Assembly (NCBI GenBank): GCA_950097015.1
Contig: CATNEN010000001.1
Coordinates: forward strand, 13,702,001-13,766,000
DNA length: 64,000 nucleotides
Reading direction: 5' to 3'
Source: Macrostomum hystrix
Taxonomy: Eukaryota > Animalia > Platyhelminthes
Shown: one piece after another, positions 1 through 64,000 of the stretch
Numbering within the stretch: position 1 is the stretch's first letter
How the letters are laid out: every line of letters begins with the position of its first letter
Translations under genes and position numbers: made by a program
The notes under the pieces: generated by a model
Databases searched by the model: none
What the model saw: only the letters and a program-made list of their open reading frames with translations
What the model was told of the DNA's origin: nothing

Positions 1-3000
1 AGTGATAATTATAGTACAATGCAAAATACAAGTGCAGTCCAGTGCTGTGCAAATCCTAAATGTTCTATTGCTTAAAATTGCCTTTGTTCCTGACAATGCA
101 AAAATATATTTTAAATGTGAACTTAAATCACTTCGCATGTTGTTAACGCTTACATCGCGATTCTGGCGTGTGAGCTCTCGACTTCAAGACCTATTATACC
201 ACTGCTCAACTACGAAGTCGATTCTCTGATAAGCGCACGCGGTCTCCACCACACTCTTAAAAAGAAGCTGATGCAGGTAAAATAGTCATGTAAGCATGTT
301 GGAACGCTTTGCTATCCATGTTAGCTATTTTTGGAAATTGAAATTGTAGTATTTTAAATTAGAAAGATTAGTAGAAAGATTAAAAATCGCACGCTTCTCT
401 CTCGTTAGAATATTGACCTTCATTATTCATAATGCTTTATGCTGCTCATAAGATTGTTTCTTACGCTTACATTTTACCTTTTACAGCGCAAGAAGTCGCG
501 AGGCGACACTGATGCGACACTTTAAAGTATTTTGCCAGTGGATGTTACTAAGTTATTAACAATATACATGTACATATAAAATTTCAAACTCAATGACAAC
601 TGTTGCATGAAGGCTACTTTTGCCCAACTTGCTCAATTTAATCTTTTTCTTTTCAACCTCTCCGCATTGTGTCTGCATTTTCGCGGTTTGCGAACTTTGT
701 CAATTCGCATTTTTCTTTACCTTCCATTTATTCAGTACTTTGAATTAAGCCCGATGTAGTGTCAGCTTGTTTGCCCGTGTTATTATTCAGTACTTATTTT
801 TAGACACGTGTATTTTGTTAGGAGTTCACCCACGCCAAGCCGGGCCGGACCAGCTGGGGGAAAGGACGCCCACCACCCCGCGAGCGCTACCCCTGGGCTA
901 TGGTCCCAGCCAATCAGCGAGCGACCCGGCCTCACTACCTGTCTACCCTCGGCAAGAAGCGACCCCGGGGCTCAGAATGGCGGTCGCAAGTCTACTGCGA
1001 TTTGTCGCCTTGGCTCAAGCTACAGCCAGGCATCCACCTCGCCGATCGACCTAATTTGGGGTTAAAATGACTCTATATAACGAAGCGTGTTTTTGTAGTT
1101 CAAATTATCTTTTCTTCGCAATTCGCCTCACACTGTGAGAAGCACGTGCAAATTATCGTTCTCTGCAATTCGCCTCACACTGTGAGAAGCACGTGCAACT
1201 TGTCCACTTGTTTTGTCCCTCCCCGCCCGACCACACTCCGCTTGTTCAGTTAGGTAGCTTTCGGAGCTACGCGTCTTGAGAGTGCGCCGCTGACAAGGAT
1301 GGTCTAGATAGGCGCTTGTTGTCGAAGTCAGTACGTGCTCTCTTCGGAGACTCCGCCGTCAGGCAGAAGGAGTGCCAACCGATAGGATCTGTCGGGGCAG
1401 CGCTGAAAGCAGAGACAACCGGAGCCTCTCGGGAAGAGTAGGGCGCGGATGTAGGCCAGTTAAGTAAAAATTGTTATATCCAAATTGTTAGACCAGACTT
1501 GCTTCTCACTGTGAGCGCGCTATAATTTATTTCCGTGTGAACATCTATTCTGTCAGTATAACTTTTAAGTCAAGTAAACTATATTCAAAGTAATTCCTAT
1601 TCGTATCTGGAATCTTAGTCACAGCCGATTAACTCACTCCTAATCAATTTATTCGAGTCTTCGCGTTCATACTGTGTTATTCTTTTTCATTGGGAGTTTC
1701 GCCGGGCCGGAGGGACACTCTGGTCTCATCGCTTATCTATTCCGCTTCGCTCACTACCGCAGTCTCTAACGCTAGTTAATTCCAGATTTCCCTGCTGCTA
1801 TTGAAACGATTGGTAGGACACCGACCCTGGTGAATAGTGAATAGTCGCTAGCTTTAAATACCTCCCGCTCCAGCTAGGACATTCATTTTATTACACCGAC
1901 TAAAATATTTATTAAAAACAATCTGCATTTTCTAGGCAAACGTCTGTATTCTTATTTTTTTACTGCATTTGATGATAATATAAACTGTTTGATTTTGCAA
2001 AATGGCAACAAATACATCTAAATTCTCGAATAATCTAACCATAGCAACCCGTTCATAACTTCGATGCAGTATTGAAAGGTTTGAAAGAGAAAAAATGATG
2101 CAGTTTGCGGAAGTTTGCAGTATGTCTTCAACGTCTCGTATTTTGGTATAGATAAATGCATATGATTGTTAGCGTCGCGAAAAGTTCACGTCGGCAATGT
2201 ATTTTGATATAGATGCATGTATATAATAGTTAGCGTCGGGAAAATTTTACGTCGGCAATGTATTTTGATATGCATTCATGCATTTAATAGCAATGTATTT
2301 CATATGAGGCCTAAATGTCAGGGTTTTTAAGAGATGAGTCTTCAGCATGACTAATTCTCCACTTGGGTGGGTTTGGGAATTCCCTGTTGCACACCCCACT
2401 TAAAATCTCGTCCTGCTAGCAGCCACCCAACTCCATTGTATGTACATTTTAACTTCGGTTTAACGTCGGTAAAAACTGATCGGCCAAAGTTATATACATA
2501 TGCAGCAGACAAAATAACCCTAGCTAGTACCAACAGCTGTTAATAGCTAGTGAATGGCTATAATTTTTATGACACTTTAGGGTCTGACATACAAAGGTAG
2601 TCTATATTTAGTAAGCTTTTGAGTTCAAAAATGCATGCACAGCACCTTTTTAGACAAACTGAACCTGTACAAATGATTATTCAAGCACTTACAATGTGAC
2701 GAGTTCTCAGATGCACTGATGTAAGGAAAGCAGTTGCCAGGTAGTACTACCTTAAGCCAGTCAACAATGCCACCATACCAGCAAGTGTAATAAGGGCATG
2801 TTCAGAAATTTTAAATATTTGAATAGCTTAAAAAAACTTATTATTATTAGCACAAATGCTAACACAGTATTATAATTAAGCAAAATGCACTCACCTTTAA
2901 TTTGGAGCTTAGGCTATAACCTTAGTCTTTTTGTTGTACGTGCCGCACTTCGTGTTGAACAATTGTTGTGGGCCAATTTAAATTCGCGCTAAGAATATAC

Positions 3001-3903
3001 TGTATGTATGCTAGTAATATTTGACTTATTTTCTATTTTGTTTAAATGGCATAAATGCACTCAGAATACACCCAGTATAGTTGAAAGATTACTATAAATG
3101 CAGCCTGGTTTCAGTTAGGAAATTAACCGTTTCGTGCCTATTATTAGAAACAGTTCAAATCTCCTCGTGAGCGATCTTACACAAGCCTTACTTATTTCTA
3201 AAGTAAGCGGAAACTGCGAACATTCCGATCCGGGGAAAGCCCGAGTACTGACTGGCCAAAGAGCCTGAACTATCTGACCCAGTGTCTGAATCACCTGTGA
3301 GCTTTGTCTCCAGAACTGACTAGATCTAAGATCTAGAATATTACTGGCAGGAGGCCAGAGATATCGTGTTAAAACCACGCTACCCTAACTATCATTAGTT
3401 TGTATCAGCCCACCCAAAAAGGGTGCGGAATAATGGTGGGTGATCGAAAGTAATAAATAAGGAAGTTTGATTAGGCAGTTTCAGTATGGATTATTAAGAG
3501 GAGAGTTTGAATTATTAGGAGAGTGCAATTAGAAAAGAAGCACTACGACACAATGCAGCTCATTCCATAAGCCAACTCCAAGCATTCGCTTAGAGTTGAA
3601 TGCATGCCCTTGTTGCCGTTGGATAAAGCATTTATTAAAGTTGCATATTTTTAATTAATAATGATATTTACGTTGCAATGCGAATACCAATTACGTATTT
3701 AAATTACCACTTTTGCGCCTTAAAACTCCTTTTCGCCTTTTAGATCATGCGCCTATACTAAAACGATCAAGCACCTATATCTAGCTATGCTGTAGCGATT
3801 CTGGGGCTTGGGCTTCAAAGTGTTACCTATTCCATGAAACATTTTTGCATTGTCGAAACAATTAGCCATCAAAATTTAACATTGCCCGACCACAGACAGG
3901 AAG

Positions 3904-4194
3904 TTGCTGCTGTGGGAGTTTCTGTACCAGTTACTCGTAACTCCGTCTGTCGCTGACCTGTCGCCAACCCAGCTTGCGCTGGGAGAGCAAGCTGGAGGGC
4001 AATTTCCAAATATTAAATCCAACCGGCCTAGCAGAGGCCTGGGCAGTTACGAGCGGCGGGAAAATATGAACTTCGCAAAGATGCACCGAGCGCTGAGGTA
4101 CTACGAGTACTACAAGGAGAAGCTTATCACCAAGACCCACTACGAGCACTTCTACAAGTTTCACTTCGACCACGAGAAGTTAAAAATTTTTTAA
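3904..4194 (+). pseudogene. Degenerate, intronless ETS DNA-binding domain fragment
   Basis: LLWEFLYQLL ... MNFAKMHRALRYY..YKEKLITK..YEHFYKF matches the ETS consensus (LWxFLxxLL...MNYxKLSRALRYYY...K...YKF). The middle is decayed and no flanking exons are evident. Confidence 0.75.
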
Positions 4195-5318
4195 ATGACT
4201 GACAAGCAAAATGACACCCAAATAAGAAATCCCATGATATAATCAAAGTCTCAGAAATCCCAACAATGCCCCAAAAATCACATGATCCTGACAGTCCCAT
4301 AACTACAATCAGACATTCCATAATCTACAAACATGACTTAAAATCCCATAATCACAAGTTCTCAGCAATGTCTCACGAATCTCAACAATGCCCCAGAAAT
4401 CACATGATTCAGACTATGACTGAATTATATCATGGATTGTCAGTTGCGCTACTTCACTCATGAAAACTATTGTTTCTTACGGCCATGTTTTGTTCTGTTT
4501 TCTAGTGTTTTCTCATTGTCCATGCATGACTTTCATCGGTAATTAAACCTTGATTTTGAAGACATGTAATTGAGGCAGACTGTTTCCTATTAAAGTATGA
4601 GATCTACGAGTACTTATAAATGCTATAATATGAATAAACTAATAGTTGCTGCACATTATTTCATAAACTAAAACAAACAAAACAAAAAGCCCACTCAACC
4701 TTGTTGCGAGTGCAGCCGGGGAACTCCATTAACATGACAAGGAGTCCGTGAAGGTCGCTGTCGTTCTCTGCTAAACCCCGCTAAACTCGGCCAGATGCAG
4801 CTAGCCGGGATGCTGGGCCAACTTGTGCTCGACGCTGACTGAATTTCGCCCGTGCTGCGAAGGGTCAGATGAATTCGTTTATCTCATTTTGAATTCCTAA
4901 TGTGAATTTAAACTTCAACTGCTGAAGAAGAAAGTAACTGCATACATGTACATCCGAGGTAAAAACTAAGAGCGATGTCTCGTCGGTACATTTTCTGCCG
5001 ACCACCTTGCAACACACATCTCAGGATTTTATGAAACGGGGAAAACTAAAATTAGAAATTCACAGTATACAGTTTTTTGCTTTCGGTTGAAATTTGACCT
5101 TGTCAACTGTGAATTTCAGCTACATTTCAGTAAGCCTTTACAGGGACCGATGCGAAGGACGGGAATCTCTTGAGTTTTAGATTGATCAAACTCAACTGAG
5201 AGTCTACGACATGATGAAATTCATCGTAATTTTCAAAAAGGACAGACAGGTTGTGGAAGTTCCTGAGACCAACGTCTTCCTTCCCAGGGAAATGGAGGGA
5301 TGGTCGCGGGAGAAGTGG

Positions 5319-7024
5319 CAAGGACCACTGTAGTATAACAGGACGGGAAACTCAAAGATCGTGTAAATTTTTTGAAGGCCAATTTCCTGTAAAAAATACA
5401 TTGCGGAGATAGGAGAAAGTCATTTTTTCAGCACATAATCAACTATTGCTTTTGATCTGGAGCAAGTACAAATCCGCTTATCTTAGTACAGCATGCTCAA
5501 CATTAAGCTCCATTGTTTTTTATATAGCTTTGTTTATAAAAGTCTCATTTTCATATATATTTTTTTGTCAAATGAAAATAAAAAAACTCACAACTGTCAC
5601 AAGTTTCGTTGGCAGAATTTCAGTTTTGTTCCTTCTCAGATTGAACATATTTGTACTAAATATGTTGTATAGAGACACTCTGAAGCTAGTATTGTATGTC
5701 TAGTCCCATGTCAATCCATATAGTAATAGTACTTAGCTATCCAAAACCTGCCTAGCTAACTCTAAGTAGGCCCTGCCACCTAATCCAATGTCATATTATT
5801 GGACTGAAATGCACCAGGGTGTGCACTATGTTGACTTGCCAAATTGGGAGAAAATGATATTATATTTTTACAATTTCATTGACCTAATCTTTACACAACT
5901 CTATGGTTTGGCCAAGCTTTGCTTATAGCTAAGAATGTAGGACTATAAAACAAGTATGTGCCTAAATTAAATAATTTACTAGCTATTTATTGCATTGCAT
6001 TAATGGCTTGACACTGTGCTCTTTGTATTATAATTTTTATTAGTAGGGCATTACTTAACTAACAGGGCTCTAAAAGTATAGATATATAAATTAAAAAGTT
6101 AACTAACTTACTTGGTTGCATTTAAATCATTTTGAAATTCATTGTATCTTTTATAGCTATATAGTAGCTACTGTTATAGTAATTGTAATGTTTTTGGCTG
6201 ATTGTTTTGGCACACTACTTAGCTTATTTGTTAATTCAAACAATTTAGGCCAAATTAAGAATATTTTGCTATAGTAGCCTATCTTGAGCCATTTAATATG
6301 CTAGTCTATATATAGTCTATAGATTTAGAAAGACACTATTATATAATATAATGGTGATACTTTAAATATATATATAGTTTAATTCTAGAAATTTTAGAAG
6401 TGCTAATTAGTCTATATTATAGGAATAGCTAATTGAAATGTAGTAAGTAATAAATAGTACTATTGTCTAGCAATCTAATAGTAGACACAAGTTAGCTAAG
6501 CATTTTTCTTAGTTTTTTTACAAGCCAAAACTGATAGATTTTTATGTATCAGCAATTGTTTGGTAGTATATTTTAAATTTATATTACATTTAGATTCCCT
6601 CTATTCCATTCTAGGCATCTATTCTAGTAGCTAATCAGCATGCCAATGAAATGTTGTGTGCCAGAGTGCACTAGCAACCATTCTTCTATGGAGAAGGCTA
6701 CCATTTATGGCTTTCCTCAGGATGATGAAAATCGCCAGCTTTGGCTTGATGCATTGCCTATTGAAGTGAAGGTGGGTACTCTTGTGATTTCTGTGTCTGT
6801 TTCAAAAGTAAAGTACTTTACTTCATAATCACACTAACTCTCCAGAGTCCATCTAAGTTCACTGGGATTTGTGCCAAGCACTGGCCAACTAATGCAGCAC
6901 TTCGAAAAGTTAAACGCTTCTGGAGGCCAATTGATCCACCAAGTGTCTTTCCTGACACCCCAAGGTCTTCACTGCACTTGACTGCCTCAAGTGAGCAAAA
7001 TTCATTAATGCTAGCTTTCAAATT
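5319..7024 (+). repeat. Left terminal inverted repeat (1706 bp)
   Basis: Reverse complement of 10723-12428. Mirrored ORFs translate identically (5446/12301 and 6640/11107; coordinates sum to 17747). Confidence 0.95.
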
Positions 7025-7080
7025 CATGGCAAAAAATTAGTATTAAGGCTCCTTTGTTCCAATTTATTCACTTCAGAGCA

Positions 7081-7385
7081 GCGACCATTGAACTTCAGGC
7101 CCGTGACCATCGAACTTCAGACCAGCGACCATCGAACTTCAGACCAGCGACCATCGAACTTCAGGCCAGTGAACATCGATCTTCAGGTCAGCGGCTATCG
7201 AGCTTCAGGCCCGTGACCATCATACTTCAGGCTCGCGCTTCATGAGAGAGTCCCACCTCATCAGGCCAGTGACCATCGAACTTCAGGCCTGTGACCATCG
7301 CACTTCAGGCTCGTGCTTCATGAGTGAGTCCCACCTCTTCTGGTCATTGAGCATCAAACTTTAGGCAAGTGACCATCAAACTTCA
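7081..7385 (+). repeat. 22-bp minisatellite (GCGACCATCGAACTTCAGACCA-like) inside the transposon
   Basis: About seven consecutive degenerate units 7081-7234 plus further copies to about 7385. Confidence 0.85.
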
Positions 7386-7965
7386 AGCCTACAATATGTT
7401 ACGCTTGTATACATTTTCTTCTGCTTGCTTGCCTGTCTTTCTAACTCTGCTGGATGTTTCTTCTTTTATACGCTGAGCATATTCATTTGTTTTCCACACT
7501 AACTAGAGACTGTATTTTGCTAGGCTTGCTCTTCTTAACTGGTTAACTTTTTGGCTCCAGATGGATCATTTTGTGTGACTACGAGTACTATCGTTTTTGA
7601 CAGAATTAACTCCCACAGTTTAGAATTTCCGTTTCAGCAGATCAGGAAAAAAGATCTAGACAACGCTTAAATTTTCTTATTAAAACGTGAATTATTATTA
7701 ACCTGGGTTTTGACTCGTAGAAATGTTGTACAAATAGTGCATCAGCTAATATTTGAAAATGTATGTATTTTCAAATAAAAATCTTTAAATATATAAAAAG
7801 TATCCTAAATGTGAGCATATCGGAAATATTTTTTGTTTGTGCTTAAAAAACTTTTCTTTTCATTTTTGGTGCTTTCAAAGACTTGGACCAGGCAAAACGG
7901 ATAAAACGTAGGGGCGGGGGTAGGAAGCACTTCCATCTAGAAAAATGTAGTAAAAAAGGCAAATG

Positions 7966-8090
7966 AAAACATCGGCTGTGCCACGGGAAAAAGTAAACAG
8001 GCCAATGAACACATCGGCTGTGCCACCGGAAAATGTAAACAGAAAATGCACACTTGACACATCGGCTGCGCCATTGGAAAAATGTAAACC
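7966..8090. repeat. Three degenerate ~45-bp tandem repeats just downstream of the transposase
   Basis: ACATCGGCTG(T/C)GCCA...AAAA(T/A)GTAAAC recurs three times. Confidence 0.6.
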
Positions 8091-8112
8091 GTAAAAGCAC
8101 ACGTGATGAAGC

Positions 8113-11107
8113 TTAGTTGCTTGGATTGAGCTTCCGCAGTCTACGTGCACTGATATTAGGTTGTCTCTCAGGCTCGGAGTCTCGCCGCACTAAACCCTTA
8201 AAAAAAGTCTTAGCCAATCTTCTTGAGATGCGGCAAAGCAGATCAGGTTCAATGACCATGTCTATGAAGGCTTCATAAACGACGGAAAATGATTGCACAC
8301 AATGGTTAACGCAGTGCGAGATAGTGCTGCAGAAGAACGAGTAGCAGTAGAATGAAAAAACCAGCAGCCATTCTGGAGGATGCCTCAGCTGACCTCGGGA
8401 TAGCAGTGTCGTAAATTCGCTTGAATCAGTAGCATCGGCTACATCTGGGGCGTCGCTGTCCATGGGCAAATTCTCTTTTGCTGCAACATACCCACAGATG
8501 TAGTAGAGCGATGCCTCCTCGTCATCCGTGATATCGCTCGTCTTATCAGGTAGACTGTCCATAGCATCCATCTCGGGATCCGTCATGCCAGCTGTGCAAC
8601 ATGCGGATTGCACATGCTCGACATTGCTGAAATGCAGCTTGTCGTATAGCTGCATGCGACGAAGTCTGGCGCTAGCGAGCATTTCATCCACCGAAATAAA
8701 ATAACAACCTCCGTGTCCTTGGCGGTAAACGCCGAACTCTCCTTCCAAACGATCCGACTGGAGCTCACCTAAAAGGCAGTGTATACATAAATGAAAGTAG
8801 GTAAAAAATACATACAGGAAAAAGTAAGCGCTTCACTTTCCTACAATAATAGTTGTGCTCAATTCCAAAAGCAGACATAAAAAGACAAATAAAAAATGAA
8901 GGAATAAAGGAATGCTTACCCAGAAGAACGTATGTGAAACCATAATTGCTTAGCAGATGCTTGCTCAATTCAACTAAGCCATGAAGAGTCTGTAAGAGAG
9001 CCTTCTTAGTCTCGGTAGTCAAAGAACGCGGACGGCTTGCTCCTCGACCGCATGGCATTAGATTAACAAGTTCAGAAAAGCTTAGAAGCTCGGTTAAGCC
9101 AACGCAGTCAGCAGATTCAATTGGAGCTCTCATTTCATCGTTGAGCCGAATGTGCGAAATAGGAGATTTGACATTGACGATTTTCCAGAAGTTCGAGACA
9201 CGCTTTACGAATTCGGCAGTGTCTGAGTGGCCATGAGCTTGGAGAGCAGCGACTGTTTTATCATTAAAAACGTCTACCACCAGCTTAACTTTTTGCCGCT
9301 CTAAAGCAGATGGGTTGCAAGCAGACGGGCTCAGTGTAGTAGGCCGCACGATGTGGTCACGCGTCGTCTCCTCAAGTTCGACAATATCGTTCCATTTGGC
9401 AGTAACAATCTCACCAGATGCAGAGCGGAACTGGACCTCTTTGTGTCCCTGTGTGTACCAGTTGTTTCTAATGCTCTTCAAAAGATGAACTGTGTCGAAT
9501 AGGAGATACAATGGCAGAGACGGATCCGCGGGATTGACTGCCAACCATGGCGCATCCGACCTATCTTGTCTAAATAGTTCAAAGTTGCGTTGATTGGTAA
9601 AGTGGTTGTCACAAATCAAACTCAAAACAGTCCCACCACATTCGTGAACAAGCTCGATGAGACGTAGCAGCTGGCCATGCAGGAACTGGGTCTGCAAGCT
9701 GAAAACTGGCACCAGCCGAGCCACAAACGCGTCTGCGCCCATAAAGGGCTTTATCATAATAGCAAGAACAGTCCTTGCCAGCCTGTCGGGCGAATCCTCC
9801 GCGAATCCTACAGCATGCCCGCCACTTAGACGTAGGGATGGCTTCACGTAAACTTCGTCGAATATAATCGAGCAGCAGCGCTGCAGTGGTGTGCAGCGCT
9901 CCATGTAGGACAAAATTAATTGGCGACAGTCCGCATCTGTTCCTACATCACCAAGACCACCAAGGTGAGACCTCAATGTTTTGGGATGAGGAACATAGGC
10001 GATGCTTCTCAGCACGCGGTATCCACCACGGCCAGCAAAGTACAACTGAGCAGCAGTCATTATGTCCTGGCAGTTGTAGCGCATTCCATTCGGATCAGTA
10101 AGACTGAGCTGCAGCTGCCGGACAAAAAATGATTGGCGTGAGTTCTCCTGACACAATTCCTGCAGGGCAGTCAGGTGGGCTTCTAATTCCTCTCCTAGGT
10201 TGGTCCCAGCTTGCCTTACATGGCTTTCCACGGCCTCCAATTGCGAATATCGCTCCAGTCGGTGCTGGAAGCCCAATAGATGCGACACTGGGACTTCAGT
10301 GCTGCAACGATGCACAAGGATGCTAAAGTCGGGTCGCACCAAAATTGACGCCTCAACAACAAGGTTTTTAACAAGAAGAAACTCAACGCCACTGTCACTG
10401 ATTTGCACGAGCCATCCTGCACTTGGAACAAAGGCAAGGTTGGGAGCCTTAATACAAAATTTTTGCCATGAATCTATTTTGTCAGTAGAGTCATATGACT
10501 GCAGCGTAGCCTTGGCACGTTGCTCTTGAAGCACACAACGTTGGGACAGATTCCTTGAGTGTCCTAAAGGGAAGGGTGATAGTGAAGTATGAAACATATG
10601 TGTTATCATTGGACTAAAATTCAATTAAGTTCATGCCATAAATTCTGATATAAAATGCAACAGGGAACGATGCGCTTCTTACCACTAGAATTGTTAATTT
10701 GCCTTTGGCTAAGCAAAGTTACAATTTGAAAGCTAGCATTAATGAATTTTGCTCACTTGAGGCAGTCAAGTGCAGTGAAGACCTTGGGGTGTCAGGAAAG
10801 ACACTTGGTGGATCAATTGGCCTCCAGAAGCGTTTAACTTTTCGAAGTGCTGCATTAGTTGGCCAGTGCTTGGCACAAATCCCAGTGAACTTAGATGGAC
10901 TCTGGAGAGTTAGTGTGATTATGAAGTAAAGTACTTTACTTTTGAAACAGACACAGAAATCACAAGAGTACCCACCTTCACTTCAATAGGCAATGCATCA
11001 AGCCAAAGCTGGCGATTTTCATCATCCTGAGGAAAGCCATAAATGGTAGCCTTCTCCATAGAAGAATGGTTGCTAGTGCACTCTGGCACACAACATTTCA
11101 TTGGCAT
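8113..11107 (-). CDS. THAP-domain P-element-type transposase, 4 exons (11107-10976, 10901-10757, 10563-8920, 8768-8113), ~858 aa
   Basis: THAP C2CH (CCVPEC...FP...W...ICAKHW). Catalytic-core motifs IFDEV, LICDN, FDTVHLLKSIRNN and QSDRLEGEFGVYRQ, plus YYICGYV. All three GT-AG introns are phase-compatible. Confidence 0.9.
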
Positions 11108-12428
11108 GCTGATTAGCTACTAGAATAGATGCCTAGAATGGAATAGAGGGAATCTAAATGTAATATAAATTTAAAATATACTACCAAACAATTGCTGATA
11201 CATAAAAATCTATCAGTTTTGGCTTGTAAAAAAACTAAGAAAAATGCTTAGCTAACTTGTGTCTACTATTAGATTGCTAGACAATAGTACTATTTATTAC
11301 TTACTACATTTCAATTAGCTATTCCTATAATATAGACTAATTAGCACTTCTAAAATTTCTAGAATTAAACTATATATATATTTAAAGTATCACCATTATA
11401 TTATATAATAGTGTCTTTCTAAATCTATAGACTATATATAGACTAGCATATTAAATGGCTCAAGATAGGCTACTATAGCAAAATATTCTTAATTTGGCCT
11501 AAATTGTTTGAATTAACAAATAAGCTAAGTAGTGTGCCAAAACAATCAGCCAAAAACATTACAATTACTATAACAGTAGCTACTATATAGCTATAAAAGA
11601 TACAATGAATTTCAAAATGATTTAAATGCAACCAAGTAAGTTAGTTAACTTTTTAATTTATATATCTATACTTTTAGAGCCCTGTTAGTTAAGTAATGCC
11701 CTACTAATAAAAATTATAATACAAAGAGCACAGTGTCAAGCCATTAATGCAATGCAATAAATAGCTAGTAAATTATTTAATTTAGGCACATACTTGTTTT
11801 ATAGTCCTACATTCTTAGCTATAAGCAAAGCTTGGCCAAACCATAGAGTTGTGTAAAGATTAGGTCAATGAAATTGTAAAAATATAATATCATTTTCTCC
11901 CAATTTGGCAAGTCAACATAGTGCACACCCTGGTGCATTTCAGTCCAATAATATGACATTGGATTAGGTGGCAGGGCCTACTTAGAGTTAGCTAGGCAGG
12001 TTTTGGATAGCTAAGTACTATTACTATATGGATTGACATGGGACTAGACATACAATACTAGCTTCAGAGTGTCTCTATACAACATATTTAGTACAAATAT
12101 GTTCAATCTGAGAAGGAACAAAACTGAAATTCTGCCAACGAAACTTGTGACAGTTGTGAGTTTTTTTATTTTCATTTGACAAAAAAATATATATGAAAAT
12201 GAGACTTTTATAAACAAAGCTATATAAAAAACAATGGAGCTTAATGTTGAGCATGCTGTACTAAGATAAGCGGATTTGTACTTGCTCCAGATCAAAAGCA
12301 ATAGTTGATTATGTGCTGAAAAAATGACTTTCTCCTATCTCCGCAATGTATTTTTTACAGGAAATTGGCCTTCAAAAAATTTACACGATCTTTGAGTTTC
12401 CCGTCCTGTTATACTACAGTGGTCCTTG
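10723..12428 (-). repeat. Right terminal inverted repeat (1706 bp), containing the transposase upstream region and exons 1-2
   Basis: Reverse complement of 5319-7024. Confidence 0.95.
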
Positions 12429-15325
12429 AGAAGTGGTTGGAGAAAAAAGACGCCCAGGAAGCCTGGATGTGCGACGCGACCTACGAAGGTGTAGCGTACA
12501 ACGCGATTATCATCCAGGTGCACCTGCAAGATCTAAACCAGTTAGTGCCGACGGACACGGAGGTCAGTATCCGCTACGTCCGGAAACTGCTGCAGAAGAG
12601 AATGAGCATACCAGACATTCTCATGAAGCTGAGGCCGCGAGTCTTCGAGCCTTCGGACGCCAAGCTAGCCCGCCGTCTGTATCAGGCACAGGTTCGTTAT
12701 ATAATAAACGGAAAATAAATTCCTGTATTTATCTATCTATCTATATACGATCCATATACGATCCTAAAATATTTGCAAATTGCTTTCTCGATTGCACAGG
12801 GTGAGAAGTCTGAGCAGGCCGATCTCGACAGCGATGCCTTTGTAAACGGGCGCGCCACCAAAGTGACTGCAGCGGTCGAGGACTCCGACGTTGAAGAGAC
12901 CTGTCGGACCAAGTCGCTCATCGATTTTCAGCGAGGCCGCGCAACTACGGAGGCGCAACTTGCCCCTGAGGACGACGGCGAGTTGCAGTCATCGGACGAT
13001 GAGGATTCTCGGACGGTGGCTGTATCCGTGGCTGCAGCGGACAGCGGCGCTGATGCGTCTTGTCGGCCGGAGTCACCGACAGGGGCTGTAGCTGTGGCGG
13101 ACAGCGACGCCGACGCGTCTTGCCGGCCGAAGTCCCCGACTGCGGCAGCAGCAGCAGCAGCAGCAGCAACTGCAGCGGGTGATGCGATGGAGTTCGAACC
13201 CCGAGCCGATCTGGCTTTCCTCAATTGGCCGGGTAACAAGGTCATCCGTCGGCTAGGAGAGAAAGCCCAGGCTGCAATGAACTGCAGCCTGACGAGTTCA
13301 GAGGGGCACAGCTTTCTGTTGCTCTGCCTGCTGCGGAAACTGACCGACGAGCACGCCACCAGGGAAAGGGAGCAGTCGGCTCTGCGTCAGGAAATGGCTG
13401 GCTTGCGAGCTGCTTACGCCAGACTATCCGCTGCCTCAGTTGCGCCGTCGTCTGCGAGCCGGACACGGCAGGCGAGCCGCGGACAAGATTCTGGCCAATT
13501 TCAAGTTGGCAGGATTATGTCCACTTTGCGATATCTCCCTTGGAGAACATTCGCGAATTGGTGAGCTCATTATATGTGGTGCAATAGGGTGTGTCAAACA
13601 GATTTGACGCTGAGGTACTCTGATTGTACTTAAGTACAATAGGAGCACACATAATCGTAGCAATTTGCTCTCCCACCTGATTCACCCGAACAGGTGGCGT
13701 TGCTGCACTGCTGCCAAGGTGCAGATTTACGCTCCTCCGTGCGGATGATGTTGGACACCGCAATGACGCCAGCCTTCCAGTGCGGGGTTAACCTGATGGG
13801 ACTTGGGCTGCCTGCCAGGGCTCAGCGAGAAGTTCCGACCGAGCTCAGTGAGAAACAGTTCAGCGTTCGGCAGAATTTCTTGGACCTTTTTGTCGGTAAG
13901 AATCAGTATTGCCTTCGGGAAAATTTAGATAAGAAGTGCCGTATACGAATAACATATTTCACATCATCTACTATTATTTATATCCTACTGCAAGTAGCAA
14001 TCCTTAAACCACTTTAAAGATTACCAAAATTTGAATTTCATGCCGCTACTGCATTTTTAAACCATACTAACAAGTAGCATGAGTTTTTACGCATGCAAAA
14101 AACGTAAATTTGTTTATAAGGTATTACCTTACTTCATTTACCACATTTACCACATCAGACACTGCTAAAGGCTTCTACAAGCCACCGGAGAAGCCGCCGC
14201 AGACGCTGAAGCATGATGTCAAGGAGGCCATTAAGGCCGTTCTAAAGCACGCCAGCGATCGATTAACGCCGAGAGTGCACAGGCGTCGAACTGATGGCCA
14301 CCCGGCTCGTCTTCACACCGGCACGCCTGAGCAGGCGGCAGCAGGTTCATCAATCGGTCTCGCAGAGTCGCCGGCAGCAACGGGCTGCAGACTGCTCCTG
14401 ACGCCGAGACCCGAGCCGCGTCAGCGCCTCAGTCTGGTAGCTTCGCCAGCTGCTTCAACAGACGTGCAGCAGCCACGCAGCGGGCTGCAACCGCAAGCCA
14501 AGAGGCGCCGAACAATGGTGGCAATCATTTCGGATTCTTCGGACGAAGATCCGTCCAGCTGAAAACTTTATTATATTGAAACTGAAATCCCCTGAACTGA
14601 AAAATGCATTACTTTACTTGAGCTTCGCACTTTTTACTTTAATTTATGCCATGTCTTGTGTGTCATAACTTTATGTTACATGTTCCATAATATTAGATGC
14701 AATTTATATTTTACTACTAAAATTATAAATACAATCGAAAATGCTATCTTAAACAAAACATTTACGCCTCTCATATAGGGTATACTAGTTCCATTATGTT
14801 GCTGATGTGACGTACTGGCATAAGCGATTCAACGCGTAGTAACACGGGAATGAGTGGGACAGGAGCGGGTAGCGAGGAGCGGGTAGCGAGCGGAAAGCGG
14901 GAATGGGAAGCAGCTAGCTATAAATCATATTCATGCAATTTCATCACATGCTACTAATAGTAGACTGAAAGGATTTAAAGCTAAAGAATATATAACATTC
15001 GCCCGGGGCGGGCCCGCCCGGCGCGCCAGGCGTGCGGACATTAGCACCGCCTAAAATCCGGTCGCCCGACCAAAAACGGACGGTCGCCGGAACGTCAGGC
15101 GGAACGTTTTTTCCCACTGGGATATGGAGTAAAAAATTAATTGAACCTAACTTTTGGCGAATTTTTGTACCTACAAAACACGAATTTTAATTTTGGTTAT
15201 TATCCGCTAAATGCTTACCTTGACAGGTAATTCTGTTTAAGTGTTTTTCAAATGTCGAAAAATGCACATTTTTCAACTTTCAACTAACGCAAGACGTTTT
15301 ACATCATCATGCCGGACTATTATTC

Positions 15326-15805
15326 ATGCTTATAACCGGGTGCAATTATGAGAATGCAGATCTCATTGCTCGCCTAGGTGGACCCACGATTAGCCGTGCT
15401 GGACTTGCTAACTCTCAGCTGCCGTTCAAGGTGGCTACTACCTGGAAAATCTCTTTTGGCGGTATGGACCGCCCACCTGCTGCTGTGCCACCTCCCGCTA
15501 AAGGGAGCCCAACTAGCATCGTACAGGACGCCCGCGACATTGTTCACGGTAATGCTTTTAGGGTCGAGCACGTGTGCCCTGACACGCCGGACATCACGAC
15601 TGCAGTCGGCTCTGCTGTGGAGAGCATGGATCCTGACGATCTGATCAAGCAGCTGAGCGAGCTGCAGGGCATCGTTGCCGAAGATCTCATTGAGTATCGC
15701 GGAGCTTCTTCTCCCTATGTGCTAGAGAACGATCGTTACGTTCTACGTGAAGATGTCCGCTTGGATCTTCGTGGCCTGCAGCCGGGACACTTCTTCCAAA
15801 TCTGA
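15326..15805 (+). other. GC-rich ORF fragment of unknown origin (possibly a LINE ORF1-like remnant)
   Basis: 159-aa ORF with coding-like composition in an AT-rich context. Only weak resemblance to LINE ORF1. Confidence 0.25.
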
Positions 15806-17139
15806 ACGGGCGAATGCCCAGAGGTTTGTTGCTAAAGACTCATACTAACGTCATACTAACGATGGCACCTGGGACTCGTACATGACACACGATTTTAACC
15901 AAGATACTCACTTTAACTGTACATTGGCACCTGTTAATTGCATTCGAATATTCGACGGGTAGGTATTCGAACCAAAAAAAGAGGAAATTCAACCTTGTTG
16001 CGAGACTCTAAAAAGTACATGAATGCAGTCATTTAGGTAAGATCTACATGTTTATAATACATTTTTTGCCGTTTCGGCGCATTGACTCTGAGCCATACAC
16101 TGCTAAAGTCGAAAAACGTGATTTAGGCTACTTTTATGCATATTTCATGATACAAATGTACAAAAATAAGAAACGACGACATGCTAGGAAAATCGGACTT
16201 TTTAGGCAAGGTACACAACTAAATTGCGCACAATATGTATATCTTGAAATTTTGCCTTAGTTTATTGAAGTCGCTGCCGGTACAGAAATGTACTTTAACG
16301 ACAGTACGGGGGCTTGTACGAGTATCGAACATACTCCTTAGCCTGTAACTTTTGAACGGATTACCGGAGCGCGGCGCTTGGTGTCATTGAACTACATTTT
16401 AGATTTACTTTTATTCGAGTGTATGTTCGCTGTCATCGCACGATGCTTTGTACACCTCAGGCCAGGTCACGTGACTTGCTGGAAATGAAATAATGACTTT
16501 GTACCTATATACTAAGGACAGGGGAAGCATGAGAATGAGCCAAAATTTGTACTTATTAGAAACATCTAGATGACTGCTCTCAGAAAGTGAGAGCACGTCT
16601 GTCAGTTGCAAAGTTTTGTTATAAATGACTGTCAGTCGAAAAATGTGATTTTGTGCAAAAACAACCCATATGAGCACACATAGGGCGGAAAATTTATCAA
16701 TTTTCGCTATGAGGTTCTTAGCTTCCAAGAGCACTATTGTGCCCAGTAAACACGTACAGATGACTGCCATCTTCGTTAGTGTGCAAAAATTCGTATTTTG
16801 ACTCTATTAACATTTACCTAATTACGAGGTTCCAGTACTATGCGTTTATTTGCTATATTTCACGTTGCCATTTATTAACGATGCTACGCCTGGCTTTCAG
16901 TGTGGTGTCAATAAATAGCATCTAGCAAGTGCTTTAAGATGACATCATGCGCATTTCGTTGCGTAAAAGTGTGGGTCCACAGTTTCGTAATAATTTAAAA
17001 AGACCTAATTTCGCAAAAATCATTTTAAAAAATACTAAATATTAACTATAATTAAATATAAGTGTAACTAAAACGCCTTCTGAAACTGAATAAAAAATGC
17101 ACTTAAAAGTGTCGTTGGTGGACCAAATGGAGCAGTTGC

Positions 17140-18305
17140 GAAAAGTGGAGACTTGTGAAAAGCTGGCGCTTCCTTCCGCACACCGGCAGAGCTGCGAAGG
17201 CGACCATGAATATCAAGGAGGGCTGGCTGTTGTCAATTTCTGCGATTCGCTGCTTGTCCGCTCAGTTAATTCAGAACGAAGGCTTCGAGTACGTCTGCAC
17301 GCGAGGGTTCTCGCAGGATCATGTTGAGGTGAGCTTCACATCAGCTGTGCATTTTGTGCTGCTCTTTTTTAGGTTTTTCGAAATTCTCTATGATTAGCTA
17401 ATTTAGCTTCTTTGAAATGTCACTTTTTCAAAAACGCAAATTTACTCCCCGGAAAGGCAGTACATGAAAATCATACTTTCAGAGTGCACCGAGCAGTAGA
17501 ATTTTAACAAAGTGAAACGCCATCCCTTTTCAGAATCTCTTAAGCATCCTAGAGGGCGCAACGGGTTCAATGAAAAACCCGAACTGTCAGCTTACATTGG
17601 CGCACTGAGATCAGTAGCGGCTGGCCGGATTCATTCTCTAAGCCGGATTCATCGGCTAGGAACTATGAGGATGACGGCTGCTCAGTTGCGATCTCAGCTT
17701 CCGGCGCATCAGCTTGCGCATCAGTAAGATGAGACCACAGCAATGCTGCAACCAGTAACTGGACACCGCCGAGTGAAGCCTCTGCCAGCAATTCAAACGA
17801 AGCAGCCATCCCGCTGCTGCGCGAACCGATAGGCCTGGCTACTGTCCAAGACGATGCAGTACTGAACGAGGCCACTGAATACGTAGCTGGTTACGTGCTG
17901 AAAAAGAGTGGCGTATTGGACTGCAGCGACTGCAGGGCGGAGCTGACAGTGTCAGATCCGTCTGGCTGTCATATGCAGCACAAGCGTCTGCCCCACGCAG
18001 TCATCGGCCTAACGCATCCTTCACCAGCGGCTTTGCGCGAGTTCTGCAAGTTGGAGGCTGCCTTCGTTGCGCAATCGCACAGTTTTATTGTGCAGTCGCA
18101 GGTAGCTAAACGATTGGCTGTTGTGTGAACAGCTGCAGCAGTTGCACTGCCGTCGTGCAGCTCACACGCTGCACATGTGCAGCGTCAGGTATGCAGCACG
18201 TTTGCACGGCTGCGACTGCATCATTGGTGCCGCTGCGAGATGAGAAGCCTGCGAGCAGCGGCGAGCAGGAGCAGCACGCTGCGAAAGTAAACAAACTGCG
18301 ATGAG
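17140..18305 (+). pseudogene. Decayed C-terminal part of a second P-element/THAP9-type transposase
   Basis: GWLLSISAI...GFEYVCTRGFSQDHVE|intron (GT 17329, AG ~17533)|...RGRNGFNEKP..., then EYVAGYVLKK...CSDC...GLTHPS. Frameshifts and stops present; N-terminus missing. Confidence 0.8.
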
Positions 18306-18355
18306 CTAGCTGATTAATTGATGTGAAATCATTCTATTTAAATAAACAAATATGC

Positions 18356-18650
18356 TGTGGCGGTCAAGGGCAAGTGCACTCGGTGGCAGCCACTTGCAAG
18401 CCGTTCTGCCCGCCGACTTCTCACACCACCCCACGTCTGCACGCGGCCAACCCCGGGGGTTAGGGGTGGGCGCCACCCCTCCCCAGCGTGGCGTGTTTGG
18501 GCGGTGTGACCTTGACTTTTTTACCGCTTGTTTACGCGATGGCCGTATAAGACTGTTTGCGTGCGCCTCCTTCTGTTTATCCTTTTCCGCGTTTCACTTT
18601 GCTCTCCGCAAATATACGTTTCGCACGCAGTAGCTAGCTACCACGCTACA
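18356..18650 (+). repeat. 5' LTR
   Basis: TGTGGCGG...CGCTACA; no differences seen from 22502-22796. Confidence 0.95.
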
Positions 18651-18683
18651 TTGGTGAGCCCGACACCCGCCATTCCGTTTTAA

Positions 18684-19388
18684 ATGGCGCTTCCTACTGA
18701 GTCATCCGTAGCACTCAAGCTGCCCACGTTTTGGGCTGCACAGCCACGCGCGTGGTTTATTCAGGCGGAGGCCCAGTTCCAGCTGCGGGGCATCAGCCAG
18801 GACGACACCAAGTACCACCACTTGGTCGCCTCGCTTGACCAGCGGACCGCTGAACGCCTGCTGGATGTCCTGGAGAGCCCTCCGGACACCAACAAATACG
18901 GCAGGTTGAAGGAGCGCCTGCTCGGCTCTTTCAGCCTCACCCGGCAGCAGCGAGCCAGCCGCCTGCTCAGCATGTCCAGCCTCGGAGATCGCCGTCCGTC
19001 CGAGCTGATGGACGAAATGCTGGCCCTGCTGGGCGACCATCGGCCTTGCCTGCTCTTTGAAGAGCTTTTCCGCCAGCAGCTGCCCGCGGACATCCGGATG
19101 GCGCTCGCTTCTGCAGATTTCGAGGATCCCCGGGCGGTCGCGCAGCTCGCCGACCAGCTCTGGGCCAGCCGACCGCAACCAATGGCCGCCTCTGCGCACC
19201 TGGAGGACCTGCCCGAGGTTTGCGCCGCGCGACAGGCTGCTCGGCCTCGCGCCAAGTCGCCCCGGCCGGGACACCGCGGCAGCCGCACTCCGGAGGTGTG
19301 CTATTTCCACCGCAAGTTCGGCGCGAAGGCCAGGCAATGCGAGCAGCCCTGCAGCTTCTCGGGAAACGGGCTGGCCGGCCGTCAGTGA
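18684..19388 (+). CDS. gag: Gag (234 aa) with CHCC-type knuckle
   Basis: KLPTFW..PRAWF.QAEAQF N-terminal motif; [18 protein letters not shown]. Confidence 0.9.
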
Positions 19389-22300
19389 ACATCGCGGCGG
19401 CCGGCAACCTGCTGCTCATCCCCGACGTCCAGTCCGGCCGGCGTTTCCTGGTGGACACGGGCGCCGAGGTCAGCATCTTCCCAGCCTCCGCGGACGATGC
19501 CCGCGCCCGCTCGCCGGGCCCGCCCCTGTTCGCCGCCAACGGAAGCCGAATTCGCACATTCGGCAGTCGCAGCCTCACCCTAGACATCGGCCTGAAGACC
19601 TGCACTTGGTCGTTCGTGCTGGCCGAGGTCTCCAGGCCGCTGATCGGCGCCGACTTCCTGCGCCACCACGGCCTGCTAGTGGACCTGCCGAACCGCCGTC
19701 TCCTGGACGCCAGCTCCCTGGCCAGCGTGCACCTGCTGCCCGGTTCCGGTTCTGCACCGCAGCTCGCCGCCGCCGTGGCCAAGGACCCGTACAGCCGACT
19801 GCTGGCGGAGTTCCCCAGCATCACGGAGCCCAGTTTCATCAGGGCCACGCCGCGGCACGGCGTCGAACACTGCATCCCGACGACGGGCCCTCCGGTACAT
19901 GCCAGGGCGCGCCGCCTGCCACCCGACAAGCTGGCTGCAGCCAAGGAGGAGTTTCGCAACCTGGAGCAGCTCGGAATCGTGCGGCGGTCCAGCAGCCCGT
20001 GGTCGTCGCCGCTGCACATGGTGCCTAAGGCTTCCGGCGGTTTCCGGCCCTGCGGCGATTTCAGGCGTCTCAACGACGCCACGGTGCCAGACCGCTACCC
20101 TGTGCCGCATATCCAAGACTTTTCGGCGCGGCTGACCGGCTGCACCGTGTTCTCTAAGATTGACCTGGTGCGCGGCTACCACCAGATCCCAGTCGCCGAG
20201 GCCGACATCCCGAAGACCGCCGTAATAACGCCCTTCGGGCTGTTCGAGTTCCTCCGCATGCCATTTGGCCTGAAAAACGCGGCACAGGCCTTCCAGCGCT
20301 TAGTGGACTCGATTTGCCAGGACCTGCCAGCAGTTTTCGCCTACATCGACGATTTCCTGGTGGCCAGCAACAGCCTTGAGCAGCACGAGGAGCACCTGCG
20401 GCAGCTGTTCCAGCGCCTCGCTGACAACGGCCTGTTGCTGAACCCGGCCAAGTGCCAGTTCGGCCGCAGCCAGATCGACTTCCTGGGCCACAGGATCAGC
20501 GCCGCGGGTGCCGTGCCGCTGCCGGACAAAGTCGACGTCATCGCCCGATTCGCGCCGCCCACGACGGTGAAGGGCCTCCAGGAGTTCGCCGGCATGGTGA
20601 ACTTCTATCACCGCTTTGTGCCCCGCGCTGCCCAGCTGCTGCGCCCGATCTACCAGGCCATGTCCGGCAAGGGGAAGCTGGTGCAGTGGACGCCAGAGCT
20701 GACCGAGGCTTTCGACAATACCAAGCGAGCGCTCGCTAACGCAGCCATGCTGGCGCACCCCAGGCCCGAGGCGCCGATGGCCCTCACAGTCGACGCTTCC
20801 GACACGGCCGTCGGCGCCGTCCTCGAACAGCACGTCGGCCTCGCCTGGCAGCCACTTGCCTTCTTCAGCCGCCAGCTGAGGCCAGCGGAGCAGAAGTACA
20901 GCGCTTTCGACCGCGAGCTTCTGGCGCTGTACCTAGCGGTCCGCCACTTTCGTTTCTTCCTGGAGGGGCGCCCATTCACCGCCTACACGGACCACAAACC
21001 GCTGGCCGCCGCCATGGCCAAGCTGTCCGACCCGTGGTCCGCCCGACAGCAACGCCACCTGGCGTACGTTAGCGAGTTCACCACGGACGTCCAGCACATC
21101 GCCGGCAAGGACAACCCGGTGGCCGACGCGCTGTCCCGCTGCACCGTGGCCAGTGTGCTACCTGGCGTCGACTATGCCGCCATGGCGCGGGTCCAGCAGG
21201 CCCCCACCGAGCCACACTCCGGGCTTCGGTTGGAGCGAGTGAGCCTCCGCGCAGGCTTGGAGTTGCTCTGCGACGTCTCCACCGGTCGGCCCCGCCCGCT
21301 GGTGCCGCCTGATTTCCGACGGCCGGTGTTCGACGCCATCCACGGCCTCGCGCACCCCTCCATCCGCAGCTCCCGCCGCCTCGTCGCCGACCGTTTCGTC
21401 TGGCCCGGCCTCAAACGGGACGTCGGCCTTTGGGCTCGCAGCTGCGTCGCCTGCCAGACGGCTAAAGTCCAGCGGCACGTGGTCAGCGAGCCGGACAGCA
21501 TCCCGGTGCCTCGCGATCGTTTCGCACACGTGCACATCGACCTGGTCGGCCCGCTGCCGCCGTCGCAAGGTTTCACGCACCTGCTGACCGTGGTCGACCG
21601 TTTCACGCGCTGGCCGGAAGCAATCCCGCTGGCCGACACCTCCGCGGCCACCTGCGCCGGCGCCTTCATCACGCACTGGGTCGCCCGTTTCGGCGTGCCT
21701 GGCGACCTCACCTCCGACCGCGGCCCGCAATTCACCTCGGAGCTGTGGGCGAACGTCTCCCGCCTGCTGGGCATGCAGCTGCACCAGACGACGGCTTTTC
21801 ATCCACAGGCCAACGGGCTGGTCGAGCGTTTTCATCGACATCTCAAGGCCTCCTTGATGGCGCGGCTGACAGGGCCGTCCTGGACTACCGAGTTGCCCTG
21901 GGTGCTGCTGGGCATCCGCACGGCGCCCAAGGAGGATTTCGGAGTTTCTTCGGCCGAAATGGTGTACGGCGTCCCACTGGCGGTGCCGGGCGAGTGCCTG
22001 CAGGCCGGCCCACCCACCGCGAGCCACGACGGTTTTCTGACCCACCTGCGCCAGGCCGTGCAGGTTTTCCGGCCGCCACCGACCTCCCAACACGGTCGCC
22101 GTGCCACCGCCTGGCCGACTGCCCTGGACGCCTGCACGCACGTTTTCGTCCGCCGCGACGGGCACCGGCCGGCACTGCAGCCGCCTTACCTCGGCCCCTT
22201 CAAGGTGCTGAAGCGCGGCGCCAAGGCGTTCCTCCTCGACCTCGTCACCCGGCAGGACCACGTGTCGGTGGACCGGCTCAAGCCGGCAACGCTCGACCCA

Positions 22301-22609
22301 ACCAGCCCGGCTCCGACGCCGCAACTTCGCCCGCGCGGCCGGCCGCCGCGGGACCCAACGACACGCCCGCCTAGCGTTCCCGGCACCAAAGCAGAGCCGG
22401 CCGCCACTCCACCGGTCACCCCTCCGCCGGTTCCTCTGCGTCGGCGCCAGCCGCAGCGCCGGTGCCGGCGGGTACCGAAGGCCACCGCTGGGGGGGAGCC
22501 CTGTGGCGGTCAAGGGCAAGTGCACTCGGTGGCAGCCACTTGCAAGCCGTTCTGCCCGCCGACTTCTCACACCACCCCACGTCTGCACGCGGCCAACCCC
22601 GGGGGTTAG
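19361..22609 (+). CDS. pol: Pol (protease-RT-RNase H-integrase), -1 frame relative to gag
   Basis: LVDTGA protease; YIDD RT; VDAS...ELLA...TDHKPL RNase H; HHCC then HIDL, SDRG, GLVERFH integrase; GPY/F motif. Slippery heptamer GGGAAAC at 19361-19367. Confidence 0.95.
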
Positions 22610-22796
22610 GGGTGGGCGCCACCCCTCCCCAGCGTGGCGTGTTTGGGCGGTGTGACCTTGACTTTTTTACCGCTTGTTTACGCGATGGCCGTATAAGACT
22701 GTTTGCGTGCGCCTCCTTCTGTTTATCCTTTTCCGCGTTTCACTTTGCTCTCCGCAAATATACGTTTCGCACGCAGTAGCTAGCTACCACGCTACA
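22502..22796 (+). repeat. 3' LTR
   Basis: Direct copy of the 5' LTR, followed by TSD ATGC. Confidence 0.95.
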
Positions 22797-23260
22797 ATGC
22801 AGTATATAATAGCTTGTATTTGCCAAGTATAGTTAACTGCAATAATATTGCTGTCAATGCAATCTAAAGCATTCACACTATTGCTTTTTGTCGTAGAAAT
22901 TAAAGTTAAAAGTTTATTTTTGCTAATAATATAATAATACAATTGCTGCATTGTATTCATCTTGTTTTTTTATTTTTTTTATAAAAACGCATGTTTTAAT
23001 CACTACTAAGCAGAAAGTAGAATAAAAAACTTGCCCAGAAAATTAGCCTGAGTGGCCTATCTAGTGTTTATAGTATCTGTGCTCACATCTGAATTTGCTT
23101 GCGAATATTGAAAACTAGTTTTTACTGTTTACGACTTGTGCAAAATAATCAATTAACTCTCTTTTCCTTAAAATTATTATACCTCACTGTTTGCAAACGT
23201 TCTTTACTATTAATGCTTGACATGTACATTTATTGTGCCAATTGAAACATTGTTTAAGAG

Positions 23261-24040
23261 TTGTATTCTTTTACTGGTGAAACAGGTGCTGCTGTAATGG
23301 ATTTTGCCGAGGGCCATGTAACTGCTGCTGTACAAGTCCAACCTGTATGGGTTCCTTTTTCTTCGTGTCGCGTTGAGAATGTACGAGGTGACGGCAACTG
23401 TTTTTTCACGTCCATATTGAGGCAATTACAAGAACTGCCAGGTTTTTCCGCCTATCAATCGCTAAGCGTAGAAAATTTTCGAGATGCGGTTGCTGCAGAA
23501 TTCGAGCAATGGGTGCTTCGCGATGTCAATAATCAGGAAAGAATTATGCAAACAGGACTGAATTGGGAAAAAGTGCGCGACGATACAAGGCGTCCCCGTA
23601 TGTACGTGCCATGCGGAGTTCCAGAACTAATTGGCGAAGTGTTGCAGCTAGAAGTGTTTATTTATCAGTCAAACATGCTTAATCTAGCGCGGCCTGGCCA
23701 TTATTCCCGAACGAATATAGGAGAACGTTTGGCTACTATTCGGTTGTTGTTTAATCCTGGTAGTCGAACTTACGAAATCGTTCGTGTCAATGATTTGGAA
23801 GTGAATGAAGCAAGCTCAGTTCGGCCGACTGGCCAAGGAGAATTGGGAGCCAAGAATGTGGAAATGCCCCCTCTCAACGAGAATGTTCGTGTTGTCGAAG
23901 ATCCTGTTGTGATGATGCCACCTCCAGCTCCACCAATGAAGGCTTTTGAAAAGGTTGCAGACTGGACCCGAGTTCAAAGTAGGCATTGGAAGGGACGTAG
24001 TAGAAATCAAGCGAAGTCCTTACTTTGCTTCGGAAAATAA
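23261..24040 (+). CDS. OTU-like cysteine protease domain ORF, probably Helitron-associated and decaying
   Basis: NVRGDGNCFFTSILRQL...FRDAVA is the OTU catalytic-Cys motif. Same strand and upstream of the Helitron Rep/Hel remnants. Confidence 0.7.
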   Translation: MYSFTGETGAAVMDFAEGHVTAAVQVQPVWVPFSSCRVENVRGDGNCFFTSILRQLQELPGFSAYQSLSVENFRDAVAAEFEQWVLRDVNNQERIMQTGLNWEKVRDDTRRPRMYVPCGVPELIGEVLQLEVFIYQSNMLNLARPGHYSRTNIGERLATIRLLFNPGSRTYEIVRVNDLEVNEASSVRPTGQGELGAKNVEMPPLNENVRVVEDPVVMMPPPAPPMKAFEKVADWTRVQSRHWKGRSRNQAKSLLCFGK

Positions 24041-24756
24041 TACAAGGTCGTTTGCGCATCCGAATTCATATGAAGTGCTTCGGGATCGGAACAACTCTGC
24101 CTGGAATTGGAATGTCACCAAGTCGGGCACCAAGTTGTAGTTGCATCGGTTGTGGCGACTCAGTTTCGGCGGTTTCAAGCGTTTCTTGCCATTTGGAAAA
24201 AGGAAGAGTTCGAGAAAAGAAGAGCGACGTTGTACCAAGTGCTCCTACTCGTCGCAGCGAGCGTTTGAAAAACCAGCAGCAAGTGGTCAACTATGCCAAT
24301 TCTTCACCACGGAAACAGAGATTGACAAACGCAGAAAATCATGACTGCGAACCTGTTCGATCGTCACCTAGAAGACGGCACCTTTGCAGCAGGAGCAGCA
24401 AGATAAAAGTCAGTTTGATAATATTCCAGCTACTTCTACGTATTCATCACCACGAAAGGCACGTGCTACTTAGGAGAAGCCTGATAAAGCGATCCGTTCG
24501 TCACCCAGGAAGCGGCCTACAATGGAGCAGCAGCCAGCTGAATAAAATGTTCCGCAGAGCAGCACTGCAGAAAAGAGGGCTTAAGATGCACCAATTGTTG
24601 AACATAAAATCGGAGATCCCAATCTGCCAAAGTGCATTCGCAATACGTTCACAGACCAGTTCAAAAAGATAAGGCAAGACTTTTTCAATGAAAACATATC
24701 AAAAGTATCACATTTTAAAGAGTTGAATTAGCTGCGGGTTTGCAATCCGATGATCT

Positions 24757-26946
24757 GTCCTCGTGAAGGAAAGGAGTGTGGGGATGGCGATAGAGTCGGA
24801 AGTCATACCGCAAAGGCTCGCGAGTTGCCGCGGAAAGGGGGATGAAGGGAGGGATGAAGGGAGAGACAGTGGATGCAGGGAGTGGTCCTCTCGGCCTCAG
24901 GCTGGCCAGTCCCACTCAACCCATAGGCCACAGGCATGACTGCCGTGCCTACCCCAAGCAGTGCTCGAAACCGGCTAAAAGTCTAAATAGATGTCGGACT
25001 ACCCGCAGACGGATAGGACAGGGCTATGCAGCCTACTGTCATCAGTAGCATGTTCGTAACTGACTCCTAAACTTGGTAGCAGTGGTCGACTCGGCCTAGG
25101 CTCTTGTCTTAGAAATGCGGAAGGGCTATCGGCAAAGCGGAAAATGATCTAGGGTAGCGCCACCACCCAATGCGCCTACGTTGCCACCGCAGACATTTGG
25201 GAACTTGGGTCCCCGGAGCTCGCGGCTCCTAGTTTGTCACACAGATCTTAGACAAGCCGAAAAATAGAGCCTTCTGTAACTTCCGTTTTAGACTAGGGTG
25301 AAGACCCCAGAATGGATCGAGACACGCCTCACCAGGGGATTCCTGAATTTGCGCTACAGTGGTCTAGAAAGGTGGTACTCCGAACCCGAAAGAGAAATCC
25401 ATAGCCAGAGTCCTACTCATGAAACATCAGACACATTCTGTACATTAGACTGCAGCCTACACATTAGATAACTAGCAATCCGAGTCTGTGCGAGTTGAGG
25501 AAATCAGAGGCAGGAGAGATTAAGCTGAACACTGGCTGAGTGATTATGCGAGCGTAAGATTAAAAGATCATCACCCCCCACTCCCTTGGCGGTGGAAGCG
25601 AGAGGGGGAACGGAAGGGAAACTCAATTGGCAGGGGAGCTTGACACGCACTCCCAGTTCCGCCAGAAAGAGAGGAAAACCCGCCAAGGAATTCCCCACCC
25701 CTGGGCAGAAAGAAAACACGTGCTACACTCCGCATTTTACTTGCAAATCCCTAGCTCCATATTACTCTCATGCGCACTTACAATTGCCTTCCTGCCGCAG
25801 CTTTCAGCCGGCTGTGCCAGAGCCCGCCCCCTAGGCGATTAGCCACTCATGACCGAGGGCTGTCTATTGATAAAATAAAGGTAAAAAGGAGACATACTAA
25901 AAGAAGTTAAGTTGTTATAAAGTTAAGCCCAATAAGTTAAAAATGCTTAGATTAGGTAGTTTATTAGGCGAAAAAGTCCCTAGCTTCCCTCCCACTAAAT
26001 GCCGCCTAACTAATAGAAAGCCCCTTAGGAGCAATAATTGCAAACCGCTGCGCGGATTACTTATCTGGATGCTTCGGCCGCGTGCTGCAATCCCGTCGAT
26101 CTCGGGGAAGGGGATGGGGTAAAATAGCAAAAGCCGGGAAGGGAAAGATGCTGCGAGTCGGCAGGGGGCCAACACGCTTGGAGCTCAAAGGCTCAATTTA
26201 GAGCTCACCTAAGAGGTGGCTTGCGCTTAGGGAATGGGAACAGGCAATTGGCCTGCGCTAGCTGTGGAGCTATGAGCTCTAGGGTCTATGCCCTAAATGG
26301 GTCTGGGGGATAAATCCTGGGTCCGGTGGGAGTCCGGCCCGGCAAAAGTAAATCCGGCAGGGGAGAAGGGGAAGAGCCGGTGGGAGAAAAAGGGTCCTTG
26401 GTCTGTGTCGGGGGGGGTCCTAGAGGGAGCAGCGCCGCGCGCTTGCTTAAATAGGCCTTGCAGCACGCCAACCCCGACATCCATCAAAGCAACCCACATT
26501 CGCGCCAGCCTGTCATCGAGGAATTGAAGCGGCGATTGCCGCCCCAATTTCCCAATGAACCGGCGGCGGGAAACGACAGATGTTCTGCGCGAACAGCCGT
26601 CGGCAGTCAGCCAGCGATTGTTACTCCGCCGGGACAATGGAAGCGCAGGCGCCGACCTGCCTACAGTGATATTTACATGTATCTAAAGGAAGGAGGTCAT
26701 AAAAGTCGAGCTGGGCTCGAATACTGTAAAGAAGCGAGGACATGAAGAATTTTACGATCACTCATAACGCGTGAGTGAGCCCCTATATCTGATCGCGGTT
26801 TGGAGGGGAATTATGACCTAAACTAGTTCATACAGTAACATTATGGCCGCGATCAGTCATTCCTACGGGGAGTCTAGACAACTCCGGAGAGAGAGGATTC
26901 GGCAGCTACTTGATTCACCGCCGCCTCAAACCCGGCCCTAAGATTA
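24757..26946. mobile_element. Unclassified ~2.2-kb non-coding insertion (possibly a solo LTR)
   Basis: GC-richer block flanked by direct repeat ATGATCT (24750-24756, 26947-26953). No long ORF and no TIR. Confidence 0.4.
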
Positions 26947-27069
26947 ATGATCTTGTTTTGTGACCAGCTGCTATGTGGGTCGCAATTATTAGTTACTTAA
27001 AAATTGAAAAATTATGCTGGCTCACACTCCCACTCGATTCCCGCAGCACACTCCACATCAGAGTGCTAG

Positions 27070-29640
27070 GTGTGTAAGGAAAAGTTTCCTGGAAAATATT
27101 ATAGCATCGATTCTGAAGACATGTGCGATCGTTGTTTTAAAGATGACAATGAGCCGAAATCGTTTAGCCAAGAAAACAATGCGATTCCGATGTTGGAGCA
27201 GCCAGAAGAGTTGCAAGATTTGAGTGTAGCAGAGCAAATGTTGATTTCGCCAGTTTTGTCGGTTATTGTTGTGGCACAAATTTTTCCGCAAAAGCAAACA
27301 AAATCGAGAGGACACGGAATCATGTTCCCTTAAGATCAGTCGCACGTTTTGCAAGAGCTGCCAAGACGATCCTGCCAGTTGTTTTAATGTACGACGAAAG
27401 AGCCCGTGTCCAGCCTGGAGAAGCGCAAAGTGGCTATTTGCACAATGAACTATTTGCGAGTTCGACGCGACAAAGTGACTAATGCGATGCGCCATTTAAT
27501 GGCAAATAACAAGTACTTTAGACAGTATCAAGTTTCAATGAATCATGATGCGTTGCTACAGCTGCCTGAAGATGGTTTGCTCATCAAATAGAATGTATGA
27601 TTGTCGAGATGCAGTCTGACAATGAAGTCAATTTCGAGGCGGCACAACAAAAAGGCGGTTCAAGGAGACGAGACGAACGAGCTGGAGGAAACAATTTGTT
27701 CGCTGTTGGAGACTCCTTTGCACCGATTGGAATCGGCAGTACGAGACAAATTTCTGAGTGAAAAATTGAAATGGCCAGCAAGAATCAACGAGCCAGTAAA
27801 CGAATTTCAGGAAGAAGGATATTTTAGATTGGCTTATCCTCATCTCTTTCCAGATGGAGCAGGAGATTAAAGTACGCCACGCAATTTTTGACTAAGTTGT
27901 GGCGACTATGCAAAGCATTTGATGCAATTCCGGTGTCCAAGATTTCGTACCGATTTGCGGTTTAAATTTTACATTGAAAATATGGTGATGCGTTGGAGAG
28001 CGCTGCAAGTTGGTCGCGTGTTTGTGCACGACAACAAGTATGCTAGATTAAGTGCCAAGGAAATTGTTGTGCCGCGAATTACCGAGGAAATTACCGACTC
28101 TTTTAGAATTGCAACGAGATGAGAAGCTTTTGTATATTTCTATCGGCGATGACCGGCCGCGAGTTAATATATAGCGAACAGGGAAGAGTGGTGAAAGGAA
28201 CATAGACAGACAAAAACGGACTAAAACGAGTAAGATAAAAGTGCAATAAACAAATTGTGATGCAAAACAAGCACGTTAAAGTTCATCGGGTCATTCCATA
28301 GAGTTAAGGTTAAACGCCACCTCATCTTCCCCCTTCGAATCGAATCGGCGGGATGCCTCGGTTAGCACGAACTGGGTAGCGGGGCTCTGGTCTCTCGTTT
28401 GGCTCGCCGATCACGCTCTGATGGTCATGAAGGAGGTCGCCCGGCTGATTTTCGAAGGCTGTTCAGTTTGCTGCTGCTCGTTAGGCCGGTGCGGTGCGGA
28501 CTCATCAAGCGGGTGCTGTCCTGGGTCAGTTGGCTGCCCCTCGATAACAGGGCTGAGCTGGTCAGCGTGAGCTAGTGTGACCTGGCCTCCTTGCCGCGCG
28601 ATCAGTGCTGTGTTGGTGCCCTTCTGGGCAACGAACTCGGCTCGCTCTTGGACCTGCTTGCCGCCGGGCGTATACCAAACGCTCGCTCCGATTGGCGTCT
28701 GCATGGAAATCGGGTTGCGTAGCTGCCGTCCCATGAGCTGCGCCGGGCTCTGCAGCCGGCCTGCGTGCGGTACGCACCTATAGTTCAAGAGCAGCCGGGA
28801 CAGGAATGAGTCATACGTTTCCGACTGCTGGTCCCACGCTTTCGATGCTCTCTTGATGGATTGCACCATCCGCTCTGCTAACCCGTTTGATTGCGGATGC
28901 CGCGGCGGCGTCTTCAGGGCTCGACAGCCGATTCTCTCTAGCCAGGTGAGGAGATTCGCGTCGTGGAACTCGGCAGCGCAACTCGGTTCTCGCAAAGACA
29001 GACTGCAATACTCGCTTAACGGTTGCCGCGTCTCGGTTCGGCACCCGCACAGCCTCTGGCCAGCCAGACATCGCGTCGACCAGAATGAGCAGTAGTCCGA
29101 CATTCGGCACACTCGCGTGGTCCATATGCACTCTGTGCCAGGGCTCCTGCTCCTCCGGCCACCGGTGGACAGTCGCTGTGCCTTTTGGTTTCCCCGCGCA
29201 GGTTCGAATCCTGCTTGCGACGCCATTGTTGTGCCGCGAATTACCGAGGAAAGTGGACTCTTTTAGAATTGCAACGAGATGAGAAGCTTTTGTATATTTC
29301 TATCGGCGATGACCGGCCGCGAGTTAGTATATAGCGAACAGGGGAGAGTGGCGGAAGGAACATAGACATGGACTAAAACGGACTAAAACGAGTAAGATAA
29401 AAGTGCAATAAACTAATTGTGATGCCAATCAAGCACGTTAAAGTTCATCGGGTCATTCCATAGAGTTAAGGTTAAACGCCACCTCAGAAATGATTTAAGC
29501 ACTAAATGACCCGGCAGTATTGGCTAGTGTGTCAGTTCGAGCATCGGATTTGCGAGGCACAAGCGCTTATTGTCAGAGTAAAGGACGGCAATTGGAAGCC
29601 ATGATTCGAACGCTTGGTGTTTCTCATTTTTTACCATGTT
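27070..29640 (+). pseudogene. Helitron Rep/helicase N-terminal remnant (Zn-binding, DUF6570-like and Helitron-like N regions)
   Basis: CKEKF...CDRC...FSQENN..P..ELQDLSVAEQMLISPV; LRVRRDKV..A...L..NN.YF; PVNEFQEEGYFRLAYPHLFPDGAGD; LRGTSAY...LEAMIRTLG. Multiple stops and frameshifts; split by an LTR element. Confidence 0.85.
28065..29486 (-). mobile_element. Internally deleted Ty3/gypsy element retaining only an integrase remnant
   Basis: 260-bp LTRs 28065-28324 and 29227-29486 with a few differences, 5-bp TSD GAAAT, tRNA-Ser-like PBS, PPT GAAGGGGGAAGA, and PWHRVHMDHA...LVDAMSGWPEA / PPRHPQSNGLAERMVQSIK integrase motifs. Confidence 0.92.
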
Positions 29641-29824
29641 CAAATGATTTTGTTCCTAAAATGTTGAAAGGGGGGGTCTGGTCAAGGCAAAGGGGTGTCT
29701 GGTCCAGCCAAGCCCCAGCCAAGGCCCCAGCAAGACCAAAACGGACCTCTGTTGTACGTGTATTCTAAATCGGTGCGAGTTTTCCCCAGAGACGACGACC
29801 CTAATTGGGATAGCCTTTATAAAA

Positions 29825-29879
29825 TGTTCTATATTTAGAAATACACTACGGAGATCAAAAAAAAGGTCATTCGGCTTTT
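29825..29879 (+). repeat. Left terminal direct repeat of the 20-kb element
   Basis: TGTTCTATATTTAGAAATACACTACGGAGATCAAAAAAAAGGTCATTCGGCTTTT, 53/55 identical to 49905-49959. Confidence 0.85.
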
Positions 29880-30114
29880 ACAGCCATAGACGTGTGCAAG
29901 AAATACACTAAGGAGATAAAAAATGTCTTTTCAGCTACGCATGCGCCTGCTGTAAGTAGTAGCTATAGCAGTGCAGAAACTGGCTAGTCAGTGAGTTGCA
30001 GCTAGAAGAAGCTGCAAATTTGGATTTCGGCTTTGGTTTTTGGCTTTGGATGCTTCAGTTTCTTCGAACTGATCTCAACTGAAAAGCACTCTGGTACCAT
30101 TTATTGACATGTAA

Positions 30115-30755
30115 CTTTCGCGAAAACATAGTTGGCGGATAGTGAAAGCGAGGGATAGTGAAGAGAGGATCAAATCGAAGGAAGGGGAGGAAAGCAAAAG
30201 TAGGTTGACTGCACAGATTGTAGATTTGTACTGATGTGTTACTTTCGCGAAAAATTATTTGGAGGATAGTATACAGGAGGAAAGTGAAAGCGAGGGAGAG
30301 TGAAGAGAGGATCAGGATCATCAGATCCTGAATCAGAATCCAGAATCCTGAATCCAGAATCATCAGATTAAAGGAAGGGGATCAGGAAAGCGAAGGTATA
30401 GGGGAGGAAGCTAGGACAGAGTGAAGGGAGGATATGCAGAGAGTCAGACACCACCACCTACCCAACCACCTGCACTCTGCATCCACCCACCCAAATTCGT
30501 ACGACTGATTCATTGTAATTATTAATTCATTGTACTGATCGATGTCTTACTTTCGAGAAAACATATTTGGAGGATAGTACAGGAGGAAAGTGAAAGCGAG
30601 GGAGAGTGAAGAGAGGATCATCAGATTAAAGGAAGGGGTTCAGGAAAGCGAAGGTATAGGGGAGGAAGCTAGGACAGAGTGAAGGGAGGATATGAGAGTG
30701 AGACACCATGCACCACCTACCCAACCTGCACCTGCACTCTGCATCCACCCACCCA
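30115..30755 (+). repeat. Three degenerate purine-rich direct repeats
   Basis: TTTCG(C/A)GAAAA...GGATAGT...GAAAGCGAGGGA(T/G)AGTGAAGAGAGGATCA at ~30115, ~30242 and ~30549. 30369-30493 is repeated at ~30626-30755. Confidence 0.75.
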
Positions 30756-30917
30756 ACACCACACACCACACCACACCACACACCACACACCACACCACAC
30801 ACCACACCACACCACACCACACACCACACCACACCACACCACACACCACACCACACCACACACCACCCACCCAACACCACACACCACACCACACCACACA
30901 CCACACCACACCACACC
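30756..30917 (+). repeat. (CACCA/CACACCA)n microsatellite
   Basis: Visible simple repeat. Confidence 0.95.
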
Positions 30918-30937
30918 CTGCAGCAGAACTCCAATTA

Positions 30938-31530
30938 TAAGAGTTTATGGACTTAGAGAATTTACAATCAGTAAATTCTCGACCGTCCCAAGGCTTAAAT
31001 AGTGTGGTGAGATTGGGGCGGGATAGAACGAGCCAGTTAGTATATACTCTAAAGAAAGGTGCGCGCTGTACACTTTCGCTGGAGGCAATATGACGGAGAT
31101 TATATCTAGATCGGGCTTGATGACGACTAGTTACTATAATAGATGACCGAAAATGCATGGTGTTTCTATTTTTAGCTTTAGGCGCACCTTTCTTAAGAGT
31201 ATATACTGGCTTGCGTGCCCCATAGACTTCAATAGGCTGCCATTTAAATACACACGAGCCAGCTTGTATATATATACTCTTAAGAAAGGTGCGCCGTAGG
31301 CTAAAAATAGAATCGAATCGCCCGGGGTTTAGCCAGCCCGGCTATATACTAGCCCCCATATGCCGACGACGACGACGAAGTCAAGTTGCGAAAAAACAGC
31401 TCGCGCACCTTTCTTTAGAGTATATATATAATACCTGCATTTACTCCACCAGCCACACAAACTAAGCTCTGGGGACGGTCGAAAATTTTATCACTGACAT
31501 GATAAAATTCTCTAAGTCCGTAAACTCTAG
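30938..31530. repeat. ~590-bp imperfect palindrome with four alternating TATATACTCT(A/T)AAGAAAGGTGCGC boxes
   Basis: 30939-31000 pairs with ~31460-31530, ~31041-31066 with ~31401-31426, and 31163-31217 with 31253-31312. Centre near 31235. Confidence 0.85.
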
Positions 31531-31895
31531 TTTATACGTATAGACCGAGTGGGCAAGCAGCATCGGCTGCCTGAATCACATATCCGTACATATATGTGAT
31601 GGATGTCGATTCGAAAACTGACTTGGCTGTGAATAGACTCAAATGCTGGTATTTTCGCGAAAAGTGTATTTATTTTCGCAAAAATACTGATATGTTTCCA
31701 AAACAAAGGTAAGGGTAGTATTTTTGCAAAACGTTCCTGAACTACTCTCTATATTCGCTGAATAAAAATTATCAGTCTGTTAGAAAAAAAATTGTATTAG
31801 TGGTCAAGATTTCACCATTTGCAGACAAACGTCATTAAAACTCGAACATGCGAAATAAAATAAATATAAATAGCCAGATAACACACTATTTGATT

Positions 31896-31981
31896 GTTAG
31901 TGATCTGGCGTGCAGGTCTAAGGCATTTCTCTCTAATACCAGTGGCTCGGGTTCGAATCCCGGTCAGCCTTACGCTTTTTT
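31896..31981 (+). ncRNA. tRNA-like (Pol III type 2) unit, copy 1
   Basis: A-box-like TGGCGTGCAGGTCTAAGGC, T-arm CGGGTTCGAATCCCG, oligo-T terminator, upstream TATAAATA. Anticodon arm is not canonical. Confidence 0.55.
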
Positions 31982-32164
31982 GTTATTAAAAAAACAGCTA
32001 ACATTTTACTATCAATGAAAATAAATCTTTACTAGAAATCTATTTTTTTATATTCGAATCCCCACTATTTGTGGATCCCCATTATTATTAACGTACTTTT
32101 GCTCGAATACGCCAGTTAAGAAAAGAAAAGCAATATAAATAGCCAGACAACACACACTTTAATT

Positions 32165-32250
32165 GTTAGTGAACTGGCATGCAGGTCTAATGCATTGTCG
32201 CTAGTACAAGTGGCTCGGGTTCGAATCCCATTCACCCAACGCATTTTTTT
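32165..32250 (+). ncRNA. tRNA-like unit, copy 2
   Basis: Same A/B boxes (TGGCATGCAGGTCTAA; GGGTTCGAATCCC). Ends GTTAGTGAA/TTCACCCAAC can pair. Oligo-T follows. Confidence 0.55.
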
Positions 32251-32718
32251 ATTTAAAAAAAATGGGCAACATTATACTAGAAATGAAAAAATATTTTTAC
32301 TAGGAATCTGTTTTTTTATATTGGAATCCACACTTTTTGTGTGGATCCCCATTATTATTAATGTTTACTTACTACTGCAATATTACTTATAGTAGGGCCG
32401 ATTGCACCTGAAGTAGTAAAGTATACTGCGAAAGTAATTGAATTAACATGGCTAGTCTATATACTTGTAATGGTTTTTTCGCGAAATAGCCATAGAAATT
32501 TTATCTATTAGTATTTGCGAATTGGGGATTGCAATACACACGAGTGAATTTTCGCGAAAAAAAAGTTTTGTCTGTAGTCAAACCTAGAACTACAGTTGAG
32601 TACAGTCGCAAAAGTGACCTATGTAAGACTGAGCGCGCTTAACATCTACTTTGTGACCGACTGACTGACCGACCGAGTAATTACGAGTTAATTCCTACGC
32701 CTCGACTTGAATTTTGAA

Positions 32719-35434
32719 ATGTCAGCATTTCGTGGCCGTGGAAAGAAGGCTCGTGTGGATGCCAGCATTGCTACACCGGATGCTAATGGTCTACGCCAGA
32801 CTATGATCGTGGATTACTTTAGATCTCAGCAGTCAACCGATCGTCCTACTGGCGCAGCATCTAGACCGAGTGTGCAAGCATCATCGGCATCATTTACAGC
32901 AATGGCAGGAACGGCTGGTCGGGCATCGGCTGCCTTCACTGTTCCCCGCCTTGCAGTAATACAGCAGCAGCAGCAGTCGAAACAGCAGCAGCAGCAGCAG
33001 CAGCCGAAGCAGCAGCAGCCGAAGCAGACTGTCCCATCGAGTGCAATTCGGAAGCGTCGATATGCCCGATCGACTCTACGCAAGCGGACGCGTACAGTTG
33101 TCGATTTGGATGCTTCGTCTAGCAATTCATCGTCGTCTGATGCTGAAGACACTGGCGTTGGATCTCTAGTAGCCATGCGACAGCCTCTGGTTATTGTTGC
33201 CCAACCAATTTGTGGCGCCGGCGACCATGCTGATCGCATAGAGTCCACGCCTAAAGTGCTATCATCTGAAGATGACTCAGCGGACGACTTGCTAGCAGAC
33301 GACGTACAGCTGGAGATTGTGGACGAGTGGACGAGCAATACAGACAATGTAGAGTCTAATACTGCCCCTGTTTTGACGGCCTCTAATAGTTCAGCCTTGT
33401 CATCGCAGCTAGTCGATGATAAGTACAAAACAGAGGTGGCAGAATTATTGCGCGTTAATGGCGAGTCGACTATTCCTAAAAATAGTGCCGCACTTGGTGC
33501 CTGTCCGACTTCGCCAGATTATGCGCCTCGCTCTACACCGGCAATGTCTGTCATCGAGAATGGGACAACATCCGATGCTGATGAACCAGTTCGCGCTGTA
33601 TTCTCTCCAGCGTATGTCGACGCTTCTCAACCAAAAGCGCAACAGTCGGGACGACTGCAGCAATCGCAGCAGCAGCAGCAGCATCAACAGCGAGAGCAAC
33701 AACCGCAGCAACAGCCGCAGCAGCAGCAGTGGCGGCAGCCGCTGCGGCAGCAGATACAACGGCGTGAACGGCAGCAGCAAGAAGTTGGTGGCGTGGCATT
33801 TGCTCCGATAGCCGATGAATATGCGTTGTGTCGTTCGACATCACCACTTCTACGGCTATGTCCTCGAGCTCCAATTACCGACTACGCCTCTTTAACAGCA
33901 GAGGGCAGGTCGGTTCTTATGACTAGAAGGACGCTACATCTTATAGAGATTGCATTCATCTCGAGCGATGTGGAAAAATTCAAGGCGTTTCTAGAAGATG
34001 AATTGGTAGCTCCATGTGCACAGTTTGCCATCGGCGCAACATCATGTATTCAGGTTGACATGCTGACCAGCGAAGAAATCCGAGCGCGTCGTCAGCAGAA
34101 ATACAACATGTCAATCCGTGAATGTTTAGGAGCTCCGAATCATCCCAATGGTTTGCTGATGTTCCTGAACCTGCGCCAACCAGAAGATGGTTACACTGTT
34201 TACTGCGGACTGCATGCCCTTTTGATGGAATCTGCGGAAGCTTCGGCCTACCTGCATCCTACAATGTGTAGAATGACAGTGTCTGGTGTACGCAGTGCGT
34301 CAAGTGCAATTAAGCTTGTTACCAGTACGGACGAGTTTCCAGCTCTTTTCCGCGTTTCTACTCAAGAGTGCAGCTTGCTGACCAAGGCCTTTTGCTGGGT
34401 TGCTGCTCATGAGACGTCATCTACTGAGCCTTTGCTAGATAGTGGCTTCATGTTCGAACACTTTCGTGTCAGACAAGAGCTCAGCGATTACTTTAAGGTG
34501 ACTCAGATGAAACGCGTAATAGCAACAGAGGTGCTAGCTGGTTGCCAAAACTGTCGCCCTACTGCCGCTGCCGCCGCCGCCGCTGCTGATGATGCTGCAA
34601 CAGCCGACTATGCGAGGACGACCTTGCCTACTCAGCTGGAGGTATGCAAAATATTATAATACATGACATTTTTTAGCACACGTACGAGTATTGATCATTG
34701 AATTTTTGCTGTTGTTTTAATTCAAATAATTATTACTTTTGGACAATTAATTAATTAATTGTATGCGAACCTACCTAACAACACAACAGGTCTCTGCTGC
34801 TGCTGCTGATGTTGCTGCTTCCGCTGCTACTGCTGTTCAAGTATTTGATGCCGCCGTCGCTCATGTTCCCCGGTTGATCGCCGCCGCCACCAACGTGTGC
34901 CCAACTGTAAAGGCTGTGTGCAGCGCGTTGCAATTGCCAACTGGTGTCGTCTATCTATACGGCCCGTCTGGCGTTGGGAAGACCCACTCTGTGCAAAGCC
35001 ATCTCGGTTCTACGAAAGTGCTGAATATCCAGGTGCAGAAGCGGTCTAACACGTTTATGTTTGACAAGCTCTGCGAGACTATACACACTGCCATGTTTAT
35101 TGACGAGCTACGCCCGCAACTGTTTGATGACACATCTGAAGTCATGTGCACACTACTTCGTTTGGTCAATGGAGACACTTTTGAAGTCAATGCTAAATAC
35201 AAGGCTATTCGACACGTCTCTTGGCTCAATCGACTGTTAGTGCTTGCTGGGCATGCTCCGGTCAGTGCGTATTCGATGGACTTTCAGCGCCGATTAGAAC
35301 CGACACCTGATGGGCACAAGCGTCCGGTAGTTGCCATCTTCATTGGTCATTCCCTCAGTGCCGACTACCAATGCGATGGACAATGCCACCCAATACGCAA
35401 TGTGTTTGGCGATCACCCGGACCGGCGAGTATGA
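32719..35434 (+). CDS. Rep-like/superfamily 3 helicase protein, 2 exons (32719-34641, 34790-35434), ~855 aa
   Basis: Phase-0 GT-AG intron joins the two ORFs in frame. Walker A GPSGVGKT, Walker B MFIDE, B'-like LLRLVNGDTFEVNAKYK, motif C position LVLAGH, Arg finger FQRRL. Low-complexity Q/S-rich N-terminus. Confidence 0.8.
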
Positions 35435-35814
35435 GCGACAAGACGGTGCTGTTAGCAGGTTTTTTTTACACCAAACTGCCTGCATGCTGCTATTTTATCG
35501 ACTATATTTTTACTCGGTCATTTAGTCAGTCAGTCTTTCAGCTGTTTTTTTATATTTTTTACTGTTTCATACTGTTTTTGTATGCAATTTTATAATTAGT
35601 CATACAAATAAAATCAATTTATATGCTCAGTTTTGAGCTTTTATTGTTGTGAAGTAGGTAATTGCTACTTCTGTTGCAAAAAAATCATATTTCTTATTAC
35701 TATATATAGTATTACGCATTCAAACGAAGGTATATGCAAAGTGTCAAAGTATTAATTAATAAAATTCATTTACAGGTGTTATCGCGAAAATAAAATAACG
35801 ACTTTTATCCGAAA

Positions 35815-36500
35815 GTAAATAGCGGTATTTTTGCAAAAGTTATTAAAGTCGTGTGAATGGCTACATCTTAAGGTATTTTCGCGAAAAGACTGCTATCCTA
35901 TTAAACGCAGGTAGTAAAGGTAGTTTGCGGCTGTGACCTGGAAAAGTTATTAAAGTAGTGTGCATGGCTACATCTTAAGGTATTTTCGCGAAAAGACTGC
36001 TATGCTATTAAACAAAGGTAGTTGGCGGTATTTTTGCAAAAGTTATTAAAGTAGGTTATATGCGTGGCTATATGTTAAGGTATTTTCGCGAAAAGACTGC
36101 TATGCTATTAAACAAAGGTAGTTGGCGGTATTTTTGCAAAAGTTATTAAAGTAGGTTATATGCGTGGCTATATGTTAAGGTATTTTCGCGAAAATACTGC
36201 TATGCTATTAAACGCAGGTAGTAAAGGTAGTTTGCGGTATTTTTGCAAAAGTTATTAAAGTAGTGTGCATGGCTACATCTTAAGGTATTTTCGCGAAAAT
36301 ACTGCTATGCTATTAAACAAAGGTAGTTGGCGGTATTTTTGCAAAAGTTATTAATGTAGGTTATATGCGTGGCTATATCTTATGGTATTTTCGCGAAAAT
36401 ACTGCTATGCTATTAAACAAAGGTAGTTGGCGGTATTTTTGCAAAAGTTCTTGAAGTTGTGTGCGTGGCTATATCTTAAGGTATTTTCGCGAAAATACAT
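35815..36500 (+). repeat. Tandem array of ~100-bp units with palindromes GTATTTTCGCGAAAATAC and TTTTGCAAAA
   Basis: About seven consecutive units visible. Confidence 0.93.
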
Positions 36501-36941
36501 GCATATTATTAGACTAAGTATATTGTACTTTTTTAACCATAGACATATTTAGTATTTCTGCAAATTGCCAAGAGTCATGAGTGCATTTTTTTCGCGAAAA
36601 GACTATATATTATCTATATATTGTATTGAATACCTGTGAATGAAAAATAATGACAGTTTTTTTGCAAAAATACTAACGATACGATGATGAACATATTTTT
36701 GCGAAAGAACATGTTCTAAAACAAATACAAACTGCGAAATTGCTTTGAGTACTAACATACAAACAATAATGCTTAACATAGTGCTGATGATTGTTGGTGA
36801 TGGTATTTTCGCGAAAAGATTAGTGTATTTTCAATCATTTACAACACAACACATATGTAGATATCAAATAGTATTGATAATCAGAAGCTTTATAATATCA
36901 CTGTAATTAATCATAGTGAATGTATTTTTTATAATATCATT

Positions 36942-37622
36942 TCAAACTTGTGCCTCCTCAATTGCAATCGCTACTGCTGCTGACGCTTCCGCCTCTTCAG
37001 CTGCGGCATACAATAGGCAGTCGTCAGCTGGGTCAAATGTACAGCTACTGGCTGTCATCGCTGCTGCTGACGCCTCTGCCTCTTCAGCTGCGGCATACAA
37101 TAGGCAGTCGTCAGCTGGATCAAATAAACAGCTACTGGCTGCCATCGCTGCCGCTGCTGCTGACGCCTCTGCCTCTTCAGCCGCGGCATACAATAGGCAG
37201 TCGTCAGCTGGGTCAAATAAGCAGCTACTGGCTGGCATCGCTGCCGCTGCTGCTGACGCCTCCGCCTCTTCAGCTGCTGCATACAAAAGCTCGTCATCAG
37301 CTGGGTCAAATAAACAGCTACTGGCTGCCATCGCTGCCGCTGCTGCTGACGCCTCCGCCTCTTCAGCTGCTGCATACAAAAGCTCGTCATCAGCTGGGTC
37401 AAAGCAATTGGCTGCCATCGCCGCTTCGACCTCTTCAGCTACGGCGTATAACAAATGGTCGTCTGCCAGGCCGAATACAAAACTGTATGTTGAATTGTAT
37501 GTTTCATCATACCCGTAGTCATCATAGCCTGGCTCTTCATTCAGCTCAACGTCATCGTCGTGACAGTTGGATTTTTCCGCATCGTTTAGAGTTGGCCCTG
37601 ATGATGATGTTGATGTAGGCAT
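36942..37622 (-). CDS. Acidic repeat protein, ~5 copies of FDPADD(E/C)LLYAAAEEAEASAAAAAMAASSCL
   Basis: 226-aa ATG-initiated ORF built from ~93-bp repeats, with a TATA-like TTTAAATA upstream. The opposite strand is also open, so the strand is inferred. Confidence 0.55.
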   Translation of the reverse strand: MPTSTSSSGPTLNDAEKSNCHDDDVELNEEPGYDDYGYDETYNSTYSFVFGLADDHLLYAVAEEVEAAMAANCFDPADDELLYAAAEEAEASAAAAAMAASSCLFDPADDELLYAAAEEAEASAAAAAMPASSCLFDPADDCLLYAAAEEAEASAAAAAMAASSCLFDPADDCLLYAAAEEAEASAAAMTASSCTFDPADDCLLYAAAEEAEASAAVAIAIEEAQV

Positions 37623-37858
37623 GGCGAGACAATGGGGGCAGTATTTAAAATGTTGAACTTGTTTTATTTACTTCATTAATTGTCCAAAGTTTCAACTGCA
37701 TTGATTACATATTCCCAATCACATAAGATTATCAGCAAGCTTGTTACCATAGACTAGCAATAGGGTTTTTAGTTGGTTACTTTACTAAGGTAAGTGGCGT
37801 AACTTATTTACACATTTTAGATTCTTAATTATTGTTTCAAATAAAAAAAAACTACAAC

Positions 37859-38317
37859 ATGTCATCACTGGGTGCGCGGCACAATGGCGGAGATCGAGAT
37901 CGAGATATCGACAGAGAGGATCACAACTCTGGCAACGACAAACCGATCTCGTGCCCTACCGTCAGTAGCAGCACAGATGTCGTGATTGGCACTGAGCGAC
38001 GTCGACGAAGGCACAGCTCGGATAGTAGTTCAGACTCGGATTTTGCTATTCTGCCTTCACGTCAACGTGTTCAGTACGTATTGCATCGTCCAGGTGTCGT
38101 GCGCATTTACAATCAGAGATTTGGAATTGTGAACGCCAATCCGACACGTGATTTAGCCGGCCAATTGCAACTGCCGCAGCATGCGCAAGTGACCGATATA
38201 CAGTCACCAATTATAAGCAGCAGCAGCAGCAACAGTAACAATGGCGGCACTGGCACTGAAAGAGAGCGTGGCGATGCCAATCGTGCTGCAAATAACCCAG
38301 ATTTGAATGACATGTAG
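37859..38317 (+). CDS. Hypothetical low-complexity protein
   Basis: ATG-initiated GC-rich ORF in an AT-rich context, with an RRRRR basic patch. Confidence 0.45.
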   Translation: MSSLGARHNGGDRDRDIDREDHNSGNDKPISCPTVSSSTDVVIGTERRRRRHSSDSSSDSDFAILPSRQRVQYVLHRPGVVRIYNQRFGIVNANPTRDLAGQLQLPQHAQVTDIQSPIISSSSSNSNNGGTGTERERGDANRAANNPDLNDM

Positions 38318-38830
38318 CAATTGTTTTGTTAAGCACTGTTGCCATTGCTTATAATGAAATTAATTAACTGATTAATATAATTAGAAGTTTCATGTATTTG
38401 ATTCATACATCAGAGTATTTAAAATCGACAGTTCATGATGCCTGCAAATGTTTTAAAGTACTTTTATATACACTAGCTCTCGTTCACCTTCACGTGGTAT
38501 ATTCAAAGCATAAGAGTTTGCCGTCACTATTGACAATATATTGTCGCGTTTACCATTAATCATAATCAGACGACTGATGAGATCAGTCAGTAATAAAATA
38601 TTAATACGCGAACACAGATGTGTGCAGGTAGTCAACCGGTAATTATTAATACGGTTTTTATTAAATTTCACCAATACATATAGAGTATAAATATATATAG
38701 AATTTCATTGGTTGAACAAATAATCGTGCCATTCTACAATTAGTCTGATTTGCAAAGTCGCGAGAGCAAAAATAAACGTGTAAACTATAATACATAAAAT
38801 TCTGCATATAAATTCTGTATTTTACAGCAT

Positions 38831-39211
38831 TCATTGTTCGATGTACCAATAGCGAACTCCATGTATGATGAGCTGAAGTTCAGCTTGGGCTTCCTCTAAA
38901 AGCTCTAGCACTTCGATGATGTCTTGTGCTTCATCGTCTCTTACACCAGTCACGGACAAGACAGCCTGATAGTCTTCTGCTGACCGGTGCTTTTGCAGCC
39001 ATTGTTGAGTGCGCCGTAATAATAAACATAGCTCATTAGCGTTGTACTCTGCATTTGGAACACCGCGTTGCAAACTAGGTAGCTGCTCGAAGCACCCTCG
39101 ATGCGCTATGAACCGGCCAATGCAATCTATGCGACAGCTGAGAAAGAGTTGAAATACGCGCGGCTGAAGATACATTTGTACTAACTGCATCTGATCGGCA
39201 ATTAACGACAT
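38831..39211 (-). CDS. Small orphan protein, paralog of 43842-44261
   Basis: Aligns without gaps to the 139-aa ORF (C.I.C...F...RG..EQL..LQR..P.AE.N...L...WL..H...Y..L.VT...EA.D..E.L.LLE...ELQ.I.HG..YW). Confidence 0.8.
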   Translation of the reverse strand: MSLIADQMQLVQMYLQPRVFQLFLSCRIDCIGRFIAHRGCFEQLPSLQRGVPNAEYNANELCLLLRRTQQWLQKHRSAEDYQAVLSVTGVRDDEAQDIIEVLELLEEAQAELQLIIHGVRYWYIEQ

Positions 39212-39499
39212 GTTCAGTCAGTTAGTAAATCAAGTAAAGCAAAAAATAGTTTTGTTAAAAAAAATTCTAAACTTTAATCGTTTAATAAGAAGCGATATAC
39301 TAATATTAATATTAATGCGATAAGAAGCCCCCATAGAGTATAATTTATCGAACACAGGTGAGTCAGTCCAGAGACAAATCAAATGAATACAGGCCAGTCT
39401 GGGTATTAAGAACAAGAAATCTTTCTCGGCCAAGAAATCAGCCCACAACCAACGCCATACGGACAGAAGCTACAGGATAGCGAGCGACACAGCACGGAC

Positions 39500-39880
39500 A
39501 TGAGCAACAATAGCAACAAATTTCCCTCCTTCACCGCGGCGTTCCGGGAACACGTACTGGCCTCCGCTGCGGCCGAATTGGAAAGCGCATTGCGAGCAGC
39601 GATGGATGCAGCGACAGCAGTGGCGGCAGCGGAGGCCTGGACGCCGGGACGTCGCGGGAAGGAGGCCGAGATGGCTGCCGCTATGCGGCGGGTCCGGGCG
39701 GCCATGGTCCGCATGGCCCGGGCCCGCCGCATAGCGGCAGGGCTGGATCCTTATGTGAGTAGTAGATTTCGATTCCTTTCATTTGAATATTTATGAACAC
39801 ATATGCATGGTAACATCTGAGCTAACAAACTAAATGAAACCTAAAACCCATCTTTCATCCCGCAGCCGGGTGTGCTATAA
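39500..39880 (+). CDS. Small Ala/Arg-rich protein, probably spliced (donor ~39755, acceptor ~39865)
   Basis: GC-rich ATG ORF ending at GTGAGT; downstream CCGCAG|CCGGGTGTGCTATAA gives a short last exon. Confidence 0.4.
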
Positions 39881-41531
39881 TCAGTCCGACTATCTGGTGT
39901 GCTATAATCAGTCCGACGGACCGTATTAGACATTAACAATCATTAAAATATAATCAGTCCGTTTAATAAAAATTCTGTTATTGTTTGTAAATAAAATAAG
40001 CTTAAAATTGTTCTCAAAATACATAACTTCTTATCTTGGTTATTTATTTTATCATTAAAATAATATGAACTGATTGTTGGTTATGTGGTGTACATTGGCG
40101 ATGAGACTTACTACAATAACGACGTAATCGTAATCGATCAGTCTGGTATATAATTTCAAGTAAAGTTTATACAAGTTTCTCATGTAAGAAAATATTAATA
40201 AAAACGGATTCGTTTAAAAAAGTAAAGTACAAACAACGAATAAATTATTATACGCTTACGTCTTGCTAGATATGCCAAGATGCACTATTAAAACGTGCAG
40301 ACTATAGGTATGTAGTGCATTAAATTGTGCGTATTTTACCAAAGACATATCTGCTTGGTACAGCTCGATTTTTTCGCGATTTTTTTTCTTCGTATCCACA
40401 TTTTTTCTTTCGAAAATACAGTCAGACGTTTTTGGCCATAGACAAAAAAACGGCTGCATATAATTCATATTGTATGCAGTATTTTTGCAAAAGATCTTTC
40501 AGTAGCGTGGCTATATCTATGGTATTTTCGCGAATATAGCCAGACATTTCATCTATAATTAGTATTTGCGCACTGCCAATTTTTTTTTCGACAAAGTAAG
40601 AAGGCTCTTATGGAAGACAGCATAGTCACACCGGACTGCTACGGTATTGTAGTGTATATAGTGACTCGGTGTGACGGTTCGGTGGTTCACATACTGCGAC
40701 ATGTCACATACTGGTTAATATCAATTTGCAATTTAACGTTGTACATCGCATAGCTGCTCGTGCCAATGTTAACTTGACGTTGTACGTCTGGTTAAATTCG
40801 CGCATTTTGCGCAACGCAAAATACAGCAGTACTTTGCATAGACGTACAATGTCGAGCTTAACATTGCCTATGCAAGTCTCAACCTCATGAGTGTTTCCTG
40901 GTATGTCCTCATTCTCCCACTGTCTTTCGACTATCTTTTGTATTTTTAAATGTTTCATACAGTTTTTGTATGCCAATTTTATAAAAATGACTGCGACCAA
41001 GTGACTGTCCTTTCAAGCGCAGCTACAGTACATGTCAAATTAGCATTAATAAATAAATAATAAATATAAATAATTTAGTGTTTGTTATTTGTATAATCAT
41101 TAATAGTACACAACTTCTTATCTTGTTTATTCTATCATTAAAATAATATGAACTGAACTGACTGGCGGTTATGCGGTGTACATTGGCGTTGAGACTTATT
41201 ACAAGACCGACGTAATCGTAATCGATCAGTCTGAGATATTATGTTTGTATTTATACTGCGCAAAACCTGAGAATAATGAAGTAGACTTAAAACTAAAATT
41301 TATGTAGTAGAAATAGACAGTAGTGGAATCAAATCGCATAAAGGTATATATTTTTTAGTTTATTCTTATATCAACGTATATTAAATCAATCGATTAAATC
41401 AAGTTCAGTCTGAATTTATTATAAGTGAGTCAGTCGATTATTCAGCAAGCCAGCCAGCCAGCCAATCAGCCAGTAGACAGACAAAGCAGCCCAATCTGAG
41501 TTGCACGCAGAGCCAATTGAATTGAATGAAA

Positions 41532-43040
41532 TCAATTGCCGCACAGACATTGTCGCGTCTTGATCAATCGGCCGTGTCTTGACACTGTCGTAGTCAATAT
41601 ATTGTGTGTGCATATACAATACGAGCGTCTAGATGCACGCAAAGCATCAGTCGCAGGTATAGTCGATTGCGATGACTGCACATCACTTATTGACATTGCG
41701 ACATCGTCGTCAAGGTCGGCGGTCAGAACCAATTCTGCTGCGGCATCGGCATCTCCTTGCGGCACTGTCACATCAGATAACTGTTCATCCGAATCGTTGT
41801 TGACATCAGCAATGATGATCTCCATTGCGACATCAAACATGTCATCGATGTGACTTGCTTCGGAATGGGCAGCGAAATCCGATCCAGCAGCAGCAGCAAC
41901 ACAATCCGTATTGGTAGACAGAAATTGCATAGCGGCAGGTTGCATCAAGTCGAGCAGAATCTGCGCCATTTCAATGTCATCACCGTGACCGGATGATGTA
42001 CCAATACACACTGACTGCGTGCTGACATTGGCTTCGATTGAAACATCGGTCACACCGTTTTGTGCACTGACACCAACTGTCGCTGTTGTTACTCTTGGCG
42101 CACAGACAGGAATAAAAACAGGTAGCGGCACCGGAACGAAATACGGCACCTCGACAGTTGGAATCGGCAACATAGGCATCGCTGGTGATCCGATTGGCTC
42201 AATTTGCAACATTGGCATTGATGGCGATGGTACTGGCGAGTGATCCGATTGGATTGTTTCTGCTGCTGCTTCAATCGCATTGTGATTAAGCGGAGTAGAT
42301 GTACAAATTGGATGCCGTACTGATCCAATTGACACGCTGTCCGCTTGGCTCACATGTTCAGCAGGCTCGTCAGTACTTGTTGCATAGATGATGCCTGATT
42401 CAGCTGCGCTATCTTCTATGATGATAGTTTCTGCTGGCTGCTCTGCTGCTGACTGCTCTGCCGCTGACTGCTCTGCTGATGGCTGCTCTGCTGCTGGCTG
42501 CTCTGCTGCTGGCTGCTCTGCTACGGGCTGCTCTGCTACTGGCTGCTCTGCTGCTGGCTGCTCTGCTGCTGGCAGTCGACGGGCAATGTAGCGCTCGTGC
42601 ATATAGTCGACAATCTCGCCGACCACAGCTGGTAGTGGATCCAGTTGTTCAAGCTGGACCACTTCGCCCATTGCCGCTGCTCCCGCCACTGCCACTGGCT
42701 GAGCTGGTTGGCCACCGACGCGACGCTGCGGATTCCGCTTACATCTATATAGATGATGCAACATGTTGGACGTTATTTTGTTGCAATGCGGACACGCTAG
42801 CACACGTCCACCGGCAGCGACATCCACACCAGCCCGCTGTAGTTGCAGCATCTTCCAGACGGCACTTCCACGCTCCTTAACCGACGCGAATAGCGATGGC
42901 CTTTGACCAACAGGTAGGACTGTCCAGTCAAATTCGGCATGGACAGCTTTATGCGCCTCTATAAAATGTCTTCGCATCATATTGGCGCGGATTTGCTGGC
43001 CGCAGAAATGGCAGAAGCGGAGTCCGTTGTTGTCTTCCAT
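41532..43040 (-). CDS. Double zinc-finger protein (502 aa), N-terminus paralogous to the recombinase gene
   Basis: CHFC...RHFIEAH...FDW..LP...RP...VWK...CPHC...HHLYRCKRNP, then AEQP repeats and an acidic disordered tail. TATA-like sequence upstream. Confidence 0.8.
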   Translation of the reverse strand: MEDNNGLRFCHFCGQQIRANMMRRHFIEAHKAVHAEFDWTVLPVGQRPSLFASVKERGSAVWKMLQLQRAGVDVAAGGRVLACPHCNKITSNMLHHLYRCKRNPQRRVGGQPAQPVAVAGAAAMGEVVQLEQLDPLPAVVGEIVDYMHERYIARRLPAAEQPAAEQPVAEQPVAEQPAAEQPAAEQPSAEQSAAEQSAAEQPAETIIIEDSAAESGIIYATSTDEPAEHVSQADSVSIGSVRHPICTSTPLNHNAIEAAAETIQSDHSPVPSPSMPMLQIEPIGSPAMPMLPIPTVEVPYFVPVPLPVFIPVCAPRVTTATVGVSAQNGVTDVSIEANVSTQSVCIGTSSGHGDDIEMAQILLDLMQPAAMQFLSTNTDCVAAAAGSDFAAHSEASHIDDMFDVAMEIIIADVNNDSDEQLSDVTVPQGDADAAAELVLTADLDDDVAMSISDVQSSQSTIPATDALRASRRSYCICTHNILTTTVSRHGRLIKTRQCLCGN

Positions 43041-43239
43041 TGCAGCTTAAATATAGTCGTTCGCTGGCTAGCCTGCTGAATAATCGACAGAGTGGTCGTT
43101 GTGGCTGAATTTTAATTATCGATTTGCGTGCGCGCGCGCATATATTTACCTAGCACTGCTCATATCCTGTACAGAGCAGCAGTCAGACACATAGACATAG
43201 ACAGGCATCGTCAACTGGGTCTAAGCTATTTCCATATAT

Positions 43240-43600
43240 AGTATTTTCGCGAAAATACTGATATGCTCTATAAACAAAGGTAAGGGCAGTATTTTTGCAA
43301 AAGTTCTTAAAGTAGTATGCATGATTACATCTTTGGTAATTTCGCGAAAATACTGCTATGCTATTAAACAAAGGTAGTTGGCGGTATTTTTGCAAAAGTT
43401 CTTAAAGTAGTGTGCATGATTACATCTTTGGTATTTTCGCGAAAAGACTGCTATGCTATTAAACAAAGGTAGTTGGCGGTATTTTTGCGAAAATTCTTAA
43501 TGTAGTGTGCATGGCTACATCTTATGGTATTATCGCGAATGCAGATACGCGGCGGTTGAAGACAATAAGAAGACAATATTTTTGCGAAAGTACTTTAAGT
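43240..43600 (+). repeat. Second array of the ~100-bp palindromic unit
   Basis: About four units, same orientation as 35815-36500. Confidence 0.9.
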
Positions 43601-43841
43601 ATTCATGATGACTATATCTAATGGTAATCAATAACCAAATATGACTTGACTTCATTATATTTTATTATTATTCATGCCGCGAATACAACTTGCAACAGGT
43701 TCACTCATGTATTTTTGCTTGAGCGAATTAATTGGGTTAAATAAATAGCTGGCATTAATTAAACGGCGAACAGGAAACTACAATTAGCTGTATTAAGTCT
43801 ACCTAAAACTAGTGCTGCTACTGCTGCTGCTGCTGCTGCTG

Positions 43842-44261
43842 TTACTGCTCAATTCGATATCGGCGGCTCCGGAGCAACTCTCGCAGTCTAGCCCTTTGCT
43901 GTACGCCGCGCCAGTAGTCCAGGCCGTGTAGAATGTGCTGCAGCTCCAAACATGTGTCCTCCAGCAGGCCTAGCAGCTCGGCCAAGTCGAAGGCCTCGTT
44001 CTCTGTTAGGCAGGTCACCTCCAGGATGGTCTCGTAGCCCGCAGCTGTCTTGTGTTGTAGCAGCCAGTCCAGGAGGCTCTTCATCAGGGTGTGCAGCTGG
44101 GTGACGTTCAGCTCAGCAGTCGGGCAGTGGCGCTGCAGGCAGGTTAGCTGCTCCAATCGTCCTCGGTAAGTCAGGAACGGGGCCAGACAGGCGATGTCGC
44201 ATCTGGCCAGGAGTGCCACGGTGGCCGGCGAGCCGAACAGCGCCACAGGATGCGCATTCAT
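43842..44261 (-). CDS. Small orphan protein, paralog of 38831-39211
   Basis: Protein similarity retained despite different GC content and codon usage. Confidence 0.8.
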   Translation of the reverse strand: MNAHPVALFGSPATVALLARCDIACLAPFLTYRGRLEQLTCLQRHCPTAELNVTQLHTLMKSLLDWLLQHKTAAGYETILEVTCLTENEAFDLAELLGLLEDTCLELQHILHGLDYWRGVQQRARLRELLRSRRYRIEQ

Positions 44262-44589
44262 CGTGAGTTCTACACAACCAACAATGTCGTGAGTGCAACA
44301 GCAGCGCGTCTAACACTAGCAGAAGTAGAATTAGAATAGGAAGCAGAGTTCTAAATGGAAAGTAAATACAGTATTTTCGCGAAGGTAAGGGCAGTATTTT
44401 TGCAAAAGTAGCGTGACTACATCTTATGGTATTTTCGCAAATGCAGATACGTATTCTCAGACAAAGTGACTTTTTACCATAGACAAATTTAGTGTATTTC
44501 TGTAAATTGCCAAAACTCACGAATGAGTTTTTTCGCGAAAAGACAATATGTACTATATTGAATACTTGTAAATGAAAAATAGTGTCTGT

Positions 44590-45200
44590 TTTTGCGAAAA
44601 TACTGCTATGCTATTAAACAAAGGTAGTTGGCGGTATTTTTGCAAAAGTTCTTAAAGTAGTGTGCATGGCTACATATTATGGTATTTTCGCGAAAATACT
44701 GCTATCCTATTAAACGCAGGTAGTAAAGGTAGTTTGCGGTATTTTTGCAAAAGTTATTAAAGTAGTGTGCATGGCTACATCTTAAGGTATTTTCGCGAAA
44801 ATACTGTTATGCTATTAAACACAGGTAGTTGGCGGTATTTTTGCAAAAGTTATTAATTAAGTAGGTTATATGCGTGGCTATATCTTAAGGTATTTTCGCG
44901 AAAATACTGCTATGCTATTAAACAAAGGTAGTTGGCGGTATTTTTGCAAAAGTTCTTAAAGTAGTGTGCATGGCTACATATTATGGTATTTTCGCGAAAA
45001 TACTGCTATCCTATTAAACGCAGGTAGTAAAGGTAGTTTGCGGTATTTTTGCAAAAGTTATTAAAGTAGTGTGCATGGCTACATCTTAAGGTATTTTCGC
45101 GAAAATACTGTTATGCTATTAAACACAGGTAGTTGGCGGTATTTTTGCAAAAGTTCTTAAAGTAGTGTGCATGGCTACATATTATGGTATTTTCGCGAAT
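44590..45200 (+). repeat. Third array of the ~100-bp palindromic unit
   Basis: About six units with higher-order (~303-bp) periodicity. Confidence 0.92.
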
Positions 45201-45602
45201 GTAGATACGTATTCTCAGACAAAGTGACTTGTACTTTTTTACCATCGACCAATTTAGTATATTTCTCTGCTAATTGTCAATAATCACGAATGATTTTTTC
45301 GTGTATCTTCGGCTTTTAAGAAAACGAGAATAGTTTAATCTCAGTTTAATCAGATGATAATCAAATGATTTCATTTGTCAATTTATTTAATTACTAACGA
45401 AATAATCACAGTGTTGACAATCATTAGCATCTTAACAATATATAAGAGAGCAACAAACAGAACATATGAGATTCTCGGTTGTAAAGGGACGGGTATTAGT
45501 GGGGGTATCACAATTGACACAATTGATAATTGATAATAGTTTGGCAAATCAGACAATCAGCACATATAAAGTCAGGTGACACGACTGGGACAATATGAGC
45601 AT

Positions 45603-48600
45603 TCAGATGTCCAGTCTAGTTCTCGAACTGATCAGGCGCCCAGATCGCGTCCTGTATTCCGTTCGACGAACCACGAGTAGCTCAGAATCCGAGCTGGTCT
45701 CATTGTCATTGCTGACGTGCTGTTGTTCACCATCATCACCTTCTTCGTCGATATCGTCGTGAACGTTGCCTTGTCCAGCCGATGCTCCAAACATCGGCGG
45801 TTGACTAAGACTGCGTCGTCTAGACGATGTAGACGAAATAGGCGATGGTGTTGCTGAATCGATGGCCGGCTTTGTCGACTCGGTGTTGTCCGTTGTTGAA
45901 CATCTAGGACTAACCGTAGCGGGTCGCATTGTCGACATTCGAGGTCGCTTCTTGTCAGTGGCCTTGCAAATGGACGACCGTCGAGTGCGTCGCTTGCGTG
46001 TGCGTTGACTATGTGGCATCACAATGTCATCAGCAGGTAGAGGAGATGCAGCCGATGAATTGGTTGCGTCCAGATCAACGCTACAGGCGGCAGAGCGACG
46101 ACGCTTCGTGTCGTTTTCGGCTGTTGGATGTCGTTGATGTCGACGATCAAGTGGCCGATTGTGACAGAATGTCTCGAAGCATCCTCTGACGTCGTCGGCG
46201 ACCATCAGATTGGCCTGCTGTTTGGCCAGGCGTCCATACGCATTCACGACACAGTTGCGCGATGTGTCGTACAGAGGCACCAGCTGGTCTAGCTTGTCGG
46301 GATGCGCGTGCACATAGGCCGACAGTACATTTCGACGACCATCGCCCATGCGATAGGGCCGATCGATGACCAACTCGGCGCCCTGCTTGACAAGCGTGCT
46401 GAAACTTGTCGAGTCACGCTGCTTGCCACGATGCGTAGGAAACAACAGACATTTGCCTGGCCTGACATGGATGTTGCACTCGGCGAAGTATGGCAATAGA
46501 AAGTTGTCTATCCATTGCAGTAGACATTCGCCGACTTTGCGTGGCGCAGTCCAGCTTGCACCTTTACCACGACCGCCCTTTTTGTGTGCCACTTCGGTAG
46601 GCGGCAGGACTGTGACAATGGTGGAGGACGTTGATACGCCGCTATTGAGTGCAGCATCCAAATAGCAACGCCGGATCGCGACCCAAGGACGTAGTCGATT
46701 GGCATGGACAATTGCTGCACAGAAGAAGGCCAGTTCACGCGTGATCGGCATAATAAATGTATTCCATTTGCCGACGACGTTGGCCATTCGACGTGCACAT
46801 TGTCCAATGCGACCCCAGTAGCCCTTCACGGGTAGATGAGACCACGAATGTTTGGCGACCATATCAATCAGGCAGTCTAGCCGGTTGTGAATGATGCGCC
46901 ATTCGTCAGCGGTCAGGAACTTATCCGTGTAGGACAGCTGGCGTTCGTCATCGCGCAGGTGATAGATATTCTCTTGCCGCTGACGAATCAATCCAATGCA
47001 AGCCTGTACATGTTAAAGGGTTATGAAAGATAAAGTACATGCAGTAGCTTCTACAATTGTTCGTGATATATCAACTAACATAGTATACAATATGCGACAC
47101 AACAACACTGCTCACCATGATTGATTCGATGCGGCTAGTCAACAGACCAGATACTGCAGTCTGATGATAGAGAATACCATCTTTGCGCGGGTCAGGACAG
47201 GCAGGCAATTCTGACGCGGCCTTGACAATGTCGGCATGCACGTTGGCAAACAATCCATCTGGTGGCGAGGTCAATTGGAACGCGTTCATAACACTAGGAG
47301 CACCGAAGTCGTTGTTGGCTGCTAGAAACTTCTTCGCGCCGCTCAATATGTTATGAAGCTCGTTCATTCGCTGTCCAACAGTCGATGGTTTCCAGATATG
47401 GCGCTTCACCATCTCGTCCAAATCGAATTGGATGCGCGCTGGATTGATGAACCACATCTCGACTGTGACATTGATTGCGTGTAGGAGACGACTAGTTGTA
47501 GCATGATAGTTCCGCTGGATTGCTTTCCTACGGCTAACATGCGATGCGTTCTCTTCTACACAGCAATGACCCTTGAACCAGATGTCGCCGACATTGTCTA
47601 GTTGCTTGTACATGTGTTCAGATGCAACGTGGTAGTCTGGGCCGTCGAAAACAACAAGCCGAGACGTCTTGTGCCTCCGTTGCAATACAAGCTCCTCTTC
47701 ACTGACAGAATCATCAGTATTTTCCACGTCAGATTTAGAGGTCTGAGTCTCTGCTTGTCGCTGACTGACAGCATTGGTGACTCCGACCGGAACATAGTCT
47801 GACGTATACTGGAGAATTGCTTCTGTCAGATTGACCAGATTCTGCAAGCTAGTACACACGCGCGGATGCTCAGCGTTGTGGGCTTTCTGCAGAATCTCGT
47901 TGAGGCCGGCCGCATTCAGACGCAGTCCATTGATAAACTCTGTTTGACAGGAAAGTTATAAATATTTGTTGATTATTTTTTTGTCTTTATGTGTAAATTT
48001 AAAAATGTAAAGGCATGTACAACAATATTTTAGACCACTTACTGATCGCTGCCACATTGTCGTTGGCATTATCGAATTCTGGCATCGTACTCGTTTCGTT
48101 TTGCAGTCGCTCGATGTCGTGACTGACAATATCGGCCGTGTAAGATGGTCCGGCACGATCGAAACTAGCCAACACCGTTGCTACTAAAGTAGACGGTGTG
48201 ACAGACGATGCACTGTTGATAATGCGTACAGCATTGGACTGTCCAGCAGAAGACGATCCCGCAGAAGACGCTAACACGACAATAGGCGGCTCAATGTTTG
48301 CACCCGCGTCTATCGAATCAGACGAAGAGTCGTCGCTGTCACTTGACGAACGGGTTGCATTTGCTGCCTCTGTAATTGCCGGTTTACGCTTGCATGTCCT
48401 GGCAATGTGTTTACTGAGATGCTGAACACCTTTGCCACAGTATTGACAATAAGACAAAGATGCATCGGATCCATCCCGACGTAACCGGATGATCTTCCAT
48501 ACGGTCTTTGCCTTGACATCATACGATGCAGTCGCTGCGGGTCGTCGAACCTCTGGGATCGTGCTCCAATCAAAAGCCGAAACGAAGTCCGAATGGTGTC

Positions 48601-48664
48601 TAATAAAATGCCTTACAACATTCGAGTTCGGAATTGAAGCTTTGCAGACTGGGCACGTATCCAT
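45603..48664 (-). CDS. Zinc-finger plus tyrosine recombinase-like protein, 3 exons (48664-48043, 47939-47116, 47003-45603), ~948 aa
   Basis: Two phase-compatible GT-AG introns join three ORFs. YR-type motifs in order: HANRLRP (Arg I), AHKK (Lys), LLFPTHRGK, MGDGRR (Arg II), LYDTSRNCVVNAY (Tyr). Both His positions are substituted. Confidence 0.7.
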
Positions 48665-49247
48665 TTCGCTGGTTATTGTTTGATGCTGTTCCAAAGTGCT
48701 TATGACAGAAGAACGTTTACACAGATTTGTAAGCGAGCGCGCTCGGCTTCTGACTTAAGCTGCTATCGTGACCCGTACGACAGTTTAATCACATAAACTA
48801 TCATTCAAGGTTGGTCTATGGCGAAAAAGCATAATATCGAACTCATAATATATTTAACGTTGCTATATTGTCTACTCATAGTAGAGTAGGTAGTTTCGAA
48901 CAGAAAATGAACATAAACACGAATAATTATTTGATTTCTGAATGTCTTGTCTATCTATATGTTGAAAAAGCACTTAAATTATTGTTGATTATTCCAGAGG
49001 TATTTTCGCGAAAGTACATATGTATTCTCAAACAAAGGTTAATGCAGTCTTTTTGCGAAAATACTTTTGTGCTAATATGATTACTCTTTCTAGTGGTATT
49101 TTCGCGAAAAGACATATGTGTCCCATATAAAAGTAAAAGAATTATCAAAAGAAGGTAAACGCCGTAAACGTTAATAATAATGGGGGTTCACAAAAAGTAG
49201 TTTGGTAGTAATTAGTAGTAAATTATTAGCATATTTTTTTTAATTGA

Positions 49248-49335
49248 GAAAAATGCGTAGTGCCGACTGGGATTCGAACCCGATCCACTGCTACTAAAAA
49301 TGAATGCTTTAGACCTGCATGCCAGATCACTTGCA
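49248..49335 (-). ncRNA. tRNA-like unit, copy 3 (inverted)
   Basis: Minus strand TGGCATGCAGGTCTAAAGC...GGGTTCGAATCCC...TTTTT, within a ~330-bp inverted homolog (49165-49490) of 31741-32095. Confidence 0.55.
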
Positions 49336-49904
49336 AAATTCCGGCGTGTTATCTGGTTATTTATATTGATTTTCTTTCGGATGTTGGATTTTTAATCATT
49401 TTTGTCTGCAAATAGTGGAATCTTGATCACGTTTTCAATATTTTCTAACAGAACAATAAGATTTATTGAGAGAATATAGATAGTACTGCTGATTACTATT
49501 ATTGTTAGTATTTTCGCGAAATACGGATACGTATTCAAACGAAGGTAGAACAGTATTTTTGCAAAAGCACTTTAAGTACTTTAGTTACATGAGATGATGT
49601 TTTCGCAAAATGCTTCAAGTGAAGTACCAATGTTAATGCAGGGCGTTATACGTTTGCGAAAGAACGAAGGTAAAAAGTTAGTCCGTCCATGCAAACTCGG
49701 TGCATTCGCGAAAGCACAATGAAATGGTGCATGAAGGACAAAGTGATATACATTAGTACTTTCGCAAACATGACTACATGCTCCGAAGTGCCCGATTGCA
49801 AAAGGACATAAGCTTAGCTGTTCTAATAATAGAAATACACTACGGAGATAAAAAAATGTCATTTCGTATATGCGTCAGTATTTTCGCGAAATGACTACCT
49901 ATTG

Positions 49905-49959
49905 TGTTCTATTTTTAGAAATACACTAGGGAGATCAAAAAAAAGGTCATTCGGCTTTT
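49905..49959 (+). repeat. Right terminal direct repeat of the 20-kb element
   Basis: 53/55 identical to 29825-29879. Related partial copies at 49819-49860 and 29899-29927. Confidence 0.85.
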
Positions 49960-50007
49960 TGCGCGCGCATGCCTACTGTTAGTAGTAGCCTAGTAGCCAT
50001 AGGGAGA

Positions 50008-50161
50008 TTTGGCAGTGGACGTTTTGGCATTGGACGTTTTGGCAGTGGACGTTTTGGCAATGGACGTTTTGGCAGTGGACGTTTTGGCAGTGGACGTTTT
50101 GGCAGTGGACGTTCTGGCAGTGGACGTTTTGGCAGTGGACGTTTTGGCAGTGGACGTTTTG
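50008..50161 (+). repeat. 15-bp minisatellite (TTTTGGCAGTGGACG)x10
   Basis: Directly visible. Inverted copy GCCAAAACGTCC near 50317. Confidence 0.95.
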
Positions 50162-50329
50162 TCCCTATAGCATACATATGCTAGTGCCATAGACGGTTGG
50201 GTCTGTAGTGCAGCCTTGGGTAGCGGATTTCCAACTTTTGGCCACTTGTACATAGGGGAATCCACATTGTAAGCTGGGGTCCACTGGACTAAACGTCCGA
50301 TAGTTGGGGTCTGCTTGCCAAAACGTCCG

Positions 50330-52058
50330 ATGCATATTTTGTCAGTGAAGAATTTGATTCGCTATTTGATCAAGTATGCGACAAAAGGCGAAAATGAGTC
50401 GGATTATATGGCGCAGCTGACAAAGCGTCTACACAAGGAGTTAAAAGATAATGCAGAACAGAATGCCGATAACAATTTTCAGCGTAGCAACACTGCAAGG
50501 CGTGTTTACAACAGCATTTGATGGCGCAAGTTGGAGCGCGTGATTATTCGACGCAAGAGGCAATGCATTTGCTATTGCAGAAGCCAATGTACAAGAGTTC
50601 GCGAGAATTCGTCTTTGTTCAGACTGGCCAAACCCGCGCAGTGGAGAAGGGTGTTTGCAGGAATAGTTGCGACAAGTATTCAAAGCGTGCAAAGAATTTG
50701 GAAAATGTAACAGTTTCGATTCTTTTCCGACTATTGTCTCAGCCCTAATGGGAGGTGCACAAAAAGGCCGAAACAAGTAGTTTTGCTAATCAGTTCATTT
50801 TTTCGAACGAATGAGCAATCAGACAAAAGACGCGAAGGCTATTATCGGCAGCAGGTTTTGTTGTACAGTTGTTGGCGAAATGAGCGAGAAGCCAAAGGTT
50901 TGCACACAAGCTGGCAGGAAGCGTACGGAGCCATGCCTGCAGAGAATCGATGCGAGCTGAAGCTGCCTAATTTGGAAGATTTGCGCAACGACGAAGCTGA
51001 CGAAGAAGTCGAAGCAGTTGCGGAGCTACCCGAAATGACCAACGCAAATGCGCAATCTGCTGCTCAGCCAACTTATGAGCACGAAGAGCAAGAAGATTGG
51101 ATGGTTGCAGTGGGGGCAGTGTTGACAGTGTTGAATAACAGTGTTGAATCGCTTAATGTTCGGCAGCGAGAAATGTACAACCTAATTGAAAGTCATTTGC
51201 AGCTTTCAAGACTAGCCGAAGAAAACCGAGGCGAAAAGCCGGAGCCTCTCAAAGCAATTTTGTATGGTAGCGCTGGAACTGGAAAAAGCTACTTGATTTC
51301 TACATTGCGTCGGTTGATTGGAGAATCAAGATGCAGAATTATGGCTTCAACAGGCGTAGCCGCTTTCAATATTGCAGGCGAGACTTTGCACTTGGCTTTG
51401 AAATTAAATGTAAATTTTAGTGCTGGTGTTGGCAAGAAATCGCTAATGGAGATGCAAGAGCAGTGGAAAGATGTGCGCTACATTTTTATTGAAGAATTTA
51501 GCATGCTTGGCCAAAGGTTACTTCGTAGGGTGGATGCTCGATTGCGCGAATTTTTTCCAGAACACAGTAAACAGAGTTTTGGTAGTCGATCTGCAATCCT
51601 AATTGGCGACGTGTTTCACTTGCCTCCAGTTTTGGACACGCAACTGTACGTTTACAATCCAAATCAAAAGAAGCCCGAAAATTGATATCTGAAGGCTATA
51701 AATTGTACATGGAGTTCAAAAAGGTTGTGCATCTGATAGGACAAGTCCGACAAGCTGGAGAAGCTACAAGCTGGATACCAATCTGGAGAAGCGACTCTAT
51801 TTGTGCATTGGTGCTCGAGTAATGCTAACTAGAAATCCGTCAGTACGCAATGGACTTGTGAATGGATCAGTTGGAACTGTACGAGGAATTTGCTACGCTC
51901 CTGGAAGACAATTGCCAAAGGATTGGCCAGAATGTATTTGGGTTGAATTTGACAATTATTCTGGCCCAGCAATGGGGGCAATTGTACAAGATGATCGTTT
52001 GCTGAAAATGTGCTCATCCGCGAATTCTGATAGGCGCTACCTTGCGAGTTTAAATTAA
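50330..52058 (+). pseudogene. Helitron Rep C-terminus and PIF1-family helicase remnant
   Basis: YLIKYATKGE (Rep motif 3), RDYSTQEAMHLL, GSAGTGKS, ASTGVAAFNI.GETLH, FIEEFSMLG, IGDVFHLPPV, GARVMLTRN...GLVNGSVG. Stops and deletions present. Confidence 0.9.
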
Positions 52059-52389
52059 ACGCAACAGTCTTTACCTTTTAGAAGGTGCAGATAGTTAAGC
52101 AGAAGTGTTTGAGTATTAAATGGAGAAATGGAAAAATGATGTGGCAGTAGTGGAAAGGACATGGGGTTGCTGCTGACACATGTCTATGGCACTACTCACC
52201 TACTCAGTTCGTGGCAGAGTATAGGCAGCAGCTTGCACTCGCTACTTGCTCCCCTTCCCACTCTCACATGAGCTTTGACTTATCGCATTGAGTCTTCACT
52301 TGTTAAATTTTATTAAATTTTACTTGAACTGCAACATGGCTGGGTGCCCAGCGGCCATAGTCAGGAAGGTGGCCTCTGAGGCGGAAAAT

Positions 52390-52510
52390 TCCGGCGCACA
52401 CAAAGGGTCTCGGAGCACATCGGCGCACAAGCGCGGCGCACACAAAGGGTCTCGGCGCACATTGGCGCACAAGTGTGGCGCACACAAAGGGTCTCGGCGC
52501 ACATTGGCCC
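52390..52510 (+). repeat. ~42-bp tandem repeat (GGCGCACACAAAGGGTCTCGGCGCACA...)
   Basis: Three units visible. A related 11-bp GACGGC(G/A)CACA repeat lies at 52940-53007. Confidence 0.8.
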
Positions 52511-53169
52511 ATAAGCTGCAGTACACACTATAAATTCCTAGAAGTCGTAATTTGTCGTAAATTGCATATTTGTTATTCTAACGGCATTTTTCAAATATGG
52601 AAATTGTTCATAATTTTTTAAATCGTATGATTGAACATCTTGTAACATTGTCGTAACTCGTAAATATTTTTTGTATTTCCTGTTTCCCATCAACTGTCCG
52701 AACTGTGTTACAACTTACAATTACTGCTTTCGTTTCAATTCAGTTTTTTTTCAATATTACATATATTTGCTTAGCTGTGCTTAGATCTGCGATGTGCGAT
52801 CTGTGATCTGTGAATGCGATAACCTAACTGTATGATGAACGTATTTTATTTTGTAACATTAATACATCATATAACCCTTAGGTTAACATAGGGTGCTTTT
52901 CTGTGTAGGGTCAGGGCTAGGGGACAGAAACAGCGTATAGACGGCACACAGATGGCGCACAGACGGCGCACAGATGGCGCAGAGACGGCACACAGACGGC
53001 ACACAGATTGTCCCTCCAAAATTTATTCCGGCGCACACTCTGCCACCTTCCTGACTATGGCCCAGCGGCACCTACATTCATCGTCCCTCCTGGACAACTG
53101 CGTCCCTCGCTGGAGCTGTGCGACATAAACTTTACGATGCGCGAGCTGGCCAACATCACCCAGACGCCT

Positions 53170-53292
53170 AGCAACGGAACAAGCAAGGCGCTATTCGAGT
53201 CACATCTGGAGGAATTTATGTGGCGTAAGATGCACCCACAGAACGTGTTTGGAAACATTCTCTTTTGGATTGCGCACTATTACCCCCTGTGA
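53170..53292 (+). pseudogene. Merlin/IS1595-like transposase C-terminal fragment
   Basis: GTSKALFESHLEEFMWRK....VFGNIL..IA..YP matches the IS1595-family C-terminal motif. Confidence 0.6.
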
Positions 53293-56093
53293 ACTGTGAA
53301 CTGTGAACTGTGCTGGCTTTTCCTTAAATTATTCAAGACAAGAATGGGTATTGGTAAAGAAAAAATGTAATCGCATATTAAATTACTGACATTTGATCAA
53401 GGTTAAATAAACTAAAATTATTTCTTTAAGTTTTCTGGAGGATAAAAATATAATATAATGACAAGAAATGATCCTGGGATTGTGAGAATCATCCATCATC
53501 ATTACCTGGAAGCTGCAGCTTAGAAATAGCTACACTTAAAAAATTCAAAACAAAGCCAAAATTATTCCAGCTAGTGAAACTACAACATAGTCAAATGCTT
53601 TGTAAATTTCACAAATATTAGTAGTATCCTTTTTTACTTTGTCATTAGAAAGGCAATAAGAAAGAACTAGAGGAGTAAGATTAAGAAAGAAGATAAATAC
53701 TAAAATAGGTAGGAGAATAGGCTTAGGCGCCTACTCGATTTTTTTGTGAGGAGACTAGTGAGTAATCCCGAGTTTTCTTTAACGCCATAATATATTTTTT
53801 ATGTAAATACTTTTTTACGAAGGGAGCACCCATGGGTGGTCACTTCTAGGACTCATGTGTACTTCTGCTCCTGCAGGAGTAATTTAGAAAAATATTAATT
53901 TGTCTTACATGCATTTTCTCGCATTTGGAGTCTCGCCAAAGCATGCCTACTTGAACATGTGACAGTAGAGGACAAAAGAAGCTACAGAAGACTTCTTCTA
54001 TAAGTCCTCGAGTGCTTGAGTCCTTCACTTAATCGAAATGCAATTGTTTACTCGAGACGATGTCGACGACGTAAGTTCAATTGTGCCAATGCATTTCTTT
54101 TTAAATACTTGCGAGCGCAGGCAACTTTATCAAAAACATCGAGTCAATATTGAATTTAAACAAACTGAACAATGGGTACAATTAAGCCACAGAAAAGCAA
54201 TATGTTGCTCACTCACCTGCTTCGTGACATCACGAAATTCAGATCCAAATTTTAAAGAACTATTATAATTAAAAATTGTAACGCATAGAAAACCGTGCAT
54301 TTGTTCATTTAGAGCGTAAAAATCTGAAAAGTAAAAATGTTTCCGACAATGTTCATTCAGCAATATGGAACTGAATATCGCACTTTGAACACTTTGAAAA
54401 GTACTTTAATCAGATAGCATTTATATGATGTAACAGGCACAGCGATCTATGGGAAATAATATTTTTGGTCGATCACGTGTCCTTCGCTTGTACCCTCCCC
54501 TTCCCCGGTGACACCCTGCGCGACCTTGAAATGTCAAACCTATCCCGATCTTAAATAATTATTTTATTCTTTATTTCGAATGTCCTTGACCTTCCTCCCT
54601 TTTGTAATTTATGACTTTACCACTGTCAAGCGCGCCTACCCCTCGTCCCTAGTTCTAATTTGCACTCATTAGTCACAAACTTCTCCCTCTCTTTCGATTG
54701 TAAAGCACCTCCCTCTCTTCCTTTGTTCTCCCAGCAATAAATCTTGTTACCTTATCGCGCACCCACCTCGATCTCTCCTAGGTAAAACACCAAAATCAAT
54801 TAATGCGGTATCAGCCCTCTCACTCTCCTTCATCCTTAATCGAATTCCTAAAATATTAATTTATATGTTTTAATTGCTGTTTCGCAAGGATATACAACGA
54901 AATCTTTAACCGAAAGTTTTTTACAATCTAATTGGGAGTGTGAGAGATACAATTTTCAGACTACTGACAACAGTAGAAAAGCAGACTTGGCTGCAAAACT
55001 CTCACATAACACTAACAAATATCGCCATAAAATGGCAAGCTTAAAACAGACTTCTGTGCACACTAAGAGTGGTGGGAGAGGACTGCGTGTGGCTATGGCT
55101 GACTGACGAAGGCAAACAAGCCAGAAACCGGTCTCGGTCTGCCAGCGCGAGGTTCGTTCCCCACTTTTAGTGTGTTACAGGGAGCAATTAGCAAGTTAAA
55201 TCTTATTGGAGCTAAATCTTTGTTGAGGGGGTATGAGTGGCAGAGCGGTTAATGCGTTTACCTCTCGCACTAAAGTCTCAATTTCATTCAAGGCTCGATT
55301 CCACGGCGAGGCAACTTGGGGTGCAGCCGCGGAAAGAAAGCAAGCTTCAAGGGGCTTGTCGTGCAATTTACGTCCTTGAGGGCCAACCTCCAAGGCACAG
55401 TGAAAGTGTACACTTCCAGACAATGAAAAGTCAGGGCCTGCAATTGTACAGGTCAAGATCAACCTGTACTTGCATCGTTGAGGTCTACCTTTGCTGCATC
55501 CCGAAGAATCCCCTGAGCAAAAGTCCTCTCCCTTGCTGACCGTTCTACTCCTCGCATTAGAGTTCTTATTTCCGGCCATCGACCTTGGGGATGAGCCTAA
55601 AGTACATTCTCTTTTAGAGGGGAAGCCCCGTTTCGTCAGGGTTAGTCGGCTGTGCTGTGCGAAGGTGGCTGGTGGCAGGTGGCAGGTGGCAGCCCTGCCC
55701 AGCAGGTCCTTCCCTCTCACAACCCTGGCCTTTTCCCCTAGGTCCCTGGGATCTTGGCCACTCAGTCACACCCAAGCTACCAGAGGTGGTGTAGCTACGG
55801 AGGGATGAGACCCGGTTCTCCCGATGTATAGCCGGTAACGCATTCTTACGCTTGAGGCTGAAAAGGAGCGACAAATTGCCAAACTCGGGACTTGATACAT
55901 TCCATTACTGAAACTGAAATGAGTATTTCTATAATTCCATATTTAGCCAAGTCTTGGTGGCGTGATCATGGATTACGGAGTCACTTACAAAATGCACAGA
56001 AAAAGTACTCGGAAGATCATAATCACGTCCTTGTCCACTGAAAATGTAACGGTTAGCAAAACGCCTTTAAGCTTGACAATGCTGATAAGCATA

Positions 56094-56125
56094 TACGAGG
56101 GGTGTCCAAAAAGTAGTGGGAATTT
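56094..56125 (+). mobile_element. Tc1/mariner-type terminal repeat remnant
   Basis: TA|TACGAGGGGTGTCCAAAAAGT resembles a mariner TIR start. No partner TIR found. Confidence 0.4.
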
Positions 56126-56390
56126 TCAACGTAGCTCATAGTTGGATTCGTATATTTTAGTAAAATCTTAGACTTAATCGTATTCTAGTTCGAAGCTACG
56201 AAAAGCGCCTTCGAAAAAAGTTCCAGTTCGTTGTCACATCAGCCAGTCACCACCTGTGACCATGACTTGACAATTGACTTATAGCTGCAGGGTGCTCCAT
56301 CCCCATCTGTGACTACTGAGACCACATATCACAGCCAATCACCACCTGTCACCACCTGTCACCACCTGTCGCCACCTGTCGCCGCATGAG

Positions 56391-58870
56391 TCACAGATTG
56401 GCGCCCGTGGCGGTGGCGCAGCCGAAGCCGCTGCAGAAGGAGCCGCCGCCACCTCCAGCCTGTCTTGGGTCTGTGCCGGTGCCTCCGCCGCTGAATCCGC
56501 CGCCTCCGCCGCTAGCACCGATGCGACTGACCACGCAGCAGCCGCCGCCAGCGCCGCCTCCACCGAAGCCGCCGTCGCCAGTGGGGCAGGAGGAGTTGCG
56601 AGCTCCGCCGAGCCAGCTGTCGATGCGGCTCAGACCGGGACCTCCGGGATCAGCGAAGGACTCGTTGCTGGGCTGGGCCGAGCCGAGCCAGCCGGCGCCG
56701 GCACCGCCGCACGAGAAGAGGGGGTATTCATAGTTGCGATTGGGAGCCACCAGACCCGGCTGACCGGCAGCTCCTCCAGCGCCAGTCCAGTCGTTCTTCG
56801 GCCAGCTGTCCGTGCCGTTGATGCCTCCGTCGCCACTCACGCCACCTGGGATTTCAGCGGACACGCCATGGGTTTCCATGGTTTCTGTCAATCAGCTCAG
56901 GTGGCACACCGCTCGGTGAGCTGCCAGTTTTCTAATTTATGGCTGAAAGTCTGTAAAACTGGCGGACAAGCCAATTTTCACTTTCAGTAGTTCTAAAATA
57001 ATCTACGCTTGTACGAATATGAGCTGCTCAATTCTTTATCTCATGAATTTCATAACCTATCTGCGGATCTCCGAGTTCCTCGAGCATGCGCAGATCTGGC
57101 CTCCAACTGCCTCGAATCTGTCTGCTAAAACCCTGCTGATACTACTCAATACTCACGATGGACTGAGTAGCTGAAATAGAGTGTACTTTGTCTGTGTTCA
57201 GTGAAAATGTTTTAAACAGCCAAGTTTTGGCGCGATGAAATCCGTGTTCCTATTTTCTTGATTGGCAATTTTTCGTTAAACTGCTTTGGATGGCTAATGA
57301 AGAGAATTAAATTTACAGATTACCGCTTGTCAGCCAGGATTCGCTCTCCTTGTTGCTTCTGTCTAAATCTGCTGCACTGCAGCTTTGAAAGTTCAAGTCC
57401 ATTAAATGTGACAGCCCTCGACATCTATGGTCCTTCCTGCCCAGCAACTCCTGGCCACAGACGCTGCAACTGCTGATCCTGCTCTGCTGTCTGTGACCCT
57501 GGCTGAACCTGGAGGGACTGCACCAGTCGCTGAGGCTCATTCAGTGAATGCTTGAGCTCTGGGCCTACAAAGGCTGCATTATGAGCCCTGAGATGGCACA
57601 GACTTAACCATTGCGATTACTAACAAGTAAAAACTTGCAGCTTTTTCTAACTCTGTTAAGAGGGAAATAAAAAATTTTGAATTGCAAACTTTCTTCAGGG
57701 CCTCTGTTCACTTACCAAACCATGACGCCCCGCCTCCTCCTCCAGCAGCCAGGAGCAGCCGAAGACTGCCGGTGCCGTTGCTGATGTACACGAAGCTGGC
57801 ACCGCCACCACCTGCGCCATAACCACACGCCGAGTTGCCACCGGCCTGTCCGACCACAATGTCCAGTCGGGTGCCAGCCGCGAGCCAGAAGCTCCCAGCG
57901 GCTGAGGCGCCCCTGCCACCTATCATCCACGCGTTGCCCCCAGCAGCTCCGAAGGCCTCGATGCGGAAGCAGGCAGCGAACGGCACGGAGAAGAGCTGAA
58001 CCGATCCGTTCCGACCGGAGCTGCTGTCTGTTTGGTGAGTCGGAGCGGCATGCGACAGTGTGAGAGATCGCCTGCTAATCTGACTCAAGTCAAGTGGATG
58101 AATATGCTCTCACTTTAATTGCGCTTCAAACGGAATGAGCAAAAACTGTGTAGCAGCTCAGCTTGAGCAAGCAGTCAGCTGCACTGAAAACCATATTGAT
58201 CATTATGACAAGGTCGAGAAACGAGCGAAGCCAATGGGGTCTCTGAGAAATATAATAATACAAAAGCATGGTTTGTGGCTTAATTAAATACAAAAAACTG
58301 CTTCGGTTGAACAAGGCTAGAAATCATTAATCTAAGAAGCGGTTTTAAGAAAATTTCTAAAAGCTCATGACCCATGAGTGCTTGGGTTTTCGACTCGCAT
58401 GAACTCACTGGTGAGCACCATTTTGAAGCCTCTGGATAGAAGCTGCTGCTCGAAGTCCTCCGCCTTCCACAGCCTCACGGCTTTGTCGGCTGCCGAGCCC
58501 AGCTGCCTCGTCACGTGACTGCCGTTCGGACCGAGCCGTCCAGATGACTCATCGTTGATTACTACGATCTGGCAGATGCAGCTGGTCTCATTCAGCACTG
58601 CGGCAGCGCAGCCTCTGTCCTCGCACCAGGACAGGCACTCGACATCGGACCTGAAGCCGGAGTCGTTGAACAAACTGCTGCTCACTGATTCGGTCAGGGT
58701 CTCGAAGCCGCTATTTTTTATTTCGAACGTCTTGCCGCTGACAATCTCAGTCACTGGATTTAGTTAATTGGGGGGTGAACAGTGTTTTAGATCAAACGCT
58801 AAAATGGTGAGCAGCAGTACTCACCGATTGAGCAAGCCAGCAGCAGAGCAGCTTTGTTAGCGAATCGCAT
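56391..58870 (-). CDS. Secreted PAN/Apple-domain plus ALK/LTK-like glycine-rich domain protein (exons 58870-58825, 58753-58409, 58027-57716, 56845-56391)
   Basis: Signal-like MRFANKAALLLACSI; ECLSWC..RGC..A.LN...C.C (PAN/Apple); FRIEAFGAAGG...GGRGA...L.IVVGQAGG...GGGGASFV...AAGGGGG and GGFGGGG...GGGGGFSGG...AGGGGGSF. Phase-1 GT-AG introns are consistent. Confidence 0.8.
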
Positions 58871-59365
58871 GGCAGCTTCGGTCGCTGGCGCGAAGTTTTG
58901 TTGCCGTGAGTGAAGATGTCGGGGCGCCGTTTCTTGGGGCTGAATTTATGCAGTGTGTGAGAGATGCAGCCAACCAGCGCGGCGCTGCTTATGCAGTTGC
59001 TAGGCACGGAGCTGGTGGGCAATATCTTGTTTACCTATGCATGGAATAAGATGCTTCCACCCCCAATAGGTGATTAGCAAGATCCTGATTGAAAAGAAGT
59101 CGTCGTATCGAAGACTGGACGGAAAAAGAGACATTTTTCTGTCTTCTATCTTTTTGACATGTCAATTTCTGGAACCACAGTCAAATATTTGATTTGAAAA
59201 ATTGAAGAACTGCTTCAACATCTGAGTTTTGGGCCTATGATTCCTAGTGCCGTAAATTTACCACTTAACTCAAGTAAGTGACAACTGTAGTTGGAGCAGA
59301 AAAAATGTTTCAGATTTGTTTAGCGCGATGCTTCTGTCCCGTGCTGCGCTTCAAGATGCATTTGC

Positions 59366-59404
59366 AACACACACACACGCACACACACACACACACACAC
59401 ACGC
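59366..59404 (+). repeat. (CA)n microsatellite
   Basis: Directly visible. Confidence 0.95.
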
Positions 59405-59719
59405 ACTGTACAGAAGGCACACTTCGGCTTCTTCCGTTGCGGCATCCGACTGGAGTCCTGGTCGCCGGCCAGGAGGAGCGCCGGAATCGGTTTTTAGACT
59501 GGTGCAGCAGTCCGAGCAGTGGCTTAACGTCGCTCACCATCTCGCCCTAGAGGTGCAGGTGAAACTTGTTGACTCCGCAAATGATCGCAAGCGCCTGCTT
59601 CTCCAGCTGCCGTCTGTGCGTCGTGCAGCGTGCGCGAGATGAATTCAATCGCGATTCAAGTTGGCACCGTCGATCCGGTGGTGGCAGATGACGGTGCGCG
59701 GATGCAGTAGGGCGAGGCG

Positions 59720-60270
59720 TCGCACTCCAGCATCCACACGACTCCAAAAATCCTTGGCATCACGTTCGATCTGTCAATCAAGTTTCATCATCATGCCAGA
59801 AACATCGCCAACTCCATGCGAGCGAGCAACAACGTCCTCAAAGCCCTCTCTGGCTGTAACAGGGGCGCCAGGATAAAGAAAACTGATTGTCACGTTCAAA
59901 GCTATCTCTCGTCCTCTTGCCAATTACTGCGCACCTATCTGGAGCCCGCTCCTCTGCCCAACCAGCTGTTCGCTCCTTCAACGCGCGCAAAACTTCGCGC
60001 ACCGCACCATCATGGGCTGCCACTCCTGCACCGCGGTCCAGGATCTGCACTCCGAATGTCAGATCCTCAAGATCAAGCTTACCTGCGAGAGCATTTCCGC
60101 CCAGTTCTAGATCCAGCTGCACGACTGATCTAGAACAGCCAGCTGCAGATCCAGCCAGCTCCACCCTTCACAAGCGCTGCAAGCTGAACCTCCATCGCCC
60201 CGCCGCATCAGGACTGAACTCGGCCGCTCTGTTGTCGAGTTCCTCCGTCGACTACACTAGCCTTTGCTTC
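59720..60270 (+). pseudogene. Non-LTR retrotransposon (LINE) RT C-terminal remnant
   Basis: PKILGITFD..F..H...NVLKALSG...GA...L..TFKA..RP...YCAPIWSP across frameshifts. Confidence 0.75.
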
Positions 60271-62855
60271 AGCCTGCCTCCCTCGCTCTGGTCCTGGCTG
60301 TCAAATGTCAAATTCTGTTCTTTTCATATATCTTGCAAAACGTGTTGCTTCAACGAATTGTAGTGCTAAATGATAAATAGCTGAGAATAAAATGAAGATC
60401 AATTATTCATAAATGAAGCTTTAAAAAATCGTTCAAGCAACATGTTGTACAAGATATTATTAGAAAAGCATTGGATCTACTTCCAACAAAAATTTATCAA
60501 CATTTTAATGTGAAAAAAACGTAAAAACGGCGTAAAACGCTAGTGCTTTTTTCGTGATAATCAGCATTTAATAAATTTTCCAGTAGACGAAGTGTCCCGT
60601 CCTTCTTTTTAGTGGTGGTTGGTATAGTGCTTAATGATTTACGGGCTTGTAAAAATACAACAAAACTGGAAAATATGTTTATCTAAAACATAAAAAACAA
60701 AATATTAATTTGTCTAAATTTATCAAAATATAATCCTTTATTAGCAAATTTGCTATGAGCTTGATAAAAACAAAACGACTTTCTGCACTCTCTGAGTGGG
60801 ATTACAAAGGACAAATTAAATATAGTTTCGTCTTGCGTCTTTCTCTGCTTCTAACTATGTCTTAGCGCTCTAGTATCAGTACTTTAAAATTTAGTATAGT
60901 TATTTTTATGCGAAAGCTTAATGCTTTTTTAATTCAAAACAAGGAACCCAATAATTGAGAACGACCCTTATAAAGTCTTTCACCAATTCGAACAAAAAAA
61001 ATTCAAGGTTAAAATGGGTTCGTTTGGGCATGATAATGATGTCTTTATTATAGCATTGAGTACAGATCTGTTTGGTTATTTAGATATTGGCTTGTTCTGT
61101 TTGTTTGTGTGAACCTTTTGTCGTATATTAGTTTTGGCATGTAAAGGGATTGTTTAAATTGTCGTTTCTGTTCACTAGTCTAGACTACTAGCCTACTATG
61201 CGGTAAAGTTAGCGGTTTTTACCGCATGGTAAAATGTCACTAACGTCTATGGATTTAGGGCAATGGAATCGTATGTAGCAGATCTTCTCTAAGCAGCAAT
61301 GGCAAAGTCACGACCAAATTGACCATTAATTTTTGTACTTGCTTGTGCACTTATTTGCACTGCAGAAATTTGCAATCCAGCCAAGCATAAGCCAACTTTA
61401 TTAGGTAGCCTAATGCTTTAGGCTTTGTACATGCTCATTGTATAGTTTCTGGAGATGTTGAGCAGTGCTGACATTCTGGCATAGTCAGCTCCAATTGTTG
61501 GTTCATGCGGTGGGGTAGCAGTTGCTCTTGACCAATGCTGCTGCTTAGCTGCTAATAGGAAAGTTGTGACAGGCAAACCAGCTGCTGATGCTAGGACTGC
61601 TGATGGTATTGATACTGAAGTGGCAGGTCCTTGTATTAATTTTTAGAGTAGTGCAGCACTAGGCCCCTAGCTACATTTGTTTTTCAAACAGGGCATCCTG
61701 CAGGTTGTAGGGTAGTGGTGATGGCTGACTTGGTTATTTAGTCTTGCTAGACAATTTGTATAGCTGATTCTCATCCTCTAATTATGATGACAATGGCGCC
61801 ACTTGCATCTGGGGTAGCTGCAGCTTCAGCTGTGGTGGCACTGGCAATTGAGGCAGCACCTACTGCCAGTGTCAAAGTGGCTGCAGCTCATTGCAATGGC
61901 CTGTAAAAAGATCTTTTGAGCAACTTGCAATTCTTCATTCTCTGGGTCAAATTTGCTAATATTAGTTTTGTGAGCATATGCACAAGTAATCAGGTTCATC
62001 ATTTATATTCTGCAAGTATGATATATATAGATTCTCTAAAATAATGCAATCACTGCTTAAAGAGTCATTTTAGGAGTCCAATATAGCACATATTTTCACA
62101 CTCCTTAGCAATTACAAAAAACCAATAGGACCTTCCTAGGCTCTTTGCTACACTCTTTGAGACAACCCCATACTCCTAACTCTTGACTTATGATTTCTAT
62201 AGGACATAAATGGAAAAACTCCTGTTTAAAAGCACTCTTACCTCCTAGTTCCTAGCTCTTCATTCCATAGTACAGGGCCCTGGTGTCATACTGTCATTTG
62301 TATCTTATCACATGATAACAAGTAGGGCCTAAGTCATGTCAAGGTAGGGTTTCTGTTTAGGGATTCTAGTAGCAAATTAGGCCCTAGCAGGCAGGCCTAC
62401 ACGCTACTGTTTTTATATTTTTCCTGTGTCTAAGAAGTTTATCACATCAAGCCATGCTGCCCTATTGTGTGCTGCGCCAACCAGAATTTTTTTTAAATTA
62501 GCTAGACATGTTTCCTCAAAATTAAGTTTTTCCTATAGGGATAAAAATTAACCAACTTTATTATTTGCATTCTTTATAAATGGTAAATTCTCAATAAATA
62601 ATTATGTATCACAGATAATATACCAAGCATATTTCACAAAGTCTTGTTTCTCCCTGCTTATCAGAAAACTTTACTAACTTTCTTATTTATTAATAGGTTT
62701 AGAAACCAAGGATGTTTCAACAGACAAAATTATCTATAGTTTGACATAAATAAATTACTAGTAAAACTTGCTATGTCCTGATAATTAATAACTCTGTTTA
62801 GTGGATGACAACTTTATATATATATATATTTATTTATTTATTTATTTATGCTAAC

Positions 62856-63134
62856 CATACATGCGCAACACCCGGCCGACCCGGCCGGTTCGGCCGGGTG
62901 AAACGAGGGCCAAGCAAGGTAAGTCGCAAAAACCAATCGACCAAGCGCAAAAAAATCAAAGGGGGGACCAATGGACAAAAAAGGAAGGCGTGAAGAAAAG
63001 GAAAAAGGGGAGAGGAAAAGAGCAAATGAGAGCAAACTAAGTCGTAAATAGAGCAATGAAACGAACTAAGTCGCAAATGAGAGCAAAAACTAAGTCGCAC
63101 GGCCGGCTAAGATTTGGGAGGTTGCGCATGTATG
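62856..63134. mobile_element. 279-bp hAT-like MITE
   Basis: 14-bp TIR CATACATGCGCAAC/GTTGCGCATGTATG; 8-bp TSD ATGCTAAC/ATGCAAAC (one mismatch). Confidence 0.8.
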
Positions 63135-64000
63135 ATGCAAACTAATCAAACTAAATAAAAAGTTATTGGGCCAAGAAAAAGCAAAGCAACAAAAATGTTA
63201 TCAATGAATTTTTTATATAAACAAGGTAAAAACAAAACATTAGATGGTGTGTATGATGATGCAACAAAATGGCTGTCCAACTTAGGCCTAAAATGGTAGT
63301 CACTTTTTCATATAAATCAATTTGATTTGAACAGCGTTTTGTAAGAAAAAATGTTTTATACAGTTTAGGATTTAATCAATTTTGACAAAAGGAGTACTTA
63401 TCTAAAATTGACAGGTTTAATTTGTATAATTTATTAATTTCTTGCTTGGTTGATAAGGTTTTACCCTATTGATTAGCTTTGGCCCCACCTTTTCAATTGA
63501 CAAGCTAAGAGGCTTAAGTAGGCCTTATAATTATACTTAAGGTAAGTTTTTTATTATATCAGACTCTTGTGCTAAGACTTTAACTTAAAGCCCAAATCTA
63601 ATCCCAGAATTAGATATTATCCATATTGATTTAGGAAGCTAATACTCTGGTCTATGTGGCATAGCTATAGCTTGATTCTTGATATAGCTTGTTAGTAGCT
63701 AGAGAAATTAAATTTAAAATAACTTTGCCAATAAACAACAGTATTGTATTAAATAGATAACTTGTTTAAAGCTAACTGTTACTATAATTATAATTATTAA
63801 TTATATTTTATATATTACATGAATGTATATATAAAAATGAGGCCTGTCAATCCTATATCAACAATCTTATAGTTGTTATGATTATTTTCAGAAATTTGTG
63901 AATTTTGATTTGTTATAGCTATTCCACTAGACTAAAAGTGTATACACTAGGGGCTTGTTTGTAATTTAGAAGTTGTTATATTTGAGGACCAAGATGGAAG

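What the first reader, a model, noticed from the sequence alone, without database searches (positions are those of the whole stretch)
29825..49990. Candidate new class of ~20-kb metazoan integrative element: tyrosine recombinase, Rep-SF3 helicase, palindromic repeat arrays and Pol III units
Seen: the block lies between two collinear halves of one Helitron ORF (LRGT..LEAMIRTLG at ~29.6 kb; YLIKYATKGE at ~50.36 kb), is bounded by 55-bp direct repeats, and has its own repeat family not seen elsewhere in the window. Its two largest genes are spliced, convergent, near the ends, and each is preceded by a tRNA-like unit. Paralogous orphan genes lie between them. Known: Cryptons have a YR without a helicase, DIRS/Ngaro need RT, Polintons have pPolB and capsids, Helitrons use HUH plus SF1 PIF1, and Starships are fungal. 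None matches this gene set. Inference: an element that excises and integrates via YR and replicates as a dsDNA circle with its own SF3 helicase and host polymerases, i.e. a plasmid-like or capsid-less virus-like element. Its ORFs are open while the host Helitron is decayed, suggesting it is young or under selection.
Basis: partly seen in the sequence, partly recalled or inferred. Interest (0 to 1): 0.92.

Follow-up and report, generated by a model that had tools for sequence, protein, structure and literature searches.

The report
Capsid-less recombinase-helicase element in animal genome
A 20-kb block in what is likely a flatworm-type animal genome has matching end repeats, its own palindromic repeat arrays, a likely DNA cut-and-rejoin enzyme and a likely ring helicase but no recognisable virus coat gene, and is predicted to copy itself as a circle and re-enter chromosomes, which would be an undescribed kind of mobile element.

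Summary
The block is real and coherent. It has 55-bp direct repeats at 29825 and 49905 (53/55 identical). A private palindrome has 53 of its 55 window matches inside the block (1 expected). There are three TATA/A-box/B-box/T-run units, a 590-bp nested palindrome and two spliced, open, convergent genes (855 and 948 aa).

The 948-aa protein is likely a divergent tyrosine recombinase (YR): R, K, R and Y lie in register and both histidines are replaced. Language-model and profile evidence is modest; Pfam and fold searches are not significant. The 855-aa protein ends in a likely SF3 helicase; 'Rep' (HUH nuclease) is unsupported.

Seven Macrostomum lignano gene models (97-100% alike) encode a 41-44% identical relative. 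One of them also carries a homologue of a small orphan gene of this block, which suggests a conserved multicopy unit.

Corrections: the Helitron junction is not clean, and YR plus SF3 already co-occur in capsid-bearing polinton-like viruses. Mobility, true ends, circles and copy number could not be tested, because no genome or reads were available.

Verdict: likely an undescribed capsid-less integrative replicon; the mechanism is inferred.

The parts
29825..29879 (+). Left 55-bp direct repeat. It contains a TTCTA-N4-TAGAA palindrome; a partial second copy lies at 29899-29932.
   Evidence: the palindrome occurs 3 times in the window, all at the block ends
30940..31528 (.). Nested imperfect palindrome with four alternating copies of a 24-bp unit. 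Candidate replication origin or recombination/telomere-junction site (inferred).
   Evidence: arms I1-I6; DNA fold of 31010-31460 z = -10.7, 0 of 100 shuffles as stable
31743..31994 (+). Left copy of a ~250-bp promoter-side segment that is repeated inverted at 49236-49485 (80-83%). It includes Pol III-type unit 1.
   Evidence: I2, I3, I6
31860..31985 (+). tRNA-like Pol III-type unit 1 (TATA, A-box-like stretch, B box at 31950, T-run)
   Evidence: not a tRNA by ARAGORN or Rfam
32130..32252 (+). tRNA-like Pol III-type unit 2 (B box at 32218)
32719..35434 (+). Spliced 855-aa gene (exons 32719-34641, 34790-35434). Low-complexity N-terminus, an unassigned ~250-aa domain, and a C-terminal likely SF3 helicase (Walker A 34961-34984, Walker B 35090-35107, B'-like 35153-35203, motif C-like 35234-35254 without Asn, Arg-finger-like 35282-35296).
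   Evidence: Pfam RNA_helicase E=0.0023 and DUF5906 E=0.008, both below their curated cut-offs
35776..36820 (.). Array of ~95-105-bp units, each with two TTTYGCRAAA palindromes about 48 bp apart
36942..37622 (-). Orphan ORF, 226 aa, acidic Ala-rich 31-aa repeats
   Evidence: no Pfam family at its cut-off
37859..38317 (+). Orphan ORF, 152 aa, largely low complexity
38831..39211 (-). Orphan ORF, 126 aa; paralogue of 43842-44261
   Evidence: 45/112 identical; differences by codon position 53/36/66
39500..39796 (+). Orphan ORF, 98 aa, Ala/Arg-rich. Its likely homologue forms the first 70 residues of the M. lignano YR-like gene model P0008, so the two genes are probably neighbours there too.
   Evidence: rank 1 of 785 window ORFs, score 67 against a maximum of 47.7 in 600 shuffles; plain BLASTP missed it
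40704..40958 (-). Orphan ORF, 84 aa
41532..43040 (-). Orphan ORF, 502 aa. N-terminal double Cys/His finger paralogous to exon 1 of the YR-like gene, then low complexity.
43240..43600 (.). Palindrome array upstream of the 502-aa gene
43842..44261 (-). Orphan ORF, 139 aa; paralogue of 38831-39211
44370..45200 (.). Palindrome array upstream of the 139-aa gene
45603..48664 (-). Spliced 948-aa gene (exons 48664-48043, 47939-47116, 47003-45603). Zn-finger region, helical middle domain, likely YR catalytic domain (Arg 46697, Lys 46583, Arg 46337, Tyr 46238; both His positions replaced), low-complexity tail.
49236..49485 (-). Inverted copy of the left promoter-side segment, with tRNA-like Pol III-type unit 3, upstream of the YR-like gene
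49905..49959 (+). Right 55-bp direct repeat. A partial copy lies at 49819-49865, and similarity to the left end continues to 49989.
27070..29620 (+). Host site: decayed left part of a Helitron, itself interrupted by a small LTR element remnant (28140-29486)
   Evidence: DUF6570 E=1.2e-8; Helitron_like_N E=0.035; 187-bp LTR pair at 95%
50335..52058 (+). Host site: decayed right part of the Helitron (HUH motif-III region and PIF1 helicase)
   Evidence: PIF1 E=5e-18; Pif1_2B E=2.2e-7

Best explanation
The block is a self-contained 20-kb genetic unit with direct end repeats and open spliced genes, likely a mobile element of an invertebrate, whose likely tyrosine recombinase is predicted to excise and integrate it and whose likely SF3 helicase would let the excised circle be copied by host enzymes without a capsid. 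SHOWN: the unit's anatomy, open frames, selection on the orphan paralogues, and a multicopy relative of the YR-like gene in M. lignano. INFERRED: (1) the YR recombines the two end repeats, which carry a TTCTA-N4-TAGAA palindrome and repeated flanking sites, to release a ~20,080-bp circle. (2) In that circle the two big genes point away from one ~2.3-kb control region, which holds the joined ends, the nested palindrome and the Pol III units. (3) The SF3 ring loads there and host primase and polymerases replicate the DNA in theta mode, because no primase, polymerase or HUH nickase was found. (4) The TTTYGCRAAA arrays are binding sites, for the element's Zn-finger proteins or a host cell-cycle factor, and act as enhancers or origins. 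(5) The Pol III RNAs and small orphan proteins modulate the host.
For: UNIT. The private motif has 53 of 55 matches inside the block; direct end repeats; an inverted promoter-side duplication before both big genes; a nested palindrome with z = -10.7. YR. ESM Atlas top hits score 0.96 (unnamed clusters); named sets Integrase_2 and Phage_integrase score 0.94. The motif Lys, Arg and Tyr are kept with near-identical spacing in the window, P0008 (44%) and P0004 (24%). The AlphaFold model puts the Lys between two strands after the Arg helix. HHalign to 29 phage proteins chosen for a His-less C-terminal motif (27 of 29 hit an E. coli YR profile) aligns 84 columns in register, score 24.3 against a maximum of 22.55 in 200 shuffles; with the selecting motif cut away it scores 20.2 against 19.2 in the same register. 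YR structures recur among non-significant Foldseek rows (ranks 6, 8, 10, 41; 5 of 50 rows). SF3. The two SF3-type Pfam models cover Walker A through the motif C region, and the motif order fits. FAMILY. Seven M. lignano UniRef models are 97.2-100% alike. P0008 matches all three exons in order, and its N-terminus matches the 39.5-kb orphan. Two more distant relatives come from unnamed contigs.
Against: No Pfam, NCBIfam or PHROG YR hit at E<=1. HHalign against 13 E. coli YRs was at chance level (12.05 against a shuffle median of 11.6). HHalign probability was only 5.7% even, where the template set was chosen by a motif. hmmsearch with that profile did not pick out the window ORF. Atlas recognition was 2212, below the 2300 line. 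The model pLDDT is 46, with no fold hit at E<=0.001 and no YR among the top 50 of the wide VIA search. Both catalytic His positions are replaced. The SF3 scores are below the curated cut-offs, motif C lacks Asn, and no homologue was found. SF3-YR linkage outside this window is not shown. The Helitron junction is untidy, so the 55-bp repeats may not be the true ends. The seven M. lignano models may partly reflect haplotype redundancy of that assembly (recalled). The linkage test used a frame split chosen after inspection; without it the match ranked 2nd of 785 or 3rd among window peaks.
Confidence: 0.55

Rival explanations
1. An endogenised DNA virus (polinton-like-virus or virophage relative, or an unknown invertebrate virus) whose capsid and packaging genes were lost in this copy or are too divergent to recognise.
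For: YR plus SF3 helicase at this size is a known polinton-like-virus combination: YR in 232 of 298 cluster C1 genomes, where TVpol-S3H is the dominant replicase (PMC12220804 passages). Endogenous nimaviruses have C2H2 + SAM-like + YR integrases with five of seven key residues (PMC10871703 section 10). Pol III RNAs and interspersed palindrome arrays are virus-like traits (recalled: VA RNAs/EBERs, baculovirus hrs).
Against: The block is bounded on both sides inside one window. Its orphan ORFs are 84-226 aa, or low-complexity (502 aa), and none has a capsid, packaging-ATPase or protease family hit. The ends are direct repeats, not long terminal inverted repeats. There is no primase or polymerase hit. 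The genes have spliceosomal introns. No relatives were found in IMG/VR. The orphans were not folded.
Confidence: 0.2
2. The YR-like protein is not an integrase but a nickase (rolling-circle initiator working with the SF3 helicase) or a telomere resolvase acting on the 590-bp palindrome. The block would then be an episome that entered the chromosome by host repair, with the 55-bp repeats as terminal redundancy.
For: Both His positions are replaced. YR-like relaxases that nick one strand exist (MobK, TcpM, MpsA; PMC8152469 passages). No HUH domain accompanies the helicase. The junction with the Helitron shows missing host sequence and no short target repeat longer than 8 nt. 55 bp is far longer than the 4-6-bp repeats of Cryptons (PMC3212892).
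Against: Described YR-like relaxases lack arm- and core-binding domains, whereas this protein has long N-terminal domains. The best profile match is to phage integrase-like proteins that also lack these histidines. Near-identical multiple models in M. lignano suit repeated integration.
Confidence: 0.12
3. A large Crypton- or Starship-like YR transposon that carries cargo. The helicase is a passenger or a transposition helper, and the element does not replicate as an episome.
For: YR transposons with introns and direct repeats are known in animals and fungi (PMC3212892, PMC13465315 passages). The SF3 motif C lacks Asn, and no SF3 relative was found.
Against: No DUF3504 or DUF3435 hit. The end repeats are 55 bp, not 4-6 bp. 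Both big genes share a duplicated upstream segment and the same private motif, which argues for a co-evolved unit rather than cargo.
Confidence: 0.1
4. A chance pile of unrelated repeats and genes in a transposon graveyard, or an assembly artefact.
For: The window is packed with nested elements, and no reads or second copy could be examined.
Against: One private motif runs from 30116 to 49891 and almost nowhere else. The ends and promoter segments are paired, there are internal paralogues, and two genes are likely linked in M. lignano too.
Confidence: 0.03

Closest known systems
Polinton-like viruses and Sputnik-type virophages with YR and (TVpol/AEP)-SF3 helicase
   Same: YR plus SF3 helicase, 14-40 kb, integrate via a presumed circle (PMC12220804 passages)
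   Different: Those have jelly-roll capsids, a packaging ATPase, terminal inverted repeats and usually a primase or polymerase fused to the helicase. None was detected here. This element has direct end repeats, introns and Pol III-type units, and a likely animal host.
Cryptons
   Same: Eukaryotic YR DNA transposon, introns, direct repeats at the ends, circular-intermediate model (PMC3212892, PMC9977147 passages)
   Different: Cryptons have 4-6-bp repeats, an R-H-R-Y tetrad, usually one gene and DUF3504 in CryptonA. Here the repeats are 55 bp, both His are replaced, there is no DUF3504 hit, and there are about nine genes including a helicase.
Starships
   Same: Large YR-mobilised unit with extra genes near a terminal YR gene (PMC13465315 passages)
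   Different: Fungal, with a DUF3435 captain and variable cargo. Here there is no DUF3435 hit, and the companion genes share the element's own regulatory motif.
Endogenous nimaviruses with YR integrases
   Same: Animal host; YR with a C2H2 finger and an N-terminal helical domain, key residues partly missing; multi-exon YR genes in some (PMC10871703 section 10 and passages)
   Different: Full large-virus gene set (DNA polymerase, capsid, envelope) and insertion into telomere repeats or 28S rDNA; nothing comparable here.
PEVE/PIVE planarian virus-like elements; Replitrons; Helitrons
   Same: Flatworm extrachromosomal or integrated virus-like elements exist, with parvovirus non-structural-protein-like genes (PMC3198968 passage); Replitrons have short direct terminal repeats (PMC10288648 passages)
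   Different: These rest on HUH/Rep-type proteins. No HUH domain was detected here and a YR-like gene is present. The PEVE paper itself was not held.

Membership tests
Tyrosine recombinase superfamily | Catalytic Arg, Lys, Arg and Tyr in YR order and spacing | tested here: met
   Lys, Arg and Tyr are kept in the window, P0008 and P0004, and the first Arg in the window, P0008 and P0003; in-register alignment to phage YRs
Tyrosine recombinase superfamily | His of HxxR and second His/Trp | tested here: not met
   Gly/Ser/Met and Thr at these places; the phage set lacks them too
Tyrosine recombinase superfamily | Significant profile or fold match | tested here: inconclusive
   Atlas 0.94-0.96; HHalign above all 200 shuffles but probability 5.7%; no Pfam hit; best YR VIA Z 3.6, rmsd 5.2, 139 aligned, on a pLDDT-46 model
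Tyrosine recombinase superfamily | Recombinase activity | not testable with these tools
   needs an assay
SF3 helicase | Walker A, Walker B, B', motif C and Arg finger within about 110 aa | tested here: met
   motifs at residues 70, 113, 134, 161 and 177 of the exon (motif labels recalled); motif C has no Asn
SF3 helicase | Family profile above the curated cut-off | tested here: inconclusive
   RNA_helicase 18.8 bits against 21.5; DUF5906 17.2 against 27.6
HUH Rep (CRESS/parvo/PEVE/Replitron/Helitron type) | HUH endonuclease domain | tested here: inconclusive
   No Rep family in Pfam, NCBIfam, PHROG or PDB searches; the Atlas points weakly elsewhere (DUF3626, 0.89); the domain was not folded
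Crypton | 4-6-bp terminal direct repeats | tested here: not met
   55-bp repeats at the apparent ends; the true ends are unproven
Crypton | DUF3504-type or Crypton YR with an R-H-R-Y tetrad, YR-only content | tested here: not met
   no DUF3504 hit at E<=1; His absent; helicase and seven other ORFs present
Starship | DUF3435 captain | tested here: not met
   no DUF3435 hit at E<=1 for the window exons or P0008
Polinton-like virus / virophage | Major and minor capsid proteins and packaging ATPase | tested here: inconclusive
   no hit in Pfam or PHROG for 12 block ORFs at family cut-offs; ORF sizes and composition do not suit a double jelly-roll; no PLV capsid profiles or folds were available
Polinton-like virus / virophage | Terminal inverted repeats of hundreds of bp | tested here: not met
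   the only long inverted pair is 80-83% alike and lies 1.9 kb and 0.5 kb inside the ends
Polinton-like virus / virophage | pPolB, TVpol or AEP replicase | tested here: inconclusive
   no such family hit; the domain before the helicase is unassigned
DIRS/Ngaro | Reverse transcriptase and RNase H | tested here: not met
   none in the block ORFs, while the same scan finds RT in the window's Gypsy element at E=1.5e-33
Mobile element (any) | Several copies with shared ends and different flanks; circular intermediate | not testable with these tools
   no genome or reads were available; only indirect multicopy evidence from M. lignano
tRNA gene | Cloverleaf recognised by ARAGORN or Rfam | tested here: not met
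   fold z-scores -0.4 to -1.6

The most novel reading that the evidence does not exclude
A new class of animal integrative plasmid: a capsid-less, polymerase-less ~20-kb replicon. It integrates with a His-less tyrosine recombinase, amplifies as a circle with its own SF3 helicase from a palindromic origin between two divergent Pol III-marked promoters, and exists as several diverged families in flatworms and beyond.
Probability: 0.4. Interest if true: 0.92.

Novelty: categorically new. Interest (0 to 1): 0.8.

Why it matters
Animals have no recognised class of nuclear plasmids or integrative replicons apart from viruses and virus-like Polintons (own knowledge). A YR-plus-SF3 unit without capsid or polymerase would fill the gap between Cryptons, polinton-like viruses and small tumour-virus-style replicons. 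It would make the question of transitions between virus, plasmid and transposon testable in a laboratory animal, since a relative is multicopy in Macrostomum lignano. It is invisible to Pfam-based annotation (the relatives are labelled 'Ras-GEF' or 'C2H2-type'), so more families may hide among unclassified repeats. A site-specific recombinase with a defined end sequence could also be a genome-engineering tool for flatworms.

Tried and rejected
HOMOLOGUE SEARCHES. Word-indexed searches found nothing for the YR exon or the SF3 exon. They also missed P0001, which full HMMER found, so these blanks are weak. No related loci were found in IMG/VR or JGI metagenomes, and no exact match to two element DNA motifs in IMG/VR. 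None of 10 window ORFs is in the 15-billion-protein collection. tblastn against phage records gave only chance hits; the two inspected were a non-YR ORF and a DnaA-like gene. PDB sequence searches were uninformative.

STRUCTURE AND PROFILE. The single-sequence fold failed (pLDDT 36). The wide VIA search listed only helical bundles and no YR in its top 50, which is inconclusive for a low-confidence model. A profile of 13 E. coli K-12 YRs gave no signal.

IDEAS REJECTED. (1) A circovirus-type nonanucleotide at 35707 sits in an AT palindrome without a stem and is treated as chance (my estimate is about 0.35 expected in the block). (2) 'GLHALL' as an HUH motif has no profile support. (3) The Atlas lead to DUF3626 for the domain before the helicase (0.89, recognition 1714) is below the tool's own line and is kept as a lead only. 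(4) Rfam hits in the block are hairpin or low-complexity matches far below their gathering scores. (5) No short target-site repeat links the Helitron break points (three 7-8-nt matches only).

LITERATURE AND EARLIER NOTES. The PEVE paper was not held. Look-ups of earlier findings by sequence and by place returned nothing.


Full report
1. OBSERVATION. The block 29825-49990 is a coherent unit. Its ends carry a 55-bp direct repeat (29825-29879 and 49905-49959, 53/55). The longest exact word shared by the two ends is 30 nt, against at most 11 in 60 shuffles. The repeat core occurs twice at each end, and a TTCTA-N4-TAGAA palindrome occurs three times in the window, always in these end repeats. The palindrome TTTYGCRAAA has 55 matches in the window, 53 of them inside the block, where about 1 is expected by chance. 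It forms ~100-bp tandem arrays at 35.8-36.8, 43.2-43.6 and 44.4-45.2 kb, and clusters upstream of both large genes. BLASTN found no similarity between the block and the rest of the window.

Three units with a TATA box, an A-box-like stretch, a B box and a T-run lie upstream of the two big genes. They are not tRNAs. Two of them belong to a ~250-bp segment repeated in inverted orientation near the two ends. A 590-bp nested palindrome lies at 30940-31528; its central 451 nt fold with z = -10.7, and 0 of 100 shuffles are as stable.

The Helitron context is only partly as described. The halves are in order and decayed. But the left half stops about 200 bp before the left repeat and the right half resumes about 375 bp after the right repeat, beyond a minisatellite. 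Helitron coding sequence is missing between them, so no clean target site can be read.

2. GENES. Exon arithmetic gives open frames of 855 aa (+, two exons) and 948 aa (-, three exons; the best of six open splice combinations) with GT-AG introns. Seven smaller ORFs lie between them. One orphan pair is 45/112 identical, with differences concentrated at third positions (53/36/66) and 26 of the 45 identical residues on different codons, which indicates selection on the protein. The 502-aa ORF shares a double Cys/His finger with exon 1 of the 948-aa gene (151 against a maximum of 44 in 1000 shuffles).

3. THE 948-AA PROTEIN. No Pfam, NCBIfam or PHROG recombinase model hits it, and a profile of 13 E. 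coli YRs gives chance scores. Full HMMER over 1.84 billion representatives returned 4 relatives. Two are M. lignano clusters (7 gene models in all); two come from unnamed contigs. P0008 (1084 aa) matches the three exons in order at 38, 35 and 44%.

Across these relatives an Arg, a Lys, a DxRR stretch, a (G/D)TS stretch and a Tyr are conserved with near-constant spacing. The ESM Atlas gave 0.96 to unnamed clusters and 0.94 to Integrase_2 and Phage_integrase clusters, with a recognition value just under the tool's line. An AlphaFold model from five sequences is poor (pLDDT 46) but places the Lys between two strands that follow the Arg helix, as in YRs (topology recalled). Fold searches were not significant, though YR entries recur: ranks 6, 8, 10 and 41; five named integrase or VLF-1 rows of 50; 5 of 50 rows, best Z 3.6; none in the top 50.

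I then fetched 43 viral loci carrying a recalled His-less YR motif. 42 were usable, 29 remained after dereplication, and 27 of the 29 hit the E. coli YR profile. HHalign aligned 84 columns in register, with a score of 24.3 against a maximum of 22.55 in 200 shuffles. With the selecting motif removed it kept the same register at 20.2 against 19.2. Probabilities were low (5.7% and 1.9%), and hmmsearch alone did not detect the window ORF. I put the YR assignment at about 85%. Both catalytic His positions are replaced, so activity is inferred.

4. THE 855-AA PROTEIN. Exon 2 has Walker A, Walker B, B'-like, motif-C-like and Arg-finger-like motifs in SF3 order (labels recalled). Of the 10 Pfam families listed for the core, the best is RNA_helicase (E=0.0023) and the longest match is DUF5906 (E=0.008). 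Both are SF3-type (recalled) and both are under their cut-offs. Motif C lacks the usual Asn. No homologue was found. I put SF3 at about 80-85%. Nothing supports an HUH 'Rep' domain, primase or polymerase upstream; the Atlas gives only a sub-threshold lead to DUF3626.

5. FAMILY AND LINKAGE. The seven M. lignano models are 97.2-100% alike over all 21 pairs, which suits a young multicopy element; assembly redundancy could explain part of the number (recalled). The first 70 residues of P0008 do not belong to the YR gene but resemble the 98-aa orphan at 39.5 kb, partly in a shifted frame. BLASTP missed this. A plain local alignment ranked it 2nd of 785 ORFs. A frameshift-tolerant scan made it the best place in the block, reached by 0 of 200 shuffled queries, but 3rd in the window. 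A frame-aware profile ranked it 1st of 785 with a score of 67 against a maximum of 47.7 in 600 shuffles (frame split chosen by eye). So an orphan gene and the YR gene are probably neighbours in a family only ~40% identical, in a different relative orientation. Linkage of the helicase outside this window is not shown. The source organism is not established; introns and these relatives point to an invertebrate, likely a flatworm.

6. MECHANISM (inferred, 0.55). Recombination between the end repeats would release a ~20,080-bp circle. In it the two convergent genes become divergent around one control region holding the joined ends, the nested palindrome and the Pol III units, a layout I recall from small DNA tumour viruses. 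The SF3 ring would open that origin for host primase and polymerases, and the YR would re-integrate circles. The palindrome arrays would bind the Zn-finger proteins or a host factor. The rivals are a virus remnant that lost or hides its capsid genes (0.2); a YR-like nickase or resolvase with repair-mediated integration (0.12; YR-like relaxases are described in PMC8152469, passages); a cargo-carrying YR transposon without episomal replication (0.1); and a chance composite (0.03).

7. KNOWN SYSTEMS. YR plus SF3 helicase is not new as a pair: it is common in polinton-like viruses, which also have capsids, a packaging ATPase and terminal inverted repeats (PMC12220804, passages). Here the unit is bounded on both sides, and none of 12 block ORFs hit a capsid family at cut-off, but the orphans were not folded. 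Cryptons have 4-6-bp repeats and an R-H-R-Y tetrad (PMC3212892 and PMC9977147, passages). Starships use DUF3435 (PMC13465315, passages). Endogenous nimaviruses have similar finger-plus-YR integrases but a full virus gene set (PMC10871703, passages and section 10). PEVE/PIVE and Replitrons rest on Rep-type proteins (PMC3198968 and PMC10288648, passages). PMC9241645 gave reference-list passages only, and the PEVE paper was not held.

Ten full-text searches listed no description of such an element. Subscription journals, Repbase/Dfam and all supplements were not seen and may hold one.

8. VERDICT. This is a real, intact-looking unit that fits none of the families tested. Its two key enzymes are assigned with moderate confidence, and its mobility, ends and circular form are untested. 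Interest 0.8. The boldest reading, a new class of capsid-less integrative replicon in animals, has probability about 0.4.

Noticed in passing
window 5319-12428: Element with perfect 1706-bp terminal inverted repeats around a P-element-like (TNP-like RNase H and GTP-binding insertion) transposase gene on the minus strand; looks young.
   Followed up: partly
window 18355-22799: Intact-looking GC-rich Gypsy-type LTR element with identical 299-bp LTRs and an open 1182-aa pol frame.
   Followed up: partly
window 23258-24040 (+): OTU-like cysteine-protease ORF (weak Pfam hits), possibly the N-terminal part of the Helitron.
   Followed up: no
window 28140-29486: Short decayed LTR element (187-bp LTR match, 95%) with integrase remnants and a tRNA-derived stretch near 29.2 kb, inserted in the Helitron.
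   Followed up: partly
window 49997-50333: 15-bp minisatellite (10 copies) with one inverted copy at 50316; possibly a small non-autonomous transposon between the element and the Helitron.
   Followed up: partly
window 33781-34551 (+): The domain before the helicase has a weak language-model lead to DUF3626/DUF3841 (0.89). The search listing links DUF3626 to a Salmonella effector paper, and I recall that family as ADP-ribosyltransferase-like. Unconfirmed.
   Followed up: partly
window 29884-50187: The 8-mer CCATAGAC/GTCTATGG occurs 10 times in the window, 7 of them inside the block; a possible second binding motif.
   Followed up: no
window 39679-39736: Strong GC-rich hairpin inside the 98-aa orphan ORF.
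   Followed up: no
window 40014-40154 and 41097-41242: Short non-coding-looking duplication inside the block.
   Followed up: no

Follow-up and report, generated by a model that had tools for sequence, protein, structure and literature searches.

A spliced SF3 helicase gene with a putative HUH-derived domain in a candidate recombinase-mobilised element of the flatworm Macrostomum hystrix

Introduction

Papillomavirus E1 and polyomavirus large T (LT) are described as proteins with a long low-complexity N-terminus, a domain without nicking motifs and an SF3 helicase, and a gene with the same layout is found in the flatworm Macrostomum hystrix (PMC6668415, PMC13595969). It lies on contig CATNEN010000001.1, in the 64,000-nucleotide stretch analysed here (positions 13,702,001 to 13,766,000 of the forward strand), which is called the window throughout. 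The papillomavirus E1 DNA-binding domain can be matched collinearly, by eye, to the domain that precedes the flatworm helicase, referred to here as the orphan domain. In contrast to E1 and LT, this helicase groups elsewhere, though weakly, has no recognised capsid gene beside it and is located in a host chromosome next to a recombinase-like gene, and the helicase protein contains no LxCxE motif.

The Rep proteins of CRESS-DNA viruses (HUH-SF3) contain the nearest helicase, and the candidate motif II strand is alike in the two. These proteins have about 300 residues, whereas the flatworm protein has 855, lacks HUH/HUQ, YxxK and a stem-loop origin, has a glycine in motif C and belongs to a 20-kb element.

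Polinton-like viruses are reportedly integrated elements of 15-25 kb with a tyrosine recombinase and an SF3 helicase, and resemble the present element in helicase, size and the likely recombinase. The element differs from them in having introns, in a helicase that is CRESS-like rather than D5-like, and in giving no match to a capsid, packaging ATPase, protease or polymerase/primase.

The RepE1 cressviruses of sea anemones encode proteins intermediate between Rep and E1 and have endogenised copies in invertebrates, in which they are akin to the present locus (PMC11071296). Two features described for them set them apart, the presence of capsid genes and matches to E1 with E-values of 1e-6 to 1e-12 (PMC11071296).

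Herpesvirus HHV-6 U94 and avipoxvirus apvRep are described as precedents of independent endonuclease inactivation; like the protein studied here they keep Walker motifs, are expressed and are under purifying selection (PMC10193959). Independent inactivation is therefore not new, since U94 and the avipoxvirus Reps have already been reported. In the same description these are accessory genes of large viruses with their own replication machinery, whereas here the helicase gene is the only one of replication type (PMC10193959).

Cryptons are capsid-less DNA elements of eukaryotes that encode a tyrosine recombinase (PMC3212892); the present element has a likely one and likewise no recognised capsid gene. 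Crypton ends are described as repeats of 4-6 bp, in contrast to the 55-bp repeats and 270-bp inverted arms of the present element, whose ends are candidates from one copy; an SF3 helicase is present here, and the word helicase is absent from PMC3212892.

A literature search, with most subscription journals outside its scope, returned no capsid-less eukaryotic element in which a protein of this kind is paired with a tyrosine recombinase. The novelty is in the setting: the element, of about 20 kb, lies inside a Helitron, contains 27 private palindromes and a recombinase-like gene that is spliced, and lacks any recognised capsid gene.

Results and Discussion

The helicase gene and its transcripts

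The helicase gene consists of the following parts:

32719-34641 (+), first exon, an open frame of 641 codons; parts of the stretch 32654-35544 are covered by contigs
32719-33780 (+), N-terminal 354 aa, low-complexity and likely disordered, with poly-Gln and basic NLS-like clusters at aa 9, 111 and 121
34642-34789 (+), intron, phase 0, GT..AG, inside a poly-Ala linker; joined in contigs of 2/4 runs
34790-35434 (+), exon 2, the SF3 helicase by atlas, profiles and motifs

The gene is real, spliced and constrained. Two open frames are present, from the ATG at 32719 to 34659 and from 34751 to 35434, and exons 1 and 2 together encode 855 aa without stops. The intron is 148 nt long, with CTAAC shortly upstream of the acceptor. 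A sequence-only reading of the window had proposed an inactivated HUH-type Rep domain fused to an SF3 helicase, with this intron joining the two ORFs in frame, and contigs bear the junction out. In X1 and X3, two of four runs of one study, position 34643 is joined to 34797 with two letters between them; this matches the predicted splice except that the poly-Ala repeat is shorter by one codon, which leaves the frame intact. All four runs contain the stretch and none is recorded as RNA; they nevertheless behave as spliced RNA, because they also skip both GT..AG introns of the gene next door (4/4 and 3/4 runs). Holes in the contig cover carry no evidential weight. The intron had been taken for nuclear adaptation. 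It speaks for transcription in the nucleus, but many small DNA viruses have spliced genes for Rep or large T, so it does not single out adaptation.

Retention of the intron would bring in a stop in the 34642-34659 region, and the resulting 646-aa product would lack the helicase; none of the contigs shows such a form. A single X1 contig (depth 3) links 32826 to 34899 without GT..AG ends and is either an artefact or a deleted copy.

The 26 coding differences listed come from low-depth contigs of a single study. All five in aa 355-855, four of them in the orphan domain, are synonymous, against 7/21 upstream, where the other 14 alter a residue; about 24% of random changes are expected to be synonymous. 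The orphan domain thus looks constrained, on four synonymous variants out of four at low depth in one study. Hydrophobic residues make up 20% of the N-terminal part versus 37% of aa 355-612. Contigs that differ from the window by up to about 14% suggest that other transcribed copies exist.

The SF3 helicase

The Walker A motif is GPSGVGKT (aa 699, 34961-34984, +), at SF3 spacing from the Walker B motif MFIDE (aa 743, 35093-35107, +). Motif B' and an arginine finger are present in alignments to Rep, E1 and NS1 profiles; the finger, FQRRL (aa 806, 35282-35296, +), is assigned by position, and the protein ends about 45 aa beyond it. These motifs and the profile scores given below confirm that the domain is an SF3 helicase. 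The P-loop is as clear as had been claimed, but one change in the motif set had been overlooked: in the Rep profile alignment, motif C (35237-35254, +) has Gly795 in the Asn column, which makes ATPase activity uncertain.

Pfam gave weak P-loop matches only, such as RNA_helicase (E 0.006), and a weak match to DUF5906 (E 0.025). In the atlas, exon 2 lies with CRESS Rep clusters (0.95, 198/256 features), and one E1 cluster follows at 0.93. From 121 motif-bearing ORFs at 129 loci, 36 full Reps were made into a profile, which matched the helicase at 14.2 bits with Walker A, Walker B, B' and C aligned. Among family profiles the scores were 10.0 bits for CRESS, 7.1 for NS1, 5.6 for E1 and 4.7 for LT, equalled by 0/500, 0/500, 2/500 and 0/500 shuffles respectively. 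A tree of 50 rows (14/34 CRESS, 14/22 E1, 14/36 LT and 7/7 NS1 sequences and the query), built with no outgroup and with some CRESS rows possibly mis-cut, places the helicase on the CRESS side (95/88) on a branch of 2.99. The helicase therefore sides weakly with CRESS, apart from E1, LT and NS1 and on a long branch, and an origin separate from the E1/LT lineage receives weak support.

The orphan domain and its homologue

The domain upstream of the helicase and the candidate motifs within it are:

33820-34554 (+), orphan globular domain, aa 368-612 (about 355-612); 4/4 variants synonymous, homologue P0003
34141-34164 (+), HPNGLLMF, candidate motif II strand; best block, 8.8 bits, with His475 kept and Asn at the second ligand position
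34240-34254 (+), ASAYL with Tyr511, alternative motif III candidate; picked by the block chain, no Lys at +3
34288-34326 (+), VRSASSAIKLVTS, the motif III helix of the sequence-only reading; lacks Tyr, shares VRS..S...VT with the homologue

A HMMER search of 1.84 billion protein representatives found one homologue, P0003 (E 4.6e-5, 30% identity over 115 columns). P0003 is a 125-aa fragment that begins at the central strand; it is a singleton and comes from a JGI contig of 1995 nt. It has Gln at the position of His475, Arg at Tyr511 and Arg at Leu533. Both proteins share a Tyr and two His that lie off the catalytic positions, a helical block at the C-terminus and the VRS..S...VT pattern of the VRSASSAIKLVTS helix. 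No homologues were found in the word index, viral contigs, metagenome contigs, prokaryote genomes, plasmids, phages or the PDB. The nearest atlas neighbours are DUF3626/DUF3841 clusters at 0.87-0.90, with low recognition. AlphaFold reached a pLDDT of 30.0 for the domain alone and 32.7 with the homologue; both models are meaningless.

A 1/200 match to a seven-sequence NS1 profile, among 16 tests, was taken as chance. A resemblance of aa 577-600 to LT/E1 oligomerisation helices, seen by eye, was dropped when an ungapped scan did not recover it.

The peptides quoted in the earlier reading do share one frame at the place given (LIEIAF at 33940, QFAIG at 34021, HPNGLLMF at 34141, KLVTS at 34312 and FMFEH at 34447), but a likeness to CRESS motifs I-III beyond chance is not confirmed for that register. 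In it, the CRESS block profile scores -34.0 and -22.9 bits at two offsets, and with HMMs 159/500 shuffles scored as well as the orphan domain on the CRESS profile, 196/500 on E1, 500/500 on LT and 149/500 on NS1. The hhalign probability for the domain was 0.2%, and both hhalign and gapped profile alignments against CRESS and genomovirus-like sets stayed at shuffle level. The HMM test is underpowered, since it misses the true dead HUH domains of E1 and LT: on the CRESS profile shuffles were beaten by 0/10 E1, 1/10 LT and 0/7 NS1 sequences.

A different register scored better. A five-block CRESS chain with near-canonical spacing (CIQVDML, YNMSIRE, HPNGLLMFLN, EASAYLHP) reaches 15.8 bits, matched by 2/300 shuffles and 3/387 real decoys (top 1%), in a block test that is post hoc, having been set up once the register had been spotted by eye. 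Chain medians for E1 (7.5) and LT (10.2) are both lower. Tighter spacing gave 7/300 shuffles and free long insertions 20/300. Motif I is more likely to be CIQVDML or QFAIG than LIEIAF, and the original register is probably wrong in part. All registers tried place motif II on the strand chosen in the earlier reading. Where that reading has HUH as GLL, however, His475 of HPN, three residues before GLL, scores as the motif II His in the block profile.

The E1 profile can be aligned collinearly and end to end, few gaps being needed, and shares the second and third strands with the block chain; 55/300 shuffles did as well as the query alone, and 19/300 as well as a two-sequence profile with the homologue. 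CRESS-like SF3 helicases are described as nearly always following an HUH-type domain (PMC13595969, PMC6668415). On these sequence tests and this architectural prior, descent of the orphan domain from HUH seems somewhat better than an even proposition. The domain is likely to comprise an HUH-derived DNA-binding part and a helical oligomerisation part.

Absence of nicking motifs

Motif II HUH/HUQ is absent, the query having HPN and P0003 having QPV. Motif III YxxK is absent as well; the query reads YLHP or LVTS, and P0003 has no Tyr at either place. The better register does keep a His and a Tyr (His475 and Tyr511), a finding that the earlier reading had named as counting against it, but P0003 has Gln and Arg there, and no register yields a catalytic set common to the query and this one homologue fragment. 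For that reason the domain, if it is HUH, is very probably dead. Two forms of the nonanucleotide were searched, and TAGTATTAC occurs once, at 35707, against 0.57 expected and outside any stem-loop. The proposed independent switch from nicking to origin binding gains from the weakly CRESS-sided helicase and from the missing shared catalytic set; the HUH fold, origin binding and the motif register are its weaker parts.

The surrounding element

The helicase gene lies in a repeat-bounded element of about 20 kb inserted within a Helitron, both flanking pieces of which are in one orientation:

27070-29654 (+), left part of the Helitron with a nested LTR piece; DUF6570 (E 1.2e-8), Helitron_like_N (E 0.01)
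29825-29879 (+), 55-bp terminal direct repeat at the candidate left end; 96% identical to 49905-49959
31743-32011 (strandless), sub-terminal arm of about 270 bp; inverted copy at 49216-49485 (78%), tRNA-like sequence
35877-36816 (strandless), array of units of about 100 bp with the palindrome TTTCGCGAAA; more arrays at 43245-45104, candidate protein-binding sites
45603-48664 (-), three-exon gene, 948 aa, with a zinc-finger-like N-terminus, a tyrosine-recombinase-like C-terminal part and no stops
49905-49959 (+), right terminal direct repeat, candidate end; pairs with 29825-29879, single copy of the element
50342-52058 (+), right part of the Helitron; PIF1 (E 5e-18), Pif1_2B and a Rep-like motif upstream

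The palindrome TTTCGCGAAA occurs at 27 sites from 30116 to 49882 and at none in the other 44 kb of the window. TTTCGCG is also an E2F-type site, and the arrays at 35877-36816 and 43245-45104 could, rather than serving as sites for the element's own protein, couple transcription of the element to S phase. Relaxed ARAGORN settings gave three degenerate tRNA-like stretches in the inverted arms (31902-31971, 32166-32240 and 49260-49335). A foldback of about 600 bp (30926-31535) with four alternating motif copies of about 35 bp may be a nested MITE or a candidate origin. No lox-like arms common to both ends were found, and the four Rfam matches were all far under the gathering score.

The element encodes the helicase, its sole replication-type gene, together with the 948-aa recombinase-like protein, a zinc-finger paralogue, two small paralogous ORFs and low-complexity ORFs. 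Both introns of the recombinase-like gene are joined in contigs. By eye, R585/587, K623, R705, D728 and Y738 have the canonical recombinase motif spacing, and both His positions differ. No family match was obtained, DUF3504 and integrase included. The gene likely encodes a tyrosine recombinase; the claim of such a neighbour holds for a spliced, open gene next door whose motif spacing suggests a recombinase. The N-terminal 100 aa or so of ORF 41532-43046 are 33% identical to its zinc-finger-like start, and the small ORFs at 38831-39217 and 43842-44309 are 40% identical to each other without a family match. In a family search, which a very divergent capsid could escape, the element's longer ORFs gave no match to a capsid, packaging ATPase, protease or polymerase/primase.

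Several other mobile elements are present in the window. A transposase-like ORF lies between perfect 1706-bp inverted repeats (5319-12428), and an intact-looking Gypsy-type retrotransposon has identical 299-bp LTRs (18355-22799). An LTR pair (95%) flanks an integrase remnant at 28140-29486, nested in the Helitron. ORF 23258-24040 has a weak OTU protease match (E 0.03) and is perhaps the Helitron start.

Proposed role and alternatives

We propose, at slightly less than even confidence, that the gene encodes a spliced SF3 helicase with an HUH-derived, non-cutting module, the replication initiator of a recombinase-mobilised element of about 20 kb. A different fold for the orphan domain is a distinctly less probable but serious reading; the CRESS-like helicase would then be joined either to a DNA-binding or oligomerisation domain of unrelated origin or to a primase palm that has decayed. 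Profiles, the PDB, the atlas and the models give HUH no support, and the DUF3626/DUF3841 neighbours and the weak DUF5906 match of the helicase also favour another fold; the HMM test would, however, miss a dead HUH domain, and the block chain is within the top 1% of decoys. For a primase palm, no DxD motif is visible in the orphan domain, and D5-type primase-helicases carry a C-terminal domain longer than the roughly 45 aa seen here beyond the arginine finger. Bidnaviruses are described as having retained the helicase and lost HUH (PMC13595969).

It is very improbable that the domain is a divergent rolling-circle nuclease that is still active, with its residues in a different register (Glu468, His475, Tyr511), and that the element replicates by nicking. 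The unsupervised block chain does select exactly His475 and Tyr511 (2/300 and 7/300 shuffles), but motif II is HPN, motif III has no Lys, P0003 lacks both residues and no nonanucleotide stem-loop is present. It is also unlikely, though less so, that an inactivated Rep was captured without a replication role and that a Crypton-like recombinase transposon carries it as cargo or uses it as a regulator, much as U94 and avipoxvirus Reps serve their viruses. Dead endonuclease motifs and helicase motifs retained in part, together with expression and purifying selection, follow the pattern described for apvRep and U94 (PMC10193959), motif C is altered, and Cryptons are described as needing the recombinase alone to move (PMC3212892). 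Against a captured Rep, Walker A, Walker B and the arginine finger are intact, and the element has no other replication gene.

If the locus is a replication initiator, the protein would work like E1 or LT. The orphan domain would bind repeats of the element, either the TTTCGCGAAA arrays or the terminal repeats, and the helicase protein would assemble into a ring and unwind DNA. The tyrosine recombinase would perform excision and reinsertion, and the excised double-stranded circle would be copied by host polymerases. More speculatively, and doubtful at present, the locus may represent a new class of large, capsid-less, intron-bearing elements, a eukaryotic integrative plasmid in which recombinase mobility is combined with amplification of a double-stranded circle. 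Its initiator would resemble E1 and large T but would have arisen from a CRESS Rep on a separate path.

Standard annotation misses this family because only a single relative is detectable among 1.84 billion representatives. Why the ancestors of papillomaviruses and polyomaviruses abandoned nicking is described as obscure (PMC6668415). If the proposal is true, a separate lineage with the same switch and a recombinase would be a natural comparison to these viruses, and a self-replicating, capsid-less element would join the short list of eukaryotic recombinase transposons.
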